In this document: positions 1 through 64,000 of the stretch, piece by piece
Layout of the letters: each line of letters starts with the position of its first letter
Position numbering within the stretch: the first letter of the stretch is position 1
Assembly: GCA_934434555.1 (NCBI GenBank)
Contig: CAKRZX010000006.1
Coordinates: forward strand, 20,983-84,982
From: an uncultured Clostridia bacterium
Lineage (GTDB): Bacteria > Bacillota > Clostridia > Christensenellales > QALW01
Reading direction: 5' to 3'
Length of the DNA: 64,000 nt
Notes under the pieces: generated by a model
Told to the model about the DNA's origin: nothing
The model's database searches: none
Seen by the model: only the letters and a program-made list of their open reading frames with translations
Made by a program: the position numbers and the translations under genes

Positions 1-209
1 ACCTTAAACTCCGCCGCGGCATAGCTGAACTTAAAGATACCACCGTGTTTATCGTTTCGCAGAGAACGTCGTCATTAAAACACGCCGACCTTATTCTCGT
101 ACTTGACGACGGACACATTTCGGCGGCGGGAACGCACGAGCAGTTGCTTGAAAACTCACCGCTTTACAGGGAGATACACTATTCCTCAAATAAGGAGGAA
201 ACGAAATGA
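1..209 (+). CDS. ABC transporter ATP-binding/permease subunit, C-terminal fragment (start lies upstream of window)
   Basis: Frame 3 is open from the window edge to TGA 207-209. Translation ...TVFIVSQRTSSLKHADLILVLDDGHISAAGTHEQLLENSPLYREIHY matches the H-loop-to-C-terminus part of ABC exporter ATPase domains. Stop overlaps the next start (ATGA), as in heterodimeric exporter pairs. Confidence 0.75.
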   Translation, partial: LKLRRGIAELKDTTVFIVSQRTSSLKHADLILVLDDGHISAAGTHEQLLENSPLYREIHYSSNKEETK

Positions 210-1933
210 ATTCGCAAACGTTAAAAAAAGTGCTCAAATACTTGGGTAAATATAAATTGCTAATTTTGCTTTCGCTTATTTTAAGCGGCACAAACGTTAT
301 ATTGACGCTGTACGTCCCCATTATTTTGGGTCAGACTTTTGACAACATAATCGAGGCGGGAAGAGTTGACATTTCGGCGGTTGTTCCGCTTTTGATAAAG
401 GCGGTGCTGCTTGCCGGAGCTGCCGCGCTTTTGCAGTGGATTGCGGGAAGTGTAAATAACAGGGTAACGTTCGGAACAGTCAGGGATATAAGGGAAAAAG
501 CATTTAACAGGATTCAAAAACTGCCGCTTTCTTACCTTGATACCAAGCCCGTGGGCGAGGTGGTTTCAAGAATTATTGCCGATACCGAGCAGTTTTCCGA
601 CGGTTTGCTTATGGGCTTTACCCAACTTTTCAGCGGTGTTGTTACGGTTATAGCGACACTTGCGTTTATGATTTCGGTAAACTATAAAATCGCCATTGCC
701 GTTGCATTGCTTACTCCGCTTTCACTTTTTACTGCGAAGTTTATTGCAAAGCGCACGTATTCGATGTTCAAAAAGCAGTCGGAAACACGGGGTGAACAGA
801 CGGCGTTTATTGATGAAATGATTACGGGCGAAAAGGTGGTTAAGGCGTTTTCAAGGGAGAAAGCCGCCACGGAAAAATTCGGCGAGATAAACGACAGGCT
901 TGAAAAACATTCGCTTAAAGCAACGTTTTTCTCTTCGCTTACAAATCCCGTCACACGGTTTATAAACAGTGTGGTGTATGCCGTTGTTGCCCTTGTAGGC
1001 GGCTTGTCCGTGCTTGGCGGCGGACTTACCGTTGGCGGGCTTACCTGTCTTTTAAGTTACGCAAACCAGTACACAAAGCCTTTTAACGAGATTTCGGGCG
1101 TTATTACCGAAATACAGAATGCATTCGCCTGTGCGCAGCGTGTGTTTGAACTTATTGAAGCACAGCCCGAAAGCGAGGACGCAGCCGATGAACTGACTTC
1201 TGTTTCCGGAAACGTAAGCCTTAAAAATGTGTTTTTTGCATATACGCCGGAGCAGAAACTTATTGAAAATTTCTCTCTTGATGTTGAGAGCGGCAGGCGC
1301 GTTGCAATAGTCGGACCTACCGGCTGCGGCAAAACAACGCTTATAAATCTGCTTATGCGCTTTTATGACGTAAATTCAGGCAGTATTCAGGTTGAAAATA
1401 AGGATATCCGCGACGTTACACGCCGTTCGCTCCGCAAAAGTTACGGTATGGTTTTACAGGAAACGTGGCTGCGTTCGGGTACCATAAGGGATAACATCAC
1501 TTTCGGCAGAGAGGACGCAACGGAAGAAGAGATGATAGCCGCCGCAAAAGCCGCGCGGGCGCATAACTTTATCAAGCGGATGCCGCAGGGTTACGATACT
1601 GTTATCGGCGAGGACGGCGGAAGCCTTTCGCAGGGACAGAAGCAGTTGCTGTGCATTGCGCGCATTATGCTTTGCCTGCCTCCTATGCTTATTCTTGACG
1701 AGGCGACCTCGTCCATTGATACAAGAACCGAAAAAGAAATTCAGGAAGCGTTCCGCGTGCTTATGAACGGCAGAACAAGTTTTATCGTTGCACACAGGCT
1801 TTCAACGATAGAAAACGCCGATATTATCCTTGTTATGAATAACGGAAACGTAATAGAACAGGGTAGCCACAAGGCATTGCTTGAACAAAAGGGATTCTAT
1901 TATAATCTTTATAACAGCCAGTTCGAGAGTTAA
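206..1933 (+). CDS. ABC exporter, fused permease/ATP-binding subunit (MdlB/MsbA-like, second subunit of a heterodimer)
   Basis: 575 aa. N-terminal multi-TM exporter domain; Walker A GPTGCGKTT, signature LSQGQKQ, Walker B MLILDEATS, H-loop VAHRLST. Confidence 0.9.
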   Translation: MNSQTLKKVLKYLGKYKLLILLSLILSGTNVILTLYVPIILGQTFDNIIEAGRVDISAVVPLLIKAVLLAGAAALLQWIAGSVNNRVTFGTVRDIREKAFNRIQKLPLSYLDTKPVGEVVSRIIADTEQFSDGLLMGFTQLFSGVVTVIATLAFMISVNYKIAIAVALLTPLSLFTAKFIAKRTYSMFKKQSETRGEQTAFIDEMITGEKVVKAFSREKAATEKFGEINDRLEKHSLKATFFSSLTNPVTRFINSVVYAVVALVGGLSVLGGGLTVGGLTCLLSYANQYTKPFNEISGVITEIQNAFACAQRVFELIEAQPESEDAADELTSVSGNVSLKNVFFAYTPEQKLIENFSLDVESGRRVAIVGPTGCGKTTLINLLMRFYDVNSGSIQVENKDIRDVTRRSLRKSYGMVLQETWLRSGTIRDNITFGREDATEEEMIAAAKAARAHNFIKRMPQGYDTVIGEDGGSLSQGQKQLLCIARIMLCLPPMLILDEATSSIDTRTEKEIQEAFRVLMNGRTSFIVAHRLSTIENADIILVMNNGNVIEQGSHKALLEQKGFYYNLYNSQFES

Positions 1934-1945
1934 AAAATAACCGCC

Positions 1946-2467
1946 CTAAATTTCGGGCGGTTTGTTATAAACTTTTTTGTAAAGCGTGCTCTTGATGTTT
2001 TCAAAACGCGCTTTATCTATTTCTCCGTTAAATGACATTATGCACAGCGGAATGGGGGAACGACCCTCTTCCATGGGCGGCTGAATATACGGATATCCGT
2101 TTTTATAAAAGCCGTGACGAATATAAAAGTTTATACGGCGTGCGGCAAGCTCATTTTCCGGCAGTTCCGATTCAAGAATAATCTGCTTCTTTGCAGTTGA
2201 ACAAAGCAGGTCAAGCATCTTTCCGCCGAAACCGGAGCATCGCATATGTTCCGCAACGGCAAAATGCTCGATATAAATAAAGTCACTGAATTCCCAAAGT
2301 GCAAAGAATCCGCAAAGAAGATTCCCGTCTTTAACACCCCAAAGCTGATATTCTTCCTTATCCAAAAGCAAAAACTGTTTTTCGCGTGAACGCATCTCGT
2401 CTATCGGGAAACTTGAACTCATTAAATCAAAAACCGAATCAAAATCAGCATCGGTAAGACGAATCAT
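1946..2467 (-). CDS. GNAT family N-acetyltransferase
   Basis: 173 aa. Acetyl-CoA motif-A-like RCSGFGGKMLD; size typical of GNAT. 4-nt overlap with rpiB, so co-transcribed. Confidence 0.7.
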   Translation of the reverse strand: MIRLTDADFDSVFDLMSSSFPIDEMRSREKQFLLLDKEEYQLWGVKDGNLLCGFFALWEFSDFIYIEHFAVAEHMRCSGFGGKMLDLLCSTAKKQIILESELPENELAARRINFYIRHGFYKNGYPYIQPPMEEGRSPIPLCIMSFNGEIDKARFENIKSTLYKKVYNKPPEI

Positions 2468-2907
2468 TCTTTTTCCTCAATAGCAGTTATTTTATCTATT
2501 CTTGCCTGATGCCTGCCGCCGGTAAATTCGTAATCAAGCCATGTGTCCACAATATCAAGGGCAAGACCCGCGCCGATAACACGGGCACCCATGGCAAGAA
2601 CATTGCTGTTATTGTGTTCCCTTGTGGCATGGGCAGAAAATACGTCATGGCAGAGGGCACAGCGTATGCCGTGAACCTTGTTTGCGGCAATGCTCATGCC
2701 TATGCCGGTGCCGCAGATAAGAATACCTCTGTCGGCTCTTTTTTCGGCAACCGCCTCGGCAACAGGATAGGCATAATCCGGATAGTCAACACTTTCGGTT
2801 GAATAGCAGCCGAAATCGTCAACGTCAAAGCCCCTTGCTTCAAGGTGCTTTATAACAGTATTTTTAAGTTCAAAACCGCCGTGGTCACAGCCGATAGCAA
2901 TTTTCAT
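2464..2907 (-). CDS. rpiB: ribose-5-phosphate isomerase B (RpiB/LacAB family)
   Basis: 147 aa. N-terminus MKIAIGCDHGGFELK and GILICGTGIGMSIAANK are hallmark RpiB motifs. Confidence 0.9.
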   Translation of the reverse strand: MKIAIGCDHGGFELKNTVIKHLEARGFDVDDFGCYSTESVDYPDYAYPVAEAVAEKRADRGILICGTGIGMSIAANKVHGIRCALCHDVFSAHATREHNNSNVLAMGARVIGAGLALDIVDTWLDYEFTGGRHQARIDKITAIEEKE

Positions 2908-3122
2908 TACTTGTCCTCCCCGTCGGCGGCAAGAAACTTATTTATAAGGTCAAGTAATTCGTCGGCGTTTATGTTGTGTACCATACACGCTTCTTCAAGT
3001 GTTTCATTCTGTGCGCTGGGGCAGGAAACGCAGAACATACCGTGTCCTAAAAATAAAGCGGCAACCTCGTTATTCATAGCAAGAATTTCGCCAATTGTGT
3101 TCTTCTTTGTTGCTTGTTTCAT
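2907..3122 (-). CDS. DUF1858 / hybrid-cluster-protein-associated redox disulfide domain protein
   Basis: 71 aa. TIGEIL...GMFCVSCPSAQNETLEEAC..HNI..DELL pattern with CxxC. 1-nt overlap with rpiB. Confidence 0.65.
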   Translation of the reverse strand: MKQATKKNTIGEILAMNNEVAALFLGHGMFCVSCPSAQNETLEEACMVHNINADELLDLINKFLAADGEDK

Positions 3123-3316
3123 AATAAAATCCTCCGTGAAATTTATTTTCGTTTTTTATTATATAATTATTTGCGGCTTTTGTCAATTTTAAGGGGCGCA
3201 ATTTAACTTCTTTTTTCGTCTTTTGTCAAAAAAGATTTTTCGACAAAAACAGTTCTTCCGTTTAATTCGTTTATGAGTTATTATATGTAAACAATTTAAT
3301 TAAAGGAGAACTTTTT

Positions 3317-4108
3317 ATGGGTAGAGTTATAGTTGTTACCTCAGGCAAGGGCGGCGTGGGAAAAACAACAGCCTGCGCGAATATCGGCTGTGCTCTTGCG
3401 AAACAGGGGAAAGAAGTGCTGCTTGTGGATATGGATTTGGGGCTGCGGAATCTTGATACGGTGCTTGGACTTGAAAACAGAATCGTTTTTGACATTGTTG
3501 ACGTTATAGAAAACAAGTGCCGTATAAAACAGGCAATTATCAGGGACAAGCGCTGTGAACATCTTTCGTTTATGCCCGCAAGCCAGACACGGGACAAGAA
3601 CGCCGTAAACGAGGAGCAGATGTGCGACCTTATGCGGGAAGTCAAATGTCAGTACGATTTTGTGCTTATCGACTGTCCCGCCGGAATAGAACAGGGATTC
3701 AAAAATGCCGTTGCAGGCGCGGACGAAGCACTTGTGGTCTGCACGCCCGAAGTTTCTTCCGTTCGCGACGCGGACAGGGTTATAGGGCTTATGGCGTCAA
3801 GGGAAATTGCAAGGGTATCGCTGATAGTCAACCGAATTAAAAGCGACTTGGTGCGTTCGGGCGATATGCTGACCGTTGAAGACGTTGAGGATATTTTAGG
3901 GCAGAAAGCAATAGGCACCGTTTTTGACGACGCAAGCATAGTCCGCGCCACAAATTTGGGCGAAGCGGCGGTAAATATTCCGTCAAGCAAGGCTGGCAAG
4001 GAATATATGCGCATTGCGCGGCGCCTTACCGGCGAAGAAATTCCCCTTAACGTTCCCGGCGGAATACCGGGCTTTATTGACAGGATTTTAGGCAGAAAAG
4101 CAATCTGA
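3317..4108 (+). CDS. minD: septum site-determining ATPase MinD
   Basis: 263 aa. Deviant Walker A VVTSGKGGVGKTT, then VLLVDMDLGLRNLD. GGAG Shine-Dalgarno upstream. Confidence 0.93.
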   Translation: MGRVIVVTSGKGGVGKTTACANIGCALAKQGKEVLLVDMDLGLRNLDTVLGLENRIVFDIVDVIENKCRIKQAIIRDKRCEHLSFMPASQTRDKNAVNEEQMCDLMREVKCQYDFVLIDCPAGIEQGFKNAVAGADEALVVCTPEVSSVRDADRVIGLMASREIARVSLIVNRIKSDLVRSGDMLTVEDVEDILGQKAIGTVFDDASIVRATNLGEAAVNIPSSKAGKEYMRIARRLTGEEIPLNVPGGIPGFIDRILGRKAI

Positions 4109-4122
4109 AAGGGGAAGAGCAT

Positions 4123-4371
4123 ATGTTCGGTTTTTTGAAGAGAAACAAGAGCCGCAACGCGGCAAAACAGCGTTTGAAATCGGTAATTTCCCGCGACAGG
4201 GCAAATGTTACGGCAGAATTCCTGCTTAAAATGACAACAGATATTATAAATACGGCAATAAAATACATAGAACCGGATTACGACAGAATTTCGGTAAGCA
4301 TTGAACGCAACGGTACGGAAGCGTGTCTTTCGGCGCGCTTTCCCGTAATTTTTTATAAAGAAGCAACATAA
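4123..4371 (+). CDS. minE: cell division topological specificity factor MinE
   Basis: 82 aa. N-terminal MFGFLKR...A..RLK.VISRDR motif typical of MinE; directly follows minD. Confidence 0.85.
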   Translation: MFGFLKRNKSRNAAKQRLKSVISRDRANVTAEFLLKMTTDIINTAIKYIEPDYDRISVSIERNGTEACLSARFPVIFYKEAT

Positions 4372-4374
4372 GCG

Positions 4375-4403
4375 TTGAAAAATTTTATGTTTTGTGGTAG
4401 AAT
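4375..4403 (+). promoter_or_regulatory. sigma-A-type promoter upstream of rodA (TTGAAA-17 bp-TGgTAGAAT)
   Basis: TTGAAA 4375-4380, 17-bp spacer, extended -10 TGGTAGAAT ending 4403, about 30 nt before the rodA ATG. Confidence 0.4.
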
Positions 4404-4433
4404 ATATTCAATAAGATTTTTAACGGGGTTTAT

Positions 4434-5579
4434 ATGTGGCTTTTTGATAAAAGAAAACTGCATAATATTGAATACATTCTGCTTATAATCGTTGGGGTGA
4501 TATGCCTGTTCGGCATAGTTGCCATTCTTGCCGCGAGGGCGGACGCGTCCACCGGCGGCGAAGAGGCAGACCTGCTTGAAACGCTTTCGCGGCTTAATTT
4601 CGTTAAAGTCAAGCGTCAGGCAATATGGATAGGCGTAAGTTTTGTTCTGCTCGCCTGTGTGGCTATGCTTGATTATCATATCTATTCCAAAATATGGTAC
4701 GTCGTTATGGCGGTGTGCTTGGGGCTTATAATCTACACGGCATTTTTCGGCGTTGAAAACGGCGGAACCCGCGGGTGGATTAAAATAACCGAGAAATTCT
4801 ATTTTCAGCCTACGGAAGTGGGGAAATTAGGGCTTGTTTTAATGCTTGCGAAAACGATTTCGCAAAAGGAATCCCTTGATAAGATAACCGACCTTATACC
4901 CACCTTTGCCGTAATGCTTGCCTTTGTGGGCGCGCTGCTCACGCAAATGGATATCGGCACGTCACTTGTGTACGTGTTTATATTCGTTGTTATGCTTTTC
5001 TGCGGCGGAATGAAGTGGAAACACATTTTAATTATGCTCGGTGCATTTGCTGCCGCCTGCGTGGCAATGTGGTTCGTTATGGGCGAAAAACAGCAAAGCA
5101 GAATCATCAACTTTATTAAAGGCGAAGACGTTGACCAACTTAAATACGCCAAAATTGCAATGGGTTCGGGCGGTTTCTTCGGAAAAGGAATCTTGGGCAT
5201 AAACTCAATTTCACAATCGGGCGATATTTACGCCATTGACACCGACTTCATTTTTGCGGCCATCTGCGAATCTATGGGCTTTTTGGGCGGGTTTATCCTT
5301 ATTGCGCTCTTTGCGGTTATGGAAATCCGCATGTGGTATCTTATGCGGCATAAGGCATCGGACAAGTACGGCAGAATGATTATTTTAGGCATTATGGCGA
5401 TGTTTATGTTCCATATTTTTGAGAATATCGGAATGGTAATAGGCATTATGCCCATAACGGGAATTCCTCTGCCGTTTATAAGTTACGGCGGGTCAAGTAT
5501 GCTTACAAATATGATAGGTATCGGGCTTATTGAAAGCGTTTGTATGAACAGACCCATAGAACCCTTTACTGCCGATTAA
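4434..5579 (+). CDS. rodA: SEDS-family peptidoglycan polymerase RodA (FtsW/RodA/SpoVE family)
   Basis: 381 aa, about 10 TM. C-terminal PITGIPLPFISYGGSS motif. Position after minDE. Confidence 0.85.
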   Translation: MWLFDKRKLHNIEYILLIIVGVICLFGIVAILAARADASTGGEEADLLETLSRLNFVKVKRQAIWIGVSFVLLACVAMLDYHIYSKIWYVVMAVCLGLIIYTAFFGVENGGTRGWIKITEKFYFQPTEVGKLGLVLMLAKTISQKESLDKITDLIPTFAVMLAFVGALLTQMDIGTSLVYVFIFVVMLFCGGMKWKHILIMLGAFAAACVAMWFVMGEKQQSRIINFIKGEDVDQLKYAKIAMGSGGFFGKGILGINSISQSGDIYAIDTDFIFAAICESMGFLGGFILIALFAVMEIRMWYLMRHKASDKYGRMIILGIMAMFMFHIFENIGMVIGIMPITGIPLPFISYGGSSMLTNMIGIGLIESVCMNRPIEPFTAD

Positions 5580-5618
5580 AAAAGTGAATTTATTTTACCT
5601 CTGCGCATATATTTTTGC

Positions 5619-6167
5619 GTGGAGGTATTTTTTATGTATAAAACAAAGTATACCGTTATAACGGCGATAATTCTGTTATTTGTTTTTGCCTGCGTGTACG
5701 TTGCTTTGGGAAAAGGCACGGCGGCAAAGGAACTGAGAAGCGGCATAAAGCAAAGTCTGGACGAGGATTTCAAGATAAAGGAAAGTTTGGGGCAGATTTT
5801 TCTTGTAAAAAAAGACGGGGAAACAAAAGAAGCATCGTCAAACGTCACGGTGGAGGGGCTGTATTCGCCGGCAACGGGCGAAAAATGCTTTGAAACCTTT
5901 GCGGGAGAGCCTGTAATGACGGTTAATGCTGTAAAATTTGCAGGCGTTTATGCCGTAAGCGACGGAATAATCGAGGACGCGGGAGAAACAAGGATATCCT
6001 TGCGCCACAGCGACGGCAAAAAAAGCGTTTATACGGGTGTTTGCGCCACTGTTCAAAAGGGCGACAGCGTAAAAAAGGGCGATTCAATAGGCTATGCCGA
6101 GGGAAAAATAAGTTACAGACTTTATTCTTCCTGTATTGCCGTTGACCCGCAGCAGTATTTTAATTGA
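5619..6167 (+). CDS. spoIVFA: SpoIVFA-like membrane protein with degenerate LytM/M23 domain
   Basis: 182 aa (alternative start 5634). One N-terminal TM. C-terminal M23-like fold (VQKGDSVKKGDSIGYAEG...VDPQQYF) lacking the HxxxD/HxH metal ligands. Stop overlaps the start of the M50 protease gene, as in spoIVFA-spoIVFB. Confidence 0.55.
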   Translation: MEVFFMYKTKYTVITAIILLFVFACVYVALGKGTAAKELRSGIKQSLDEDFKIKESLGQIFLVKKDGETKEASSNVTVEGLYSPATGEKCFETFAGEPVMTVNAVKFAGVYAVSDGIIEDAGETRISLRHSDGKKSVYTGVCATVQKGDSVKKGDSIGYAEGKISYRLYSSCIAVDPQQYFN

Positions 6168-6967
6168 TACAAATAGGGCAGACGAGGGTAAAAATAAGCG
6201 GACTTATGCTTATCTGCGGGCTTATATGGCTGCTTTCGGGGAATATAATCACGTTTCTTACCCTTGCGTTTACGGTAATAATCCACGAATTTTTTCACGC
6301 TCTGTGCGCCCGCGGATTTTCCTTTGTGTGCGACAGCATTACGCTTTATCCTTTCGGCGGCGACGCACATATTATCGGTATTGACGCAAATCCCTTTTAT
6401 TCGGCGGTAATTGCGTTTGCGGGTCCGCTTTTAAGTTTGTTTTTCGGCTTTTTGTATTCCTGCGGCACTGAGTACGGGATTCTTCCCCGATGGAGTGAAT
6501 TTGTGCGCTTTTCGTATTCCGTGGCGGTTATAAATATGCTTCCCGTTTATCCGCTTGACGGCGGACGTGTTCTTTGCGGCATTCTTTGTGCAAAGTTCGG
6601 CAAAAAGGGTGAAAAAACAGGCAGAGTTGCGGGATTCACCGTTGCCTGCCTGTATGTTTTGTTTAACGTGTACCTTGTCTTTGTAAAAAAGAATTTTTCG
6701 GGTTCGGTAATGTCGGCATTTATTTTCTTTGCGGCTTTGGCGGCATTAAAGGACGGCACGTATATGCGTAAAACGCCTGTCGGCGGTGAAATCAGGTGGA
6801 TTACGGCGCGGAAAAACGAAAAACTTTTTGACGTTCAAAAGCGTTTTGCGGGAACAAAATACAACGCCGTTCTCGTGCTTGACGAAAACGGCGGTTTTGA
6901 TAAAATTTTAAGCGAAGAAAATGTAAATGAACTGCTTATAAAAAACAGCGTCGGGAAAATCAGATAA
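6164..6967 (+). CDS. spoIVFB: site-2 (M50) intramembrane metalloprotease, SpoIVFB-like, with C-terminal CBS-like domain
   Basis: 267 aa, TTG start overlapping the upstream TGA. HEFFH zinc motif in a TM helix, NMLPVYPLDGG (NxxPxxxLDG) motif. C-terminal AVLVLDENGGFDKILSEENV resembles CBS. Confidence 0.8.
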   Translation: MIQIGQTRVKISGLMLICGLIWLLSGNIITFLTLAFTVIIHEFFHALCARGFSFVCDSITLYPFGGDAHIIGIDANPFYSAVIAFAGPLLSLFFGFLYSCGTEYGILPRWSEFVRFSYSVAVINMLPVYPLDGGRVLCGILCAKFGKKGEKTGRVAGFTVACLYVLFNVYLVFVKKNFSGSVMSAFIFFAALAALKDGTYMRKTPVGGEIRWITARKNEKLFDVQKRFAGTKYNAVLVLDENGGFDKILSEENVNELLIKNSVGKIR

Positions 6968-7946
6968 CTTTATTTGCGTTTTCAAAATTGCCCTGCTCAA
7001 AATTGACGGCATTTTCAAGGGTTGTACGGCTGATTGCTTCCAAAGCCTCTTTTGTTAAAAATCCCTGATGTGATGTAACTATTACGTTGGGGAATGACAG
7101 CAAACGGGCAGTTATGCTCGACTGCAAAATATCGTCCTCGCGGTTTTCAAATACATTGGGGCTTTCTTCCTCATAAACGTCCAGCCCCACGCCCGCAAAC
7201 TTGTGCATTCTTATGCCTTTAATCAAATCTTCCGTGCTTATAAGCGCCCCGCGGGAAGTGTTTACAAGAATTACGCCGTCTTTCATCATTTCTATTGCTT
7301 TAAGGTCGATCATATGATAACTTTCTTCCGTAAGCGGGCAGTGCAGTGAAATCAGATCACTGCATTTAAGCACGTCTTCAAGGGGCATATATTCGATAAA
7401 ATCAAGACTTCTGTTGGGGAATTTATCGTATGCAACAACGCGCATACCAAGTCCGCGGCAGGCTCTTGCCATTGCAGCGCCGATTTTTCCCGTGCCGATA
7501 ATTCCGGCAGTCTTGTTAAAGAAATTTACACCGGTAAGTCCCATAAGGCTGAAATTGTTTTCCCGCACCTTGATATAAGCCTTGTGAATATGCCTGTTTA
7601 CCGCAAACGCAAGGGCGAGAGCGTGTTCGGCTATCGCCTCGGGAGAATATCCCGGAACGCGCATAACGGTAATTCCGTTTGATTTTGCCGCGTCAAGGTC
7701 AACGTTATTAAAGCCCGCACAGCGCAAAAGTATAAGTCTTACGCCGTTTTCAGCCAAAACGCGTACTACATCGGCATTTGCGTCGGAAGCCACAAAAAGA
7801 CAAACTGCGTCAAAGCCCTTTGCAAGGCTTGCGGTCTTTTCGCTTATATCGGTTTTAAGATACTCGATTTCAACGGGATAATCCTTTATCAAAGCGTTAA
7901 AAGATTCGGTATCATAGGGTTTTGTATCGTAAAAAAGTATTTTCAT
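6960..7946 (-). CDS. ldhA: D-lactate dehydrogenase (D-isomer-specific 2-hydroxyacid dehydrogenase)
   Basis: 329 aa from MKILFYDTKPYD; the ORF-track start at 8024 is an unsupported extension. LRCAGFNNVDLDAAK, GIIGTGKIGAAMA NAD fold. Near-colinear with E. coli LdhA as I recall it. Confidence 0.88.
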   Translation of the reverse strand: MKILFYDTKPYDTESFNALIKDYPVEIEYLKTDISEKTASLAKGFDAVCLFVASDANADVVRVLAENGVRLILLRCAGFNNVDLDAAKSNGITVMRVPGYSPEAIAEHALALAFAVNRHIHKAYIKVRENNFSLMGLTGVNFFNKTAGIIGTGKIGAAMARACRGLGMRVVAYDKFPNRSLDFIEYMPLEDVLKCSDLISLHCPLTEESYHMIDLKAIEMMKDGVILVNTSRGALISTEDLIKGIRMHKFAGVGLDVYEEESPNVFENREDDILQSSITARLLSFPNVIVTSHQGFLTKEALEAISRTTLENAVNFEQGNFENANKVI

Positions 7947-7957
7947 ATTCTGTCCTT

Positions 7958-9118
7958 TCAAAAAAGAGTTGTTACGCCGAGCACGTTTATTATTATTGCC
8001 GCGGCGGAGATAAAATAGTCCCAAACATAAACTTTTTGCTTGCTTTTGGCAGTATAAAGTGCCAGATAGGGAATCGGGTCAATAAAATATCTTGCGCCGA
8101 ACTGCAATCCGCCGAGAGTTTTGTGCATACAGGTTAAAAGCACAAAAAGCCAAAAGGCAATGGGGAGTGCAAAATCGTAAAGTTTGCGGCGCTTTATCAG
8201 ATAAATTATATTTATAATTCCGCAAAAACCGATACAGGGATTCAACAGATAAAAAGCGTTTGCCGAAAATTTATTAAGGAAGAACTTTCCGTTTGAATCA
8301 AGCGGCAATTTTATTGACTGCCACAGGTTTGCGGGGATGTATTTAATATTGAACTGTCCGTCCTCGGCACGCAGAAATTCGGGAAGATAATTGTGTCCGA
8401 ACTCAAAAACAGAGCCGAACCGCACGAAATTATATGCTGCAAGCGCCGCCGCAATCGCCGCAGGCATAACAAGCATTTTAATAATTTCCACGGGCTTTTT
8501 ATATGCCTTAAAGCAGTTTATCAGCAAAAGCGGAATAAACATAACCGTGAACGGGCGGCAGCCTACCGCCAAAGCGGCAAATGTCAGGGAAAGCGCCTTT
8601 GAAAAAAGCGAAGTGCGCTCGATAAAAAGCACCGCAAGGCAGCAGAACAGAAACGAAAGCCCCTGTGCCTCGTGCCACACACCGCCGAAAACGCTTGTGC
8701 TTACAATATTCGTTCCCGCCGAAAAAAGTAAGGCAAGTGCGACCGAACCCGCGGGGTTATACCGGCGCGCAAAGATAAACGCGAGTATTCCCGAAGAAAA
8801 TGCGGCATAAAGAAGCGTAACAAGCCTGTCGGGCGTATTGCTGCCGAAAATAAAGGTGAGGAAAAACTCAATCACCGACGGCACGGGCGGAAAACTTACG
8901 TACAACTTACCGTTAAAATGAGCAAGTTCAAGATACTCGACGCTTTCGGGGGCGTCGCTTAAATACGTGTGACCCTCGCGCCATGCAAGCGCCTGACGGG
9001 TATAACTGTCGTAGGGCGAATGGGATAAAATATCCGTGCCCGTTAAATTTGCGGCTAAAATCATTATTGCCGCACATAGCAAAAAAGCAATCAGTGCGGC
9101 AACGTATTTTTTATTCAT
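7958..9118 (-). CDS. polytopic membrane protein, possible GT-C-fold glycosyltransferase (ArnT/PMT-like)
   Basis: 386 aa, about 10-11 predicted TM helices, with an acidic first loop (SPYDSY) as in GT-C enzymes. Start overlaps the galK stop by 8 nt. Family assignment is tentative. Confidence 0.4.
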   Translation of the reverse strand: MNKKYVAALIAFLLCAAIMILAANLTGTDILSHSPYDSYTRQALAWREGHTYLSDAPESVEYLELAHFNGKLYVSFPPVPSVIEFFLTFIFGSNTPDRLVTLLYAAFSSGILAFIFARRYNPAGSVALALLFSAGTNIVSTSVFGGVWHEAQGLSFLFCCLAVLFIERTSLFSKALSLTFAALAVGCRPFTVMFIPLLLINCFKAYKKPVEIIKMLVMPAAIAAALAAYNFVRFGSVFEFGHNYLPEFLRAEDGQFNIKYIPANLWQSIKLPLDSNGKFFLNKFSANAFYLLNPCIGFCGIINIIYLIKRRKLYDFALPIAFWLFVLLTCMHKTLGGLQFGARYFIDPIPYLALYTAKSKQKVYVWDYFISAAAIIINVLGVTTLF

Positions 9119-10376
9119 TAAGCCAAACCTTTGTTGTGCCCGTGGGGCGAACTGAAAGTTCGGTGCAGGCGCTCTCGCCGAAAACGCCTTCCATTTCGGC
9201 TATATAGCCAGCCCGGTCCGCTTTGGGAACAAAGGCAAGAATTGTGCCGCCGAATCCGCCGCCGTGAACGCGGCACGCGCCTTTTTTGCCTAAATATTTT
9301 TCCGAAAGCGCAAGGGCAAGGGTCATTGCCTGGGCGCAACTGCCGGTAGCGTGGGTGTTCTGTAACAGTTTCCAGCTGCTTTCGCCGGAAGAATTGATTG
9401 CTTCAAGGAATGCGTCAATATCGTCATTCTTTATTGCCTGAACCGCTTTCAAAACGCGTCTGTCCTCTTCAAAGAAGTGGATTGCACGCATAACCGCACG
9501 GTCGGAAACCTGCTCGCGCAGATTTTTGAGCGACCCGTAAAAAAGATTCTCGTTTACGTCACGGAGTTTTTCTTTGCCGAAGAATTTCGCAACGGCACCC
9601 ATTTCCTCGGTAATTGCCGCATATTCCTGCGTAAGGTCGGCGTGGTCGGCGTGAACGTTTGTTATGATTATCGAATAGCCTTTCTTGTCAAAGTCGTACT
9701 CGATATTTTCAATCTTCGGCGTTTCGGGCTTTTCAAAGTCAATATAAACAAGTTTTCCTAAGGCGCAGGCAGTCTGGTCCATAAGACCGCAGGGCTTGCC
9801 GAAATAGTTGTTTTCCGCCCACTGGCTTGTTTTTGCGCCCTCAACGGCATCAAGTTTTCCGTCGTTATAAAGGTAATTGAATATTGTATAAATCATAACC
9901 TCGATTGCTGCGGAAGAGGAAAGACCGCTTCCGGCAAAAACGTCGCTTTGAACGTAAGCGTCAAAACCGCCGATGTTAAAGCCCAGATCCTCGTGCATAT
10001 GATATGCAATGCCGCGGATAAGCCCGCGGGTGGTGCCGCGCTCTTTAACGTCAAGGGAAAGGTTTTCAAGGTCGATTTCGTTTCTGTCGGAATAGCCCTC
10101 AGAGATAAAACGAACCCGCATATCGCCTGTTTTTCTTACTGCGGCAACCGCGTCAAGATTTATTCCCGCGGCAAGCACCATACCGTGCTGGTGGTCGGTG
10201 TGGTTGCCGATAATCTCACTTCTGCCCGACGTTGAAAAAAACTCGCATTTTCCCTCGCTGAAAAGTTCTTCAAACTTTTTGCCTATCTTTTCGTAACGGT
10301 CAAGTTGACGCTTTGCATCGTCACCGTATATCTTTTTAAGTACCTGTGTATTCTTGATATCCTTTATAAATTTCAT
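9111..10376 (-). CDS. galK: galactokinase
   Basis: 421 aa. Galactokinase signature GRSEIIGNHTDHQHG and GHMP kinase motif GSGLSSSAA. Confidence 0.92.
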   Translation of the reverse strand: MKFIKDIKNTQVLKKIYGDDAKRQLDRYEKIGKKFEELFSEGKCEFFSTSGRSEIIGNHTDHQHGMVLAAGINLDAVAAVRKTGDMRVRFISEGYSDRNEIDLENLSLDVKERGTTRGLIRGIAYHMHEDLGFNIGGFDAYVQSDVFAGSGLSSSAAIEVMIYTIFNYLYNDGKLDAVEGAKTSQWAENNYFGKPCGLMDQTACALGKLVYIDFEKPETPKIENIEYDFDKKGYSIIITNVHADHADLTQEYAAITEEMGAVAKFFGKEKLRDVNENLFYGSLKNLREQVSDRAVMRAIHFFEEDRRVLKAVQAIKNDDIDAFLEAINSSGESSWKLLQNTHATGSCAQAMTLALALSEKYLGKKGACRVHGGGFGGTILAFVPKADRAGYIAEMEGVFGESACTELSVRPTGTTKVWLNE

Positions 10377-10502
10377 ATTTCACACCTCACAAAACATCTT
10401 TACGGCAAAAGTATACCATATTTTATTGCAAAAAACAACCTGTTTGTTGACAAAAATCACGATTTAATCTATTATATTAGTATCAAAATTTCGGAGGCTG
10501 AA

Positions 10503-11993
10503 ATGAATATTAAGGAATGTGTTGAAATATGTACCCGCTTTGCGGTGGAAAAAGGTCTGTGCTATGAGGCTGATATGCCCCTTGTAAGAAACAAACTGCT
10601 TGATTTGTTCTCGCTTGATTCCCCTTTTGAGGGTGAAGTGAAAGTTCCCGAAAGCATAGTTCCCACCCTTGAAACAATGGTTGATTATGCGGCGGAAAAA
10701 GGAATGCTTGAAATGAATACCGCCGCTTACCGCGCAATGTTCGATACGAAAATCTGCGGCTGTATGCTTATGATGCAGTCACAGGCACAGGAGATTTTTG
10801 CACGGCTTTATAAAGAATCGCCGCAAAAAGCAACGGATTGGTTTTATAATCTTTGCAGGGACGTAAACTATATCCGTACTTTTGACGTGGCAAAGAATAT
10901 TAAGTATGACTATGAATCCGCCTACGGCACGCTGGAAATTACAATAAACCTGACAAAGCCCGAAAAGGACCCGAAAGAGATTGAAAAACAGAAGTCCATG
11001 CCGCAGACGAACTACCCCAAGTGTATGCTTTGCTTGGAGAATATCGGGTATCCCGGCAGACTGGGCTATCCCTCTCACGAAACACTTCGCGTAATTCCCA
11101 TAACGCTTGACTCCGAGCGCTGGAATTTCCAGTACAGCCCCTACGTTTATTACGATGAACACTGCATTGTTTTTTGCAATGAACATACACCCATGACAAT
11201 GAACGAAAAGAAATTTGTGCGCCTGTTTGATTTTATCGAACAGTTCCCGCATTATTTTATCGGCTCAAATACTCAGTTGCCGGTAGTGGGCGGTTCGATT
11301 CTTACCCATGAACATTTCCAGGGCGGGCGCCACACAATGCCAATGGAAAAAGCGGGCACAAAGTATAAATTCGACGCTAAAAACGATAAGGTTGAAGCGG
11401 CTGTTGTGGATTGGCCCATGACCTGTCTGCGCCTGACTGCCGACGATTATCACGATTTGCTGCCCGTTGCAAATAAGATTCTTAACACGTGGAAAAACTA
11501 TTCGGATGAAAGTTTGTTCATTTTTGACCATACGAACGGGGAAGAGCACAACACCATTACACCTATTGCACGCATAAATTCCGCAGGGAAATACGAATGC
11601 GACATTGTTTTGAGAAATAATATAACTACCGACGATTATCCTCTGGGATACTATCATCCCCACCCGGATAAGCATAATATCAAAAAGGAAAATATCGGGC
11701 TTATAGAGGTTATGGGACTGTTTATTCTGCCCGGCAGGCTGAAAAACGAACTTGAAGAAGTTGCACATGCGTGGGTTAACGGAGAAGATGTACAGGGAAT
11801 ACACAGTGCGTGGTATAATTCATTTAAGGGCAAACACACACCTTTAACGGAAGAGGAAGCACTTGAATATATCAAGGGCGAAGTGGGTGCTGTATGCGAA
11901 AATGTTTTGCGGGATGCGGGCGTTTTCAAAGAGGATGAGGCAGGACAGGACGGGCTTAAACGCTTTATAGCCGCCTGCGGCTTTGAGGTTTGA
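10503..11993 (+). CDS. galT: UDP-glucose--hexose-1-phosphate uridylyltransferase (type 2 GalT)
   Basis: 497 aa from MNIKECVE; the 10305 start would overlap galK and is rejected. Length and ...HEHFQGG... histidine motif fit Gram-positive type 2 GalT. Divergent from galK. Confidence 0.88.
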   Translation: MNIKECVEICTRFAVEKGLCYEADMPLVRNKLLDLFSLDSPFEGEVKVPESIVPTLETMVDYAAEKGMLEMNTAAYRAMFDTKICGCMLMMQSQAQEIFARLYKESPQKATDWFYNLCRDVNYIRTFDVAKNIKYDYESAYGTLEITINLTKPEKDPKEIEKQKSMPQTNYPKCMLCLENIGYPGRLGYPSHETLRVIPITLDSERWNFQYSPYVYYDEHCIVFCNEHTPMTMNEKKFVRLFDFIEQFPHYFIGSNTQLPVVGGSILTHEHFQGGRHTMPMEKAGTKYKFDAKNDKVEAAVVDWPMTCLRLTADDYHDLLPVANKILNTWKNYSDESLFIFDHTNGEEHNTITPIARINSAGKYECDIVLRNNITTDDYPLGYYHPHPDKHNIKKENIGLIEVMGLFILPGRLKNELEEVAHAWVNGEDVQGIHSAWYNSFKGKHTPLTEEEALEYIKGEVGAVCENVLRDAGVFKEDEAGQDGLKRFIAACGFEV

Positions 11994-12636
11994 TATGGAC
12001 CTGCTGTTTTTGTTTACGGGGCTTCTTTGCGGGGTTCTTGTACCTGTTCTTAACGGTTCGCTGCTTGAAATAAAGGGTGTCATATTCTGGATTATTATGG
12101 TTCTGTTTTTTGCCTTTGTGCTTGCGTATGTTGTTTTGGGGTATGCAAAGTCAAAGTGCGCGAAAATAAGTTACATTGCCGCAAATAAAATTGTGGCGTG
12201 GAATACGGGCGAAACGGGAAAAAAGAAAAGCCTTGTTCCCGCGGGTACTGTGTGCATAATTTCGGGCACGGTACTTGGGGTATACTTTATAGTTTCGGGC
12301 GCGGGCTATCTTACGGCGCTTTTGGGCGCGCTGTCACTGTGCTTTGTTCTGTTCGGATGGTATCTTATGGGGCAGAAACGGATTAAAAACAAACTTAACG
12401 AATATCCTGATTTTCTGCTTTCTCACGGCGGAATGATTTTTAAGGGCAAAGCCGAGCTTTTTGACGGGGCAACGCGGGGAATACTTGACGCAAAAATAGA
12501 AAACAATGCGCTTTGTCTTGATATTTTGAGGAAAAAAGAGCGGGAGAGAATTTCACTGCCTATTCCCGAAGAAAACAGGGCTGAAACCGAAGATTTTATA
12601 AAGGATATGAAGGAATTTTTTAATGGCGAAGCGTAA
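11983..12636 (+). CDS. hypothetical membrane protein (4 TM plus C-terminal soluble domain)
   Basis: 217 aa (alternative start 11995). Hydrophobic N-terminal half and charged C-terminal domain. Paralogous architecture to the next gene. Confidence 0.5.
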   Translation: MRFDMDLLFLFTGLLCGVLVPVLNGSLLEIKGVIFWIIMVLFFAFVLAYVVLGYAKSKCAKISYIAANKIVAWNTGETGKKKSLVPAGTVCIISGTVLGVYFIVSGAGYLTALLGALSLCFVLFGWYLMGQKRIKNKLNEYPDFLLSHGGMIFKGKAELFDGATRGILDAKIENNALCLDILRKKERERISLPIPEENRAETEDFIKDMKEFFNGEA

Positions 12637-13408
12637 AAAACATCTCGACACGGCATATCAAAGACATCTTGACCTTTTGCGCGCAACGGGGCTTTTCCTG
12701 CTTGCGGGCGGAGTAATCGGGTTCATGGTTATTGCGTGGCTCTTAAACCGCGACCAATACACCGAAGCGACATTTTATTTCTTTGTTGCGACGTTCTGGG
12801 CGTTTATTGCGGGAATCGCGGTAAGCGTTACGGCGTCAATAAAGCAGAATGTTGCCGATGCCGTAAATGAGCATCTTTATGCCGTGTGGAAGTACAAGCC
12901 CGAAACGGTATATAACTTTTACCGTAAAATGTGCCGTCACGAGAAGAAAACGCGGTTCTTTAATTTTCTTGCAGCAAGCGCTGTATGTCTTGTTTTGGGA
13001 CTGATTATGTTTTTTAATACGGTTTCGCATTACCTTGGAATAATAGTGCTGTTTGCCGCCGCGCTGCTTTTTGTAATTGCGGTAATTTCGCTGCCGTACA
13101 GCCAGTATCTTTTGTTAAAACTGCGAACGAAAATTACCGGCGACGCAAAGGAAATCATCTTCTCGCGCAGAGGAATATGGTACTGCGGCAAAGTCTGCTA
13201 TTTCGGCGACAAGGCGGTAACATACCACCGCGTGGAACGCAAGGAACTTTACGGGCAGGACGCTATTGTTTTTTATTATACGAAAACCCGCGGTTTCAGC
13301 CAGAGTGCAATGGAACTTGCCATACCCGTTGCCCCCAAAATGGCTTACGCCGCCGATGAACTGGTAAACGAATTTAACCGCAGTGACCTGCTTGAAAGTA
13401 AAAGATAA
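12623..13408 (+). CDS. hypothetical membrane protein (4 TM plus C-terminal soluble domain)
   Basis: 261 aa. Overlaps the upstream gene by 14 nt. Followed by a clean terminator. Confidence 0.5.
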   Translation: MAKRKKHLDTAYQRHLDLLRATGLFLLAGGVIGFMVIAWLLNRDQYTEATFYFFVATFWAFIAGIAVSVTASIKQNVADAVNEHLYAVWKYKPETVYNFYRKMCRHEKKTRFFNFLAASAVCLVLGLIMFFNTVSHYLGIIVLFAAALLFVIAVISLPYSQYLLLKLRTKITGDAKEIIFSRRGIWYCGKVCYFGDKAVTYHRVERKELYGQDAIVFYYTKTRGFSQSAMELAIPVAPKMAYAADELVNEFNRSDLLESKR

Positions 13409-13431
13409 AATCCGCTTTTTGCGGATTTTTT
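13408..13431 (+). terminator. rho-independent terminator
   Basis: ATCCGC-TTTTT-GCGGAT followed by a T-run, immediately after the stop at 13408. Confidence 0.7.
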
Positions 13432-13440
13432 AATTTAATA

Positions 13441-13469
13441 TTGACAAAATGAAAGATATACGGTATAAT
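13441..13469 (+). promoter_or_regulatory. consensus sigma-A promoter (TTGACA-17 bp-TATAAT)
   Basis: TTGACA 13441-13446, exactly 17 bp, TATAAT 13464-13469. About 55 nt upstream of the 13526 ATG. Confidence 0.65.
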
Positions 13470-13525
13470 TACAACATATGTTGCACAACATGTGTAATAC
13501 AGACGTATTTTAAGGAACAAAGCAA

Positions 13526-14182
13526 ATGGAGAACACGGTAATATACGGCGAAAAATCTGATAAAATATATATTTATGTACCCGGTCAGGACGGAAACAAA
13601 GAAGAGGCGGAAAGGTTTTATCTTGTTGCCAAAAAGTACGGATATCAGGTACTCGGGATTGATTTGCCGCAAAACGGAGCGGATTTTTTTGCCGCGATAA
13701 GTTTTATAAAAGAAATTTATAATTTTGCAAAAGAGAACTGGCAGCATATCTCTTTGCGGGCGGTGAGTATCGGCGCGTGGTTTTCGCTTATGGCGTTAAA
13801 GGACGAAAAACCGGAAAACTGCCTGTTTTCGTCGCCGCTGTTGGATATGAACCGTATGATTTGCTCGCTTATGGCTGCGTCACGCGTGACGGAAGAGCAA
13901 CTTGAAAAAGAAAGAATAATCAAAACCGATTTCGGGCAGACGCTTAATTGGGATTATCTCGTTTTTGCCAGGGAAAATCCCGTGCAGGCCTGCGGAAAAA
14001 CCGCCGTATTCTACGCTTCCGGCGATGAACTTATTCCCAAAAGGGAAATTGACGATTTTGCAAACAACGATTTCTGCCGTCTTACGGTATATGACGGCGG
14101 GGAACATTGGATTCATAAAGAAAACGATTTGAGAATAATGGAAGAATGGGAGGAAAATGAAATTGAAAATTTTACTGATTAA
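13526..14182 (+). CDS. alpha/beta hydrolase family protein
   Basis: 218 aa. Nucleophile-elbow-like AVSIGAW, C-terminal DGGEHW histidine region. Confidence 0.55.
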   Translation: MENTVIYGEKSDKIYIYVPGQDGNKEEAERFYLVAKKYGYQVLGIDLPQNGADFFAAISFIKEIYNFAKENWQHISLRAVSIGAWFSLMALKDEKPENCLFSSPLLDMNRMICSLMAASRVTEEQLEKERIIKTDFGQTLNWDYLVFARENPVQACGKTAVFYASGDELIPKREIDDFANNDFCRLTVYDGGEHWIHKENDLRIMEEWEENEIENFTD

Positions 14183-14843
14183 CGGAAGTCCGAAAAAAGA
14201 AAACAGCGATACCCTGAAAATTGCAAACGCGTTTTTGGTGGGTATGCGCGAAGAGGACGAACAGGAAATAACGACCGTTCACGTTTACGAAAAGCACATT
14301 GAATACTGTACGGGCTGTTTTGAATGTCTGCAAAAGAACACGCACTGCATTTTTAACGACGATATGGGGGAAATACTTGAACTTATCCCCACGTGCGATG
14401 TACTTATATTCAATTATCCGCTTTACACCTACGGAATGCCCGCAAAAATGAAATGTTTTGCCGACAGAATGCTTCCTTTAAGCAAGTGGGAAGTGGAAAA
14501 GAAGAACGGAAAGTATTTTCACCCCAGCAGAGTTGACTTGTCCCACCAAAAAAACGTGCTCATTCTCGGCTGCGGATTCCCAAGCGGCAAACTGAACTTT
14601 GACGCGGCAATAACGCAGTTTAAGTTTATGTTCCCCGAAAACAGTACGGTTATTACTGTTCCCGAAAGCCCGTTGTTTGCTATTCCGAGCGCAACACTTG
14701 TGACGGTACCGAAACTCCGCCTTGTTACGGACGCGGGACGGGAATTTGCAAAGTCGGGCACGGTTAAAGTAGAATTGCTTGATAAGATTTCTCTTCCGAT
14801 GATACCCGAAGAAACCTATATGCGAATTACAAACGGCAGGTAA
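14157..14843 (+). CDS. flavodoxin-like NAD(P)H-dependent FMN reductase / iron-sulfur flavoprotein
   Basis: 228 aa. MKLKILLINGSPKKENS N-terminus, CTGCFEC cysteine cluster, YPLYTYGMPAKMK. Confidence 0.75.
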   Translation: MKLKILLINGSPKKENSDTLKIANAFLVGMREEDEQEITTVHVYEKHIEYCTGCFECLQKNTHCIFNDDMGEILELIPTCDVLIFNYPLYTYGMPAKMKCFADRMLPLSKWEVEKKNGKYFHPSRVDLSHQKNVLILGCGFPSGKLNFDAAITQFKFMFPENSTVITVPESPLFAIPSATLVTVPKLRLVTDAGREFAKSGTVKVELLDKISLPMIPEETYMRITNGR

Positions 14844-14861
14844 TGAAAATGCGCTTAAAGA

Positions 14862-15262
14862 TACAGTACGCTTTTCAAACCCTGCGGGCAAATTTTATAA
14901 CGTAAACGGAACCCTCGGAACGGTTCTATTCGCCCACGGCGGCACTTTCATCGCTTACGGGCAAGAATAAAGCGCTTTTTTATATTATTTCAGCCGTGCA
15001 GAAAATAGTTTACGGCAAGAATTCTGACCTGAAAGCCGATAATACGGGCATTCCCGCGCTTATTATCCAAGGCTCTGACGATTGCGAAGTAACGGAAAAG
15101 TGCTCGCTGTTTTCCCATAGGGCTGAATTTGATAATGTTCGCACGGTTCTTGTTGAAAACTGCGGGCATATGGATATTATAGGAAACGCGAACAGCGTAA
15201 ATGAAGATACGTTTGTTTTTGTGAAGGAATTTTTGGAAAGTGCCGATAGAACATCACAATAG
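14862..15262 (+). pseudogene. decayed alpha/beta hydrolase (N- and C-terminal remnants, nucleophile region deleted)
   Basis: 14862-14969 translates to ...GKFYNVNGTLGTVLFAHGGTFIAYGQE* (oxyanion-hole HGG region). 14996-15262 translates to ...IPALIIQGSDDCEV...VENCGHMDII... (acid and His of the triad). No GxSxG segment lies between them. Confidence 0.6.
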
Positions 15263-15332
15263 CAATTATTTTTTTGCTTGACTTTTGTTTTGTTTGGAAT
15301 TAACATATCGAAAAACAAAAGGGAGAGAAAAA

Positions 15333-16142
15333 ATGAAACATTTTTTTGTCAATCTTAAAGAAGTATATCCGTTCCTTAAAACGGCACAGGAACCTGTTCT
15401 TGAATGCTTTATTGCCGAAACGTTTGTCACTGCACCGGAAACAAGAAAAGTTGATTCGGTTTTAATTATTCCCGGCGGCGCATACAGCCATATCTGCCTT
15501 GACCGTGAGGGCGAGGCGGTTGCGTACAAGTATCTGAGTGAGGGTTTTAACGCGTTTGTGCTAAAATACAGTCTGTGCCCGGAACATTATCCCGCACAGG
15601 TTTCCGAAGCCGCTGCGGCGGTGGATTATATCCGCGCTCATAACGGCGAATGGAAAAGCAATAAGGTTTTTGTAAACGGATTTTCCGCCGGCGGGCATAT
15701 TGCGGCGGGGCTCGGCGTTTTCTGGAATGAACCGGAAGTAAAACAGCAGTTTCGTTCAATCAGACCCGACGGGCTTGTGCTTGGGTACCCGGTTATTACG
15801 TCGGATACGTCTTTTTCACACAGGGAATCCATTGAAAATGCGTCGGGAACGACGGATATCAATGCAGAAATCTATAAGAAAATGTCACTTGAAAATCAGG
15901 TAAATGAAAATACTCCGCCCACATATATCTGGCATACTGCCGAGGATAACGGCGTGCCGGTAAAAAACAGTCTTGTTTTTGCCTCTGCACTGGCGGAAAA
16001 TAAAGTGCCTTTTGAAATGCACGTGTTCCCTTACGGAGGGCACGGACTTGCCACGGGAAGCAGTGTTTCGGGAAATTTCAAGGAAAATCACTATGTTTAT
16101 CCTTGGCTTAACGAAGCAATAAAATTCCTGCGTTCTCTTTAA
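15333..16142 (+). CDS. alpha/beta hydrolase, carbohydrate (acetyl/feruloyl) esterase-like
   Basis: 270 aa from MKHFFVNLKE with GGGAGAG Shine-Dalgarno. IIPGGAYS, GFSAGGH nucleophile elbow, C-terminal GGHGL. No signal peptide. Confidence 0.7.
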   Translation: MKHFFVNLKEVYPFLKTAQEPVLECFIAETFVTAPETRKVDSVLIIPGGAYSHICLDREGEAVAYKYLSEGFNAFVLKYSLCPEHYPAQVSEAAAAVDYIRAHNGEWKSNKVFVNGFSAGGHIAAGLGVFWNEPEVKQQFRSIRPDGLVLGYPVITSDTSFSHRESIENASGTTDINAEIYKKMSLENQVNENTPPTYIWHTAEDNGVPVKNSLVFASALAENKVPFEMHVFPYGGHGLATGSSVSGNFKENHYVYPWLNEAIKFLRSL

Positions 16143-16155
16143 TAAATCGGACCGC

Positions 16156-17004
16156 TTATTCGGCGGTCCTTTTTCTGTATTCGCTCATAGTCATACCGTA
16201 TTTTTTCTTAAAACATTCGGTTGCCCACGATGTATTGTTGAAACCGCTTTCAAGCAGAATATCCGTAACGCTCATATTGCTTTTTTGAAGCATATTTGCA
16301 ACATAATTCAGCCGCTGACCGTTAATGAATTCGGAAACTGTTTCGTTGAAATATTTTTTCATACTTCGGCAAACGTGTTCGCGGCTGCGGTCGGTAAGTG
16401 AAAACAGCCGCTCGCTTCCGCCGCGGAAATTATGGCTTTCCTGCATAAGCGAACGCAATTCCGAAAGCCATAAAGGCGCGTCGGATTTCGTTTCATTGCT
16501 TTTGGCAAAATGCCGTGTGAAGATTTCAAAAAGCAGGATTCTTAACCGCGTTTGCAGACGGAGCGTATCGTTTGCGTCAATCGCTGTTATATCGTCGGTT
16601 TTTACCTCAAAACGCTTTTGCTCATCGCCTGAAATATGCACCGACGGCGGCATTGAGGAAGTAAGCAATGCTTCAAAATCAAAGCCCGAACCGAGATATT
16701 CTCTTAACAGACGGAACGTTTCGGCAGTAAAGGTGATATTGAGCATTGTAAAACGTTTTTCGTTTTTCAGGGCGTATGTATGAATGTCGCCGGGGCGGAT
16801 AAATACGGTGTCGCCCGACATAAGCGGAATTCTTGCTCCGTTTACGATATGAATAGCCTCGCCGCTCAGAATGAGAAACACTTCGTAAAAATCGTGGTCG
16901 TGCAAGCGGAAAAATTCGGTATCGCTTAAAACAAACCGATATTCAATACCTGTTTTGCTGTTTATAAAACGCTCCGCTGTAAGCGTTTTTTTATTTTCCG
17001 ACAT
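16156..17004 (-). CDS. AraC family transcriptional regulator (cupin sensor plus HTH)
   Basis: 282 aa from MSENKK. N-terminal cupin-like HDHDFYEV, C-terminal AraC HTH (..SVTDILLESGFNNTSWATECFKKKYGMTMSEYR). Divergent from the GH38 gene. Confidence 0.85.
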   Translation of the reverse strand: MSENKKTLTAERFINSKTGIEYRFVLSDTEFFRLHDHDFYEVFLILSGEAIHIVNGARIPLMSGDTVFIRPGDIHTYALKNEKRFTMLNITFTAETFRLLREYLGSGFDFEALLTSSMPPSVHISGDEQKRFEVKTDDITAIDANDTLRLQTRLRILLFEIFTRHFAKSNETKSDAPLWLSELRSLMQESHNFRGGSERLFSLTDRSREHVCRSMKKYFNETVSEFINGQRLNYVANMLQKSNMSVTDILLESGFNNTSWATECFKKKYGMTMSEYRKRTAE

Positions 17005-17061
17005 AAAAATCCCCTTTAACGCAAATATCACAATAGCATATTTATTTTATCATAATAACTG

Positions 17062-17090
17062 TTGAAATGCAACCGTTATTGTGCTACAAT
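17062..17090 (+). promoter_or_regulatory. promoter of the GH38 gene (TTGAAA-17 bp-TACAAT)
   Basis: Hexamers at 17062-17067 and 17085-17090 with a 17-bp spacer, 22 nt upstream of the ATG region. Confidence 0.5.
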
Positions 17091-17112
17091 AACAAAAACG
17101 GAGGTTTGAAAT

Positions 17113-20100
17113 ATGGATATAAAACGTGTTGAAAGCGTAATAAAACGCCTTGAAAGCCTTAGAAAAGTTGAAATTGCACAGGCAAACAATGTTCAAAGCG
17201 CAAAGTGCGGATATAAAAAAGGACACACTCCCGCAAAGGACGGATATACAGATGTCACGTACTTTAACGGTAAGTGGCAGCACTACTGGATAAAAGGCGA
17301 TTTTGAAACGGGACCTGCGGCAGAAAATGAGTTTTACGTACTTGAAGTCGCGACGGGAATACACACGTGGGACGCGGTAAATCCCCAGGGACTTTTGTAT
17401 CTTAACGGCAAAATGGTTCAGGGGCTTGATACAAATCACACGGAAGTTTTGCTTGAAGCAAATACAAAGTACGATTTTGTAAATTACTTTTATACGGGGG
17501 ATATGAATAATCTTTTCGGCATAACCCATACAGTATGCAAGGTTTACCGTGATATTGAACAACTGTATTACGATATGCTTGTACCTTTTGAGGCGCTTAT
17601 GTTCCTTAACGAAAACAGCGTTGAATACATAAAGATTCTTTCTGCGCTTGTTGCGGGCGCATATGCGGTTGATTTTTCAAAGGAATATTCGCCGGAATTT
17701 TTTGAATCCGTCAGACGCACAGAAGAGATTTTGCAGAATGATTTCTATAATAAAGAGTGTTCAAAAGAGAATAAGCCCGTTGTTCACGCTGTGGGACATA
17801 CGCATATAGACGTTGAATGGCTCTGGGAACGCAATCAGACGCGGGAAAAGGTTCAGCGCAGTTTTTCCACCGCGGTTCAACTTATGAAGTATTATCCCGA
17901 ATACAGATTTACCATGTCGCAGCCCGAACTTTACAGATACTTAAAAGAAGAGGCGCCCGAAAAGTATGAGGAAGTGAAAGCACTTGTAAAGTCAAAACGC
18001 TGGGAAGCGGAGGGGGCAATGTATCTTGAAGCGGACTGCAACCTGATTTCGGGCGAAAGTTTTGTGCGCCAGTTGCTTTACGGGAAAAAGTTCTTTTCCG
18101 ATGAGTTCGGCGTAAACTCGCACATTCTCTTTTTGCCCGACGTTTTCGGATATTCCGCCGCTATGCCGCAAATATTAAAAAAATCGGGAATTGATTCGTT
18201 CATTACGTCTAAAATATCGTGGAACGACACAAATCAGTTTCCTTACGATAACTTCCTGTGGAAAGGCATAGACGGCAGTGAAGTTTTTACGGCGTTTATT
18301 ACGGCGCGCGAGGCGGAAAAAGACCATAAAACAGGCATAAACTGCACGTATGTGGGAAAGACCGACCCGTCACATACCCTTGGCTGTTTTGACAGATTCC
18401 AGCAAAAAGAATACACAAATCACGTGCTTATGACTTACGGATTCGGCGACGGCGGAGGCGGACCTACGCGGGATATGCTTGAAAAACAGCGCCGACTTGC
18501 AAAGGGCTTGCCGGGAATTCCCGTAACGAAGCAGGACAGCCTTGACGGATATCTTGAATCCTGCAAGACGGAATTTTTCCAAAATGCCGAAAAACTCAGG
18601 GAAACTCCCCGCTGGGTGGGCGAACTGTATTTTGAATATCATCGCGGTACGTATACGTCGCAGGCAAAGAATAAGAAAGGCAATCGTAAAGCGGAATTCT
18701 TGCTGCAAAAAACGGAGGCGCTTTCGTATATGGATTATCTGTTTGGTGGACAATACGATAAAGAGGGAATAGACGACGCGTGGAAAACGGTTCTGCACGA
18801 CCAGTTCCACGATATTCTGCCCGGTTCGTCAATACACGAGGTTTACGAACACACCGACGAAGATTACCGCCGTGTAAATGAATTCTGCGCAAAAACCGTT
18901 TCTTCCTGTACGGAGAACATCAAAAAGAATATTTCTTCCCGCGGCGGAAAACTGCTTATAAACACACTTGGGTTTGAGCGTCCCGCGGTTATAGAAAACA
19001 GGGGCGAAGTGTTTGAAACAAACGAAACCGTTCCCGCGTTCGGCTGGTGCGTTTTTAACGGCGAAGTTGTTCAAAACAGTGTTATCCAAAGTGAAAATCG
19101 ACTTGAAAACGATTTTTATATTCTTAAAACCGATTCCTCAGGCAGGATTATTTCGCTTTTTGATAAAGAATTTAACCGTGAAGTTTTCTGTGAAAAGGCG
19201 AACGAAATACAGATTTTTGAGGATTTCCCCAACGATTATGACGCGTGGGAGATACGCGAAAGCGATATGCATAAGTATATTGTGCTTGAAAAGCCCGAAA
19301 AGACGGAGTGTTTTAAAAACGGCACATCAAAGGGAATTACGGTAACGTACAGATATCTTGATTCGGTTATAAAGATAACGACGCGGCTGTGGTCGAGAAC
19401 AAGGCGAATCGATTTTGATTTTTACGCCGACTGGCACGAAAAACACAGGCTTGTGAAAATTGCATTTCCCTTTGATATTCATACAAGCGAAGCGGAGTTT
19501 GATATTCAGTTCGGCTCGGTAAAAAGACCTACCCACAAAAACACAAGTTGGGACAGGGCGCGCTTTGAGGTGTGCGCGCATAAGTGGGTGGACGTAAAAG
19601 AGGACGGATTCGGCGCGGCTCTTATAAACGATTGCAAATACGGCTTTTCGGCAGATGAAAACGTAATAAAACTTACGGCGTTAAGGTGTCCGGATTACCC
19701 GGATAAAACGGCAGATGAGGGAGAGCACCGTTTTTCGTATGCCCTTACCGCTCACGGAAACGACGCCGGGTTTATAAAAGAAAGTTATATTTTCAATCAG
19801 CCTTTATCCGTAAGCGAAATCGGGGCGCATACGGGAGCGCTGCCGGAAAGGTTTTCACTTGTTTGCGTTCCCGAAAGTTCGGGTGCGGTAATTGAAACTG
19901 TTAAAGCGGCTGAAAAAGGCGGAAATATGATTGTAAGGTTGTTTGAAAGCCGCAACAGGCGTGAAAACGTAAAGATAAAAACGGAGGAGAAATTCAAAAA
20001 AGTTTTCCTGTGTGACCTTATGGAAAACAACGAAAAAGAACTTGAACTGACAGACGGAAACGTAACTGTTCCGATGAGGAATTTTGAAATTGTCACATTG

Positions 20101-20115
20101 AGGTTTGTAAAATAA
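17113..20115 (+). CDS. alpha-mannosidase, glycoside hydrolase family 38
   Basis: 1000 aa. GHTHIDVEWLW metal-binding motif, DVFGYS, and length typical of bacterial GH38. No signal peptide. Confidence 0.88.
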   Translation: MDIKRVESVIKRLESLRKVEIAQANNVQSAKCGYKKGHTPAKDGYTDVTYFNGKWQHYWIKGDFETGPAAENEFYVLEVATGIHTWDAVNPQGLLYLNGKMVQGLDTNHTEVLLEANTKYDFVNYFYTGDMNNLFGITHTVCKVYRDIEQLYYDMLVPFEALMFLNENSVEYIKILSALVAGAYAVDFSKEYSPEFFESVRRTEEILQNDFYNKECSKENKPVVHAVGHTHIDVEWLWERNQTREKVQRSFSTAVQLMKYYPEYRFTMSQPELYRYLKEEAPEKYEEVKALVKSKRWEAEGAMYLEADCNLISGESFVRQLLYGKKFFSDEFGVNSHILFLPDVFGYSAAMPQILKKSGIDSFITSKISWNDTNQFPYDNFLWKGIDGSEVFTAFITAREAEKDHKTGINCTYVGKTDPSHTLGCFDRFQQKEYTNHVLMTYGFGDGGGGPTRDMLEKQRRLAKGLPGIPVTKQDSLDGYLESCKTEFFQNAEKLRETPRWVGELYFEYHRGTYTSQAKNKKGNRKAEFLLQKTEALSYMDYLFGGQYDKEGIDDAWKTVLHDQFHDILPGSSIHEVYEHTDEDYRRVNEFCAKTVSSCTENIKKNISSRGGKLLINTLGFERPAVIENRGEVFETNETVPAFGWCVFNGEVVQNSVIQSENRLENDFYILKTDSSGRIISLFDKEFNREVFCEKANEIQIFEDFPNDYDAWEIRESDMHKYIVLEKPEKTECFKNGTSKGITVTYRYLDSVIKITTRLWSRTRRIDFDFYADWHEKHRLVKIAFPFDIHTSEAEFDIQFGSVKRPTHKNTSWDRARFEVCAHKWVDVKEDGFGAALINDCKYGFSADENVIKLTALRCPDYPDKTADEGEHRFSYALTAHGNDAGFIKESYIFNQPLSVSEIGAHTGALPERFSLVCVPESSGAVIETVKAAEKGGNMIVRLFESRNRRENVKIKTEEKFKKVFLCDLMENNEKELELTDGNVTVPMRNFEIVTLRFVK

Positions 20116-20120
20116 AAAAT

Positions 20121-20142
20121 GCGCGGGAGACCGCGCTTTTTT
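20121..20142 (+). terminator. rho-independent terminator of the GH38 gene
   Basis: GCGCGG-GAGA-CCGCGC followed by TTTTTT. Confidence 0.8.
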
Positions 20143-20182
20143 ATTAAAAGTCTGCTTGTCGAAAAAGAGAAAATTTGCGCTG

Positions 20183-20250
20183 ATTTGAAATAAAATCGAA
20201 TATTCTTGGCGTGTTTTTGTATTTACATTCTGTTTTGAACGTTGTATAAT
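20183..20250 (+). promoter_or_regulatory. promoter copy A: 20-bp box + 18 bp + ATTTACA-17 bp-TATAAT (orphan, no CDS downstream)
   Basis: ATTTGAAATAAAATCGAATA (20183-20202), TTTACA 20222-20227, TATAAT 20245-20250. Aligns without gaps to copies B and C. Confidence 0.6.
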
Positions 20251-20256
20251 AAAAAC

Positions 20257-20352
20257 GTAAAGTGTGAATGAAAAAGATATCCCCAAAGCCGCTTTTTTTA
20301 TTTCCTTTCTTGGCGGCTTATGCGGCTCCGTTGACCTCGGAGCCCTTTTTTT
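20257..20352 (+). ncRNA. candidate small RNA / attenuated antisense transcript from promoter copy A
   Basis: Predicted TSS about 7 nt after TATAAT. Hairpin AAGCCGC (20286-92)/GCGGCTT (20313-19), then terminator GGCTCCG (20324-30)-N7-CGGAGCC (20338-44)-CTTTTTTT. The T-tract overlaps the stop codon of the convergent araC gene. No convincing ORF. Confidence 0.3.
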
Positions 20353-21211
20353 ATTTGCCTATTTTTTCATAGAATTCAGAGGGCGAAATCCCTGTTTCAC
20401 GCTTGAATGTTGAGGAAAAGTAAGCCTGCGAACTGAAACCCAGCAGATTTGCAATATCGGTTACGGATACGCCCGAAAGCAACATCTTTTTTGCTTCGTT
20501 GATTTTCAGCGTTAAAAAATACTTGTGCGGACCTATTCCCGCAAAATGCGCGAACAGGCGCTGCATACCGGAACGGCTCAAATGGCATTTCTGCGCCATT
20601 TCGTCAATGGAAAGCGGCACGGAAATATTGCTTTTCATATACTGCACCGCCATTGAGAACTGCTCGGAAGACGTGCTGAAATCTTCTTCGGAAACATTCG
20701 CTTTTTCACCTAACGAAAGCAGAAGTTGGCTTATATAGGTGGATAAAAGTTGAGGGTATGTGGGAACATATTTGCAGGGGAAAACAAGATTCCAGTCAAC
20801 GGTATCTATTCCGCTTTCCTTTAACTGTTTCAGGGTGAGCGCGGCATAACTCATCATTTCGTCAATAATGTGCATTTGCCGCTGTGAAAGTTTGAATACT
20901 TTCTTGCGGAAAAAGTCCGTAAGAGGACCGTCCATATCCACCGAGAAAATAAGCAGATGTACGCCGTCGCTGTTCTTTATATGGAACTTATGGAATTCAA
21001 GGGGGCGGTGAAAAATTATATCGCCTGCGTTCATTTCATAAACACGTTCGTCTGCCGAAACGGAAAGACAGCCGCGGAAAACATAAAGCACTTCCCAAAA
21101 ATTATGTGCTTCGCCGTTGAACTTGAAAGAACTTTCGTAGTTTGCGTCCATACACATATAAATTCTGCGTATATGAAGTTGTTCGTTTATCGGTATTGAT
21201 GACCATGCCAT
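20351..21211 (-). CDS. AraC family transcriptional regulator (cupin sensor plus HTH)
   Basis: 286 aa. Cupin-like N-terminus (HNFWEVLYVFRG), C-terminal AraC HTH (SVTDIANLLGFSSQAYFSSTFKRETGISPSEF). Flanked on both sides by copies of the same promoter. Confidence 0.85.
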   Translation of the reverse strand: MAWSSIPINEQLHIRRIYMCMDANYESSFKFNGEAHNFWEVLYVFRGCLSVSADERVYEMNAGDIIFHRPLEFHKFHIKNSDGVHLLIFSVDMDGPLTDFFRKKVFKLSQRQMHIIDEMMSYAALTLKQLKESGIDTVDWNLVFPCKYVPTYPQLLSTYISQLLLSLGEKANVSEEDFSTSSEQFSMAVQYMKSNISVPLSIDEMAQKCHLSRSGMQRLFAHFAGIGPHKYFLTLKINEAKKMLLSGVSVTDIANLLGFSSQAYFSSTFKRETGISPSEFYEKIGK

Positions 21212-21225
21212 AATATGCGCGCCCT

Positions 21226-21293
21226 TTCTGAATCAAAATCGAATAATTATGATTTGTTTTTGTATTTACATACCGTTTTGAATCTTTTATAAT
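21226..21293 (+). promoter_or_regulatory. promoter copy B: 20-bp box + 18 bp + ATTTACA-17 bp-TATAAT
   Basis: TTCTGAATCAAAATCGAATA (21226-21245), TTTACA 21265-21270, TATAAT 21288-21293. The box starts 15 bp from the divergent araC start codon. Confidence 0.6.
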
Positions 21294-21383
21294 ACTATCA
21301 GAGAATGAAAAGAATGTCAAGATGAAATTTGCTTATTTTTCATACTTTATTAAAACATAATTCGCTTTCGGAGGAGCCGACAT

Positions 21384-23108
21384 TTGAAAAAAATTACATC
21401 GTTACTTTTACTTATATTTCTTTTTGCCTCGTTTACCGCATGCGGCGGCAATACTGTGGAGATTATCGGCGGCGGGGATAATCCCGATATAACCGAACAG
21501 ACCGATTACAAAACCGAATGCTGGGTAGCGGTTGACATTCCCTTTGAGGCTGAAAACGATTATGACCGACCGTTTTATGATGTTCTGCTTGACGTAACGT
21601 TTACTTCACCCTCGGGCACGGAATACGTTATGCCCGCATTCTGGGACGGCGACAAGAACTGGAAAGTCCGTTTTGCGCCGACAGAGTACGGTGTTTGGAA
21701 ATTCACGTCAAAAGCAAACGTGACCGACGGGGGATTTGAAAAGAGCGGCACGCTTGCCGCAAATGCCTACAAAGGCGACCTTGAAGTATATAAGCACGGT
21801 TTTGTAACCGCAAAATACGGCAAAAAGTATTTTACCTATGATAACGGCACGCCGTTCTTTTACTTAGGTGATACTCACTGGTCAATGTATCACGAAGACT
21901 ATGATACGCAGTTTAAGACAACCATTGACAAAAGGATTGAACAGGGATTCACGGTTTATCAGAGCCAGTGCACAAGCGAGGAAACAAATCTTGCGGGCGT
22001 TTTCCCGAATTCTGCAATAAATATGATGCAGGAACTTGACAGACGCTTTGAATATATCGCAAAAAGCGGATTGACCCACGCACACAGCCAGTTTTTCTTT
22101 ACCGAGAAAATGTCACGCTCGGTTATGAACAACAAAGAGTATCTCGACCTGCTTTCCCGCTACTGGGTTGCACGTTTTGCGGCATATCCCGTTATGTGGA
22201 CGCTTGCGCAGGAGTGCGATAACGATTTTTACGGTAACGATATCGGTCAGCAGACGGTATACACACCTGAAAATAACCCTTGGAAATATGTTGCCCAATG
22301 TTTGTCAAAATATGACCCGTATAAACATCCGTTAACCGCACATCAGGAAACAACTTCCTGTACAACCGTTACCGGCGCGGGTACGCAAAATTACAATAAA
22401 GGTGCGTCGGCTTTTAAGGATATGCAGGAACACGACTGGTACGGGGCGCAGTGGAAACCCGATGTATCAAAACTATACAGCACAATTGTAGCAAAGGACT
22501 ACTGGGACAGCGGCAAAGTAACCGTAAACTACGAGAGTAAGTACGCTTATCTTGCAACAAAGGACGCGGGCGCAAGACGTCAGGGCTGGATAAGTTTCCT
22601 TGCGGGAATGTTCGGCTACGGTTACGGTGCAAGCGACATATGGTATGTGAATTCGGCGGGAAGTTATCTTGTCGGCGACCAGAATGACGGGCTTGAAACC
22701 CTGACCCAACAGGAAAAAATGGAGATGACATGGGACAAGGCGGTTGATTTGCCCTCGGCGGTTCAATGCGGATATATGCGCTCGTTCTTTGAAAGCATTG
22801 CTTGGTATTCGCTTGTTCCCGACTTTGACGGAAAAGTATTTGCAATAGCCGTCAACAATTCCGAACCCTATGCCGTAGCAAGCGCAGGTGATGACTTGTT
22901 CGTTTGCTATCTGTACGGAAAATCAAGAATCAGCGGCACATTCTACGGGCTTGACGGTTCTGCCACATATACCGCAAAATGGTTTGACACCCGCACGGGT
23001 GAATATACGGTTATATCAGACGCAATCAGTTCAGCCGACGGCTCATATACGGCACCGAAAAAGCCCGACAGAGATGATTTCGTTTTGGTAATTACAAAAA
23101 ATAAATAA
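21384..23108 (+). CDS. secreted lipoprotein, DUF5060 + DUF4038 (GH140-like) glycoside hydrolase with C-terminal beta-sandwich
   Basis: 574 aa, TTG start after GGAGGAG. Lipoprotein signal LLLIFLFASFTAC. MPAFWDGDKNWKVRFAPTEYGVWKF (DUF5060-like). TPFFYLGDTHW...QGFTVYQSQ (DUF4038/GH140-like TIM barrel). YTAKWFDTRTGEY C-terminal domain. Confidence 0.7.
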   Translation: MKKITSLLLLIFLFASFTACGGNTVEIIGGGDNPDITEQTDYKTECWVAVDIPFEAENDYDRPFYDVLLDVTFTSPSGTEYVMPAFWDGDKNWKVRFAPTEYGVWKFTSKANVTDGGFEKSGTLAANAYKGDLEVYKHGFVTAKYGKKYFTYDNGTPFFYLGDTHWSMYHEDYDTQFKTTIDKRIEQGFTVYQSQCTSEETNLAGVFPNSAINMMQELDRRFEYIAKSGLTHAHSQFFFTEKMSRSVMNNKEYLDLLSRYWVARFAAYPVMWTLAQECDNDFYGNDIGQQTVYTPENNPWKYVAQCLSKYDPYKHPLTAHQETTSCTTVTGAGTQNYNKGASAFKDMQEHDWYGAQWKPDVSKLYSTIVAKDYWDSGKVTVNYESKYAYLATKDAGARRQGWISFLAGMFGYGYGASDIWYVNSAGSYLVGDQNDGLETLTQQEKMEMTWDKAVDLPSAVQCGYMRSFFESIAWYSLVPDFDGKVFAIAVNNSEPYAVASAGDDLFVCYLYGKSRISGTFYGLDGSATYTAKWFDTRTGEYTVISDAISSADGSYTAPKKPDRDDFVLVITKNK

Positions 23109-23128
23109 TATTCAAGGAGGATATTTAT

Positions 23129-25039
23129 ATGAAAAAAGTAATGAAAAAGCACATTTGCATTGCTCTTGTTGCCGTTCTCTTTACAGGATTGTGTTTAGGC
23201 GCGGCAATTTTAACGGGCAATGCCGCACCGACAGGCGCAGTTTTCAAAGAGACATTTGAAAATGCGTCAAACTGCACAATGCTTAATGAGTTCTGGGGAA
23301 CAGAAAATGTTGTTTCAATAAGCGCTGCACAAAAACATTCGGGGAACTCTTCACTGTTCTTTGATGTTTCGGGTATTGCGGAACAAGCAAATACCCGTTC
23401 ACCGTATATTCCCGCAGCAGAACTTAAAAAGATAGTTACTGCACCGGGAGAGTATAAGTTGGAAGCCTATGTTTTCTTTGAAAACAGTCCGTCGGCGGTA
23501 GGAGCGGTTTTTGCTTTCTCCGGAAACAAACCGTCAAACTGCGGCTGGACTACAACGGCTAAATCGGTTGATGAGTTCAGTACAAAAGCGGGACAGTGGA
23601 ACAGATTGCTCTTTACGTTTGATGTAAGCAATGAACTTTACAGCGCCATAAGTTCCGGTTCGTTCGATATAAGGCTGCGTTTTGACAAAATGGGTGATGT
23701 ATCTGCCTATTATGACGATGTAACATTCGCTTCAAGTGCCGATATGCCTACGCCCACTCCGACTCCCACCGAGACGGCTACACCCACTCCCACACCTACC
23801 GCTACTCCCACGCCCGAAGTAAACGAATATGACGGGCTCTATGTTGAGGACTTTGAGGGCGCGGAGCACGCCTACGGAAGTGTTTTCTGGACTCTTGGCA
23901 CCGCAAGTGTGACCGATGAAAAGGCGTATGCGGGAAACAAAGCCCTTAAATACGTTTACGCAAGCAGCGACGGCTCAGACCATTCGCAGGGCTCTCCGTA
24001 TCTTGACCCGGCAATGCTTAAAAAGGTTGTAACAAAAACCGGTACGTACAAATTCAGCCTGTATGCATATTTTACAGGTGTGCCCGATAAAGTTACCGCA
24101 ATTTTAAGAACGGAAAATAAGACGTTTGCTGATAAACAGTGGGGTAAATCGCTTACAATAGACGAAGTAAGCAAGAATGCCGATGAATGGAACAAACTTG
24201 TGTTCACGCTTGAAGTTGACGATGAAATTCTTGCGCGTGTTCAGGCCCCCGAAACATACGGGCTGAAACTTTGCCTTGACAACTTCTGCTTAAAGAGCGG
24301 AACAACGTATTTTGACAATATCGTTTTTGGGCTTGAAGATAAGATTCCTGCCGAACCTACCCCCACACCCGGTGTTACACCTACACCTACGCCTGACTAT
24401 ACAGGCTGCTATTTTGAGGATTTGGAAGACGGTAACACCGCTTACGGCAATGTGTTCTGGAATCTGGGCACTGCGATCGTAACAAACGAAAAGGCATACA
24501 GCGGCAAGAAATCCCTTAAATACGTTTATGCCAAGAGTATCGACGGCGCAGACCATTCGCAGGGTTCACCTTATCTTGACCCCGAAATGCTTAAAAAGGT
24601 TGTTACAAAAACCGGAACATACAACTTTGAACTTTACGCTTACTTTACCGAAACTCCCGATAAACTTACCGCAATTCTGAGAACGGAAAACAAGACGTTT
24701 TCGGATAAACAGTGGGGCAGAAGTCTTACCGCTGTTGAAGTAGGCAAAGAGGCAAACAAGTGGAACAAAATCGTGTTCACGCTTGAAGTTGACGACGAAA
24801 TTCTTGCACGCATTCAGGACCCTGAAACGTACGGGCTGAAACTGTGCCTTGACAACTTCTGCTTGCAGAGCGGAACAACGTATTTTGACGATATCGCATT
24901 CGGTACGCCGGAGAAGATAGAACAGGCAAGAAGCAATTCCGAACACAGCGGCGATTACGGATATTTCGGGCTTGCAGCGGTAATTGTACTTGCGGCGGGC
25001 GCGGCGATAATCATAAAGAAGAAATCTGAAAGGGTATAA
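23129..25039 (+). CDS. surface protein: signal peptide, three CBM-like beta-sandwich modules, Pro/Thr linkers, C-terminal TM anchor
   Basis: 636 aa. N-terminal signal peptide. Three about 180-aa modules each ending YYDD/YFDN/YFDD-(V/I)xF. PTPTPTPTETATPTPTPTATPTP and PTPTPGVTPTPTP linkers. C-terminal LAAVIVLAAGAAIIIKKKSERV. No catalytic motif seen. Confidence 0.7.
   Translation: MKKVMKKHICIALVAVLFTGLCLGAAILTGNAAPTGAVFKETFENASNCTMLNEFWGTENVVSISAAQKHSGNSSLFFDVSGIAEQANTRSPYIPAAELKKIVTAPGEYKLEAYVFFENSPSAVGAVFAFSGNKPSNCGWTTTAKSVDEFSTKAGQWNRLLFTFDVSNELYSAISSGSFDIRLRFDKMGDVSAYYDDVTFASSADMPTPTPTPTETATPTPTPTATPTPEVNEYDGLYVEDFEGAEHAYGSVFWTLGTASVTDEKAYAGNKALKYVYASSDGSDHSQGSPYLDPAMLKKVVTKTGTYKFSLYAYFTGVPDKVTAILRTENKTFADKQWGKSLTIDEVSKNADEWNKLVFTLEVDDEILARVQAPETYGLKLCLDNFCLKSGTTYFDNIVFGLEDKIPAEPTPTPGVTPTPTPDYTGCYFEDLEDGNTAYGNVFWNLGTAIVTNEKAYSGKKSLKYVYAKSIDGADHSQGSPYLDPEMLKKVVTKTGTYNFELYAYFTETPDKLTAILRTENKTFSDKQWGRSLTAVEVGKEANKWNKIVFTLEVDDEILARIQDPETYGLKLCLDNFCLQSGTTYFDDIAFGTPEKIEQARSNSEHSGDYGYFGLAAVIVLAAGAAIIIKKKSERV
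23825..24906 (+). repeat. intragenic tandem duplication of a CBM-like module plus linker (period about 573 nt)
   Basis: Modules at about 23825-24333 and about 24398-24906 share long identical stretches (e.g. CCCTTAAATACGTTTA, GACCATTCGCAGGG, ATGCTTAAAAAGGTTGT). Protein identity is high (GSPYLDPxMLKKVVTKTGTY..LYAYFT...LTAILRTENKTF.DKQWG). Confidence 0.85.
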
Positions 25040-25041
25040 CT

Positions 25042-26061
25042 ATGAAAAAAATATTTACGGCAGTAATTGCCGTTGCAGTTGCGGCAATGTCGATACTCAA
25101 TATGTCGGCATTCGCGCAGGGCACAAACTATTTTACGGGAAACAAATCAACCGTTGATGAGTGCGCCTGCAAAATCACAAAGACCACCGTTGACGGAACG
25201 GTTGTTTACGATGTAACAAATATGTCCTCGTCAATCGGTTTCCCCAATATGGCAATTTACGACGCAAGTAAAAGAGCGTTTGAATCGCAGAGCGACAAAA
25301 CACTGACCCTTATTGCCGCCTTTGACGCGCGTATGGATTTTGCGCCCGGTGTGGACGTTATAACTGCAAATATCACATTGCGCAACTGGGACTTCAATAA
25401 GGCAAATATGTCCGAATATGAAGCGATTAACGCAAAGAGTGACAATCAGTTGCTGTTCTATCCGCCTGTAAATGACGGACGCAACCTTGTTATCAAACTT
25501 CAAAAAGGTGTGCAGTTTACCAATGAATGGCAGACATATGCCGTTTCGTTTGAGGTAACAAAAGACGATTTCCAGAACGGCGCGGGAACCGGCTGGGGAC
25601 TTTCCCTTGACCACTTTGACCTTTACGCAAGCGTAAGACGTGCGCAGATTAAGAATGTGGGCGTTTATCTTGAAAGCGAATATGAATACACCGAACCCGA
25701 AGAAGTTGTTACTCCCACTCCCGAAGAGACCGCAAAGCCTACCGCAACTCCCACGGCGACCGCGGGCGCAACGGCAACACCTACTCCCAAGAGCGACGAG
25801 AGCGGATATTATACCCTTGATTCGGACGGAAATTATGTTGCCGTATCAAATGCTGACCTTAAAACAATGGAACAGGGAACGGTTGTTTATCAAAAGAACG
25901 GTGATAAATACGTTAAGGGACAGATTGTAGACGTAAACGGTTCCAAAGGATTTAAGGCTGACAGCACATTTAACCCGCTGTTCGTTATTATTCCCGTAGC
26001 GGCGGTTGTTGTAATAGGCGCTGTTGTTGCAGTGATTGTAATCAAAAAGAAGAAAAAGTAA
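25042..26061 (+). CDS. surface protein: signal peptide, one CBM-like module, Pro/Thr linker, small domain, C-terminal TM anchor
   Basis: 339 aa. Signal peptide MKKIFTAVIAVAVAAMSILNMSAFA. Linker TPTPEETAKPTATPTATAGATATPTP. C-terminal FVIIPVAAVVVIGAVVAVIVIKKKKK. Confidence 0.6.
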   Translation: MKKIFTAVIAVAVAAMSILNMSAFAQGTNYFTGNKSTVDECACKITKTTVDGTVVYDVTNMSSSIGFPNMAIYDASKRAFESQSDKTLTLIAAFDARMDFAPGVDVITANITLRNWDFNKANMSEYEAINAKSDNQLLFYPPVNDGRNLVIKLQKGVQFTNEWQTYAVSFEVTKDDFQNGAGTGWGLSLDHFDLYASVRRAQIKNVGVYLESEYEYTEPEEVVTPTPEETAKPTATPTATAGATATPTPKSDESGYYTLDSDGNYVAVSNADLKTMEQGTVVYQKNGDKYVKGQIVDVNGSKGFKADSTFNPLFVIIPVAAVVVIGAVVAVIVIKKKKK

Positions 26062-26072
26062 TTTTGTGTTTT

Positions 26073-26115
26073 GCGGATTCCCGTAAAGTGTTCCTTTTGC
26101 GGAATCCGCTTTTTT
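26073..26115 (+). terminator. putative intra-operon terminator/attenuator
   Basis: GCGGATTCC (26073-81) ... GGAATCCGC (26101-09) followed by TTTTTT. The large 19-nt loop lowers confidence. Confidence 0.5.
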
Positions 26116-26148
26116 ATTTTATAATAAAAGAAGAAAGTTAAATTTTAT

Positions 26149-27615
26149 ATGAAAAACGCATACATAAAAAATCTCAGCGGAACGAAATGCGACGCGCAGA
26201 TTGTCAATCAGAAATTGTGGGTTTCGGGCGACAGGGTCGGGCTCATTTCAATAACGTGGGAGCATAAATTCCCCGAAAATACTCTTGTGCTCGGAGACGC
26301 GTGGGAGCGCTCTTACGGCGACCTGTGCTTCCGCCCGGTTAATGAAAATCATAATGCACCTTGGTATTTTATTGCCCAAAGCGGAAATACGGTACTGGGT
26401 GTCGGCGTTAAAACCGGTGCAAACGCATTTGTGAATTTTACGTATAACGAAACAAGCGTTACCGCGTTAATAGACGCACGCTGCGGAAGTGAAGCAACGG
26501 TGCTCGGCGGAAGAAAAATTTGCCTGTGTGAGTTTGTTTTCAAGGAATATTCAGGTGTTTCGGCATTTGAGGCGGCAAAGGATTTCTGCCGTGAAATGTG
26601 TGATAAGCCGTTACTTCCCCCAAAACCCATTTACGGCGGCAACGATTTTTATTACTACTACGGACACAGCACCGCCGAAACAATTGTTCAGAATGCGTCG
26701 TTTATAGGCGAAATGTCCAAAGGGTTTGAAAACAGACCCTATATGGTTGTTGATGACGGCTGGGAAACTACGTTCTGTACCGGTCCGTGGACGGTGAACG
26801 ACAAGTTCCGCGATATGAAAAAACTTGCAAAAAATATTAAAAACGAAAATGTTCTGCCCGGCATCTGGGTGCGCTTTCTGTGCGATAAAAATCCGATTAT
26901 TCCCGACTGGTGGAGAATTGAGAGAAACGGAAAGAAAGAGTTCCTTGACCCCAGTGTTCCCGATGTGCTTGACTACATCAGTCAGACAATCGGTATATTC
27001 CGCGCGTGGGGATACAGAATGATAAAGCACGATTTTTCAACTGTTGATATGTTCGGCCATTACGGATTCGAAATTACCGATACAATAACGAAAATCGATA
27101 ACTGGCATTTTGCCGATACGTCCCGAACAAGCGCCGAAATAGTAAAAGAATACTATAAGACCATTCTTGCCGCCGCGGGAAAAGATATGACGATTCTCGG
27201 CTGCAACACTATTCCGCACTTGATTGCCGGATTTGCTCACTGTAACAGAACCGGCGACGACACAAGCGGAAGAGAGTGGGCAAGAACAAAGAAAATGGGC
27301 ATAAATACCCTTGCATACAGAATGGTTCAGCACGATACGTTCTATTCCGCCGATGCCGACTGCGTGGGTACGCTTTCGGTGCCGTGGGAAAAGAATGTTC
27401 AGTGGCTTAAAATGCTTGCTTTAAGCGGAACCGCGCTGTTTATTTCAACTAACGATGCGGAGTTGACGCCCGAAATGAAAAGCGATATCCGCGGTGCGTT
27501 TGAACTTGTGCAAAAGGGTGAAATGAAACTTACACCTCTTGAATGGGGAGAAAATCTCACTCCGGAACGCTGGCTGTGCGACGGAAAAGAGATTAAATTT
27601 GATTTCGGAGACTAA
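26149..27615 (+). CDS. glycoside hydrolase, clan GH-D-like (GH27/GH36-type alpha-galactosidase-like TIM barrel)
   Basis: 488 aa, no signal peptide. VVDDGWE, LPGIWV, FLDPSVPDV...GYRMIKHDF, NRTGDD motifs resemble the melibiase-type catalytic core. Exact family not determinable by eye. Confidence 0.5.
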   Translation: MKNAYIKNLSGTKCDAQIVNQKLWVSGDRVGLISITWEHKFPENTLVLGDAWERSYGDLCFRPVNENHNAPWYFIAQSGNTVLGVGVKTGANAFVNFTYNETSVTALIDARCGSEATVLGGRKICLCEFVFKEYSGVSAFEAAKDFCREMCDKPLLPPKPIYGGNDFYYYYGHSTAETIVQNASFIGEMSKGFENRPYMVVDDGWETTFCTGPWTVNDKFRDMKKLAKNIKNENVLPGIWVRFLCDKNPIIPDWWRIERNGKKEFLDPSVPDVLDYISQTIGIFRAWGYRMIKHDFSTVDMFGHYGFEITDTITKIDNWHFADTSRTSAEIVKEYYKTILAAAGKDMTILGCNTIPHLIAGFAHCNRTGDDTSGREWARTKKMGINTLAYRMVQHDTFYSADADCVGTLSVPWEKNVQWLKMLALSGTALFISTNDAELTPEMKSDIRGAFELVQKGEMKLTPLEWGENLTPERWLCDGKEIKFDFGD

Positions 27616-27617
27616 AA

Positions 27618-29702
27618 ATGAACTATATTCCTGAATATTTTACATTCAAAAAAGCGCTTCCTGTCTGGGAAAACGGCACGGAGTGCGAGCCGAACACAAA
27701 CCTTATTTTCAGGGTAAAAGTAAAAAACGGAACGGATACCGTTTTGCGCATAGCAGGTCAGATGCACTATGTTGTGCGCATAAACGGAAATCTGCTGTTT
27801 GAGGGTCCTGCAAGATGTGCTGACGGCTGGAACAGGGCAGATGAGTTTAAGATTGATACCTATCTTACCGACGAAACGAATATTCTGACTGTTTTTGTTG
27901 AGGGGCTTTATGCCACGGGATTTTCTGCGGTAAGGCAGAAATCGTTCCTGTGCGCGGAGATTGAACAGGGCGGAGAAATTATTGCCGCCACCGGTTTTGA
28001 CGGATTTGAGGCAATAAAGTATTCCGAGCGCATAAAAAAGACGCAGCGGTATTCTTATCAGCGTCCGTTTGTTGAGGCGTACCGTTTTGACGGCACAGCC
28101 GAAAGATTTATGCGTGACGAAAATTTTTGCCCTGAAAAAGTAAATTTGTCCGAAACCGAAACAAAGAAATTCATTACCCGCAGAGTGCCGTTTCCGCTCT
28201 ATACTGCGGCGGAGTTCAAAAAAATTGAAACCTGCGGCTGCGTTTATGATGAAAATCAGCCAATAAAGTTCAAAGACCGTTCGCTTATGTGCGTAAACGA
28301 ACACTGGACGGCATACGAAAAAGATGAACTTGAAATTTGTTCGTCGGAAATTGCCGATAAAATCGTTCTTGCTGACAAGGGAAAAAACTATACTCTTTAT
28401 GACGCCGGACAGATTTATTCAGGGCTTATCGAAATTGATTTCGATGTTAAGGAAAAGGCAAGGATTGTTATCGTTTTTGATGAGATTCTTGAAAACGGAC
28501 GAATAAACTTCGGACGGCTTAACTGTTGTAATTCTTTTGTATGTGAATTTGAAAAGGGGAAATATAACTTCTCGACACTTGGAGTTTTTACGGCGCGGTA
28601 TATCGGCATTGCTGTCCTTTTCGGAAAAGCAGAACCGAAAAATATAAGAATAAGAAAAACAGAATACCCGGATAACCTTGTTAAAAAGTGCAGTTTTGCG
28701 GATTCTGATATTCAGACAGTTTTTAATGCGGGAAGAGAAAGTTTCAAACAAAACACCGTAGATATTCTTATGGATTGTCCCTCGCGCGAACGTGCGGGCT
28801 GGCTTTGCGATTCAACGTTTATTTCCCGCGGCGAATATGCGTTTACGGACAAAAGCATTGTTACAAAGAATTTCTTAGAGAACTTTATTCTTGCGGAAAA
28901 TTTCCCGCTTATACCCGAAAATATGATTCCGGGCTGCTATCCGTCCGACAATGACGGCGGCTGTCCCACAAACGGATATATTCTGAATTGGGCACTGTGG
29001 TTTATTGTTCAGGTTAAAGAGTATTTTGATCTTTCTTCCGACCGCACGATTGCAGATGGCGCGAAAGAGGTAATTTATAAAATCCTCAAATTCTTTGAAC
29101 AGTTCAAAAATTCCGACGGCTTAATCGCGCGTACCCGCGGCTGGGTTCTGCTTGAATATTCTCCGGCAAATAAGTTTCAGCAGGATATTTGTTATCCGCT
29201 CAATATGCTGTACTCTTATGCGGAAAAAGCGGCGGGCGAGATGTATAATGACTCCTTGCTGATTTTGGAATCGGAAAAAATCAAAAAGACGGTTATCAAA
29301 AAGTCATTTGACGGCAAGTATTTTGTAGATAATGCCGTGTATAAAGACGGCGTTGCCGAAAACACGGGCAACCGTTCGGAATTCTGCCAGTACTGCGCGT
29401 TCTTCTTCGGTATTGCCGATAGGGAAAACTTTGCCGACCTGTGGCGCGATTTGGTGGAAAACGCGGGCGAACACGGCAAAACCGATTTGGTTCCCGCGGC
29501 TATGTTTTTGGGAAAAACATTGAGATTGCAGTTGCTTGCAAAGAGCGGAATGTACAGTGAGGCGAGAGAAAGCCTTAAAGCGTACTGCCTTAATATGGCA
29601 TTGCGGACAGGAACGCTCTGGGAGTTTGACGATACGTTTGCGTCCTGCTGCCACGGCTTTCAGTCGGCAAACGTGGGTTGGCTTTTGAATGAAGAATTCT
29701 AA
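27618..29702 (+). CDS. alpha-L-rhamnosidase-related six-hairpin glycosidase (GH78-like)
   Basis: 694 aa, no signal peptide. N-terminal beta-sandwich (LRIAGQMHYVVRINGNLLFEGP). MDCPSRERAGWLCDS matches the GH78 DCPxR(D)ERxGWxGD motif. Confidence 0.6.
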   Translation: MNYIPEYFTFKKALPVWENGTECEPNTNLIFRVKVKNGTDTVLRIAGQMHYVVRINGNLLFEGPARCADGWNRADEFKIDTYLTDETNILTVFVEGLYATGFSAVRQKSFLCAEIEQGGEIIAATGFDGFEAIKYSERIKKTQRYSYQRPFVEAYRFDGTAERFMRDENFCPEKVNLSETETKKFITRRVPFPLYTAAEFKKIETCGCVYDENQPIKFKDRSLMCVNEHWTAYEKDELEICSSEIADKIVLADKGKNYTLYDAGQIYSGLIEIDFDVKEKARIVIVFDEILENGRINFGRLNCCNSFVCEFEKGKYNFSTLGVFTARYIGIAVLFGKAEPKNIRIRKTEYPDNLVKKCSFADSDIQTVFNAGRESFKQNTVDILMDCPSRERAGWLCDSTFISRGEYAFTDKSIVTKNFLENFILAENFPLIPENMIPGCYPSDNDGGCPTNGYILNWALWFIVQVKEYFDLSSDRTIADGAKEVIYKILKFFEQFKNSDGLIARTRGWVLLEYSPANKFQQDICYPLNMLYSYAEKAAGEMYNDSLLILESEKIKKTVIKKSFDGKYFVDNAVYKDGVAENTGNRSEFCQYCAFFFGIADRENFADLWRDLVENAGEHGKTDLVPAAMFLGKTLRLQLLAKSGMYSEARESLKAYCLNMALRTGTLWEFDDTFASCCHGFQSANVGWLLNEEF

Positions 29703-29709
29703 TGAGAGA

Positions 29710-29734
29710 GAGCATCGCTTGATGCTCTTTTTTT
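29710..29734 (+). terminator. rho-independent terminator
   Basis: GAGCATC-GCTT-GATGCTC followed by TTTTTTT, 8 nt after the stop. Confidence 0.8.
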
Positions 29735-29798
29735 GACTTAAAAACGAATACATTTGAACTTTTAACGCATTTACATTTTAATCGAATTTTAATATAAT
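29731..29798 (+). promoter_or_regulatory. promoter copy C: 20-bp box + 18 bp + ATTTACA-17 bp-TATAAT
   Basis: TTTTGACTTAAAAACGAATA (29731-29750), TTTACA 29770-29775, TATAAT 29793-29798. Same spacing as copies A and B. Confidence 0.55.
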
Positions 29799-29849
29799 CT
29801 TAATAGAAATAAAGATGAATTTTTAACTTCTTGAAAGGGGGAGATGTGA

Positions 29850-29951
29850 GTGAAAAAAGAATACAACGAGCCGACAATAAGGGTTGTTGAAATTACGGCA
29901 AGTGATTTGCTTACCGAAAGCGGCATTGAATTACCCGAGGAAGATTTATAA
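29850..29951 (+). CDS. candidate 33-aa acidic small protein / leader peptide
   Basis: GTG start 6 nt after AAGGGGGAG. Translation (M)KKEYNEPTIRVVEITASDLLTESGIELPEEDL. The TAA stop abuts the Shine-Dalgarno sequence of the 1411-aa gene. Not in the supplied ORF track (below its size cutoff). Confidence 0.35.
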   Translation: MKKEYNEPTIRVVEITASDLLTESGIELPEEDL

Positions 29952-29967
29952 TAAAGGAGAATGTAGA

Positions 29968-32900
29968 ATGAAGAAATTTGCGGCATTGCTTTTGAGCGTT
30001 ATTCTTGTTGCGGGCGTTTTTACGGGCGTAACATTTGTAAACGCCGAAAGCGAAGAAAGTTATTTTGAAAGTTTTGAAGAGTGGAAAGAGGGATATGAAT
30101 TCCCAAAGACAGCGAGCATTGAGGGCGATTTAGGGCTTTTCTGGGCTGATGCGAATAAAGATTCTTTTACCGTATCAACCGAGCAGGTTAAAAACGGCAG
30201 CAAAGCAGGTAAAATTGTTTCAGGCGCAAACTACAAAGATACCGGCGCTTGGCTGACAAATTCCCTTATAAAGAGAGTTGTAACACAAAACGAAACATAT
30301 GAATTAAGTTTTTGGTACTATTCTACCGCGGCAACGAAACTTCACGTTTGTTACAGGTCAGGAACGAATAATCAGTTTGCCAGCGGCTGGTGGGCGGACA
30401 TCAAAGCCAATATTGAGGTAAAAGTAAACGAATGGACGTATGTAACCGTTCAGTTTGAGGGCGCTGACTGTATGAAGTATGTGAACGATTCAGCATATGA
30501 CGCTTTCATCGTTGTAAGGTCGGATAAGACCGCCGGTGCAACTGCTTACATAGATGATATTTCACTTTGCAAATATCAGCCTGTGGCGGGAGAATATAAA
30601 GAATACTTTGAATCGTATGAAGAGGGATATGAATTCCCCAAGACTGCGAGCATTGAGGGCGATTTAGGGCTTTTCTGGGCTGATGCGGATAAGGATTCTT
30701 TTACCGTATCAAACGAGCAGGTTAAAAACGGCAGCAAAGCAGGTAAAATTGTTTCAGGCGCAAACTACAAAGATACCGGCGTGTGGCTTACAAATTCTCT
30801 TGTAAAGCGTGTTGTAACAACAGAGGAAACGTATGTTTTAAGTTTTTGGTATTATTCCACCGCGGCAACGCAGTTGTCCGTTTCGTACAGAACCGGTACA
30901 AATAATCCCCTTGACGGAATAAGCGGTAAGTGGTGGCAGGATATTAAGAACGGAATTCAGGTAAATGCCGGCGAATGGACGTATGTAACCGTTCAGTTTG
31001 AGGGCGCTGACTGTATGAATTATGTAAGCAATTCCACATATGCTGCAAACGTAATTATCAGGTCAACAAAGACCGCCGGTGCAGTTGCTTATATTGATGA
31101 TATCTCTCTTTGCAGTGTAAACGGATTTGAAGCCGATGCGCTTACGCTTTCACAAAACGGAAACTGTGATAACGGAACGGAAAACTGGTTCACTTGGGAT
31201 TTCTTCGGCGGCACAAACGCAAAAATCGAAGCCGCGGAAGTTGACGGCAATAAATGCATAAAGTTTTCTCCCGATAACTCATACAGTTCCGTAGGATTTG
31301 ATTTGAGCCCGTATATTGTAAAAGATTCTTCAATGGCATCATTGGGCTGGCGCTACGGCGGGTTCGGCGCGGGATACTATACCGTTTCGTTCCGAATAAA
31401 GGCAATCGGGCTTGAAGAGGGCGAAAAGCGCGTTATGGCATTGGGGCTTGTAGGCAATACTCTGAATAACAAAGTTGCATACCTTAATCCGATTTCCGCA
31501 AGCGGACTTGAAAGAGAAATAAGCAACGAATGGACCACTGTAAGTTCCACGTTCGCAGTAGACGACACGTTCCTTTCACAGGCGGCAAAGAGCAGCGGCA
31601 AGTATAATATCACTTTGCGTGTTGACGGCAACAAGCGCGGCTACGGCGATTCATTGAACAACACGTTTGCGCCGTTTGATTACTATATTGACGATTTGAC
31701 AATTCAGTATGTTAAATTCGATAATGTTCAGCCGGCACTGGGAAGTTCGATTATGGTTTCATACAAGGTTCCCAAAACGGCAATCGATAAAAACTGCTAT
31801 GTTAAATTTGAGACGGCAAACGGGGAAGAAAACGTTTATCCCACGGAAGAGAGTGAATACGTTTTCACACTTAAAAATATTTCGCCCAAAATGCTTACCG
31901 AGAACATAAAAGCGACGCTTTATGCAAAGGATAATACAGTACTTTACGTTAAAGAATCGTACAGCATTGCGCAGTATTGCAATGATTTGTTTGACAGCGG
32001 CAAGGCAGACGAAAAGACAAAAACCCTGATTGCGGATTTGCTTAAATACGGTGAGTATGCACAACTGTATACGGGGTACAATACGGAGAATCTGCCGTTT
32101 TCAAGCCTGTCAGACGCGCGTAAATCATACGCCACCGCAAGTGACCCTGTGCTTACGAGCGTTACCGACAAGAACTACAAAGTAATTGAAAATGCAAGCG
32201 TAAACATTAAATCCGCTTCGGTTATTCTTACCGACGCTGTTGCCTGCAAATTCTACTTTGATGGTAAGCCCGATGAAGTAAAAATGGTTTTAGGCGATAA
32301 AACATATACGCGTACTGAAATCGGATTTGATTCGGCTAAAAACAGGTATTATGCCGTGTTTGACGAAGTGCCGATTTATTCCATGAACGAGCAGTTTGAA
32401 ATTACAGCATATAAAGACGGAGCGGCTGCAAGCAACACACTTTTGTACAGCGTTGAATCTTACGCGGCGTCAAAAGCGAACAATACTTCAACGCCGTATC
32501 TGGCAGACTTGGTAAAAGCGATGATAAATTACGGAACGTCATCACGTAATTATAAAGCAGGTTCAACGGCAACTCAGTGGATTTCCACTGAGTTCGCTTT
32601 TTCCTCAACGAAAGAAATAAGCGAAGAATACGCACCGTATGTTTATGCCGACGCCGTGTTTTCCTGCAACGGGGCAGAACTTACCGTTCCGCTGTTTTGG
32701 GACGGCGGCAGCACATATAAAGTAAGATTTGCGCCTACAAAAACGGGAATGTGGAACTATAAAATCGTATCGCGGCAGAACAAAGTAATCGGCGAGGCAA
32801 GCAATTATTGGGTGTTCGACGATACTCTTGACGGATTAAACGGTTCATTTTATGTTTCTGCGGCGGAAGAGACGGCGCCCGAAATATATAAGCACGGGTT

Positions 32901-34200
32901 TATTAAAGAGGACGGAAAACATTTTTCCTACAATGACGGCACGCCGTTCTTTTATCTGGGCGACACACACTGGACGATGCTTTTGGAAGAGTATGATACC
33001 CGTTTTAAGTATATTGCCGACAAAAGAGCCGAACAGGGTTTTACGGTGTACCAAAGTCAGCCCATAACCGACAGCACAACCCCGCTTTTTAATTTTACCG
33101 ACCATAATGTTTCGTTAAGAGACATTGAGGGAATGAAAACGGTTGATAAATACTTTGATTATATCGCACAAAAGGGATTTGTTCACGCAAACGGCTGTCT
33201 GTTTTTTGAAGATGCATTCAGAAAAGCCGACGAGAGCGGCAATACAAATTTGAAAAACGACCATAATTATCTTAAAGCCATAACAAGGCACTGGGTGGCG
33301 AGGTATTCCGCGTATCCTGTTATATGGACGCTTGCACAGGAAGCGGACAGCGAGAAAAACAGAGTTTATGCATCAAATGATAATCCGTGGATAAAAATTG
33401 CCCGGTACATAAACGACTACGATGCATATTCGCACCCGCTTACCGCACATCAGGAAACGGCGGAAAAGATTACGGCAAGCAATTCACTGTTCACTTTGGC
33501 TGAAAAAGACGGAATAACAACGGGACATTCTTTCTTCGGTGCACAGTGGAAACCTTCTCGGTTAAACGGCAACACGGATTTTACGCCGTTTAAGGATTAC
33601 TATGATTCTCAAAAGCCTGCGGTTATGTACGAGAGTTATTACGAAAACTATAAGACAAAAGCCTACGGTGCAAGGGTAGAGGGCTATACGGCGTATCTGA
33701 CGGGTATGTGCGGTTTCGGCTACGGCGTAAGCGACATTTGGCACTTGCTTAACGATGACGATGTGAATTTGATAAAACCGTCAAATAACGATGGATTTGA
33801 TACCGTAACGGTAGAAGATAAGCACACGGCATATACCGAATCGGTGAAACTGGGCAGCCAGATGACCGTAATGAAAAATTTCTTTTCAAAAATAAACTGG
33901 TGGGAACTTAAACCGGATTTCGGTGACGAATATGCATTTAAGCCCAAAGCAAGCGACTATTTTGTTGCGGCAAGAGACGAGAACAAAACGTTGTTTGTTG
34001 TTTATCTGTACCGCAATATTCAACAGTCGGGCGGGTACGTGACTAATCTTGACACATCGGCAACGTATACAGCGAAATGGTTTAATCCGCGTGACGGATA
34101 CGAACAGATTATAAATTCTTCTGTAAGCGGCGATTCTTTCTGCGTACCTGAAAAGCCGTCACAATACGATTGGGTTCTGATTTTAACAAAAAACAGTTAG
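29968..34200 (+). CDS. secreted multidomain glycosidase: signal peptide, 2 near-identical CBM-like modules, a third CBM4/9-like module, uncharacterised middle region, C-terminal DUF5060+DUF4038 (GH140-like) catalytic region
   Basis: 1411 aa from MKKFAALLLSVILVAGVFTGVTFVNA with AAAGGAGAA Shine-Dalgarno; the 29884 start is rejected. C-terminal VPLFWDGGSTYKVRFAPTKTGMWNY, TPFFYLGDTHW, QGFTVYQSQ, YTAKWFNPRDGY are paralogous to the 21384 gene. Confidence 0.8.
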   Translation: MKKFAALLLSVILVAGVFTGVTFVNAESEESYFESFEEWKEGYEFPKTASIEGDLGLFWADANKDSFTVSTEQVKNGSKAGKIVSGANYKDTGAWLTNSLIKRVVTQNETYELSFWYYSTAATKLHVCYRSGTNNQFASGWWADIKANIEVKVNEWTYVTVQFEGADCMKYVNDSAYDAFIVVRSDKTAGATAYIDDISLCKYQPVAGEYKEYFESYEEGYEFPKTASIEGDLGLFWADADKDSFTVSNEQVKNGSKAGKIVSGANYKDTGVWLTNSLVKRVVTTEETYVLSFWYYSTAATQLSVSYRTGTNNPLDGISGKWWQDIKNGIQVNAGEWTYVTVQFEGADCMNYVSNSTYAANVIIRSTKTAGAVAYIDDISLCSVNGFEADALTLSQNGNCDNGTENWFTWDFFGGTNAKIEAAEVDGNKCIKFSPDNSYSSVGFDLSPYIVKDSSMASLGWRYGGFGAGYYTVSFRIKAIGLEEGEKRVMALGLVGNTLNNKVAYLNPISASGLEREISNEWTTVSSTFAVDDTFLSQAAKSSGKYNITLRVDGNKRGYGDSLNNTFAPFDYYIDDLTIQYVKFDNVQPALGSSIMVSYKVPKTAIDKNCYVKFETANGEENVYPTEESEYVFTLKNISPKMLTENIKATLYAKDNTVLYVKESYSIAQYCNDLFDSGKADEKTKTLIADLLKYGEYAQLYTGYNTENLPFSSLSDARKSYATASDPVLTSVTDKNYKVIENASVNIKSASVILTDAVACKFYFDGKPDEVKMVLGDKTYTRTEIGFDSAKNRYYAVFDEVPIYSMNEQFEITAYKDGAAASNTLLYSVESYAASKANNTSTPYLADLVKAMINYGTSSRNYKAGSTATQWISTEFAFSSTKEISEEYAPYVYADAVFSCNGAELTVPLFWDGGSTYKVRFAPTKTGMWNYKIVSRQNKVIGEASNYWVFDDTLDGLNGSFYVSAAEETAPEIYKHGFIKEDGKHFSYNDGTPFFYLGDTHWTMLLEEYDTRFKYIADKRAEQGFTVYQSQPITDSTTPLFNFTDHNVSLRDIEGMKTVDKYFDYIAQKGFVHANGCLFFEDAFRKADESGNTNLKNDHNYLKAITRHWVARYSAYPVIWTLAQEADSEKNRVYASNDNPWIKIARYINDYDAYSHPLTAHQETAEKITASNSLFTLAEKDGITTGHSFFGAQWKPSRLNGNTDFTPFKDYYDSQKPAVMYESYYENYKTKAYGARVEGYTAYLTGMCGFGYGVSDIWHLLNDDDVNLIKPSNNDGFDTVTVEDKHTAYTESVKLGSQMTVMKNFFSKINWWELKPDFGDEYAFKPKASDYFVAARDENKTLFVVYLYRNIQQSGGYVTNLDTSATYTAKWFNPRDGYEQIINSSVSGDSFCVPEKPSQYDWVLILTKNS
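30064..31113 (+). repeat. intragenic tandem duplication of a CBM-like module (period 534 nt)
   Basis: Copies at about 30064-30570 and about 30598-31113. Exact shared runs of 42 nt (GCGAGCATTGAGGGCGATTTAGGGCTTTTCTGGGCTGATGCG), 68 nt (CGAGCAGGTTAAAAACGG...GATACCGGCG) and 47 nt (GAATGGACGTATGTAACCGTTCAGTTTGAGGGCGCTGACTGTATGAA). Confidence 0.9.
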
Positions 34201-34218
34201 GGTTCTGATACTGGTTTT

Positions 34219-34245
34219 GCCTCCGCGAAAAAGCGGGGGCTTTTT
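34219..34245 (+). terminator. rho-independent terminator
   Basis: GCCTCCGC-GAAAAA-GCGGGGGC followed by TTTTT. Confidence 0.75.
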
Positions 34246-34307
34246 CTGTGCACAGGGGGCGGATAGGTATAATAAGGTAAATAATGTGTAAACAAATTTT
34301 TCTTCAC

Positions 34308-34336
34308 TTGAAAAACAGTTTGCTCTGCGGTATAAT
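34308..34336 (+). promoter_or_regulatory. promoter of the ABC module (TTGAAA-17 bp-TATAAT)
   Basis: Hexamers at 34308-34313 and 34331-34336 with a 17-bp spacer. Confidence 0.55.
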
Positions 34337-34375
34337 ATGCAAAGAATTAATGCAAATTCAATCGGAGAAGAATAT

Positions 34376-34969
34376 ATGAGAAAACTGTTTTCAGCCGCGG
34401 TTGCGGCGATAGTTGCGGCGGTGCTTTTTTCGGGTTGTTCGGCAAAAAAGTTTGAAAGCGTGCTTCCGCCTGAAAGGGAGTTTCCGCAAGCGGAAGAGTA
34501 TGAGTTTACCCAAGCGGTAATAGGTGATATTGTTGTTAAAAGAACGCTTCACGGAAACAAACACGGGAATACTCTTTATCTTTTCAGCGGTAACGATTAC
34601 GGGTTTACCGTAGGGGAAAAGGGAACTGTTACCTATACGGATTTTGATGATGTATACACTGCTGACGGTGAGCTTGTATCTGCGCCCCAAAACGGTATGG
34701 GTGCGTTTGTAGTTAAACACGATGTAATTAGCGGCATATCGGACGGTTTCCCCGGCACATTTACCGTGACCGTTGCCGAATTTTATAATTGTGTTACGGT
34801 TCCCCGAAATGCCGTTGTTATTCTTGACGATGAGGGTTCGGCACTTGTCAAGAAGGTTGACGAAAATGGTCTTTTGTACGACAAGGAAATAAAAGTCGGC
34901 GCAAGGGACAACAAATACTATCAGGTGCTCTCCGGGCTTGAAGAGGGCGAAAGCGTGGTGGTAAGATGA
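34376..34969 (+). CDS. lipoprotein, short HlyD/MacA-like periplasmic-adaptor homolog (beta-barrel part only)
   Basis: 197 aa from MRKLFSAAVAAIVAAVLFSGCSA (lipobox). C-terminal KVGARDNKYYQVLSGLEEGESVVV resembles the adaptor C-terminal domain. No coiled-coil hairpin. ATGA overlap with the permease gene. Confidence 0.55.
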   Translation: MRKLFSAAVAAIVAAVLFSGCSAKKFESVLPPEREFPQAEEYEFTQAVIGDIVVKRTLHGNKHGNTLYLFSGNDYGFTVGEKGTVTYTDFDDVYTADGELVSAPQNGMGAFVVKHDVISGISDGFPGTFTVTVAEFYNCVTVPRNAVVILDDEGSALVKKVDENGLLYDKEIKVGARDNKYYQVLSGLEEGESVVVR

Positions 34970-37806
34970 TACGGCTTGCAATAAAAAAGATACTTCACAA
35001 TAAATTCCTTATGCTTTCGCTGTTTGCGGGAATTCTTATTGCCGTTGTGATTGCCGCATCTATTCCCGTTTACGCATCGGGAATTGCTCACAGAATGTTC
35101 GTTACCCAACTTGAAAATTTCCAGAACGAAAACGGCTACGGTCCGGGTACGGTAAGTCTTTCATGTTCGCTTTCCGCCTTTAAGCAAACTGCCGACGAAA
35201 GTCAGGAAACGGTTGAAATAACCGACAGCAGTGCAAACGTAAAGAATTTTGATTATTGCAATAATTATCTTGAAAACGACCTTTACAGGGCACTTAATAT
35301 GCCCGCAATGGTTAAAAGCGTTACGATGACGTCAATACAGTTGGTATCCGCCGATTCGCGTGACAGACTTAAAAATGATACCCACAAAATTTTTATCCGC
35401 GCGTGCAGCACGTACGAAAATGCGGTTGAATTGCTTGACGGAAGAATGCCCGTATCTTCCCTTGATTCCGACGGCTGCATTGAAGTTATAATCAGTCTTG
35501 CGGCACAGCGGCAGACCGGCTACACGCTTGGGTCTGAAATTCACGCAGGCAGAGCGGCGGCAGAACTTTTTGCCGCATACATCGATGACCCGCTGAAACT
35601 TAAAATAGTGGGCGTGTTCGATTACATTTCCGACCCGCTTAACCCCTTGGCAGAGACCGATTCGGGGGCGGAACTCTATGCAGACTATTCTTTGTTCAGG
35701 AAAGATATTTTTATTAAAAGAAATTATATTAACAAGGTGAATTGGTACTATGCGGGTGATTATACCGCGTTTGACCTTACAAAGACCGACAAACTTATTG
35801 CGTCCCTTGATAAACTCAACAAGAATCTGATCGCTTGGGGGCTTGACGGAAAATCAAGCGTAATTACTCCGCCCATTGACGAATTCAGAAAATTCAACAG
35901 CAATATTTCATCGGTAAATATTCTGCTGACGCTGTTCTATGCACCGGTGCTTATTCTTGTTGCATTCTTTATATTTATGATTTCGGAATTCGTTATTGAA
36001 AACGACAAAAACGAAGTTTCAATGCTTACTTCCCGCGGAGCGTCAAGGTGGCAGATTATGCTTTTGTATTTGTGTCAGGGCGGAATTTTTGCGCTGTTAA
36101 GCGTGATTATTGCGCCGCTGATTGCGCCCTTGCTTTGCTCGATTCTCGGTGCAACGTCGGGATTCCTTGAATTTTCACAGCGCGCGCCGATGAAAATAAA
36201 TCTTTCGTTCTCGGCAGTTCTGTTCGGCTTGGCAGCGGGAGCGCTTTCGGTAATAACAATGCTTATTCCCGTGTATAAGGCATCAAAAGTAGAAATCGTT
36301 GTACGCAAGCGCTCAAAACTTTCACTTCCCGTATGGCAGAACATTATCGTTGCCGCATCTGCGGTGCTTACGGGGCTTGTTTCGGCATACGCATATTATA
36401 CGCTTGTGGTGCAGAAAAGCGGTCTGCTTACTCCGTCGGGAAAAATACAGCCGCTTGCGTATTTGCTGCTTATCTGTTTCTTTGCCTGCGGCGCGCTGAT
36501 TTTTATTCTTGCGTATCCTTTCGTGCTGCGGCTTATTCTGCGAACGTGCAAAAAGAATTGGAATCCGCAGAAGTTCGTGGCGTATTCGCGTATTTCCCGT
36601 ATGGCTTTGCAGGAAAAATTCATTATTGTATTTATCACGCTTACCGTTGCTCTCGGCGCGTTTTCGTCGGTTTCGGCAAGAACGATGAACTCGAATATGG
36701 ATAAATCCGCCCGCTATAAATACCCCTGCGATATGATTGTTTCGCTGCGCTTTTCGGCACAGGGAAATCAGACGCAGATTGAAAGAAAATACTTCTTTGA
36801 TAAGGCAGAGGACACACAGTCGACACGCGTTGTTATCGGCAATAAACCTACCGTGCGCACGGGTTTCAGAACAAATCTTAACGGTAAAAACGTTACGTAT
36901 ATGGGCATTAATCCGAAAGAGTTTTCGGAAATCATCACGTGGGACGATTCAATTCTGCCCAGGAAGATGAGCGAATATATGAAAATGCTTTCAGATGACC
37001 CCAGCGGCTGTATTTTAAGCACAAATGCCGCGAAAGAACTGAACGTAACCGTAGGTTCCACCGTGTTTGTGGTGCCCGATTCCGATTTAAGAAATAATAT
37101 GGGCATAAATGCAACGGTACTTGCCGTTGTTGACGCATGGCCTACGTTCTATGCCAATCAGACAAGCCCGAACGGCGCGAAAATCGAAAATTATCTTGTT
37201 GTTGTGAACCGCTCGGCGTCAGATGAAGTATCGTCGAATCTGCCGTATGAGGCCTGGCTCAACACCTCACAGAATACAGCGTATTTCAGGCAACTTGCAA
37301 TAAAGAACGGCGGCAGAATAACAAGCGTTGTAAACGGTGCAAAAGAAATATATATTTCTTCAATAAACGGCATTCGTCAGGCGATAAACGGCTCGCTTAC
37401 AATGGGCTTCATATCGGTTATGGTTGTTGCACTTATCGGCTTTACAATCTACTGGATTATTTCAATAAAGAACCGCACGTTGCAGATAGGCACTATGCGC
37501 GCACTCGGTATGTCCTTAACGCAGGTAAACGAAATGATTCTTTCCGAACAGGGGCTTATATGTATTTTGCCTATTATTCTCGGCGTTGTGTGCGGTCTTG
37601 CCGGCGGAATAATGTTCGCGCCGCTTTTGCAGTCGGCGTTTGATACTATCGGCAGTATGCCGCCGTACACGGTCGCAATGAACTTGGGGGATATGATTAA
37701 ACTTGCGGTAATCATAATTGTGCTTGTGGCAATAGGGACGGTTACGGCAATGAGTATGCTTAAAAAGATTAAAGCGGCCTCGGCAATAAAACTGGGGGAG
37801 GAATAA
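34966..37806 (+). CDS. ABC transporter permease with two FtsX/MacB-type domains and two large extracytoplasmic domains
   Basis: 946 aa. N-terminal TM, about 290-aa loop, a 3-4-TM block, further TMs, a second about 250-aa loop, and a C-terminal 3-TM FtsX block (..TMRALGMSLTQVNEMILSEQG..). Confidence 0.8.
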   Translation: MIRLAIKKILHNKFLMLSLFAGILIAVVIAASIPVYASGIAHRMFVTQLENFQNENGYGPGTVSLSCSLSAFKQTADESQETVEITDSSANVKNFDYCNNYLENDLYRALNMPAMVKSVTMTSIQLVSADSRDRLKNDTHKIFIRACSTYENAVELLDGRMPVSSLDSDGCIEVIISLAAQRQTGYTLGSEIHAGRAAAELFAAYIDDPLKLKIVGVFDYISDPLNPLAETDSGAELYADYSLFRKDIFIKRNYINKVNWYYAGDYTAFDLTKTDKLIASLDKLNKNLIAWGLDGKSSVITPPIDEFRKFNSNISSVNILLTLFYAPVLILVAFFIFMISEFVIENDKNEVSMLTSRGASRWQIMLLYLCQGGIFALLSVIIAPLIAPLLCSILGATSGFLEFSQRAPMKINLSFSAVLFGLAAGALSVITMLIPVYKASKVEIVVRKRSKLSLPVWQNIIVAASAVLTGLVSAYAYYTLVVQKSGLLTPSGKIQPLAYLLLICFFACGALIFILAYPFVLRLILRTCKKNWNPQKFVAYSRISRMALQEKFIIVFITLTVALGAFSSVSARTMNSNMDKSARYKYPCDMIVSLRFSAQGNQTQIERKYFFDKAEDTQSTRVVIGNKPTVRTGFRTNLNGKNVTYMGINPKEFSEIITWDDSILPRKMSEYMKMLSDDPSGCILSTNAAKELNVTVGSTVFVVPDSDLRNNMGINATVLAVVDAWPTFYANQTSPNGAKIENYLVVVNRSASDEVSSNLPYEAWLNTSQNTAYFRQLAIKNGGRITSVVNGAKEIYISSINGIRQAINGSLTMGFISVMVVALIGFTIYWIISIKNRTLQIGTMRALGMSLTQVNEMILSEQGLICILPIILGVVCGLAGGIMFAPLLQSAFDTIGSMPPYTVAMNLGDMIKLAVIIIVLVAIGTVTAMSMLKKIKAASAIKLGEE

Positions 37807-37809
37807 CAA

Positions 37810-38502
37810 ATGAGTACACTTATAAGATGTGAGAACATCACCCGTGATTTTCCCCAAGGCAACGGCGTTGTGCACGTGCTTAAAGGCATAACCGCCGAGT
37901 TTGAAAACAAGGCGCTTACCGTGCTAAAAGGGCGTTCGGGTTCGGGCAAAACAACGCTTATGAACATTTTGGGAACGCTTGATAAGCCTACGGACGGCAG
38001 GCTTTTCATAAACGAATATGATATTACCGACATCACAAACGAAAACGGCGATGAGTTAAGGCGGAATTACATATCTTTTGTTTTTCAGTCGGTGGCGCTT
38101 ATAGGAAGTATGACGGCGTATGAAAATGTGGAACTTATGCTCCGCATTGCGGATTTACCCCTTGAAAGAGAACGAATACTCTATTGCCTTGACCTTGTGG
38201 GGCTTGGAAACAGGGTGAACCACTACCCGTTCCAACTCTCCGGCGGTGAACAGCAAAGGGTGGCAATAGCGCGTTCAATAGTACATAAGCCGAAAATAAT
38301 ATTTGCCGATGAGCCCACCGCACAGCTTGACAGTGCAACGTCAAAAAATATGATGAATATTTTTCACAGGATAATAAACGATGAGGGCGCAACCGTTATT
38401 ATGACGACTCACGACCAGAATATGATGGAACTTGCCGACAGGGTGTATACTCTTGACGACGGAATGATTTCCGATATAGCAGTAAAAGCGGAGGAAGCAT
38501 AA
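37810..38502 (+). CDS. ABC transporter ATP-binding protein (MacB/LolD-type)
   Basis: 230 aa. Walker [24 protein letters not shown], Walker [10 protein letters not shown]-loop TTHD. Confidence 0.9.
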
Positions 38503-39380
38503 TGCCGATAGTTTTTTGCGAAAATCTTGTTAAGATTTATAAGACCGACGAAACGGAAGTGCTTGCACTGCAAGGGCTTGACCTTGCAATAGAAAAAGGC
38601 GAACTTGTTGCCGTGATAGGCGCGAGCGGAAGCGGGAAAAGCACTTTTCTTAATATCCTGGGCGGGCTTGATAAGCCAAGCGCGGGAAAAATCGAGGTTG
38701 ACGGCTGCGATTTGGCAAAACTTTCTGCCAAGGACCTTTTGCTTTATAAGCGGAACACCGTTTCGTTTATCTGGCAGAACAGCGCAAGGAATCTTCTGCC
38801 GTACCTTACCGCCCTTGAAAATATCGTTCTGCCTATGGAGATTGTGGGCAAAAAGCCCGATTACGACAAGGCGAGAAAACTGCTTGAACTTGTGGGCATA
38901 GGAGATAAGGCAGATTCGCTTCTCTTTACGCTTTCGGGCGGCGAACAGCAGCGAGCGGCAATAGCCCTTGCCCTTGCAAACGAGCCTAAACTTCTGCTTG
39001 CCGATGAACCTACCGGTGCGGTGGATAACGCAACCGCGAATCTTATTCTTGACCTTTTCAGAAAAATAAATAAGGAACTCGGGCTGACGATTATTATCGT
39101 TACCCACGACCTTAAACTTTCGGCAAAGGTGGACAGGGTAATAAAAATCCGCGACGGCAGAACAAGTACGGAGTATCTGAGAATTGACAAAACCGACAGG
39201 GATACAAATTTCGATTCCGACGGAGATAATGCCACACACCTTGAATACGTTGTTGTTGACCGGGTGGGCAGACTTCAACTTCCCGCCGAGGTTATAGAGC
39301 GCGCGGGCATAGAGTATATGAGCCGCGTAAAGATAGAATTCGACGAACAGAATCGGATTGTACTTATTCCCGAGAAGTAG
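38502..39380 (+). CDS. ABC transporter ATP-binding protein with C-terminal AbrB/SpoVT-like extension
   Basis: 292 aa. Walker [36 protein letters not shown]. Residues about 249-292 are YVVVDRVGRLQLPAEVIERAGIEYMSRVKIEFDEQNRIVLIPEK. Confidence 0.85.
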   Translation: MPIVFCENLVKIYKTDETEVLALQGLDLAIEKGELVAVIGASGSGKSTFLNILGGLDKPSAGKIEVDGCDLAKLSAKDLLLYKRNTVSFIWQNSARNLLPYLTALENIVLPMEIVGKKPDYDKARKLLELVGIGDKADSLLFTLSGGEQQRAAIALALANEPKLLLADEPTGAVDNATANLILDLFRKINKELGLTIIIVTHDLKLSAKVDRVIKIRDGRTSTEYLRIDKTDRDTNFDSDGDNATHLEYVVVDRVGRLQLPAEVIERAGIEYMSRVKIEFDEQNRIVLIPEK

Positions 39381-40197
39381 ATTTCCTGTATTCGGTGGGG
39401 GACATTCCGATTTCACGCCTGAAAACCCGCGAAAAATAGTTATAGTCGTGCATTCCAACGGCGTCGGCTATTTCGGTAACGGTTTTATTTGTGGAGGAAA
39501 GTAATTGCTTTGCCTTTTCAACACGGGTTGCGGCAATGATTTTTGACGGCGTAACACCCGTTTGTTTCTTTACCGCTTTGAAAATTGCAGACGTGCTTAC
39601 GTTAAGTTCACGGGCAACGGTATCCACTGAGATATCCTGCCCGTAATTTCTTTCCGCAAAGTATATAAACCTTTCGGCAAGCCCGCTTTGAGCGGCATTT
39701 AACATCTTTTCAAGATAGATATACCCGACACAGGCGCGCATAATGCTTTCAACCGAATCAAGATAATCATCACTAATCACTTTCAGGGTGGAATAGTATT
39801 TGTCAAATTCGTTTCCGAAATATTTTTTTGAAAGTTCCCGGCATTTTTTGTACTGCAACTCGCCGCCGTTCTCGCTTAAAACCTGTCCGAACATAAAATA
39901 TCCCGCTGTGCCGAAACCATCGCTTATGGGAGCGCAGACCTCAATTAAACCTGCGTGGCAGCGGTATTTTACCGTTTTCCCGCTTTGGGCAAGCCGCATA
40001 CCCTCGCGGTCGCATTTTCTGCAAGCCTCACTGCCGGCTTTGCTTTTGCGTATCGTACTGCAAAATTCACAGCAAGGCTTCGGGTATTCGCACAGGCAGT
40101 TAAAATCGCTGTCAAACACGCCTACCCGCTGCTTTGTCACCGAATAAAAGTCTTTAAGCAATTTTTTTATCTTTTCATTTTCGTATGCCTGTTTCAT
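39364..40197 (-). CDS. PocR-domain / AraC-family transcriptional regulator
   Basis: 277 aa. N-terminal Cys-rich PocR-like sensor (CEYPKPCCEFCSTIRKSKAGSEACRKCD), C-terminal AraC HTH (TVTEIADAVGMHDYNYFSRVFRREIGMSPTEYR). Confidence 0.8.
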   Translation of the reverse strand: MKQAYENEKIKKLLKDFYSVTKQRVGVFDSDFNCLCEYPKPCCEFCSTIRKSKAGSEACRKCDREGMRLAQSGKTVKYRCHAGLIEVCAPISDGFGTAGYFMFGQVLSENGGELQYKKCRELSKKYFGNEFDKYYSTLKVISDDYLDSVESIMRACVGYIYLEKMLNAAQSGLAERFIYFAERNYGQDISVDTVARELNVSTSAIFKAVKKQTGVTPSKIIAATRVEKAKQLLSSTNKTVTEIADAVGMHDYNYFSRVFRREIGMSPTEYRKSTSRE

Positions 40198-40355
40198 AAC
40201 TTCACCTCACCGATATTATAACCTATGCAATAGTATAAATCAAGTTATTTTCCTGTATAGTGCTAAAAATATATAGATTTTTTACTATAAATCGGCACAC
40301 CGATGTTGTACAATACAGTTACCGAAATAAAAATATATGAAAGGGCGTGCATTTT

Positions 40356-42137
40356 ATGAACGTTAAAATCGGAATAAGACCCGTTATTGACGGGCGCTGG
40401 GGCGGCGTAAGGGAGAGCCTTGAACAACAGACAATGAATATGGCGCTTTCTGCCAAGAAACTTATTGAGGAAAACCTCTGTTATGCAGACGGTACTCCGG
40501 CAGAATGTGTTATCGGCTGTACCACAATCGGCGGCGGTGCCGAAGCGGCACGTGTTGCGGAGCAGTTTTCAAAGGAAAACGTATGCGCAACGCTTTCGGT
40601 AACTCCCTGCTGGTGCTACGGAAGCGAAACAATGGATTTGGACCCCAAGACCATAAAGGCGGTATGGGGCTTTAACGGAACGGAACGTCCCGGTGCGGTA
40701 TATCTTGCGGCGGCAATGGCGGCGCACGCACAGCGCGGGCTTCCCGCTTTTGCAATTTACGGTCACGACGTAAAGGATAAGGACGACACCGAAATTCCCG
40801 AGGATGTAAAGGAAAAGATTCTGCTTTTTGCCCGCGGCGCAATTGCGGCAGGGCAGATGAAAGGCAGAGCATACGTTAACTTCGGTTCAATCGCCATGGG
40901 AATCGCAGGTTCGTTCTGCGACGCAGATTTCTTCCAGAAATATTTGGGAATCCGTGCCGAATGGGTTGACGAAACCGAAATTCTGCGCAGAATGACGCTT
41001 CATATTTATGATGAAGAGGAATATCAGGCAGCGCTTAAATGGGTTAAAGCAAACTGCAAAGAGGGCTTTGACAAGAACGCGGGCAAGAATTTCCCCGAGA
41101 TTATTAAAAAGAGCAAGGTAGTTGACCCCGATAAGGATTGGGAGTTCGTTACCAAAATGGCGATAATAATCAAGGATATTATGCACGGCAATAAGAAACT
41201 TGATGAAATGGGCTGGCACGAAGAAGCGCTTGGCAGAAACGGCATTGCCGGCGGATTCCAGGGTCAGCGTATGTGGACGGATTGGCTTCCGAACGGCGAT
41301 TTTGCCGAATCCATACTCAATACGTCCTTTGACTGGAACGGAAAGGGTGCACCCACCGTGCTTGCCACCGAAAACGACACTCTTAACGGCGCAACAATGC
41401 TTTTGCTTAACCTGCTTACCGGTAAGGCACCGCTGTTCTCCGATGTAAGAACATACTGGTCGCCCGAGGCTGTTGAACGCGTAACCGGTACAAAACTTAC
41501 CGGCAAAGCGGCAAACGGATTTATGCATCTTATAAATTCCGGTGCAACTGCGCTTGATGCAACAGGCGCCTCAAAGGACAGCGACGGCAACGGCACAATG
41601 AAAGAATGGTGGAATATGACCGACGGTGATATTAAGGCTTGCCTTGATAACAGCGATTGGTGCAGAGCCGACTACGAATACTTCCGCGGCGGTGGTTTTT
41701 CAAGCCATTTCAAGACACTTGCGGAAATGCCCGTTACAATGGCGCGTCTGTGCCTTGTTGACGGCGTAGGACCCGTTATGCAGATTGCAGAGGGATATAC
41801 CTGCGTGCTTGATGAAAAGACACACGAGCTTATCGACAAGCGTACCGACCCCACATGGCCCACTACCTGGTTTGCACCTATCCTTACCGGTAAGGGCGCA
41901 TTTACGGACGTTTACTCCGTAATGGCAAACTGGGGCGCCAACCACGGCGCGTGGATTCACGGCCACGTAGGCGCAGAACTGATTACGCTCTGCTCGATGC
42001 TCCGTATTCCCGTAAGTATGCACAACGTTAGCGACGAAAAGGTTTTCCGTCCGCAATCGTGGGGACTTATGGGAACCGACAGTAAGGAAAGCGCGGACTT
42101 CAAAGCCTGTGAAACTTACGGTCCCCTGTATAAGTAA
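40356..42137 (+). CDS. fucI: L-fucose isomerase
   Basis: 593 aa from MNVKIGIRPVIDGRWGGVRESLEQQTMNMA, near-identical in pattern to the E. coli FucI N-terminus. Length matches. Confidence 0.92.
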   Translation: MNVKIGIRPVIDGRWGGVRESLEQQTMNMALSAKKLIEENLCYADGTPAECVIGCTTIGGGAEAARVAEQFSKENVCATLSVTPCWCYGSETMDLDPKTIKAVWGFNGTERPGAVYLAAAMAAHAQRGLPAFAIYGHDVKDKDDTEIPEDVKEKILLFARGAIAAGQMKGRAYVNFGSIAMGIAGSFCDADFFQKYLGIRAEWVDETEILRRMTLHIYDEEEYQAALKWVKANCKEGFDKNAGKNFPEIIKKSKVVDPDKDWEFVTKMAIIIKDIMHGNKKLDEMGWHEEALGRNGIAGGFQGQRMWTDWLPNGDFAESILNTSFDWNGKGAPTVLATENDTLNGATMLLLNLLTGKAPLFSDVRTYWSPEAVERVTGTKLTGKAANGFMHLINSGATALDATGASKDSDGNGTMKEWWNMTDGDIKACLDNSDWCRADYEYFRGGGFSSHFKTLAEMPVTMARLCLVDGVGPVMQIAEGYTCVLDEKTHELIDKRTDPTWPTTWFAPILTGKGAFTDVYSVMANWGANHGAWIHGHVGAELITLCSMLRIPVSMHNVSDEKVFRPQSWGLMGTDSKESADFKACETYGPLYK

Positions 42138-42148
42138 ACAAAATTACG

Positions 42149-42179
42149 AATCGGGCAGATTTTCTGCCCCGATTTTTTT
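42149..42179 (+). terminator. rho-independent terminator of fucI
   Basis: AATCGGGCAG-ATTTT-CTGCCCCGATT followed by a T-run. Confidence 0.75.
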
Positions 42180-42191
42180 ATAAATCAGGTG

Positions 42192-42220
42192 TTGAAATCT
42201 GTATTCAGAAATGTTATAAT
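42192..42220 (+). promoter_or_regulatory. promoter (TTGAAA-17 bp-TATAAT)
   Basis: Hexamers at 42192-42197 and 42215-42220 with a 17-bp spacer, upstream of AGGAGA Shine-Dalgarno and the ATG at 42247. Confidence 0.55.
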
Positions 42221-42246
42221 GTAAAAAAAGTTTAGGAGATTAAAAA

Positions 42247-43329
42247 ATGAAACCTACTGTTGCTTGCTATCATTGGTCAAACTGGCATCCTACTGAAAAT
42301 AATGATATTGAACGGGGTAAAGGCTGGACGGAGTGGGAATATCTTAAACGTGCCGTGCCGCGCTTTGCGGGGCATAAACAGCCCAAAGTGCCGATGTGGG
42401 GTTATCTTGACGATTCAAAGCCCGAAAATGTTGAACGTCAGATAAATACTGCCGCCGATTACGGAATTGACGCTTTTATTTTTGACTGGGGAAGCCGCAG
42501 CGGCAACAATAATGTTATTGAGCAGTTTGTAAAATCAGATAACAAACGGCTTAAATTCTCGCTTATGTGTTGCGGCGGTGCCCGTGATGAAGAAGATTTT
42601 TACCTTGATATGGCATATGTTTTCGATAATTATTTTGTTCAGCCCAATTACTGGAAGGTAAACGGCGGATACTATCTTTCGTTTTATGAAATAGGCAGAT
42701 ATATCAATTATTGGGGCGGACTTGATAAAACAAAGGCCATATTTGATAATATGCATAAAATGGCAGCAGAAAGAAATATGAAAATTCACCTTGTTGCGGT
42801 TGAATGGGGGTTGCAGGAATACTGGTGCAAAGATATTGACCCCCGTGTAATTGTTAAAGAACTCGGTTTTGATGCAATTACAAGTTATGTTTGGGCGCAC
42901 AATACCGTTCCTGCATGGCCTTGCGGAGATTATTCCGATTGGGCTGAATCGGCATACGAAAAAATGCGTGAAATTGAACAAAAATATCCCGTGCCGTATT
43001 ATACGCACGTTTCAATGGGGTGGGACCCGTCGCCGAGATGTCCGGAAGATATGTATTATGAAGAGGGCGGACCCTTGATGTATCATACACTTTCCGGCAA
43101 GTATCAGATCCTGCACAAGCCGTATTTTTCGGCAATTGTAAAAAACAATACGCCTGAGGAATTCAGGCGTGCGCTGCTTGCGGCAAAAAGGCATCTTCAA
43201 GATACGAATCCGGAAAATCCGATAGTTACACTGTATGCGTGGAACGAATGGACAGAGGGCGGATATCTTGAACCGGACAGCGAATACGGCTACGGGTATT
43301 TGGAAGCAATAAAAAGTGTATTTAAGTAA
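42247..43329 (+). CDS. WbsX-like / GH99-like domain protein (cytoplasmic)
   Basis: 360 aa. YHWSNWHP...GKGWTEWEYL and IDAFIFDWG resemble the Glyco_tran_WbsX (GH99-like) N-terminal signature. No signal peptide. Confidence 0.45.
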   Translation: MKPTVACYHWSNWHPTENNDIERGKGWTEWEYLKRAVPRFAGHKQPKVPMWGYLDDSKPENVERQINTAADYGIDAFIFDWGSRSGNNNVIEQFVKSDNKRLKFSLMCCGGARDEEDFYLDMAYVFDNYFVQPNYWKVNGGYYLSFYEIGRYINYWGGLDKTKAIFDNMHKMAAERNMKIHLVAVEWGLQEYWCKDIDPRVIVKELGFDAITSYVWAHNTVPAWPCGDYSDWAESAYEKMREIEQKYPVPYYTHVSMGWDPSPRCPEDMYYEEGGPLMYHTLSGKYQILHKPYFSAIVKNNTPEEFRRALLAAKRHLQDTNPENPIVTLYAWNEWTEGGYLEPDSEYGYGYLEAIKSVFK

Positions 43330-43332
43330 AAA

Positions 43333-43359
43333 ACACGGCGCGGATAACCCGCGCCGTGT
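43333..43359. terminator. bidirectional hairpin terminator between convergent genes
   Basis: ACACGGCGCGG-ATAAC-CCGCGCCGTGT flanked by an A-run (5' side) and a T-rich tract (3' side). Confidence 0.6.
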
Positions 43360-43487
43360 TAATATTTATGAATGTAAATGCGGGAATCACGTTTTTCGCC
43401 GTCACATCTAACGCTGCTGTAAAATTCCCAGCCGTATCTTTCTTCTCGGAGAACCGCTTTGCGGCACGGGTTTTAAGTTCGGGAAAA

Positions 43488-44054
43488 TCAGCAATGCTTT
43501 TCATATTTCTGTTTTAAGCCCGCATATGCGTCGGAAAGGGCACGGCTTACAAAATCATCGTCCCAGTCAAGATATCCGGTGGCAATCATTGTAGCCATTC
43601 CGTGTACGTAAACCCACATTTCGGTGTAAAATTCCGCCGCATCTCTTTTGCTTATGCCCACCTGTTTGGTGATTATATCCACAAATTCGTCGGAATCTGC
43701 TTGCAAAGGACCGGATTCATTTGTGCGGTCGCGCATAAAAAGCACTTTGAACAGTTCCTTTTCGTTGCGGGCAAAGCGCACATAAGCCATACCGCAGCAC
43801 TTGAACGGGGGATATTTACCCGCTTCGATTTCGGCGCGAATGTAATCACGGTGAATCTTGTCCGCCGCGGAAACAACTGCTGCCTGAACCTGCGCCATAG
43901 AATCAAAATAACTGAAAACGGGGCGCGAGGAAGAACCCAATTTATCGCCCAATGCACGCGCAGTAACCGCAGAAAATCCCTTTTCACGGGTAATTTCAAC
44001 AGCGGCATTTATTATTTCGTCCTTGGTAAACAGAAATTTGCGCGGCATAAACAT
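43488..44054 (-). CDS. TetR/AcrR family transcriptional regulator
   Basis: 188 aa. N-terminal HTH IINAAVEITREKGFSAVTARALGDKLGSSSRPVFSYF. Confidence 0.8.
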   Translation of the reverse strand: MFMPRKFLFTKDEIINAAVEITREKGFSAVTARALGDKLGSSSRPVFSYFDSMAQVQAAVVSAADKIHRDYIRAEIEAGKYPPFKCCGMAYVRFARNEKELFKVLFMRDRTNESGPLQADSDEFVDIITKQVGISKRDAAEFYTEMWVYVHGMATMIATGYLDWDDDFVSRALSDAYAGLKQKYEKHC

Positions 44055-44108
44055 ATCTCCCTTTTGTTCAGTGTGGATATTATAAATTCAACTTTTACTT
44101 TTGTCAAA

Positions 44109-44133
44109 TAAAAAAGGGCGTATCGCTACGCCC
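44109..44133 (-). terminator. rho-independent terminator of the hexuronate operon (minus strand)
   Basis: On the minus strand: GGGCGTA-GCGA-TACGCCC followed by TTTTTT. Confidence 0.7.
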
Positions 44134-44143
44134 GGAGGGTGTA

Positions 44144-44989
44144 TTAAACTCCGCTGTAAGCCGCAAAGCCGCCGTCAACGGGAACGACTACACCCGTAAC
44201 AAAGCCGGAAGCCCTTTCCGAGCAGAGCCACAGAAGCGTACCGGTAAGGTCGTCAGTTTCGCCGAAGCGGTTCATGGGGGTTCCGCGAAGAATCTTTTCG
44301 GTTCTTGCGGTGGGTTTGCCGTCCTTAAACAACAGGTCGCGGTTCTGATTCGTTACAAAGAAGCCGGGAGCAATGGCGTTTACCCTTATTCCGCAGGGTG
44401 CGAAATGAACAGCAAGCCACTGGGTCAGGTTTGAAACAGCCGCTTTTGCCGCAGAATATGCGGGAATTTTGGTAAGGGGACGGAAAGCGTTCATTGATGA
44501 AACATTAAGAATCGTTCCGCCTTTTTTTACCATATCCTTTGCAAAAGCCTGTGTGGTAAGCACTGCCGCAACAACGTTAAGGTCGAAAACAAAACGTATG
44601 CCGTCAGGGTCAAGTTCAAAGAATGTTTTAAGGTCCTTACTGTCAAGCATATCAGGCGTCATCGTTTCGTTATCGGTAGTACCGCGGGGATTGTTTCCGC
44701 CTGCGCCGTTGATAAGAATATCGCATTCACCGAAAGTTCTAACTACCGTTTCGTGTGCGGCGGCAAGGGAATCGGATTTAAGGCAGTTTGCCTCAACCGC
44801 AATGGCTTTTCCGCCGTCGGCGGTAATTTCGTCAACAACTTTCTGTGCTGCGGTTGTATTGATGTCCAAAAGCGCAACTTTTGCCTTGCACTCTGCAAGC
44901 GCCTTTGCAAAGCCCGAGCAAAGCACACCGCCTGCACCGGTTATAACCGCAACTTTATTTTCAAGGTCTATACTAAAAGGTAAGTTCAT
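44144..44989 (-). CDS. uxuB: SDR-family oxidoreductase, YjmF/UxuB-like (probable fructuronate/mannonate oxidoreductase)
   Basis: 281 aa from MNLPFSIDLENKVAVITGAGGVLC (TGxxGxxG). NAAG-type motif INGAGGN, catalytic YSAAK. ATGA-coupled to uxuA, as B. subtilis yjmE-yjmF. Confidence 0.65.
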   Translation of the reverse strand: MNLPFSIDLENKVAVITGAGGVLCSGFAKALAECKAKVALLDINTTAAQKVVDEITADGGKAIAVEANCLKSDSLAAAHETVVRTFGECDILINGAGGNNPRGTTDNETMTPDMLDSKDLKTFFELDPDGIRFVFDLNVVAAVLTTQAFAKDMVKKGGTILNVSSMNAFRPLTKIPAYSAAKAAVSNLTQWLAVHFAPCGIRVNAIAPGFFVTNQNRDLLFKDGKPTARTEKILRGTPMNRFGETDDLTGTLLWLCSERASGFVTGVVVPVDGGFAAYSGV

Positions 44990-46035
44990 TTTTTGTCTCC
45001 TTTCACAATGGCTTCCCAAAGTCCGTTAAGGTAGGAAGCGCCTAACGCCCTGTCAAACAGACCGTAGCCGGGTCTGCCGTCCTCACCCCAGATGTTTCTG
45101 CCGTGGTCGGGGCGGGTGTAGCCGTCGAAGCCGTTATCGTAGAGGGCTTTCATAATGCCGTACATATCAAGCGAGCCGCAGGCAGTGGGGTGGGGACTTT
45201 CGTTAAATTTGCCCTCTCCCGTAAACCTGATGTTGCGGGCGTGCAGAAAATGCACTCTGCCCATTTTTGCGTATTTTGCGGCAAGATGAACCATATCGTT
45301 TTTGGGGTCGCAGCCAAGGGAACCGGTGCAAAGCGTTATGCCGTTGTATTTTGAATCAACAGCCGCAAACATTCTGTCGATGTTTTTCTCGCACGTGATA
45401 ATGCGGGGCAGACCGAACATACTCCACGGCGGGTCGTCCGGGTGAATAGCCATTTTAACGTCGCACTCCCCGCAAACGGGAATAATCTTCTTTAAGAAGT
45501 AGATTAAGTTTTGCATTAACTGCTCTTCGTCTATGTTCTTATAGGCGTCAAGTAAGCCATTAAGCTGCTCTTTTGTGTAACTTTCGTCCCAGCCGGGCAA
45601 TGAAAGTTCGCCTTTTGCCGGGTCCATTGCGTTTACCGTCTTTTGGTCGTAAGCAAGACAGGTTGAACCGTCGGGATTCTTCATTTTAAGGTCGGAACGG
45701 AGCCAGTCGAACACGGGCATAAAGTTGTAGCAGATAACCTTAACGCCCGCCGCACCTAAATTGCGAATGTTTTGGCAGTAGTTTTCGATAAGTTTGTCAC
45801 GGCTCGGCGCGCCCATTTTGATGTCCTCGTGAACGGGAACGCTTTCGATAACCTCCATTTTAAGGCTGTGGGCGTTCACTTTTTCTTTAAGGGCAAGAAT
45901 GCGCTCCAAGGGCCAGACCTCGCCGACGGGAACATCGTAAATTGCGGTTACAACGCCGCTCATCTGCGGAATCTGACTGATGTATTCAAGCGTGACGGGG
46001 TCGTTTTCGCCGTACCAGCGGAAAGTCATATCCAT
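44986..46035 (-). CDS. uxuA: mannonate dehydratase
   Basis: 349 aa. MDMTFRWYGENDPVTLEYISQIP N-terminus typical of UxuA. Confidence 0.9.
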   Translation of the reverse strand: MDMTFRWYGENDPVTLEYISQIPQMSGVVTAIYDVPVGEVWPLERILALKEKVNAHSLKMEVIESVPVHEDIKMGAPSRDKLIENYCQNIRNLGAAGVKVICYNFMPVFDWLRSDLKMKNPDGSTCLAYDQKTVNAMDPAKGELSLPGWDESYTKEQLNGLLDAYKNIDEEQLMQNLIYFLKKIIPVCGECDVKMAIHPDDPPWSMFGLPRIITCEKNIDRMFAAVDSKYNGITLCTGSLGCDPKNDMVHLAAKYAKMGRVHFLHARNIRFTGEGKFNESPHPTACGSLDMYGIMKALYDNGFDGYTRPDHGRNIWGEDGRPGYGLFDRALGASYLNGLWEAIVKGDKK

Positions 46036-46053
46036 AAATCAATTTCTCCTTTA

Positions 46054-47439
46054 TTAAAATCCGAAATAATCTTTTGCGTTTTTATAGGAAATACCCTCAA
46101 TGATTTTTCCGCAATCGGGGTCAAACTCCCCGTTTTCAACGTAAGAGCCTATCTCGGAGCAAAGTATGCGGCGGAAGAAGTCAAAACGCACGTACGACGT
46201 GAAACTGCGTGAGTCGGTAAGCATACCTATGAATCTGCCCAAAAGCCCCGCATTGGCAAGGGAATGCAACTGTGCGCGGATACCGTCAACGTGGTCGTTA
46301 AACCACCACGCCGAACCGAGTTGCATTTTGCCGGGAACGGCTTCTGAAAAAGCACCCGTCATAGCGGCAATCATATCGTTTACGGTGGCGTTAAGGCAGT
46401 AGAATACCATTTTGGGAAGCCCGGCTTCCTTATTGATTTCATCAAGCATTCTCGCAAAATCGACGGCTTTAATCGGGTCGCCTACAACGTCAATACCGCT
46501 GTCGGCACCCACAAGCGAAAACAGTTTGCTGTTTACGTTGCGCAGGGGCGCCATATGCATCTGCATAACCATATCGCGCTTGAAGTAACGCGTTGCAAAG
46601 AAGCGTGTCATAAAGTCGGTATACTTATCCAAATCCTTTTGCGGAATTTTGTTTCCGTCAAGCACGCGGGCAAATACTTCTTTTGCGTCCTCATATTCGC
46701 CTTTTTCGGGCGGAATATAACCTAATGCGTGGTCGGCAACCTTGCATCCGAGCGAGCAGAAGTAGTCAAGCCGCTTTTCAAGCACGGTAAGAAGCGCGGC
46801 AAAATCGTTGATTTCCGTATTCTCGCTTGCACCTAATTTTTTGATGTAGGGGAGAATATCGTCACGGTTCAGCCCGTAGCAGATAATGTCGGGACGGAAC
46901 GTGGGCAAAACCTTTGCGTATGTTTTACCAAGCATAAGTTTGTGGTATTCAAGGTCGTCGGCGGGGTCATCGGTGGTGCAGATAACGCGTACGTCACAGC
47001 GCTTAATCAGTTCCTGTGAGGAAAAACCGCCCTGCGCCATACGCTCGTTCGCTTCATTCCAGATTCTCTCCGCATTTTTTGCATTAAGCGGAATGTTTAT
47101 GCCGAACAACTGTTTTAATTCCATATGCGACCAGTAATAAAGCGGGTTGCCTGCGGCGTATTTCATAGTAGATGCAAAGGCAATGAATTTGTCCTTGTAG
47201 TCAGCGTCGCCCGTAATTAACTTTTCGTCTATTCCGTTCTGGCGCATTGCACGCCACTTATAATGGTCGCCTGCAAGCCAGAGTTCACCGATGTTGCCAA
47301 AGCACTTGTTTTCATAAATTTCTTTGGGAGAGAGGTGGCAGTGATAGTCGATAATCGGCTGATTTTTTGCGTAACTGTTATACAGATTTTCGGCTGTCTC
47401 GCTTTTGAGCAGCACCGAGTCGTCAAAAAAATCTTTCAT
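46054..47439 (-). CDS. uxaC: glucuronate isomerase
   Basis: 461 aa. PIIDYHCHLSPKEI motif and length typical of UxaC. Confidence 0.92.
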   Translation of the reverse strand: MKDFFDDSVLLKSETAENLYNSYAKNQPIIDYHCHLSPKEIYENKCFGNIGELWLAGDHYKWRAMRQNGIDEKLITGDADYKDKFIAFASTMKYAAGNPLYYWSHMELKQLFGINIPLNAKNAERIWNEANERMAQGGFSSQELIKRCDVRVICTTDDPADDLEYHKLMLGKTYAKVLPTFRPDIICYGLNRDDILPYIKKLGASENTEINDFAALLTVLEKRLDYFCSLGCKVADHALGYIPPEKGEYEDAKEVFARVLDGNKIPQKDLDKYTDFMTRFFATRYFKRDMVMQMHMAPLRNVNSKLFSLVGADSGIDVVGDPIKAVDFARMLDEINKEAGLPKMVFYCLNATVNDMIAAMTGAFSEAVPGKMQLGSAWWFNDHVDGIRAQLHSLANAGLLGRFIGMLTDSRSFTSYVRFDFFRRILCSEIGSYVENGEFDPDCGKIIEGISYKNAKDYFGF

Positions 47440-48434
47440 AATTCTATATCCTTTCCGTCGGAAGCGTACATTGCCAAAAGCAGTTTGACAGCGGGAATCG
47501 CGTCAGCAACGGTTACAGGCATAGGTTCGCCTGTTTCAAGGGCGGAATAAAAAGCGTTAAAAAGCATTTTATGCCCGGCGCCCCAGTAAGGCTTGCCGTC
47601 TATAATCTCAGCGCTGTCGTGAAGTTCCTGCTTTACGCCGTCAATGTACAAATCGTCGTTTTTAAGTTCAAGCAGCATATTTTCGCATTTAACCGTAAGG
47701 GAAACGGGAGCGTCTTCAAAGTTTGCGGTAGTTGCGTGGAACATTCCGTGTCCGCCGTCCTTAAAATAAAGATAAGCATCACAGGTATCCTCAACGTCAA
47801 TTACGCCCTGCAAGTGGAAATTTGCCGTTTTTGCGCAGAGTTTTTCCGGCTCGCCGCAAATCCACTGCAACAGGTCAAGGGTGTGAATTGCCTGATTTAT
47901 CATCACGCCGCCGCCCTCGGTAGCCTTGAATCCGCGCCAGTGCGAATCCCGGTAATAACTTTCGCCTCTGGACCACAAAACGGAGCCAGACGCAAAAATA
48001 ACTTTGCCCGCTTTGCCGCTTGAAACGAGTTCTTTTGCGGTTTTGTTGCGTTTAAGAAATCTGTTTTGAAAAGAAACGCACACTCTGCCGCTGCTTTCTT
48101 TTTCCGCATCGATTATTGCCTGAGCCTGTGCCAAAGATATTGACACAGGCTTTTCAAGCATTACATTTATGTTGCGTTTAAGCGCTTCGACAGCCATTTC
48201 ACTGTGGAGATAGTGGGGCGTGCAAACGTGAAGCACGTCCGGTTTAACCTCGTCAAGCATTTTTTTGTAATCATCGAAAACAAGCGCGTCGGGCGCATAA
48301 GTTTCTTTGATTTTGTTCGCTCTTTCGGGAAGAATATCGCACACGGCAACAGTATTTACGTTTTTCATTTTTGTAAGATTGCCCGCGTGGGTATTCGCTA
48401 TCGCTCCGCAGCCTACAATAGCAGATCTGAACAT
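47436..48434 (-). CDS. Gfo/Idh/MocA family NAD(P)-dependent oxidoreductase
   Basis: 332 aa. N-terminal Rossmann AIVGCGAIANTH, EKP motif (MLEKPVS), C-terminal alpha/beta domain. 4-nt overlap with uxaC. Confidence 0.8.
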   Translation of the reverse strand: MFRSAIVGCGAIANTHAGNLTKMKNVNTVAVCDILPERANKIKETYAPDALVFDDYKKMLDEVKPDVLHVCTPHYLHSEMAVEALKRNINVMLEKPVSISLAQAQAIIDAEKESSGRVCVSFQNRFLKRNKTAKELVSSGKAGKVIFASGSVLWSRGESYYRDSHWRGFKATEGGGVMINQAIHTLDLLQWICGEPEKLCAKTANFHLQGVIDVEDTCDAYLYFKDGGHGMFHATTANFEDAPVSLTVKCENMLLELKNDDLYIDGVKQELHDSAEIIDGKPYWGAGHKMLFNAFYSALETGEPMPVTVADAIPAVKLLLAMYASDGKDIEL

Positions 48435-48448
48435 AAAATCAACTCCGA

Positions 48449-49654
48449 TCAGTTATTGTATGTTGAAGAAAGGTCTGCGGCAGTGCCTGTTACGCTTTCA
48501 TCTTTGGTAACTTTTGAATCACGGATATGTTCCTGCAAAAGTTCGTAGAATTTCTTGCCGTCGATGGGAAGTTCAACGGTGGAGTTCGTCCATGCGGAAA
48601 GCAGCATTGCGTTTGCAAGCGTTACGCCTTTGATGCCGTCCGATGCGGGAGCATAGAGGGGCTCAAGCCCGAGAACGGCGTTTGCAAAGTTGTTGAGAAT
48701 ACCAACGTGCTGCGGATTGTCGCCGCCAAGTTTATATTCAATATAATCAACCTTGGGTGTGCCGAAGCCCTGTGAGCTTGTTTCAAGGAAGGTTTTGCAG
48801 GAAATTTCGTTCTTGTGGAATTTAAGCGTGCCGCCTGCGTCATAAATAAGCTTGCCCATTTCACCCGTGATTTCAAGACGGTTTGTGCCGGGAGCCTCAC
48901 CGGTTGAGGTGATAAATACGCCCGTTGCGCCGTTGGGATACTCAAAGAACGCGGTAACTTCATCTTCAACTTCAATATCGTGATATTTGCCGAAATATGC
49001 ATGGGCAGTAACTTTTGAGGGCATCATATCGGGAATCCACTGGAACAGGTCGATGTTATGGGGAGCCTGATTGTACAGAACGCCGCCGCCCTCGCCTTTC
49101 CATGTTGCACGCCATCCGCCGGAGTTATAGTAACTCTGCGTGCGGAACCAGTCGGTGATAATCCAGTTAAGACGGGTTATTTTGCCCAGTTCGCCGTCGG
49201 CAATCATCTTTTTCATCTGCTTAAAGTAGGGGTTGGTTCTTTGGTTGAACATTATGCCCAGTTTAAGGTCAGGGTGTTTCTTTGCTTCTTCAAGCATTTC
49301 CTCAACTTGAAGAGTGTAAACGCCGGCGGGCTTTTCAACTATAACGTTCATTCCCGCTTTCATTGCCTTAATGGCGTATTCGGGGTGGAAATAGTGGGGA
49401 ATTGCAACGATTACAACGTCGCAGGTTTTCGCGGCGATAAGCTCGTCGCCCGATGCATAATAATGCATTCCGTTTCGGTATTCTTCATTGGAGTTTTCCG
49501 AAACCATTTTCTTTATCTTTTCTACTTTCTCGGGAACAATATCGGCTACCGCGGTAAGAGTACCGTTTTTGATGCGGTCAAGTGTATTAAAATTGTAAAA
49601 ATGGCTTGTACCCATATTACCCAAACCGATAATACCGAATCTTACTTTCTCCAT
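48449..49654 (-). CDS. Gfo/Idh/MocA family NAD(P)-dependent oxidoreductase (long form)
   Basis: 401 aa. FGIIGLGNMGTSH, VEKPAG, GGWRATWKGEGGGVLYNQAPHNIDLFQW. Confidence 0.8.
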   Translation of the reverse strand: MEKVRFGIIGLGNMGTSHFYNFNTLDRIKNGTLTAVADIVPEKVEKIKKMVSENSNEEYRNGMHYYASGDELIAAKTCDVVIVAIPHYFHPEYAIKAMKAGMNVIVEKPAGVYTLQVEEMLEEAKKHPDLKLGIMFNQRTNPYFKQMKKMIADGELGKITRLNWIITDWFRTQSYYNSGGWRATWKGEGGGVLYNQAPHNIDLFQWIPDMMPSKVTAHAYFGKYHDIEVEDEVTAFFEYPNGATGVFITSTGEAPGTNRLEITGEMGKLIYDAGGTLKFHKNEISCKTFLETSSQGFGTPKVDYIEYKLGGDNPQHVGILNNFANAVLGLEPLYAPASDGIKGVTLANAMLLSAWTNSTVELPIDGKKFYELLQEHIRDSKVTKDESVTGTAADLSSTYNN

Positions 49655-50529
49655 TTTCTGTCGTCTCCTTCAATAAAACCTAAATTTTTTAATATATCTT
49701 TAAGCGCGGAAACTGCCGCGTCAAAAGATTCGTTTGAGTTTGCATAACTGAACTTATGCTTTAAGGTACGGTTGTCCAGATTTGAATAACCGATAAACTT
49801 GAACAGGTGGGGTTCAACCGTAAGGAACGTATCCTTGTCGCCGCGGGCTGAATCTACAATTTCAAGTACTTCCTTAATTTTGCCGTCGCCGTAGCCTGCG
49901 GGAACGATTGAATGCTCGTGCAGAGTGCCGTCCTTTATATGGCAGTATTCAACGTGTTTTGCCATATGCTCAATTGCCCAAAGAATATCTTCGTCTTCCA
50001 TTATATAGTTGCAGGGGTCAAAGATATTTTTAAGGCGGGGAAGTTGCTCGGCAAGATAAACACACTCTTTTGCCAGTCTGCCGAAAATGCGCGCTTCGTT
50101 CTCGTGGCAGAGAGAAATATTTTCTTTTTCTGCATAGTCAAGCATAGCGTTAAGGCGGGAAAGAACCTCGTCCTTGTAATCCATAGCGTCCCTGCCGTCG
50201 GGAATGAAGAAACTGAACATTCTCATTTTATCCGCGCCAAGAATCTTGCAGGTCTTGCACGCTTTTTTGAACTTTTCAAAGTGGGGAGCAAAATCATCGG
50301 TGATATTGTATTTTCCGATAGGCGAACCGAGTGACGAAACATTTATTCCGTTTTCGTGCAGTTCTTCTGCGAAACCCTCGATTTCCTCATCGGTATAATC
50401 GATTACGCATTTACCGTCGATATTGCGAAGTTCGATAAAGCCGATATTGTTTCTCTTCAAGGCCGCAATCTGACCTTTAAGGTCTGCCTGTGCTTCGTCG
50501 GCAAATGCCGAAAGAATAAACCGTGCCAT
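49642..50529 (-). CDS. xylose-isomerase-like TIM-barrel protein (sugar phosphate isomerase/epimerase family)
   Basis: 295 aa. SAFADE N-terminus, CHENE, DPCN, HIKDG, TVEPH metal-ligand pattern of the AP-endonuclease-2/xylose-isomerase-like fold. Confidence 0.75.
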   Translation of the reverse strand: MARFILSAFADEAQADLKGQIAALKRNNIGFIELRNIDGKCVIDYTDEEIEGFAEELHENGINVSSLGSPIGKYNITDDFAPHFEKFKKACKTCKILGADKMRMFSFFIPDGRDAMDYKDEVLSRLNAMLDYAEKENISLCHENEARIFGRLAKECVYLAEQLPRLKNIFDPCNYIMEDEDILWAIEHMAKHVEYCHIKDGTLHEHSIVPAGYGDGKIKEVLEIVDSARGDKDTFLTVEPHLFKFIGYSNLDNRTLKHKFSYANSNESFDAAVSALKDILKNLGFIEGDDRKWRK

Positions 50530-51302
50530 TATTTAACCAATCCTTTCGATTTAAGATAATCTATGCTCTTTTTCATTTCAAGGTACGAATCGGGTGTATC
50601 AACCGCATTGTCCTGTTCAACGTAAGCAATGTCCGTACCCGCTTTTTCAAGACTGTGCAATATTTCTTCAATTGGAAGAGCGCCTGAACCGATTGGGGTT
50701 ATGCAGTTTCCGTAAGAAGCATCCGCATCTGTTTTCTTTCTGAAATCTTTAAGATGGACATAGTGAAGCCTGTCGGCAAATTTTGCAATGACTGCATCAA
50801 TATCCGCGCCTGCTACGCACGCCCATCCTGTATCAAGAATGAAGTTCCAGTCGGTATTATCATAAAGCCATTCCATAGGGATAATTCCCTCGGCGTTAGG
50901 CAAAAATTCCAAATCGTGATTATGATATGCAAAGTGAAGTCCTGCGTCTTTTATTCTTTTTGCCGGTTCGGCAAAGTCGCCGTAGAGGCGCTTGATATTG
51001 ACTTTTGCCCCATCCGTATATCCGCCGGGATAGCCAAGACCGATTGTATCGGCACCGAGAATCCTGTGGATTTCAATGAGTTCGTCGGTGTGATTTATTA
51101 TCATATCGGCGCTTGAATGTGTAAGACCGATGTGAATACCCACCTCGTCGGCAGCGTCTTTTGTCGCCCGGGCGTCAAAACCAAAGCCGCTTAACTGTAC
51201 CGACTGATACCCGAATTCTTTCATTTTCTTAAAAGTTTCTTTGATTTCCCCGGCGGAAGAACATTTATTCCTTACCGAGTAAAGTTGTGCACCTACACGC
51301 AT
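50529..51302 (-). CDS. xylose-isomerase-like TIM-barrel protein (sugar phosphate isomerase/epimerase family)
   Basis: 257 aa. YHNHDLEF, LDTGW, HLKDF, VEQD ligand pattern. First gene of the operon. Confidence 0.75.
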   Translation of the reverse strand: MRVGAQLYSVRNKCSSAGEIKETFKKMKEFGYQSVQLSGFGFDARATKDAADEVGIHIGLTHSSADMIINHTDELIEIHRILGADTIGLGYPGGYTDGAKVNIKRLYGDFAEPAKRIKDAGLHFAYHNHDLEFLPNAEGIIPMEWLYDNTDWNFILDTGWACVAGADIDAVIAKFADRLHYVHLKDFRKKTDADASYGNCITPIGSGALPIEEILHSLEKAGTDIAYVEQDNAVDTPDSYLEMKKSIDYLKSKGLVK

Positions 51303-51437
51303 TGATTTTTACCTCCGAAAAAACATATTGATATTTTTTTCAAATGGTATTATACTATATTTGAAAGAAAATTAACATTGCAAATGTTGCTGTTTTTTCG
51401 GCAACAAAATAAAAATAAACAATATGGGGGAGATTAT

Positions 51438-52250
51438 ATGGCGGATTGGTGTGAAAAAATCAGGTTTAAGGGCTTTTATTATCACCATACTTACAACGAA
51501 AGACCCTCACAGGCAGAGTTCCAGCGCCACTGCCACAATATGTATGAAATTATCTATATAAAAAAGGGGACAGGCACATTCAATGTTGAGGGCTCCAAAT
51601 ACGATATATATCCGGGCTGCCTGCTTGTTTTCAGACCGAGGGAATTCCACTGCATAAATATTTCGGAAAAGACGGGCTATGAACGTATTGTTGCGCATTT
51701 TGATGAAAGCATTGTGTTTGAAGCACCGGATCTTCTTCTTGATATTTTTAACAACAGAGAATTGGGCATCAAAAATATTTATCCCGACATAAGGCAGAAT
51801 ATTTCGGCGCATTTTGAGAAAATTTCGCAGTACGCAAAAATGAATGAACCGGAACGCTCCATAATGGCCAAACTGATTTTGAACGAATTGCTTGTTGTTT
51901 TGCATAATGAGTTTTCTTCAAATATAAATTCCGATTCGGGCGAAAAACTTATTAACCGGATTGTAAACTACATAAATACAAACATATCTTCGCCCCTGCG
52001 CCTGGAAGAGCTTGCCGTACAGTTTTTTATAAGTAAATATCATTTGGGGCATATGTTTAAGCAGTATACGGGAATGTCGGTTATGGAATATATTATCCGC
52101 AAGCGGGTTGTAATGGCACAGCAGATGATTGCCGACGGTTCACAGGCGTCCGCCGCCGCGCAGATGAGCGGATTTAACGACTATTCGGCTTTTTACCGCG
52201 CTTATGTAAAATACATAGGCACAAGCCCCTCAAAAGAAATTCAGCATTAA
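51438..52250 (+). CDS. AraC family transcriptional regulator (cupin sensor plus HTH)
   Basis: 270 aa from MADWCEKIRF with GGGGGAG Shine-Dalgarno. HCHNMYEIIYI cupin, C-terminal HTH. Divergent from the oxidoreductase/uxa operon. Confidence 0.8.
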   Translation: MADWCEKIRFKGFYYHHTYNERPSQAEFQRHCHNMYEIIYIKKGTGTFNVEGSKYDIYPGCLLVFRPREFHCINISEKTGYERIVAHFDESIVFEAPDLLLDIFNNRELGIKNIYPDIRQNISAHFEKISQYAKMNEPERSIMAKLILNELLVVLHNEFSSNINSDSGEKLINRIVNYINTNISSPLRLEELAVQFFISKYHLGHMFKQYTGMSVMEYIIRKRVVMAQQMIADGSQASAAAQMSGFNDYSAFYRAYVKYIGTSPSKEIQH

Positions 52251-52450
52251 TTTTAAGGCGAAAATACGGTGAAAATAAAAAAGCCGTTTTTTGCCTTTTT
52301 TGCTGTGAGAACGGTTAAAAAGGACCGTTGATATCAGCAAAATACGCGTTTACACAAAAATTTAACACCGGCAAAAAGCAGAATATTTTAATCGTTCGTA
52401 CATTTATTTTTCCTTGACAAGGAAAATGATTTAATATAATATGGTGTCAA

Positions 52451-53554
52451 TTGATAAAAAACGGAGTGTTTATTTTGCTTACAAATGACGAGTTATTCTT
52501 TTTGTATCTGAACAATACACCAAAAATGTATCCGCGAAGATTCAATGCCGCATACTTCAAGTTCAGAACAAGAGAAGCATACGTTGAACATATAAAAGCT
52601 TGCAGCGAAAACTGTCTTTCCGAAACCGAAAAAGAAGAAATTATATCGGGCTGTTGGAAAAGTAAGGTGAGAAGCCTTATAGATTATATGGATAAAGCCG
52701 GCATACACGCGGTATTCTATGATGATGAAAAGTATCCCAAAATGCTGCGGGATATCGACAAGCCGCCTGCAATGCTTTATTATATCGGCGATATTTCGCT
52801 TTGCAGCGAAAATTCGGTGGCGGTGGTGGGTTCGCGCCACGCCACGGGTTACGGTGCAGACGTCACCGATTATTTTGTCCGCGAGTTCGTTTCCGCCGAT
52901 TTAACCGTTATATCAGGTATGGCGGAAGGTATTGACGCCTGCGCCCACAGATGCGCCGTAAAGCACAGCGGCAAAACGATTGCGGTTTTGGGTTCGGGGA
53001 TAGACAGAATTTATCCGATGATAAACGAAGATATTTACCGCGAACTCTGCGTGTCGGGGCTTGTTATAAGCGAATATCCCATTTCTTCAAAACCGCAGAA
53101 GAGCAATTTTCCCGAACGGAACAGGCTGATTATCGGCTTGGCAAAATGTCTGCTTGTGGTTGAAGCGGGCGTTAAAAGCGGCACGATGATTACCGTAGAT
53201 TTTGCGCTTGAACAGGGCAAGACCGTTTACGCCGTTCCGGGCAGCATATTTTCTTTCTCCGGCAAGGGCGTAAATCAACTTATTAAAAGCGGCTGTGCGG
53301 TTGCAACCGAACCGGAAGATATTTTACAGGAATTCGGAGTATACGTTAAAAAACAGAAAGAAGTAAAAAAGACGGCGCTTACGGGACTGGATAAACAGAT
53401 TTGCGACCTGCTTGCCCGTGAGGACTGCCCGTTTCACGTTTTACAGGAAAAGATAAAGTGCGATGCCGGCGAACTGGGCGAAGCGCTTATGATGCTTGAA
53501 ATATCCGGTCATATAAATCAGGGACCGGGAAGAATATATTCATTAAAGAGATAA
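52451..53554 (+). CDS. dprA: DNA-processing protein DprA
   Basis: 367 aa (TTG start; alternative TTG at 52475). VAVVGSRHATGYG, SGMAEGIDA, NFPERNRLI motifs. Confidence 0.85.
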   Translation: MIKNGVFILLTNDELFFLYLNNTPKMYPRRFNAAYFKFRTREAYVEHIKACSENCLSETEKEEIISGCWKSKVRSLIDYMDKAGIHAVFYDDEKYPKMLRDIDKPPAMLYYIGDISLCSENSVAVVGSRHATGYGADVTDYFVREFVSADLTVISGMAEGIDACAHRCAVKHSGKTIAVLGSGIDRIYPMINEDIYRELCVSGLVISEYPISSKPQKSNFPERNRLIIGLAKCLLVVEAGVKSGTMITVDFALEQGKTVYAVPGSIFSFSGKGVNQLIKSGCAVATEPEDILQEFGVYVKKQKEVKKTALTGLDKQICDLLAREDCPFHVLQEKIKCDAGELGEALMMLEISGHINQGPGRIYSLKR

Positions 53555-53568
53555 AGGCGGAAAAATAA

Positions 53569-55665
53569 ATGTCAAAACTTATGATTGTAGAGTCGCCCCA
53601 CAAGGCTAAAACGATAAGCAAATTTTTAGGTAAGGATTATAAGGTGCTTGCAAGCGGCGGGCATATTATCGATTTGCCCAAAAGCAAACTGGGCATTGAC
53701 GTGGAAAATAATTTCGAACCCAAATATACGCTTATTTCATCAAAAAGAGAACTTGCAAAAGAACTGAAAGACGAGGCTGCAAAAGCCGATGAAGTCTTTC
53801 TTGCAACAGACCCTGACCGCGAGGGAGAGGCAATTTCGTGGCACTTGGCATCACTTCTTAAAATGCCCGAGGACTCTTGTTGCCGCGTGGTTTTTAACGA
53901 AATTACAAAAAACTGCGTTACAAAGGCGCTGACCGAGCCGAGGAAAATCGACATTGATTTGGTTGACGCGCAGCAGGCGCGCCGCGTGCTTGACAGGCTT
54001 GTGGGCTACGAAATAAGCCCCATACTCTGGCATAAAATTAAAAGCGGATTAAGCGCGGGAAGAGTGCAGTCGGCAGTTACCAAAATGGTTGTTGACCGCG
54101 AGCGCGAGATTGAAAAGTTTGTACCCGAGGAATTCTGGGACCTGGATGTCACTCTTAGTACCCAAAAGCCCAAAAAGAAGTTTACGGCTCATTTCTTCGG
54201 CACAAAGGACGGCAAAATCGAATTAAAGAACGAGGACGAAGTAAATAAAATCGCCTCTGAACTTGAAAGCGCAAAATACACCGTTACGGATTACAAAGAG
54301 GGAAGTAAACATCAGAATCCCTATCCGCCGTTTACAACGAGCGTGTTGCAGCAGGACGCATCAAGAAAGTTGAGTTTTACCACCAAAAAGACAATGATGC
54401 TTGCGCAGCAACTCTACGAGGGCGTTGAAATCAACGGCGCAGGCGCCGTGGGTCTTATAACGTATATCCGTACCGACTCGGTGCGTATTGCCAATGAGGC
54501 GCTTGACGAAGTAAGGGAATATATAAAGAATAATTACGATTCAAAATATCTGCCCTCAAAGCCCAATGTATATAAGACGAAAAGAAACATTCAGGACGCC
54601 CACGAGGCGATTCGCCCGTCAAGTATGGAGTTTACTCCCGAACGGGTCAGGGAAAGTCTCACCGGTGACCAGTATAAACTTTACAAACTTATTTTTGACA
54701 GGTTTGTTGCCTGCCAGATGGCTCCGGCGAAGTATGCGACAATAAGCGTTGCAATTTCTGCAAACGATAAATATGTGTTCAAAACAAGTGCATCAAAGCG
54801 CACGTTTGACGGCTTTATGGTTCTTTATTCGGATAAGGACGAAGAAATCAAGGCATCGACGCTGCCCGAAATGAAGGCGGGCGACGAACTGAACTTTGTT
54901 TCGTTTGACAAAGAACAGCACTTTACACAGCCCCCCGCAAGGTTCAACGAGGCGTCGCTGGTAAAGGAAATGGAACTTAAAGGCATAGGCCGTCCAAGTA
55001 CCTACGCGCCTACCGTTTCCACGATTCTTGACCGCGATTACATTGAGCGGGAAAAGAAAACACTAAAACCCACGAATCTCGGAATCTGCGTTACCGATAT
55101 GATGGCGGCGAATTTCCCGGATATCGTTGACCTTAAATTCACCGCATCAATGGAAGAAAAACTTGACGAGGTGGAAGAGGGTGAACGCGACTGGGTTAAA
55201 GTAATAACGGATTTCTACGGTCCGTTCAAGAAGAATCTTGACAAGGCAAACCAGATAGAACGCGTTAAAATTCCCGTTGAGGAAACCGACGTTCCCTGTC
55301 CCAAGTGCGGCGCAATGATGGTTGTACGCAGCAGCAGGTTCGGCAAATTCCTTGCCTGTCCCAACTATCCCGAATGCAAATCCACCAAGCCGCTCCCGCA
55401 GGACGAAGTAAAAGTTCCCTGCCCCAAGTGCGGCGGAAAACTCGTGCAGAGGATATCAAAAAGGGGTAAGAAATTCTACGGGTGCTCCAATTATCCCAAC
55501 TGCGATTTTGCGTCAACGGGCCTGCCCACGGGCGAAAGATGCCCCGAATGCGGCGGGTATCTTGTTAAAGGATTCAAGGGAAAAATACTTTGCAATAACT
55601 TTGAATGCAAGTATTCAAAATCCGCTAAGAAGGAAGAAAAAAAGGAAGAAAATAAAGAAGAATGA
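53569..55665 (+). CDS. topA: DNA topoisomerase I
   Basis: 698 aa. [33 protein letters not shown], active-site region YIRTDS, three C-terminal CPxCG zinc ribbons. Confidence 0.95.
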
Positions 55666-56966
55666 AAGTAACCGTTATCGGTGCGGGTCTTGCGGGCTGC
55701 GAGGCGGCGTACCAACTTGCCAAGAGGGGAATTGAAGTAGCGCTTTTTGAAATGCGCCCCAAAAAACTTACTCCCGCACATTCCGGCGGCGGGTTTGCCG
55801 AACTTGTGTGCTCAAATTCGCTCCGTTCCGACAGGCTTGAAAATGCCGCGGGACTGCTTAAAGCGGAACTGAGAAAACTTGATTCCGTAATTATGTCGGC
55901 GGCGGACGCGTGCGCAGTACCCGCGGGCGGCGCTCTGGCGGTTGACAGGGAAAGTTTTTCGGCAAAGGTAAAAGAAATTCTGCTTTCATTTGATAATATA
56001 GAATTTGTAAACGAGGAAGTTGATAAAATTCCCGACGGCAACGTGATTATTGCCGCGGGACCCTTATGCAGCGATGCGCTTGCGGATGCGATAAAGGAAA
56101 AGACGGGCGAGGACTACTGCCACTTTTTCGATGCGGCGGCGCCGATTGTAACAAAAGATTCAATTGATATGAATATCGCGTTTACTGCGTCAAGGTACGA
56201 CAGGGGCGACGATTATATCAACTGTCCGATGACAAAAGATGAATACGAAAACTTTGTTTCCGAACTGCTTAATGCGGAAGTTGCGCCGGTGCACGGATTT
56301 GAAGGGCAGGTTTTTGAGGGGTGTATGCCCGTTGAAGTTATGGCGGCGCGGGGAATGCAGACCCTTGCATTCGGACCGTGCAAACCTGTGGGGCTTGTTG
56401 ACCCCGGAACCGGTGAAACGCCCTATGCCTGTGTTCAGCTTCGCAGAGATGACGCCCGCGATACGCTTTATAACATAGTGGGCTTTCAGACGCACCTGAA
56501 ATTCGGCGAGCAAAAACGTGTATTTTCGATGATTCCGGGACTGGAAAACTGCGAAATTGTCCGCTACGGCGTAATGCACCGCAACACTTTTGTGTGTTCA
56601 CCCAGGCTGCTTGATTATACATATTCCCTTAAAAGCGACCCGCGCATAAAGTTTGCGGGACAGATAACAGGCGTTGAGGGGTATATTGAATCCACTGCGT
56701 CGGGTTTTACGGCGGGCGTATCAATGGCGGAAGAACTTTCAAACAGGGAAATAACAGACTTTACATCACTTACTGCCACCGGCGCTTTGGGACATTATAT
56801 TTCGTCCGGAAGCGGAAGAAATTTTCAGCCGATGAACATAAATTTCGGTATAATTGACCCGCCGGAAGAAAGAATAAAAGGCGGAAAACAGGCAAGATAC
56901 GAATACGTTGCAAAACGTGCGCTTAAAAAAATAGATGAGTTAAAGGAGAGGATTATATGGGATTGA
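55662..56966 (+). CDS. trmFO: methylenetetrahydrofolate--tRNA-(uracil-5-)-methyltransferase TrmFO
   Basis: 434 aa. [19 protein letters not shown] fold, [19 protein letters not shown]. Classic topA-trmFO linkage. Confidence 0.92.
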
Positions 56967-57490
56967 GAGGAACAACAATAGTCTGCGTCCGCAAGGACGG
57001 AAAATGCGCAATCGCCGGCGACGGTCAGGTGACAATGGGCGAATCCGTTGTTATGAAATCCGGCGCGGTTAAGGTGCGCAAACTTTTTAACGATACGGTT
57101 TCGGTAGGTTTTGCGGGCAGTGTTGCCGACGCGTTCACCCTCTGCGACCTTTTTGAAGCAAAATTACAGGAACATTCGGGCAATCTGTACCGCGCAAGCG
57201 TTGAACTTGCGCAGATGTGGCGGCGTGACAGGGCGCTGAGCAAACTTGAAGCAATGCTTATTGCCGCCGACAAAACGGGAACGCTTGTGCTTTCGGGCAC
57301 GGGTGAAGTAATCGAGCCCGACGACGGAATAGTTGCAATCGGCAGCGGCGGAAATTACGCTCTTGCCGCGGCACGTGCGCTTGCGCAGAATACCGACCTT
57401 GAAGCAAAGGATATTGCTTATAAGGCGCTCAAAATAGCAGGGGAGATATGCGTTTATACAAACGATCATATCACTGTTTTGGAGGTGTAA
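56957..57490 (+). CDS. hslV: ATP-dependent protease subunit HslV
   Basis: 177 aa. N-terminal [11 protein letters not shown] (catalytic Thr), [14 protein letters not shown]. Confidence 0.92.
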
Positions 57491-57492
57491 AA

Positions 57493-58809
57493 ATGAATTA
57501 TTCACCCAATCAGGTAGTAGACGAATTAAGCAGATACATTATCGGGCAGAATGAAGCCAAACGCGCCGTGGCGATTGCACTCCGCAACCGTTACCGCAGA
57601 AGTAAACTTCCCAAGGAATTGCAGGACGAAATTACGCCCAAAAACATAATTATGTCAGGACCCACAGGCGTGGGCAAAACGGAAATCGCCCGCAGAATAG
57701 CGAAAATCGTGGGTGCGCCCTTTATCAAGGTTGAGGCAACCAAGTTTACGGAAGTGGGCTACGTGGGCAGAGATGTGGATTCTATGATTCGCGACCTTGC
57801 AGAAGCGTCGATTCGTCTTATTAAAGAGGAAAAAACAGCGCAACTTCACGACAAACTCGAAAACTCGGTAACGAACAAACTTATTGATATTCTTTTGCCG
57901 ATGCGCAAGAAAAAAGACGAAGAGGGCGACGATATTGCCGCACGCCGCGACGCGATAAAGGCAGACCTTGAATCGGGCAGAATCGAAGAACTGACGATTG
58001 AAATTGAAGTTGACGATAAGCCTGCGGGAATGAACGTGGAAGTGCCGGGACAGCCGGAAGTGGTAATCGGCGATATTTTCGGTTCGATGATGCCCAAGAA
58101 AACCAAAAAACGCAAAATGCCCATACGCGAGGCGCGAAAAGTGCTTTCGCAGCAGGAACTTAACAAACTTATCGATATGGATTCCGTTACGCAGGAAGCC
58201 CTTGACAGAGCAGAACAAAGCGGTATAGTTTTTATTGACGAAATTGACAAGATTGCCACCGGTTCAAACGCGGGCAAAGGTCCCGACGTAAGCCGTGAGG
58301 GCGTTCAGAGAGATATTCTCCCGCTTGTTGAGGGATGCACGGTAAACACAAAGTACGGACCGATAAAGACAGATTACATTCTGTTTATCGCAGCGGGCGC
58401 GTTCCATTTGTCGAAAATAACCGACCTTATACCTGAATTGCAGGGCAGATTCCCGCTTCATGTAACTCTTAACGCACTGGGTGAAAGGGAACTGAAAGAC
58501 ATTCTTACCCGCACCGATAACGCACTTATAAATCAGTACAAGGCGCTGTTGAAAGTGGATAACGTTGATCTTGAATTTACCGGAGAAGCGATTGATATGA
58601 TTGCCCACTTCGCTTTTGAGGAAAACGAAGTAAAAGAGAACATCGGCGCGCGCAGATTAACTTCCGTTATGGAAAAACTGCTTGACGAAGTATCGTTTAC
58701 CGCAACCGATGAAATTCCCGTTCATACGCTTAATATTGACGCGGTCTACGTTAAATCCCATTTGGGCGAAAGTCCCGAAAAACTTAACGTAAGGAAGTAT
58801 ATTCTTTAA
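57493..58809 (+). CDS. hslU: ATP-dependent protease ATPase subunit HslU
   Basis: 438 aa from MNYSPNQVVDELSRYIIGQNEAKRAV. Walker A GPTGVGKTEIARR, IVFIDEIDKI. Confidence 0.93.
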   Translation: MNYSPNQVVDELSRYIIGQNEAKRAVAIALRNRYRRSKLPKELQDEITPKNIIMSGPTGVGKTEIARRIAKIVGAPFIKVEATKFTEVGYVGRDVDSMIRDLAEASIRLIKEEKTAQLHDKLENSVTNKLIDILLPMRKKKDEEGDDIAARRDAIKADLESGRIEELTIEIEVDDKPAGMNVEVPGQPEVVIGDIFGSMMPKKTKKRKMPIREARKVLSQQELNKLIDMDSVTQEALDRAEQSGIVFIDEIDKIATGSNAGKGPDVSREGVQRDILPLVEGCTVNTKYGPIKTDYILFIAAGAFHLSKITDLIPELQGRFPLHVTLNALGERELKDILTRTDNALINQYKALLKVDNVDLEFTGEAIDMIAHFAFEENEVKENIGARRLTSVMEKLLDEVSFTATDEIPVHTLNIDAVYVKSHLGESPEKLNVRKYIL

Positions 58810-59414
58810 TGGACGATTTTACAAAATGGGCAATGGAAATACAGAGTATTGCGCAAGCGGGCTTAACGTACTGTAAGGACGTTTTCTGTCGCGAGCGGTA
58901 CGAGCGTTTGAGGGATATTTCTGCCGAAATGATTGCAAAAAAGACCGATTTACCGATAGAAAAGGTCAAAACGCTTTTTTGCGGCGAAACGGGATATCAG
59001 ACACCGAAAATCGACACCCGCGCCGCCATATTCAAAAAAGACAGGATTCTGCTTGTAAAAGAAAACGACGGGCGGTGGTCACTCCCCGGCGGCTGGTGCG
59101 AATATAACTGTTCTCCCGCGGAAAACGCGGTAAAGGAAGTGCGCGAAGAGGCAGGGCTGAACGTTGAAGTTTCGCGGCTTATTGCCGTTCAGGACAGGAA
59201 AAAGCACAACAAACCCGAATACGCCTGGGGCGTTGTGAAAATGTTCTTTCTTTGCTCGTTTGTAAGCGGTGAGTTTATTGAAAACTCTGAAACTACCGCA
59301 AGCGCCTACTTTGCCGAAAACGAACTTCCCGCTTTGGCAGAAGAGAAAAACACTGCCGAACAAATACATATGTGCTTTAATGCGCTTGATACCGATAAGG
59401 TTTTTTTTGACTGA
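58809..59414 (+). CDS. NUDIX hydrolase with Nudix_N N-terminal domain
   Basis: 201 aa. N-terminal WAMEIQSIAQAGLTYCKDVFCRERYERL (Nudix_N-like). Nudix box GGWCEYNCSPAENAVKEVREEAGL. Confidence 0.8.
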   Translation: MDDFTKWAMEIQSIAQAGLTYCKDVFCRERYERLRDISAEMIAKKTDLPIEKVKTLFCGETGYQTPKIDTRAAIFKKDRILLVKENDGRWSLPGGWCEYNCSPAENAVKEVREEAGLNVEVSRLIAVQDRKKHNKPEYAWGVVKMFFLCSFVSGEFIENSETTASAYFAENELPALAEEKNTAEQIHMCFNALDTDKVFFD

Positions 59415-59417
59415 TTT

Positions 59418-59440
59418 TCCCCGCTATTGCGGGGATTTTT
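59418..59440 (+). terminator. rho-independent terminator
   Basis: TCCCCGC-TATT-GCGGGGA followed by TTTTT. Confidence 0.75.
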
Positions 59441-59551
59441 GTGCAATAATGAATTTCTGTTAGCAAAATGAAAATTTTCTTGCAGGGGCATTGACATCAA
59501 TAGGAACAATATGGTATTGTGTAATCAGATATAACGGGAAAGGGTGATAAT

Positions 59552-60235
59552 ATGAAGAAACTTATTGCTTTGCTCTGTGTTATTTTGACGGTGTTTTGTA
59601 TCGGCTGTAAATCGCAGCCCGCCGAAACGGTACCTATGCCTGATACAACGGATTCGGAAAGCATCGGGTGTTCGTTTGTGGACAATTTGATTTATACAAA
59701 AAAGCATTTGCGCGAATATACAGAAGCGCATACGGAAAATTTGCCGCAAAACTATGTGGGTATAAATATGCTTGATGATTTCGGGCAGTTCGGCGTATAT
59801 ATGCCGGGAAACGGCAGATTCGACAGTTACTCATACCTGTTTTGGGGCGCGGGAAATTTCTATGTTAAACTAAGCATAATTCATATTGATGAAACGAGCC
59901 GATACTATATAGCGGAACCCTTTCCGTTCTATTACTTTCCGTCAAACAAGTGCGATATGCATACGTTTTCGTCAATTTTCAAAAAGGACGGCGTGTATAT
60001 TTACAAGAATATTGCCTATGTTTACGAAAACAACCGCTTGCAGTCGGTGGCGTGGGTGTCGGATAACAGGTATTTCACGCTTTGCGCCGGAGACCAAAAA
60101 TCAAGCCTTGCTCAATATCCTCTTGATGAGAACACCTTTGAAGCCAGACTTCTTAACCTTGATACGGCAGTTGCGGCGATAACCGAAAGGTTCGGCGAAC
60201 CCAAGAATATCAAAGAGTTGATAAAACAACAATAG
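59552..60235 (+). CDS. hypothetical lipoprotein
   Basis: 227 aa. Signal plus lipobox LLCVILTVFCIGC. No recognisable domain. Confidence 0.55.
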   Translation: MKKLIALLCVILTVFCIGCKSQPAETVPMPDTTDSESIGCSFVDNLIYTKKHLREYTEAHTENLPQNYVGINMLDDFGQFGVYMPGNGRFDSYSYLFWGAGNFYVKLSIIHIDETSRYYIAEPFPFYYFPSNKCDMHTFSSIFKKDGVYIYKNIAYVYENNRLQSVAWVSDNRYFTLCAGDQKSSLAQYPLDENTFEARLLNLDTAVAAITERFGEPKNIKELIKQQ

Positions 60236-60250
60236 TTTTTAGAATCAGAA

Positions 60251-60276
60251 ACGGCTGTTGCGGGCGCAACAGCCGT
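60251..60276. terminator. hairpin between convergent genes (possible bidirectional terminator)
   Basis: ACGGCTGTTGC-GGGC-GCAACAGCCGT. The flanking U-tracts are weak. Confidence 0.45.
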
Positions 60277-60281
60277 TAAAT

Positions 60282-61493
60282 TTATAACTTTATGTGCCGC
60301 GGCAGACCCTCAACAAAGATAGGTGTGAGTTCCGCCTGAATCAGCGGGCGCACATATGTAAGAAATTCGGGTTTTAAGTTGAAGTTTTCCGGGTCAATCC
60401 ACTGGGCAGGGACTTTCTTTTCGTAGTTTGCAATGTCAAAAATATCACAAAGAGTGGTTTTTACCTGATACGGGGCGTCAAAAATCCGCTTTATGCACAC
60501 CATTTTGCCGCTTTCGCCGTTAAATGCGGCAACAACTGCTGCGCCGCCCACCTGATATGCCTCGGTTATATCGGTTCTGCTTGTGATGTGTCCAGCACAG
60601 CGCTGTAAGACCGAAAGTTCAATGCTTCGTGTTTTCACGCTCAGTTTCCGCGCAAGCAGATTTGCAAGGTATCGGGCAGTTCCCGTAAGTGCCGTGTGAC
60701 CGAACGCATCCACGTTGCGCACATCGTCGGAAAGTTCGCAAACGTATCTGCCGTCGGCAAGTTTTACGCCCTCGGAAACGGCGATAACAACCGTATTTTT
60801 CATTTTAAGTTTTTCATTTACCGCTTCGGTAAAGTGTTCAACATCAAAAGGAATTTCGGGCAGAAAAATCATATCGGTCCCGTCGCAGTCATCGGAAACG
60901 GCAAGCGCCGCCGCGCCTGTGAGCCAGCCCGCATTGCGCCCCATAATTTCAACAACCGTTACCGATTTTTTATCGTAAACCGACGCGTCAAGAATGATTT
61001 CTTTCATCGTGCCCGCAATATACTTTGCCGCCGAACCGTAGCCGGGGGTGTGGTCGGTGCACATCAGGTCATTGTCAATGGTTTTCGGCACGCCGATAAA
61101 CTTAATATCGCTGTTTATTTTTCTTGCGTAAAGGGTCAGTTTCGCTATTGTGTCCATTGAGTCGTTTCCGCCAATATAGAAGAAATACCCGATGTTGTAC
61201 TTTTTTAAGTTATCGAAGATTTTCTCGTATACCGAAGCATCATTGTCGGGAAGTTTGTAGCGGCAACTGCCGAGAAACGAAGAGGGAGTGCGTTTCAGTA
61301 ATTCGATATCCAGAGGATTTTTGAATTTTCCGTCCAAAAGGCAAACTTTGCCGTCAATGAAGCCCTGAATACCGTTTTTCATTCCGTAAACTTTGTCCGC
61401 ACCGTGACGCTTGCAGCTTTCAAATACGCCCGCAAGGCTTGAATTGATTACCGAAGTCGGTCCGCCCGACTGTCCTACAAGAGCATTTTTCAT
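60282..61493 (-). CDS. pfp: 6-phosphofructokinase, pyrophosphate-dependent type (Pfp)
   Basis: 403 aa from MKNALVGQSGGPTSVINS. GGNDS and PKTIDND: Asp and Lys at the positions that are Gly104/Gly124 in ATP-PFK, the known PPi-specificity signature. Confidence 0.8.
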   Translation of the reverse strand: MKNALVGQSGGPTSVINSSLAGVFESCKRHGADKVYGMKNGIQGFIDGKVCLLDGKFKNPLDIELLKRTPSSFLGSCRYKLPDNDASVYEKIFDNLKKYNIGYFFYIGGNDSMDTIAKLTLYARKINSDIKFIGVPKTIDNDLMCTDHTPGYGSAAKYIAGTMKEIILDASVYDKKSVTVVEIMGRNAGWLTGAAALAVSDDCDGTDMIFLPEIPFDVEHFTEAVNEKLKMKNTVVIAVSEGVKLADGRYVCELSDDVRNVDAFGHTALTGTARYLANLLARKLSVKTRSIELSVLQRCAGHITSRTDITEAYQVGGAAVVAAFNGESGKMVCIKRIFDAPYQVKTTLCDIFDIANYEKKVPAQWIDPENFNLKPEFLTYVRPLIQAELTPIFVEGLPRHIKL

Positions 61494-61644
61494 AAATACT
61501 GTTCCTTTCCGAAATATTAACATAATCATATTATAAAAGCAAAACAAAAATCCGTCAACAGCGGCGTCAAGTATAAAATGAGAAATTCGGCAAAAAATAA
61601 ATGCATAATATTAAATACGGCAAACAGCGAAAAAGGAGATAATT

Positions 61645-63828
61645 ATGCAGGCAATTGTTTTGGCGGGCGGACTCGGTTCAAGACTGCGTCCTTTAACGGG
61701 CGAACTGCCCAAACCTATGATTCCGGTTGCAAATATTCCGCTTCTGGAACACACATTTGAACATCTTAAACGCCACGGAATATTTGACGTGGGCGTTACG
61801 GTTATGTATCTTCCGCAATGTATAAGGGATTATTTCGGCGACGGTACAAGGTTTGATATGCGTATCAGGTATTTTGAAGAAAATATCCCCTTGGGTACGG
61901 CGGGAAGCGTAAAACAGGCTGAGGGCGAACTTGACGAAACGTTCTTGGTTATAAGCGGCGACGCACTCACAAATGCGGATATAGGTAAAATAATGCTTTA
62001 TCATAAGGAAAAGGGCGCGGATGTTACGGTTGTAACCAAAAAGGAAACGAGTCCGCTTGAATTCGGCGTGGTGCTTGCCGCCGAAGACGGACAAATTGAG
62101 GGATTTTCAGAAAAGCCACAGTGGGAGAGCGTTACCGCCGATACGGTAAACACGGGTATTTATATTATTGAAAAAAAGGTGCTTGAAAAGATTCCCGCAA
62201 ACACGGAATTTGATTTCAGCCGTGACTTATTCCCGCTTCTGATGACCGAAAAAGCAAAAATGTATTCCTATATTACCGAGGATTACTGGTGCGATTTAGG
62301 CACGCCGAAAACGTATCTTCAAGCGAATTTCGATATTCTTGACGGCTTGCTTTCGGGTAAAAAACAGGATATAGTTACCGGCGAAAACTTTACCGTTTCA
62401 AGCGAAACAACACTTTTGCCGCCCGTGCTTTTTGGAAAAAACGTGTGCGTTAAAGGAAATTGCGTTATCGGTCCCGACGCGGCAATCGGCGACGGGTGCA
62501 TTATAGAAAACTCAACCGTAAAAAGCAGTGTGCTTTGGGACGGCGTTGTTGCAAAAGATACCGAAATCATCAATTCCGCCGTGGCGACAAATGCCGAAAT
62601 TGACGGCGCACATCTGCTTGGCAGCAACTGCATAGGTTCAAGAGCGAAAATAGAAAAAAACGCCTGTGTTTACTGCGGTGTCAAAGTCTTTAACAACGTG
62701 ATTGTTGACAAGAACACCGTTGCCCGTGAAGACGTAACCTCGCCCCTTTATTTTAAGGAAAATTACTTTGAAAACGGAAAGATAAGCGGCGTGTGGGAGA
62801 AGGATATAACGCCGTCGGTGTTGGAGGGGCTTGCCGCGTCGATTTCAGGCGAAAAAATTGCCGTGGGATATTCCGATAATCCGTTTTCAGCGTCCTGTGC
62901 GCATTTGCTTTCTTCGTTTTTGTCCCTTTCGGGGAAAAACGCGTATCTTCTTAAAAGCAAGGAATCATCGTTCAGGTACTTTGTATGCGCAAATCAGATT
63001 CAGGGAATTTATATCCGTGCCGATTTCCCCGAACTCGAAATTCAGGTTACGGACAAAAACGGACTGAATATTTCTTCACGGGATGAGAAGAAAATAAACT
63101 TCTCGCAAAGGGCGGCGGGGAAGTGCAAAAAGGTTATTCGGCTTGACGAACAGGAAAAGCAGTTTGAATATTTCCTCAACACATCTTTTCCCTTTATGCA
63201 TACAAACGTTTCGCTTCTGACCCGCGACAGGTTCAAACTGCACAATATTGCTTTCTGCGAGGAGAAAAATGCGTCCGTTCCGGCAAAAGGAATTTTTATA
63301 TTTGCGCCAAACGGCAATATAAACGATATTTATGTTGACGGCGAGCGGGTTTCGGCATTTGAATTTTTAAGTATGAAGATATCGCTTGCGGAACTTTTGG
63401 GCGCAAAGGAAGTGTTTCTTCCGCCCTATGCCGATGAAGAAATAAAGGAATCGGCACGAAAGAAAGGACTGAAAGTGCTTGAATCGTTCCAGCACAGGGG
63501 GAACACAATGCAGCAGGCAGGTAAATTCAATACCGCAGCGTGCCTGCTTGAATTTGAACCCGCATTTTTTGCACTTGCTTACTGCTTTTATTCCGAACGC
63601 CTTAAAACCGATATTCGGGGCGGAATCTTAGCGGAATATACCTTTGCCTGCAACAGGGCGGACACCGCAAAAACAGTCAAAATCCTCAACAAGAAAAGCG
63701 GGGATTTTATCACGGTGGTGCCTAAAAACGACGGCTGTTCGTTTTCGGTTTACGGCAGATTCGCAAGGGAAGAGTACGCGCCCGACACGCTTGAAAACTT
63801 CGTAAACGGAGTTTTGGACAAAAACTGA
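61645..63828 (+). CDS. sugar-phosphate nucleotidyltransferase with left-handed beta-helix and long C-terminal (possibly degenerate phosphohexomutase-like) region
   Basis: 727 aa. N-terminal MQAIVLAGGLGSRLRPLTGELPKPM, GTAGS, hexapeptide-repeat region around residues 280-350. The C-terminal about 350 aa are not confidently assignable. Confidence 0.65.
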   Translation: MQAIVLAGGLGSRLRPLTGELPKPMIPVANIPLLEHTFEHLKRHGIFDVGVTVMYLPQCIRDYFGDGTRFDMRIRYFEENIPLGTAGSVKQAEGELDETFLVISGDALTNADIGKIMLYHKEKGADVTVVTKKETSPLEFGVVLAAEDGQIEGFSEKPQWESVTADTVNTGIYIIEKKVLEKIPANTEFDFSRDLFPLLMTEKAKMYSYITEDYWCDLGTPKTYLQANFDILDGLLSGKKQDIVTGENFTVSSETTLLPPVLFGKNVCVKGNCVIGPDAAIGDGCIIENSTVKSSVLWDGVVAKDTEIINSAVATNAEIDGAHLLGSNCIGSRAKIEKNACVYCGVKVFNNVIVDKNTVAREDVTSPLYFKENYFENGKISGVWEKDITPSVLEGLAASISGEKIAVGYSDNPFSASCAHLLSSFLSLSGKNAYLLKSKESSFRYFVCANQIQGIYIRADFPELEIQVTDKNGLNISSRDEKKINFSQRAAGKCKKVIRLDEQEKQFEYFLNTSFPFMHTNVSLLTRDRFKLHNIAFCEEKNASVPAKGIFIFAPNGNINDIYVDGERVSAFEFLSMKISLAELLGAKEVFLPPYADEEIKESARKKGLKVLESFQHRGNTMQQAGKFNTAACLLEFEPAFFALAYCFYSERLKTDIRGGILAEYTFACNRADTAKTVKILNKKSGDFITVVPKNDGCSFSVYGRFAREEYAPDTLENFVNGVLDKN

Positions 63829-63926
63829 CTTTATTCGTCTTTTTGCTCACAATATAATCACTTGCTTTTTTTCGCTTACAGGTGTATAATCATATTAATT
63901 GATTAAAAAACTAAGGAGGATTATTT

Positions 63927-64000
63927 GTGGCAAAAACAAAAAACAAACTTCGCATAATTCCACTCGGCGGTGTTGAAGAAATAGGCAAGAATATGACCGC
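63927..64000 (+). CDS. rnj: ribonuclease J, N-terminal fragment (continues beyond window)
   Basis: GTG start after AAGGAGGA. KLRIIPLGGVEEIGKNMT is the conserved RNase J N-terminus. Confidence 0.7.
   Translation, partial: MAKTKNKLRIIPLGGVEEIGKNMT

Follow-up and report, generated by a model that had tools for sequence, protein, structure and literature searches.

We read the DNA analysed here (a stretch of 64 kb, which we call the window) as carrying a variably present, AraC-regulated CAZyme cluster for the two-stage breakdown of a heteroglycan, with its importer unlinked and the adjoining MacB/FtsX-type transporter an unrelated neighbor, and we place the probability of this reading at roughly 60%. 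The host belongs to an uncultured lineage of gut Clostridia, probably an Oscillospirales-like one. The substrate would be a heteroglycan containing rhamnose and/or galactose. According to this model, AraC regulator 2 (AraC2) would govern induction by acting on a box of ~37 bp that overlaps the -35 element of two promoters, P1 and P2. Outside the cell, binding and trimming of the glycan at the surface would fall to the products of both promoters: from P1, a lipoprotein of GH140-like type and two CBM-like proteins anchored in the membrane; from P2, a small ORF and a secreted CBM-GH140-like enzyme of 1410 aa. Import would rely on a transporter whose gene lies elsewhere in the genome, a GPH/MFS_2 symporter being the most plausible type, and GH36-like and GH78-like enzymes, also encoded from P1, would complete the breakdown inside the cell. 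A GH38 enzyme with AraC regulator 1 (AraC1), and an esterase, would be neighbors under separate control, and the lack of a linked importer would reflect the dispersed gene organization usual in this lineage rather than a special mechanism.

Gene content and transcription units

The first-pass annotation had described 19 kb of the window as a single glycan-utilization island. Every ORF on its list is present at the coordinates given, its division of the products into secreted and cytoplasmic was borne out by signal and TM prediction (N-terminal hydrophobic segments occur only in the products starting at 21384, 23129, 25042 and 29968), and its GH38, GH78-like, GH36/clan-D-like and two GH140-like calls were upheld by Pfam profiles and, for the GH36-like product, by AF2/Foldseek. 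The notion of a single unit did not hold: the 19 kb comprises at least six transcription units, and conservation of the rest does not extend to the esterase. Esterase, AraC1, GH38 and AraC2 are separate units; operon 1, behind P1, comprises the genes for the GH140-like lipoprotein, for two proteins anchored in the membrane and for the GH36-like and GH78-like enzymes; and operon 2, behind P2, combines a small ORF of 33 aa with the gene for the large CBM-GH140-like protein, whose length is 1410 aa rather than 1411 aa as first reported. Both the 33-aa ORF (29850-29951) and galK/galT, 3-6 kb upstream of the cluster, had been missed. A tRNA scan for island insertion sites found none. Apart from the two AraC genes, the cluster genes, the box promoters and the adjacent transporter module lie on the forward strand.

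The esterase (15333-16142) is a cytoplasmic alpha/beta-hydrolase (BD-FAE 4e-19, Abhydrolase_3) with sub-threshold NCBIfam matches to lp_1002 arylesterase and PaeX; it has no signal peptide, and its gene is missing from the relatives L001 and L004. A hydrolase gene fragment is also present at 15050-15262. AraC1 (16156-17031, reverse strand), with a cupin sensor and HTH by Pfam, is divergent from GH38 and occupies the same position in L001 and L004. The GH38 alpha-mannosidase (17113-20115) is cytoplasmic and has four GH38 Pfam domains, with N-terminal, middle and C-terminal profiles all matched (E 4e-86 to 3e-16); its closest PDB matches are Ams1 (E 1e-132), placing it in the Ams1/MAN2C1 type. 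The gene has its own promoter (17062-17090) and terminator (20121-20136) and lacks the box motif.

Extracellular proteins

The product of 21384-23108 is a probable lipoprotein of DUF5060-PF13204-Collagen_bind_2 architecture whose N-terminal signal segment carries an FTAC lipobox-like cysteine. It shares 39% identity with the C-terminal module of the large protein (1410 aa; 29968-34200), which consists of a signal peptide, CBM4/9-like repeats, a region without assigned function and the same three-domain arrangement. PF13204 ('Apiosidase') is covered over its full length in both proteins, at E 6e-39 and 2.5e-37 (134.9 and 129.6 bits, respectively, against a cutoff of 26.5). Matches in the PDB are far weaker: the apiosidase 8t9w at E 2e-14 and 3kzs/5msy at E 6e-7 for the lipoprotein, and 8t9w at E 1e-5 and 3kzs/5msy at E 6e-4 for the module of the larger protein. 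At the level of sequence, both GH140-like modules are thus very distant from characterized apiosidases. In the literature on GH140/DUF4038, we found no characterized Firmicute member or DUF5060-type enzyme. The large protein has a 94% identical orthologue (P0129) in the relative L013.

The first-pass annotation had called the next two products CBM-only surface proteins, and one of them has a sequence match to such a module. In the product of 23129-25039, Pro/Thr linkers connect three CBM4/9-like repeats, which lie between a signal peptide and a C-terminal TM anchor; homologous repeats are found at the N terminus of the 1410-aa protein. CBM_4_9 scores are 29.4 bits here and 27.8 bits in that N terminus, both barely above the cutoff of 25.9. 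For the 339-aa product of 25042-26061, no CBM is detectable by sequence and no Pfam model matches. It combines a signal peptide, a beta-rich domain and a Pro/Thr linker with a C-terminal TM helix and KKKK, both surface proteins having a lysine run behind the TM helix. Its AF2 model is poor (pLDDT 58.6) and resembles a CBM4/16/22 jelly roll only weakly, and its four homologues among 5.8e9 proteins confine it to this lineage.

Cytoplasmic enzymes

No Pfam model matches the cytoplasmic product of 26149-27615 even at an E value of 10, nor does any NCBIfam model, GH36 and Melibiase included. Its confident AF2 model (pLDDT 89, pTM 0.91) has a GH36-like, clan GH-D fold with a (beta/alpha)8 domain and an N-terminal beta-domain: by Foldseek, the best match is TmGalA (E 5e-24, TM 0.69), and the top 13 are all GH36 alpha-galactosidases. 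The DDGW...KHDF stretch aligns to TtGalA (6lcj) in a local phmmer match (E 0.007). It thus shares with TmGalA (1zy9) and TtGalA the fold and the DDxW and KxDF motif region, whereas overall identity is only 15-16%. More than 3000 homologues make this a large family without a Pfam model.

The cytoplasmic GH78-like enzyme (27618-29702) matches Bac_rhamnosid6H at 41.8 bits (cutoff 24.5, E 1e-10) over profile positions 10-335 of 339. Its DCPSRE..W..D motif aligns with D567, E572 and D579 of RhaB (2okx), which, together with E841, we take to be the conserved acidic catalytic residues; E841 falls outside the aligned stretch. A hairpin and T-run at about 29707-29730 end the operon.

A shared promoter box

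The three-copy box noted in the first pass is real, with matches at 20192, 21235 and 29740 against none expected, and each copy carries a TTTACA-17-TATAAT promoter. P1 (21235-21293), of sigma-70 type, precedes the five-gene operon 1, and P2 (29740-29798) precedes operon 2. The box is conserved in five relatives. Box and promoter are kept at P1 in L001 and L004, and at P2 in L005, L006, L013 and L014. The third copy, an orphan duplicate of box and promoter at 20192-20250, has no ORF downstream; it points toward the 3' end of AraC2, a terminator comes after it at 20324-20344, and the equivalent place in L001 lacks it. An Rfam search of 14-41 kb of the window, including the region downstream of the orphan promoter, returned no riboswitch or known sRNA.

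AraC2 (20351-21211, reverse strand; Pfam) is divergent from the GH140-like operon and adjoins the box promoter both here and in L001 and L004; we predict that it binds the box. Because L013 keeps both box and large gene but lacks AraC2, regulation may involve more than AraC2. Scanning 185,579 species genomes for the box gave no match, the source species apparently lying outside that collection, and scanning metagenome contigs gave three matches, all within the same cluster type and none at a transporter promoter. With a complete genome, the operator/promoter motif would offer a concrete handle on the missing importer and the remaining regulon.

A cluster without a linked importer

A carbohydrate transport system is part of the definition of the gpPULs of Roseburia and Eubacterium rectale (Sheridan et al. 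2016, PMC5320581). Like these loci, the cluster described here is strain-variable and groups AraC-type regulators, secreted CBM-bearing GHs and cytoplasmic glycosidases; unlike them, it has membrane-anchored proteins consisting of binding modules only, a conserved small ORF and no transporter. Of the elements in the definition, degrading enzymes (GH38, two GH140-like, GH78-like and GH36-like) and regulators (two AraC) are present, and the transport system is not. The first-pass annotation had seen no importer in the cluster, and a Pfam scan covering every ORF of 150 aa or more in the window found no SBP, BPD_transp_1, PTS, MFS, GPH or Sugar_tr domain.

That annotation had also treated this absence as an anomaly, and here the comparison with other loci points the other way. 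Eight annotated neighborhoods from relatives (about 125 genes) contain no sugar-transporter Pfam match, with no sugar-transport domain at the related loci of L001, L004, L013 and L014. At 80 loci of other species that encode the GH36-like family, a sugar transporter lies within 10 kb at only about one-fifth (17 MFS_2 and 8 BPD_transp_1 ORFs in total). Where a transporter is present, a GPH symporter is the usual type: it occurs at 11 of the 80 loci and, in the manner of GPH (MelB-type) symporter/alpha-galactosidase pairs, directly adjoins the GH gene in 6, an arrangement with no counterpart in the window. The window's own fucI, uxuA/uxaC and galK/galT units likewise lack transporters. Because about four-fifths of the related loci have no transporter, the importer is likely to be unlinked and encoded elsewhere in the genome. 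The importer-less layout is usual in this lineage, and the finding is therefore fairly ordinary.

One candidate for a hidden importer is encoded within the galK operon (7958-9118), a polytopic membrane protein of 386 aa. It has no Pfam, NCBIfam or PDB match and was not counted as a transporter; from its sequence, we presume that it resembles a GT-C glycosyltransferase.

Variable presence and alternative explanations

Core synteny is common to L001, L004 and L014 at ~72% nucleotide identity, and in a 72%-identical relative the core sits elsewhere in the genome. In L013, which is 96-97% identical at the nucleotide level, blastn against the window shows that 14.7 kb of the cluster (14865-29609) is gone. 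A remnant of the GH78-like gene, its final ~93-110 nt, is still present in L013 and shows a deletion there rather than an insertion in the window. The fucose and hexuronate genes, which had been tentatively linked to the cluster, are both still present in L013 after the deletion and so are not tied to it. GH140-like or GH78-like neighbors occur at none of the 80 GH36-like loci elsewhere, and the operon composition is thus confined to a narrow lineage, which limits what can be inferred from relatives.

This deletion, together with an IS-like insertion directly 3' of the GH78-like genes in L001, the hydrolase fragment at 15050-15262 and the orphan promoter copy at 20192, could be taken to mean that the locus is decaying, having once had an importer and lost it, and is now only partly functional. 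We consider this unlikely, given that all ten cluster ORFs are intact, that reading frames are kept across lineages at ~72% nucleotide identity and that no relative inspected has a transporter gene or remnant inside the cluster.

Somewhat less likely still is a role in remodeling or recycling glycans of the cell's own surface (those of the capsule, the S-layer or linkers), which would make a dedicated importer unnecessary. Such a role would fit the missing importer, the membrane- or lipid-anchored products, and the GT-C-like membrane protein, galK/galT and a nucleotidyl-transferase nearby, but cupin-type AraC sensors and CBM4/9-like modules are characteristic of loci for nutrient glycans, the GH36-like and GH78-like enzymes of the same operon, being cytoplasmic, would still need an imported substrate, and the cluster is dispensable, having been deleted in L013 while its neighbors stay.

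The module adjacent to the cluster (34376-39380) encodes an MFP-like lipoprotein, a 946-aa double-FtsX permease and two ATPases, and its assignment as a MacB/FtsX-type transporter was confirmed by two FtsX stretches, a C-terminal RND_mfp match (E 1.5e-8) and MacB/LolD-like ATPases whose best matches are the exporter types DevA, MacB, LolD and FtsE. FtsX domains, an MFP-like lipoprotein and such ATPases are shared with MacAB, LolCDE, DevBCA and YknXYZ; the single permease with two FtsX domains and the two different ATPase genes set it apart from MacB/FtsEX-type systems. FtsEX controls cell-wall hydrolases. That the module is the cluster's functional partner, either as an unconventional importer or through FtsEX-like mechanotransmission onto the 1410-aa surface enzyme, has in its favor its place directly 3' of the large gene, both in the window and in L013, and the very large extracellular regions of a permease accompanied by an MFP-like lipoprotein, but is highly improbable, because a strong terminator (34219-34240) followed by a separate consensus promoter (34308-34336) isolates the module, which has no box, exporter-like ATPases and no SBP; because the only independent case of the two together comes from a genome 96-97% identical at the nucleotide level and hence carries little information; and because that relative, L013, keeps the module despite having lost the cytoplasmic GH genes.

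Relation to RG-II loci and a conserved small ORF

RG-II would be a speculative candidate target, suggested by the co-occurrence of GH140-like and GH78-like genes. The RG-II PUL of Bacteroides thetaiotaomicron, as reportedly described by Ndeh et al. in 2017, is said to include BT1012 (a GH140 apiosidase, PDB 5msy) and GH78 rhamnosidases. The pairing of a PF13204 (GH140) domain with a GH78-like enzyme is common to both loci. The two differ in that the GH140-like modules here are only very weakly similar to BT1012 (E 6e-7 and 6e-4) and have the DUF5060-PF13204-Collagen_bind_2 architecture, the window lacks the other RG-II families (GH106, GH127, GH137-143, PL1 and others), and the host is a Firmicute without SusC/D.

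By itself, the cluster overturns nothing established. It does illustrate that a rule requiring a transporter, such as the gpPUL definition, misses clusters of this kind in Oscillospirales-like lineages of the gut, where enzymes and importers are usually unlinked. Of biochemical interest are the two divergent GH140-like enzymes, the large GH36-like family without a Pfam model and the conserved small ORF.

This small ORF (29850-29951; MKKEYNEPTIRVVEITASDLLTESGIELPEEDL) encodes an acidic peptide of 33 aa, has a strong RBS and lies behind P2, ending 16 nt before the 1410-aa gene. The peptide is conserved in L005, L013 and L014/L006; a codon comparison with L014 shows 7 synonymous and 11 non-synonymous changes, with third-position enrichment of the differences, and the leader is unalignable. 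It matched no known family, and an HMM built from eight such peptides found no additional copies in the window or in 1.3 Mb of related loci. It might serve a regulatory function, act as a chaperone or be exported as a signal. The larger proposal that it is a new functional peptide of surface glycan loci, forming with the enzymes and anchored binders an importer-free Gram-positive glycan-capture module, strikes us as doubtful, at about the level of the decay scenario. Four matches were found among 1.84e9 representatives, and the relatives of the small ORF include tandem copies on a Bacteroidota-like contig.

Importer genes in the window and its relatives

The first-pass annotation had treated the lack of a sugar importer in the glycan-utilisation island at 15333-34200 as remarkable. 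The absence itself held throughout the 64-kb window, where a scan of all ORFs of at least 150 aa found no sugar importer and only two sets of transport genes: an ABC exporter-type gene (206-1933) and a MacB-type module (34376-39380) that combines an MFP-like lipoprotein with a 946-aa permease bearing two FtsX domains and a pair of ATPases, whose best matches are DevA, MacB, LolD and FtsE. The fucI, uxuA/uxaC and galK/galT units of the window are without a transporter too. Because the definition of a Gram-positive polysaccharide utilisation locus demands a transporter (Sheridan et al. 2016, PMC5320581), the cluster falls outside it.

Such an absence turned out to be the norm in the lineage. Eight annotated neighbourhoods from relatives (~125 genes, including GH43, GH38, GH29, GH116 and GH2 genes and a full fucose operon) contained no sugar-transporter Pfam match. 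We then widened the sample to 80 loci from other species that carry the family of the GH36-like enzyme at 26149-27615, mostly Acutalibacteraceae or Oscillospiraceae ruminant MAGs with a few Paenibacillus or Cohnella, and extracted and Pfam-scanned all their polytopic membrane ORFs (110 in 1.29 Mb; MFS_2 17, MFS_1 12, BPD_transp_1 8, Sugar_tr 4). Around four-fifths of these loci lack any sugar transporter within 10 kb. Linked transporters are mostly GPH symporters: 15 clustered sequences of MFS_2 (GPH) proteins occur in 11 of the 80 loci, and in six a GPH symporter lies <200 bp from the GH36-like gene. Given this predominance, the likeliest missing piece is a GPH-type importer encoded elsewhere. 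We read the cluster as a set of regulator-linked CAZyme genes whose importer is probably unlinked, a kind already known; its operator motif is well defined, and a few of its components are uncharacterised and merit follow-up. No GH140-like, GH78-like or CBM neighbour occurs at any of the 80 loci, so the composition of the operon is specific to a narrow lineage.

Several Acutalibacteraceae MAGs encode ~700-aa GPH (MFS_2) symporters directly downstream of GH36-like genes (L024 11379-13508, L026 3708-5810, L051 11508-13610 and L077 10666-12804), with a ~230-aa C-terminal extension that has no Pfam match. The MacB-type system (34966-39380, forward strand) is unusual in pairing one 946-aa two-FtsX permease with two different ATPase genes; the permease has large extracellular regions and its MFP-like lipoprotein partner is short. 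In the galK operon, between galK and a 2-hydroxyacid dehydrogenase gene, a 386-aa protein with about nine TM segments (7958-9118, reverse strand) is conserved in the relative L013 and had no match in Pfam, NCBIfam or PDB; we take it to resemble a GT-C glycosyltransferase more than a carrier. A cytoplasmic WbsX-like (PF14307) protein (42247-43329, forward strand) adjoins the solitary fucI with its PocR-AraC regulator, near which there is no fucK, fucA or fucP.

Enzymes and candidate substrate

All ORF coordinates of the first-pass annotation proved correct, and HMM searches placed none of its family calls in unrelated families. Pfam identifies an esterase (BD-FAE/Abhydrolase_3, 15333-16142), a pair of reverse-strand AraC regulators that each join a cupin sensor to an HTH domain (AraC1, 16156-17031; AraC2, 20351-21211), a complete GH38 (17113-20115), a GH140-like DUF5060-PF13204 'Apiosidase'-Collagen_bind_2 protein (21384-23108) and a Bac_rhamnosid6H, or GH78-like, protein (27618-29702). 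The GH38 is of the Ams1/MAN2C1 type, and DCPSRE..W..D in the GH78-like protein aligns with D567/E572/D579 of RhaB. The same GH140-like architecture forms the C-terminal 540 aa of the 1410-aa large protein (29968-34200), and the two modules are paralogues (39% identity over 563 aa). The three repeats of 23129-25039 share homology with those at the N-terminus of the large protein, both sets being marginally over the CBM_4_9 threshold.

The product of 26149-27615 matched nothing in Pfam or NCBIfam and belongs to a family of >3000 proteins, chiefly from Clostridia MAGs. An AF2 model built from 32 homologues was confident (pLDDT 89, pTM 0.91), and its closest structures are GH36 alpha-galactosidases (TmGalA, E 5e-24, TM 0.69; TtGalA, E 2e-19), with a local sequence match to TtGalA spanning DDGW...KHDF. 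Together, this GH36-like enzyme and galK/galT (3-6 kb upstream) suggest galactose release. The pairing of GH140-like and GH78-like enzymes recalls RG-II systems; however, both GH140-like modules are, by sequence, remote from the characterised apiosidases, and the other RG-II families are absent. Our reading of the substrate goes no further than a rhamnose- and/or galactose-containing heteroglycan from a plant or host source.

A shared operator and several transcription units

The three-copy box motif proposed earlier is real (20192, 21235 and 29740), with the pattern AAAAWCGAATA-N4-TG-N4-K-TT-N3-G-Y-ATTTACAT; the window holds no further copy at up to three mismatches, and none is expected by chance. 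At every copy, the box extends over the -35 element of a TTTACA-17-TATAAT promoter close to consensus, and the three box promoters rank within the top five promoter matches (11/12) of a 20-kb scan. What had been described as a single island is instead several transcription units, two of them under the common operator. P1 (21235-21293) is the predicted promoter for 21384 through 29702, an operon that ends at a hairpin and T-run at ~29707-29730; P2 (29740-29798) is that for a small ORF and the 1410-aa gene, ending at a strong terminator (34219-34240). GH38 lies between a promoter and a terminator of its own and lacks the box, the esterase and AraC1 share nothing but a bidirectional terminator, and the MacB module has its own TTGAAA-17-TATAAT promoter (34308-34336) downstream of the terminator at 34219-34240. 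We infer that AraC2 binds the box, since it adjoins it here and in the relatives L001/L004.

The remaining box and promoter (20192-20347, forward strand) point at the 3' end of AraC2 and precede no ORF; the predicted transcript of ~90 nt ends at a terminator (20324-20344), and the region has no Rfam match. This copy is absent from the equivalent spacer in L001 and is therefore a recent local duplication, which may act as a decoy operator, give rise to an antisense or small RNA, or be a relic.

A conserved small ORF

Between P2 and the 1410-aa gene lies a 33-aa acidic small ORF (29850-29951, forward strand; GTG start, RBS GGGGGAG) encoding MKKEYNEPTIRVVEITASDLLTESGIELPEEDL. The peptide is conserved in L005, in L013 (with an in-frame 4-aa insertion) and in L014/L006 (67% identical). 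Against L014, 13 codons are identical, 7 synonymous and 11 non-synonymous, with 8, 7 and 16 differences at codon positions 1, 2 and 3, and the leader upstream is unalignable; the substitution pattern looks coding-like. There is no Pfam, NCBIfam or PDB match, there are no additional copies among the fetched loci, and among 1.84 billion representatives searched there are four matches, one of them corresponding to two tandem 39-aa copies (L012 960-1223). On that contig, the adjacent protein has what we take to be a Bacteroidota T9SS-like tail.

Gene turnover in the lineage

L001, L002 and L004 carry the core of the cluster at ~72% nucleotide identity in another genomic context, in the order AraC1-GH38-AraC2-box-GH140-like-CBM protein-341 aa-GH36-like-two GH78-like genes, with neither esterase nor transporter; in L001, this stretch is directly followed by an IS-like element. 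L014, L005 and L006 have GH78-like genes, then box, small ORF and a CBM-rich large protein. L013, a 447-kb scaffold 96-97% identical to the window with the same flanks, lacks window 14865-29609. These 14.7 kb (esterase, AraC1, GH38, AraC2 and the five-gene operon; compared with L013 9582-9632) were deleted in L013, where about the last 100 nt of the GH78-like gene remain, as do the box, the small ORF and the large gene, yet no AraC2 lies nearby. From this distribution, we conclude that the cluster is dispensable and mobile within the lineage. L013 also keeps the remaining flank, including the MacB module and fucI, and the downstream fucose and hexuronate genes, tentatively tied to the cluster in the first-pass annotation, are thus independent of it. 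Two features, in 13457-14128 and 14865-15284, indicate local gene turnover: a 218-aa ORF (13526-14182) absent from L013 and, upstream of the esterase, a fragment resembling an alpha/beta hydrolase C-terminus (~15050-15262).

Secretion and surface anchoring

N-terminal hydrophobic signals occur only in the four products previously assigned signal peptides (21384, 23129, 25042 and 29968), and that of 21384 has a cysteine at the lipobox position. At the C-terminus, 23129 and 25042 both carry a TM helix and then lysines. The latter, a possible CBM protein, is restricted to the lineage, with just four homologues. It belongs to one family (25042-26061; L010 7743-11934) with four tandem paralogues in L010. 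Members are small surface proteins that combine a signal peptide and a beta-rich domain with a linker rich in Pro/Thr or in Gly; their C-terminal anchor (...AVVVIGAVVAVIVIKKKK) is nearly invariant and retained even at 25% overall identity.

Follow-up and report, generated by a model that had tools for sequence, protein, structure and literature searches.

The window analysed here is a 64,000 bp stretch of a contig from an uncultured Clostridia bacterium, and between a terminator and a divergent cupin-AraC gene it carries seven tightly packed minus-strand open reading frames (44144–51302). In the direction of transcription these encode a 257 amino acid PF01261 TIM barrel protein (TIM-A, 50529–51302; Pfam), a 295 amino acid xylose-isomerase-like TIM barrel of the same family (TIM-B, 49642–50529), two Gfo/Idh/MocA oxidoreductases of 401 and 332 amino acids (Oxi1, 48449–49654, and Oxi2, 47436–48434), and three enzymes of hexuronate catabolism. 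The first of these three is the glucuronate isomerase UxaC (46054–47439, 461 amino acids), which converts glucuronate to fructuronate and matches PF02614 at 585 bits and NF002794 at 515 bits (cut-off 387); the second is the mannonate dehydratase UxuA (44986–46035, 349 amino acids), which converts mannonate to KDG and matches PF03786 at 505 bits and NF003027 at 497 bits (cut-off 191). The last (44144–45019) is an SDR-type fructuronate reductase/D-mannonate oxidoreductase, a YjmF-like UxuB that scores 418 bits with NF006132 (cut-off 281) over residues 14–291. Its true start is likely the ATG at 44989, which gives a protein of 281 amino acids, the length at which its counterpart in locus L085 is called, and overlaps the UxuA stop codon.

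The junctions are correspondingly tight. TIM-A and TIM-B share one nucleotide (TAATG), TIM-B and Oxi1 overlap by 13 nt, and the Oxi2 stop and UxaC start overlap in the 4-nt motif ATGA, as do UxuA and the SDR gene; the gaps between Oxi1 and Oxi2 and between UxaC and UxuA are 14 and 18 nt, respectively. Every start in the operon is preceded by a Shine-Dalgarno-like GGAG or AGGA. The operon ends in an intrinsic terminator on the same strand (44106–44133) with a 7-bp stem that includes five GC pairs, GGGCGTAGCGATACGCCC, followed by TTTTTTATTT (44133–44116). A preliminary description had listed seven packed genes with a terminator and had named their families; all of the reading frames lie at the positions it gave, the junctions can be read directly from the sequence, and Pfam and NCBIfam return the same families, including that of the cupin-AraC protein.

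This regulator gene lies on the plus strand (51378–52250) and matches the Pfam families AraC_binding, Cupin_2 and HTH_18. Its longest reading frame starts at a TTG codon; metagenome gene calls of 270 or 288 amino acids suggest that translation may begin instead at the ATG at 51438. The divergent intergenic control region (51303–51377) is thus 75 bp long, or 135 bp if the latter start is used; it contains the TIM-A ribosome-binding site GGAGG, and promoter-like hexamers on the minus (51383 to 51354) and plus (51328 to 51356) strands are consensus matches only. Of the 27 related loci with an AraC homolog, many have it upstream of the cluster in divergent orientation; the regulator is also present in loci L085 and L086 and, at 34% identity, in locus L089.

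The 48 non-overlapping reading frames of at least 150 codons in the window, taken as its likely genes (11 of which have no Pfam match), were scanned with Pfam. No GH2 family member, sugar or uronate transporter, PfkB kinase or KDPG aldolase was found among them, which bears out the earlier statement that β-glucuronidase, uronate transporter and kdgK/kdgA genes are absent from the window.

Among proteins of solved structure, Oxi1 has a single close relative, PDB 8TDI, which it matches over its full length at 42% identity (296 bits, E = 3.7e-87); the next match scores 103 bits (E = 2e-28). 8TDI is Oxido1, the glucuronide-3-dehydrogenase of the P2B11 cluster (Nasseri et al., Nature 2024;631:199; bioRxiv 10.1101/2024.03.25.586180). 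All six published active-site residues of 8TDI (N147, W179, R181, Y185, N205 and H209) are retained in Oxi1 at a constant offset of 10 (N137, W169, R171, Y175, N195 and H199), and these six are invariant across 17 homologs. Oxi1 is therefore predicted from its sequence to be a glucuronide 3-dehydrogenase with tightly bound NAD, and, since no signal peptide was found in it, it should be cytosolic.

The P2B11 cluster, from an unknown Gram-positive gut bacterium, encodes Iso1, Oxido1, Oxido2 and Iso2, and these four enzymes hydrolyse α- and β-glucuronides as well as thioglucuronides in a Mn/Co-dependent reaction that does not need added NAD; no apparent transporter or regulator lies nearby (Nasseri et al., Nature 2024;631:199). 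The whole set was compared with a contig (L081; order Iso, Oxido1, Oxido2, Iso) whose copy of the crystallised P2B11 enzyme is 99% identical to it; this contig also carries UxaC and MFS_2 transporter genes a few kb from its P2B11-like cluster. The four proteins of the window have one-to-one reciprocal counterparts there: Oxi1 is 41% identical, TIM-B is 34% identical to Iso1 (E = 3e-50), Oxi2 is 35% identical to Oxido2 (E = 1e-62), and TIM-A is 23% identical to Iso2 (E = 2e-12).

TIM-A keeps a complete catalytic site. Its family profile matches the O-glycoside β-eliminase AtOGE (8BVK) at E = 5e-45 and the lyases AL1 and BT1 (8TCD and 8TCS) at 4e-41, and residues H127, H129, D157, W160, H183 and E229 align with AtOGE H132, H134, D163, H189 and E233 and with the AL1/BT1 motif, so that every metal ligand and the catalytic His and Glu of this 3-keto-glycoside β-eliminase family are present. 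TIM-A, the Iso2 counterpart, is predicted to be a Mn2+/Co2+-dependent 3-keto-glucuronide 1,2-lyase. The preliminary description had also offered anaerobic catabolism of inositols or cyclitols that feeds into hexuronate breakdown, of the Thermotoga IolG/IolM/IolN/IolO or the IolG/IolE/IolI type, and the best NCBIfam names are indeed IolG for the two Gfo proteins and IolE for TIM-A, while the TIM-A profile matches IolE at 8.5e-14 and the Thermotoga protein TM0416 at only 2.6e-4, and that of TIM-B weakly matches IolI (E = 7e-6). However, the scores are only 97 and 102 bits for the IolG model (cut-off 355) and 51 bits for the IolE model (cut-off 290), and glucuronide-3-dehydrogenase (296 bits) and the β-eliminases (E = 1e-45) match far better. 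The Thermotoga route reportedly enters via tagaturonate and requires a hydrolase that opens the ring, an enzyme missing here, and an inositol pathway must be considered extremely unlikely.

The AlphaFold model of TIM-B is a TIM barrel (pLDDT 93), and H142, E143, N144, E145, D171, H197, E239 and H241 are invariant, but no close solved structure was found; the best matches (TM ∼0.7, 13–18% identity) are ketose 3-epimerases, Art22, AsbF, YcjR and IolI. Because these solved relatives are uninformative, any specific role for TIM-B is a guess; in three species it is fused with Oxi1 in a single polypeptide. Oxi2 retains the W, R, Y, N and H of the Oxi1 pocket and has Q in place of N137, as does P2B11 Oxido2, and we infer that it is a 3-keto-glucuronate reductase or a redox-recycling partner. 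TIM-B and Oxi2 could instead serve with Oxi1 to interconvert uronide or uronate epimers at the 3-keto level (for example, bringing galacturono-, idurono- or gulurono-configured sugars to the gluco form usable by UxaC, UxuB and UxuA), with cleavage secondary or absent. Two dehydrogenases and a TIM barrel are reportedly the logic of the YcjQRS system, the TIM-B model is as similar to ketose 3-epimerases and to the 3-keto-D-glucoside 4-epimerase YcjR (6WN6) as to anything, and P2B11 Oxido2 was nearly dispensable for hydrolysis in vitro. On the other hand, that likeness is at the superfamily level only, TIM-A has a complete β-eliminase site, and, in vitro, Iso1, the counterpart of TIM-B, clearly raised the rate of glucuronide hydrolysis, where Oxido2 made little difference (Nasseri et al., Nature 2024;631:199). 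Epimerisation is accordingly regarded as improbable.

The seven-gene order recurs in three metagenome contigs at 99% identity and in three other Clostridia species (L001–L003) at ∼48–96% protein identity, so the arrangement is not due to chance. In a survey of loci with an Oxi1 relative from 80 species, at least one TIM barrel gene is present at 51, and UxuA, UxuB, UxaC, KdgK or KdgA lies within 10 kb in 31, a share that should be well below 1% for a single-copy locus; several have adjacent KdgK and KdgA genes. The hexuronate link occurs in both clades and extends to loci L088 and L089 beyond these 31. L089, with an Oxi1 that shares 76% identity with 8TDI, has counterparts of all eight window genes in the order AraC/Iso, Oxi1, Oxi2, Iso, UxaC, UxuA, SDR, MFS_2 transporter. 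The linkage had been thought unusual beforehand; no paper describing a 3-keto module joined to uxaC/uxuAB was found in the literature, but in genomes it is common. Many related clusters have UxuA and UxuB without UxaC; a pathway whose end product is free glucuronate leaves this unaccounted for unless UxaC lies elsewhere in those genomes.

It could be argued that uxaC-uxuA-uxuB is co-transcribed only for shared regulation and that the substrates of the four enzymes are different glycosides (for example, sulfoquinovosides, 6-sulfo or 6-phospho compounds or neutral glucosides), particularly as the substrate is not marked here by any transporter or aglycone-related gene. The P2B11 enzymes do cleave 6-phospho, 6-sulfo and sulfoquinovoside substrates, but slowly, and glucosides are not substrates (Nasseri et al., Nature 2024;631:199). 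The recurrent hexuronate link in both clades and the overlap of the UxaC start with the Oxi2 stop argue against separate pathways, and no sulfoglycolysis genes were found nearby in the Pfam scans of the window reading frames; this alternative is thus highly unlikely.

Judged by homology, conserved active-site residues and the repeated linkage of the genes, with the chemistry taken from the published work on the P2B11 homologs, the operon probably encodes an AraC-controlled, cytosolic system that degrades glucuronides with no glycosidase involved; what TIM-B and Oxi2 each do, which substrates are the natural ones and what induces the operon are conjectural parts of this picture. Oxi1 would oxidise the C3 hydroxyl of the glucuronide with its tightly bound NAD+. 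The 3-keto group should acidify H2, allowing TIM-A to expel the aglycone by metal-dependent β-elimination and leave a uronic 2-hydroxy-3-keto-glycal, which TIM-B might hydrate to 3-keto-glucuronate (it might also, or instead, be the lyase for the other anomer). Reduced Oxi1 or Oxi2 would then re-reduce the keto group to give D-glucuronate. UxaC, translationally coupled to Oxi2, would convert this to fructuronate, the SDR-type UxuB would form mannonate, and UxuA would form KDG, which would pass to KdgK and KdgA encoded outside the operon. A four-step, glycosidase-free release of glucuronate had been one of the two options first put forward, and it is favoured by the 8TDI match, the one-to-one P2B11 counterparts and the TIM-A site.

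Several observations count against the glucuronide reading. The enzymes appear to be cytosolic, yet neither the operon nor the window encodes a transporter; the proteins share only 23–42% identity with the characterised set, the gene order is permuted, and the effect of Oxido2 in vitro is minor.

Among known systems, E. coli YcjQRS also pairs a Gfo/Idh/MocA 3-dehydrogenase with a xylose-isomerase-like TIM barrel that acts on a 3-keto-glycoside, but it epimerises without cleaving and has no eliminase counterpart, and YcjR is only 13% identical to TIM-B, a superfamily-level similarity. Inositol catabolism (IolG, IolE, IolI; Thermotoga IolG/M/N/O) shares the Gfo/Idh/MocA and PF01261 superfamilies, and in its Thermotoga form it too leads into hexuronate catabolism; the window proteins score far under the equivalog cut-offs, and the 3-keto-glycoside systems are much closer. 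The Alistipes AL1–AL4 and Bacteroides thetaiotaomicron BT2156–2159 systems (Nasseri et al. 2024; Liou et al.; Liu et al.) share the oxidise, eliminate, hydrate and reduce logic, two Gfo/Idh/MocA oxidoreductases and the lyase type of TIM-A. They differ in being periplasmic (signal and TAT peptides), in acting on neutral gluco- and mannosides, and in using a DUF1080 jelly-roll protein, absent from the window operon, as α-lyase and hydratase; scores with the NCBIfam models for BT_2158 and BT_2159 are only 23–48 bits, where the cut-offs are 650–750. AtOGE of Agrobacterium tumefaciens (Bitter et al., Nat Commun 2023, PMC10628242), the best profile match of the TIM-A family, has the same Mn2+ ligands (His, Asp, His, Glu) and catalytic His, but it receives 3-keto-β-glucosides from a flavoenzyme (a glycoside 3-oxidase or dehydrogenase) rather than a Gfo/Idh/MocA protein and has no link to uronate catabolism. 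The end of the operon is that of the Ashwell (isomerase) hexuronate pathway, with UxaC, UxuB and UxuA all above curated cut-offs and a fructuronate reductase of the SDR type like Bacillus subtilis YjmF. Classical Ashwell operons are entered through a GH2 β-glucuronidase and a glucuronide/hexuronate transporter (uidABC, exuT) or by free uronate, whereas here the 3-keto module takes that place, and neither KdgK nor KdgA is encoded in the window.

The closest system is the P2B11 cluster, whose enzymology (chemistry, protein set and glucuronide specificity) has already been published (Nasseri et al., Nature 2024;631:199). The two have in common the four protein types, the six Oxido1 pocket residues, the absence of a DUF1080 protein and of signal peptides, and an origin in Gram-positive gut bacteria. 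They differ in sequence and in gene order, which is Iso1, Oxi1, Oxi2, Iso2 in P2B11, where the TIM barrels flank the oxidoreductases, and Iso2-like, Iso1-like, Oxi1, Oxi2 in the window, where the TIM barrels are adjacent; in addition, translation of the window module is coupled to that of uxaC-uxuA-uxuB, and an AraC gene lies divergent to it. What is new here is this operon fusion, the permuted gene order and the conserved regulator, by which a putative glucuronide-cleaving four-enzyme set is joined directly to three glucuronate-catabolising enzymes.

ORF calling on the window returns seven minus-strand genes at 44144–51302, as the preliminary description had placed them, and its family assignments also hold in Pfam and NCBIfam. 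In order, they encode two PF01261 TIM barrels (TIM-A, 257 aa, and TIM-B, 295 aa), two Gfo/Idh/MocA proteins (Oxi1, 401 aa, and Oxi2, 332 aa), UxaC (NF002794, 515 bits against a cut-off of 387), UxuA (NF003027, 497 against 191) and an SDR-type D-mannonate oxidoreductase, here called UxuB (NF006132, 418 against 281); a cupin-AraC regulator is divergent (51378–52250). The genes are tightly packed. Inspection of the sequence shows the following junctions: a 1-nt TAATG overlap (TIM-A/TIM-B), a 13-nt overlap (TIM-B/Oxi1), a 14-nt gap (Oxi1/Oxi2), an ATGA overlap (Oxi2/UxaC), an 18-nt gap (UxaC/UxuA) and a second ATGA (UxuA/UxuB) provided that the SDR gene starts at the ATG at 44989. All seven starts have a Shine-Dalgarno-like motif, and the operon ends, as had been described, in a hairpin rich in GC with a run of Ts behind it (44133–44106). 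Three metagenome contigs share the seven-gene arrangement at 99% identity, and it recurs in three further uncultured species of Clostridia (L001–L003), where dprA-topA synteny is also kept; one of these, L001, carries tandem duplicates of the TIM-A and Oxi1 genes (bp 232–5096). The reported lack of a β-glucuronidase, uronate transporter, KdgK and KdgA is also borne out: no GH2, sugar or uronate transporter, PfkB kinase or KDPG aldolase is found by Pfam among the 48 non-overlapping window ORFs of at least 150 aa that were taken as likely genes, 11 of which have no match to any family. An Rfam scan of the 64-kb window gave no matches.

Among PDB entries, Oxi1 matches 8TDI far better than any other (296 bits, E = 3.7e-87; the runner-up has 103 bits, 2e-28), and the two are 42% identical over their full length. 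The depositors' name for 8TDI is "P2B11 Glucuronide-3-dehydrogenase". P2B11 is a metagenomic fosmid whose source is an unknown Gram-positive gut bacterium; it carries the genes for four enzymes, Iso1, Oxido1, Oxido2 and Iso2 (Nasseri et al., bioRxiv 10.1101/2024.03.25.586180; Nature 2024;631:199), and 8TDI is the structure of Oxido1. Together the four enzymes hydrolyse α- and β-glucuronides and one thioglucuronide by C3 oxidation, β-elimination, hydration and re-reduction, in a reaction that is stimulated by Mn2+ or Co2+ and does not require added NAD(P)(H) (Nature 2024;631:199). The Oxido1 pocket residues N147, W179, R181, Y185, N205 and H209 (bioRxiv 10.1101/2024.03.25.586180) correspond to N137, W169, R171, Y175, N195 and H199 of Oxi1, a constant offset of 10. 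This shift from the published numbering to that of the PDB sequence is one that we infer, and because all six residues fit it, a chance match is very unlikely. The six Oxi1 residues are invariant in 17 homologs of 55–79% identity. Thus, identification of Oxi1 as a putative glucuronide 3-dehydrogenase is supported by its sequence. Oxi2 adjoins Oxi1 as a second, shorter Gfo/Idh/MocA protein, and it is the reciprocal best match (35% identity, E = 1e-62) of the 333-aa Oxido2 encoded by L081, a contig that carries a near-identical copy of the crystallised P2B11 dehydrogenase. Its pocket retains W, R, Y, N and H, and a Q replaces the NAD-contacting N exactly as in P2B11 Oxido2; Oxi2 would act as a reductase or in redox recycling.

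The TIM-A profile, built from 17 homologs, finds 8BVK (E = 5e-45) and the AL1/BT1 lyases 8TCD, 8TCS and 8TCT (4e-41 to 5.5e-36). The former is AtOGE, a Mn2+-dependent O-glycoside β-eliminase of Agrobacterium tumefaciens (PMC10628242). Eliminases of this kind were recognized by His, Asp, His (and Glu) metal ligands on strands β5–β8 and a catalytic HxH His or Glu. AtOGE ligands H132, D163, H189 and E233 align with TIM-A H127, D157, H183 and E229, and its catalytic H134 aligns with TIM-A H129; across the 17 homologs, each of these five TIM-A residues is either invariant or conserved in at least 90%. The profile matches and the aligned, near-invariant site therefore make TIM-A a well-supported candidate β-eliminase. 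TIM-B falls in a separate subfamily, marked by invariant H-E-N-E, D, H and E-P-H residues. The only matches to its profile are Art22, AsbF, IolI and a 2-hydroxy-3-keto-glucal hydratase (8RO4, E = 1.5e-4), and its AlphaFold model (pLDDT 93) is a generic xylose-isomerase-like barrel for which Foldseek finds no close solved neighbour, returning undifferentiated barrels of this type at 13–18% identity. Both P2B11 Iso proteins accelerate hydrolysis (bioRxiv 10.1101/2024.03.25.586180), and given this and the enediolate chemistry common to the fold, TIM-B may be a hydratase and/or a lyase for the other anomer. The fold data are also compatible with a role for TIM-B and Oxi2 in a YcjQRS-like epimerisation, but the in vitro acceleration of hydrolysis by Iso1 speaks against this role (Nasseri et al.). 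None of TIM-A, TIM-B, Oxi1 and Oxi2 has a signal peptide, their N-termini opening directly with a Rossmann GxGxxG motif or barrel strand 1, so the four-protein system should be cytosolic.

Oxidation and elimination through 3-keto glycosides, one of two chemistries that the preliminary description had deduced from the sequence alone, is thus the one that the evidence supports, on the basis of the 8TDI match, the L081 counterparts and the TIM-A eliminase site. The other, an inositol or cyclitol route, finds no support: with the IolG model TIGR04380 (cut-off 355) the scores are 97 and 102 bits, the IolE model TIGR04379 scores 51 against 290, both far under these equivalog thresholds, and IolI is reached only by a profile at E = 7e-6. 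Levoglucosan is equally distant, with 71 and 70 bits for the LgdA model NF052479 (cut-off 650). For C-glycosides, DgpA structures score 45–100 bits, below 8TDI at 116–296 bits; DgpB/C-type C-glycoside eliminase chains are absent from the TIM-A profile match list, which O-glycoside eliminases top, and the operon has no gene for a small DgpC-like subunit. The periplasmic BT2156-2159/AL1-4 pathway is represented by the BT_2158 and BT_2159 models NF058561 and NF058563, which give 23–48 bits against cut-offs of 650–750; that system uses a DUF1080 lyase/hydratase and signal or TAT peptides, whereas the four-protein system has neither.

When one genome per species was scanned, at least 580 species had a relative of Oxi1, and the best 80 loci (47–73% identity) were kept. 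They are mostly from gut and rumen Clostridia, with some from Paenibacillus, Lentisphaeria, Latescibacterota and Anaerolineae. The window proteins were compared by BLAST with all ORFs within 10 kb at these best 80 of at least 580 loci; Pfam matches to PfkB and PF01081 served to assign KdgK and KdgA. Of the 80 loci, 51 have one or more TIM barrels and 29 have both; Oxi2 is present at 29, an AraC homolog at 27, UxuB at 25, UxuA at 19, UxaC at 8, KdgK at 6 and KdgA at 4, and 31 of the 80 have some hexuronate gene. By chance, a single-copy locus is expected in a 20-kb neighbourhood of a ∼3 Mb genome at well below 1%. The order of the genes varies, but their set is retained. In three species TIM-B and Oxi1 form one ORF of 674–677 aa (L034:2521–4542, L038:793–2814 and L074:5647–7677), in which TIM-B makes up residues 1–286 and Oxi1 about 290–676; such fusion is classic evidence that the two proteins work together. 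The hexuronate link is also found in the clade of the characterised enzyme. Locus L088 has UxuB, UxuA, UxaC and KdgK genes upstream and a GH2 gene downstream, and L089, whose Oxi1 is 76% identical to 8TDI, has the order AraC / Iso, Oxi1, Oxi2, Iso, UxaC, UxuA, SDR, MFS_2, with counterparts of all eight window genes at 26–62% identity (26% for TIM-A, E = 9e-19). At L090, GH3 and MFS_2 genes lie immediately upstream of the module. That the seven genes are coupled, both physically and in evolution, is thus supported. It is possible that the substrate is some different anionic glycoside; such a substrate fits poorly with the recurrent Uxu/Kdg linkage.

The unmatched neighbour ORFs of the 80 loci cluster into small families only. 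Pfam searches with representatives of these families identified KdgK, KdgA and scattered GH78-like, SASA esterase and melibiase-like genes, and the clustering and these searches turned up no recurrent transporter. At many loci (L004, L007, L010, L056, L058 and others) the UxuA and UxuB genes directly follow Oxi2 and there is no UxaC gene within 10 kb. Either UxaC is encoded elsewhere in these genomes or fructuronate is reached in another way that bypasses free glucuronate; in the latter case a TIM-B-type isomerase and Oxi2 may convert 3-keto-glucuronate directly to fructuronate. L011, L013, L021, L050, L055 and L080 are among several loci that have a pair of Oxi1-type genes and lack one of the Oxi2 type; this suggests that a paralog can stand in for the second oxidoreductase. 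In the Paenibacillus loci L017, L020, L028, L029, L035, L041 and L051, the gene after the Oxi1 homolog encodes a different ∼360-aa Gfo/Idh/MocA-C-domain protein, with neither TIM barrels nor Uxu genes following; some members of the Oxi1 family sit outside glucuronide modules.

By analogy with P2B11, a glucuronide imported by a transporter encoded elsewhere would be oxidized at C3 by Oxi1, its aglycone would be eliminated by TIM-A and the resulting glycal hydrated by TIM-B. Either Oxi2 or the reduced form of Oxi1 would then convert the 3-keto-glucuronate to glucuronate by reduction, and UxaC, the SDR-type UxuB and UxuA would carry glucuronate to KDG. The Uxu branch of the Ashwell pathway is specific to the gluco series, so glucuronides are favoured over galacturonides as substrates. 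The chemistry proposed for the operon is taken from the P2B11 paper; its inducer and natural substrates, and the parts given to TIM-B and Oxi2, are our inference.

Past the operon terminator lies a TetR-family gene (43488–44054, minus strand), preceded by a perfect sigma-70 consensus, TTGACA-17-TATAAT (44107–44079); the same TetR gene also follows the operon at locus L085. Between it and a WbsX-like gene is a strong, perfectly palindromic hairpin (43332–43360; 12–13 bp, nine GC pairs) that scores as a terminator on both strands. The region at 15285–43329 encodes a GH38 protein (17113–20115), two apiosidase-like proteins (21384–23108 and 29884–34200, the second 1438 aa long), a rhamnosidase-like protein (27618–29702), an L-fucose isomerase (40347–42137), a CBM_4_9 protein, the WbsX-like protein and three AraC/PocR regulators. 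These genes suggest a plant-glycan utilisation neighbourhood, perhaps a sign of pectic substrates that contain GlcA, for example RG-II. The ORFs at 25042–26061 and 26149–27615 have no Pfam match, and several of 200–386 aa (7958–9118, 11983–14182, 34337–34969 and 59552–60235) match no Pfam family at E ≤ 1e-5; one such Pfam-less ORF lies between genes for a 2-hydroxyacid dehydrogenase and a galactokinase.

A 3-keto, non-Koshland route of glycosidic cleavage was published in 2024 (Nature 2024;631:199), and the enzymology and glucuronide specificity are already described there by Nasseri et al.; our literature search for 3-keto glucuronide cleavage with this enzyme set found nothing beyond their work, and no later paper that describes a link between the module and hexuronate catabolism. 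The glucuronide-specific version had been known only from four enzymes on one fosmid without physiological context. In the window and its relatives the module is wired into glucuronate catabolism: stop and start codons overlap, the AraC regulator is conserved and, in some species, a TIM barrel and a dehydrogenase are fused. This pattern spans hundreds of species, most of them gut Clostridia, and supports a nutritional role. It defines a class of putative genes for glucuronide deconjugation that are left uncounted when drug and hormone reactivation is surveyed through GH2 (GUS), and provides concrete gene sets with which such deconjugation can be tested. We consider it quite possible, if somewhat short of probable, that the operon is the physiological route, independent of β-glucuronidase, for the uptake and consumption of glucuronides in many gut Clostridia. 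Its substrates may include drug, hormone, bile-pigment, flavonoid or plant-glycan glucuronides of α or β configuration, O- or S-linked. If so, gut deconjugation would have a widespread second enzymology that is missed by GUS inhibitors and GUS-based gene surveys.

The closest known system is P2B11 itself. A search with the 8TDI sequence found a 99%-identical protein (P0121) on contig L081, where the gene order is Iso (295 aa), Oxido1 (399 aa), Oxido2 (333 aa), Iso (289 aa), GH3 on the opposite strand, an MFS_2 transporter and UxaC. The last three (bp 4325–10162) lie within 6 kb of the four-gene cluster; the P2B11 paper reports no apparent transporter or regulator nearby (bioRxiv 10.1101/2024.03.25.586180). 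Each of the window proteins has one clear L081 counterpart, TIM-B in Iso1 (34% identical, E = 3e-50), Oxi1 in Oxido1 (41%, E = 1.5e-98), TIM-A in Iso2 (23%, E = 2e-12) and Oxi2 in Oxido2; the operon therefore has the same protein set in permuted order. Mn2+/Co2+-dependent cleavage of α- and β-glucuronides and thioglucuronides through a 3-keto intermediate, an activity known for the P2B11 proteins only, is predicted by analogy for the window enzymes. Three features are absent from the P2B11 paper: the joining of the module to uxaC-uxuA-uxuB in a single operon with a conserved AraC regulator, the permuted order of the genes and the wide recurrence of the uronate link among species. Like the operon, in which Pfam finds no DUF1080 in any protein, P2B11 has two PF01261 proteins and no DUF1080. 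The P2B11 isomerase-like genes flank the oxidoreductase genes, whereas the window order is TIM-A, TIM-B, Oxi1, Oxi2; order is fluid in this family, with the flanked arrangement at L018 and L045 and TIM-B, TIM-A, Oxi1, Oxi2 at L023 and L027.
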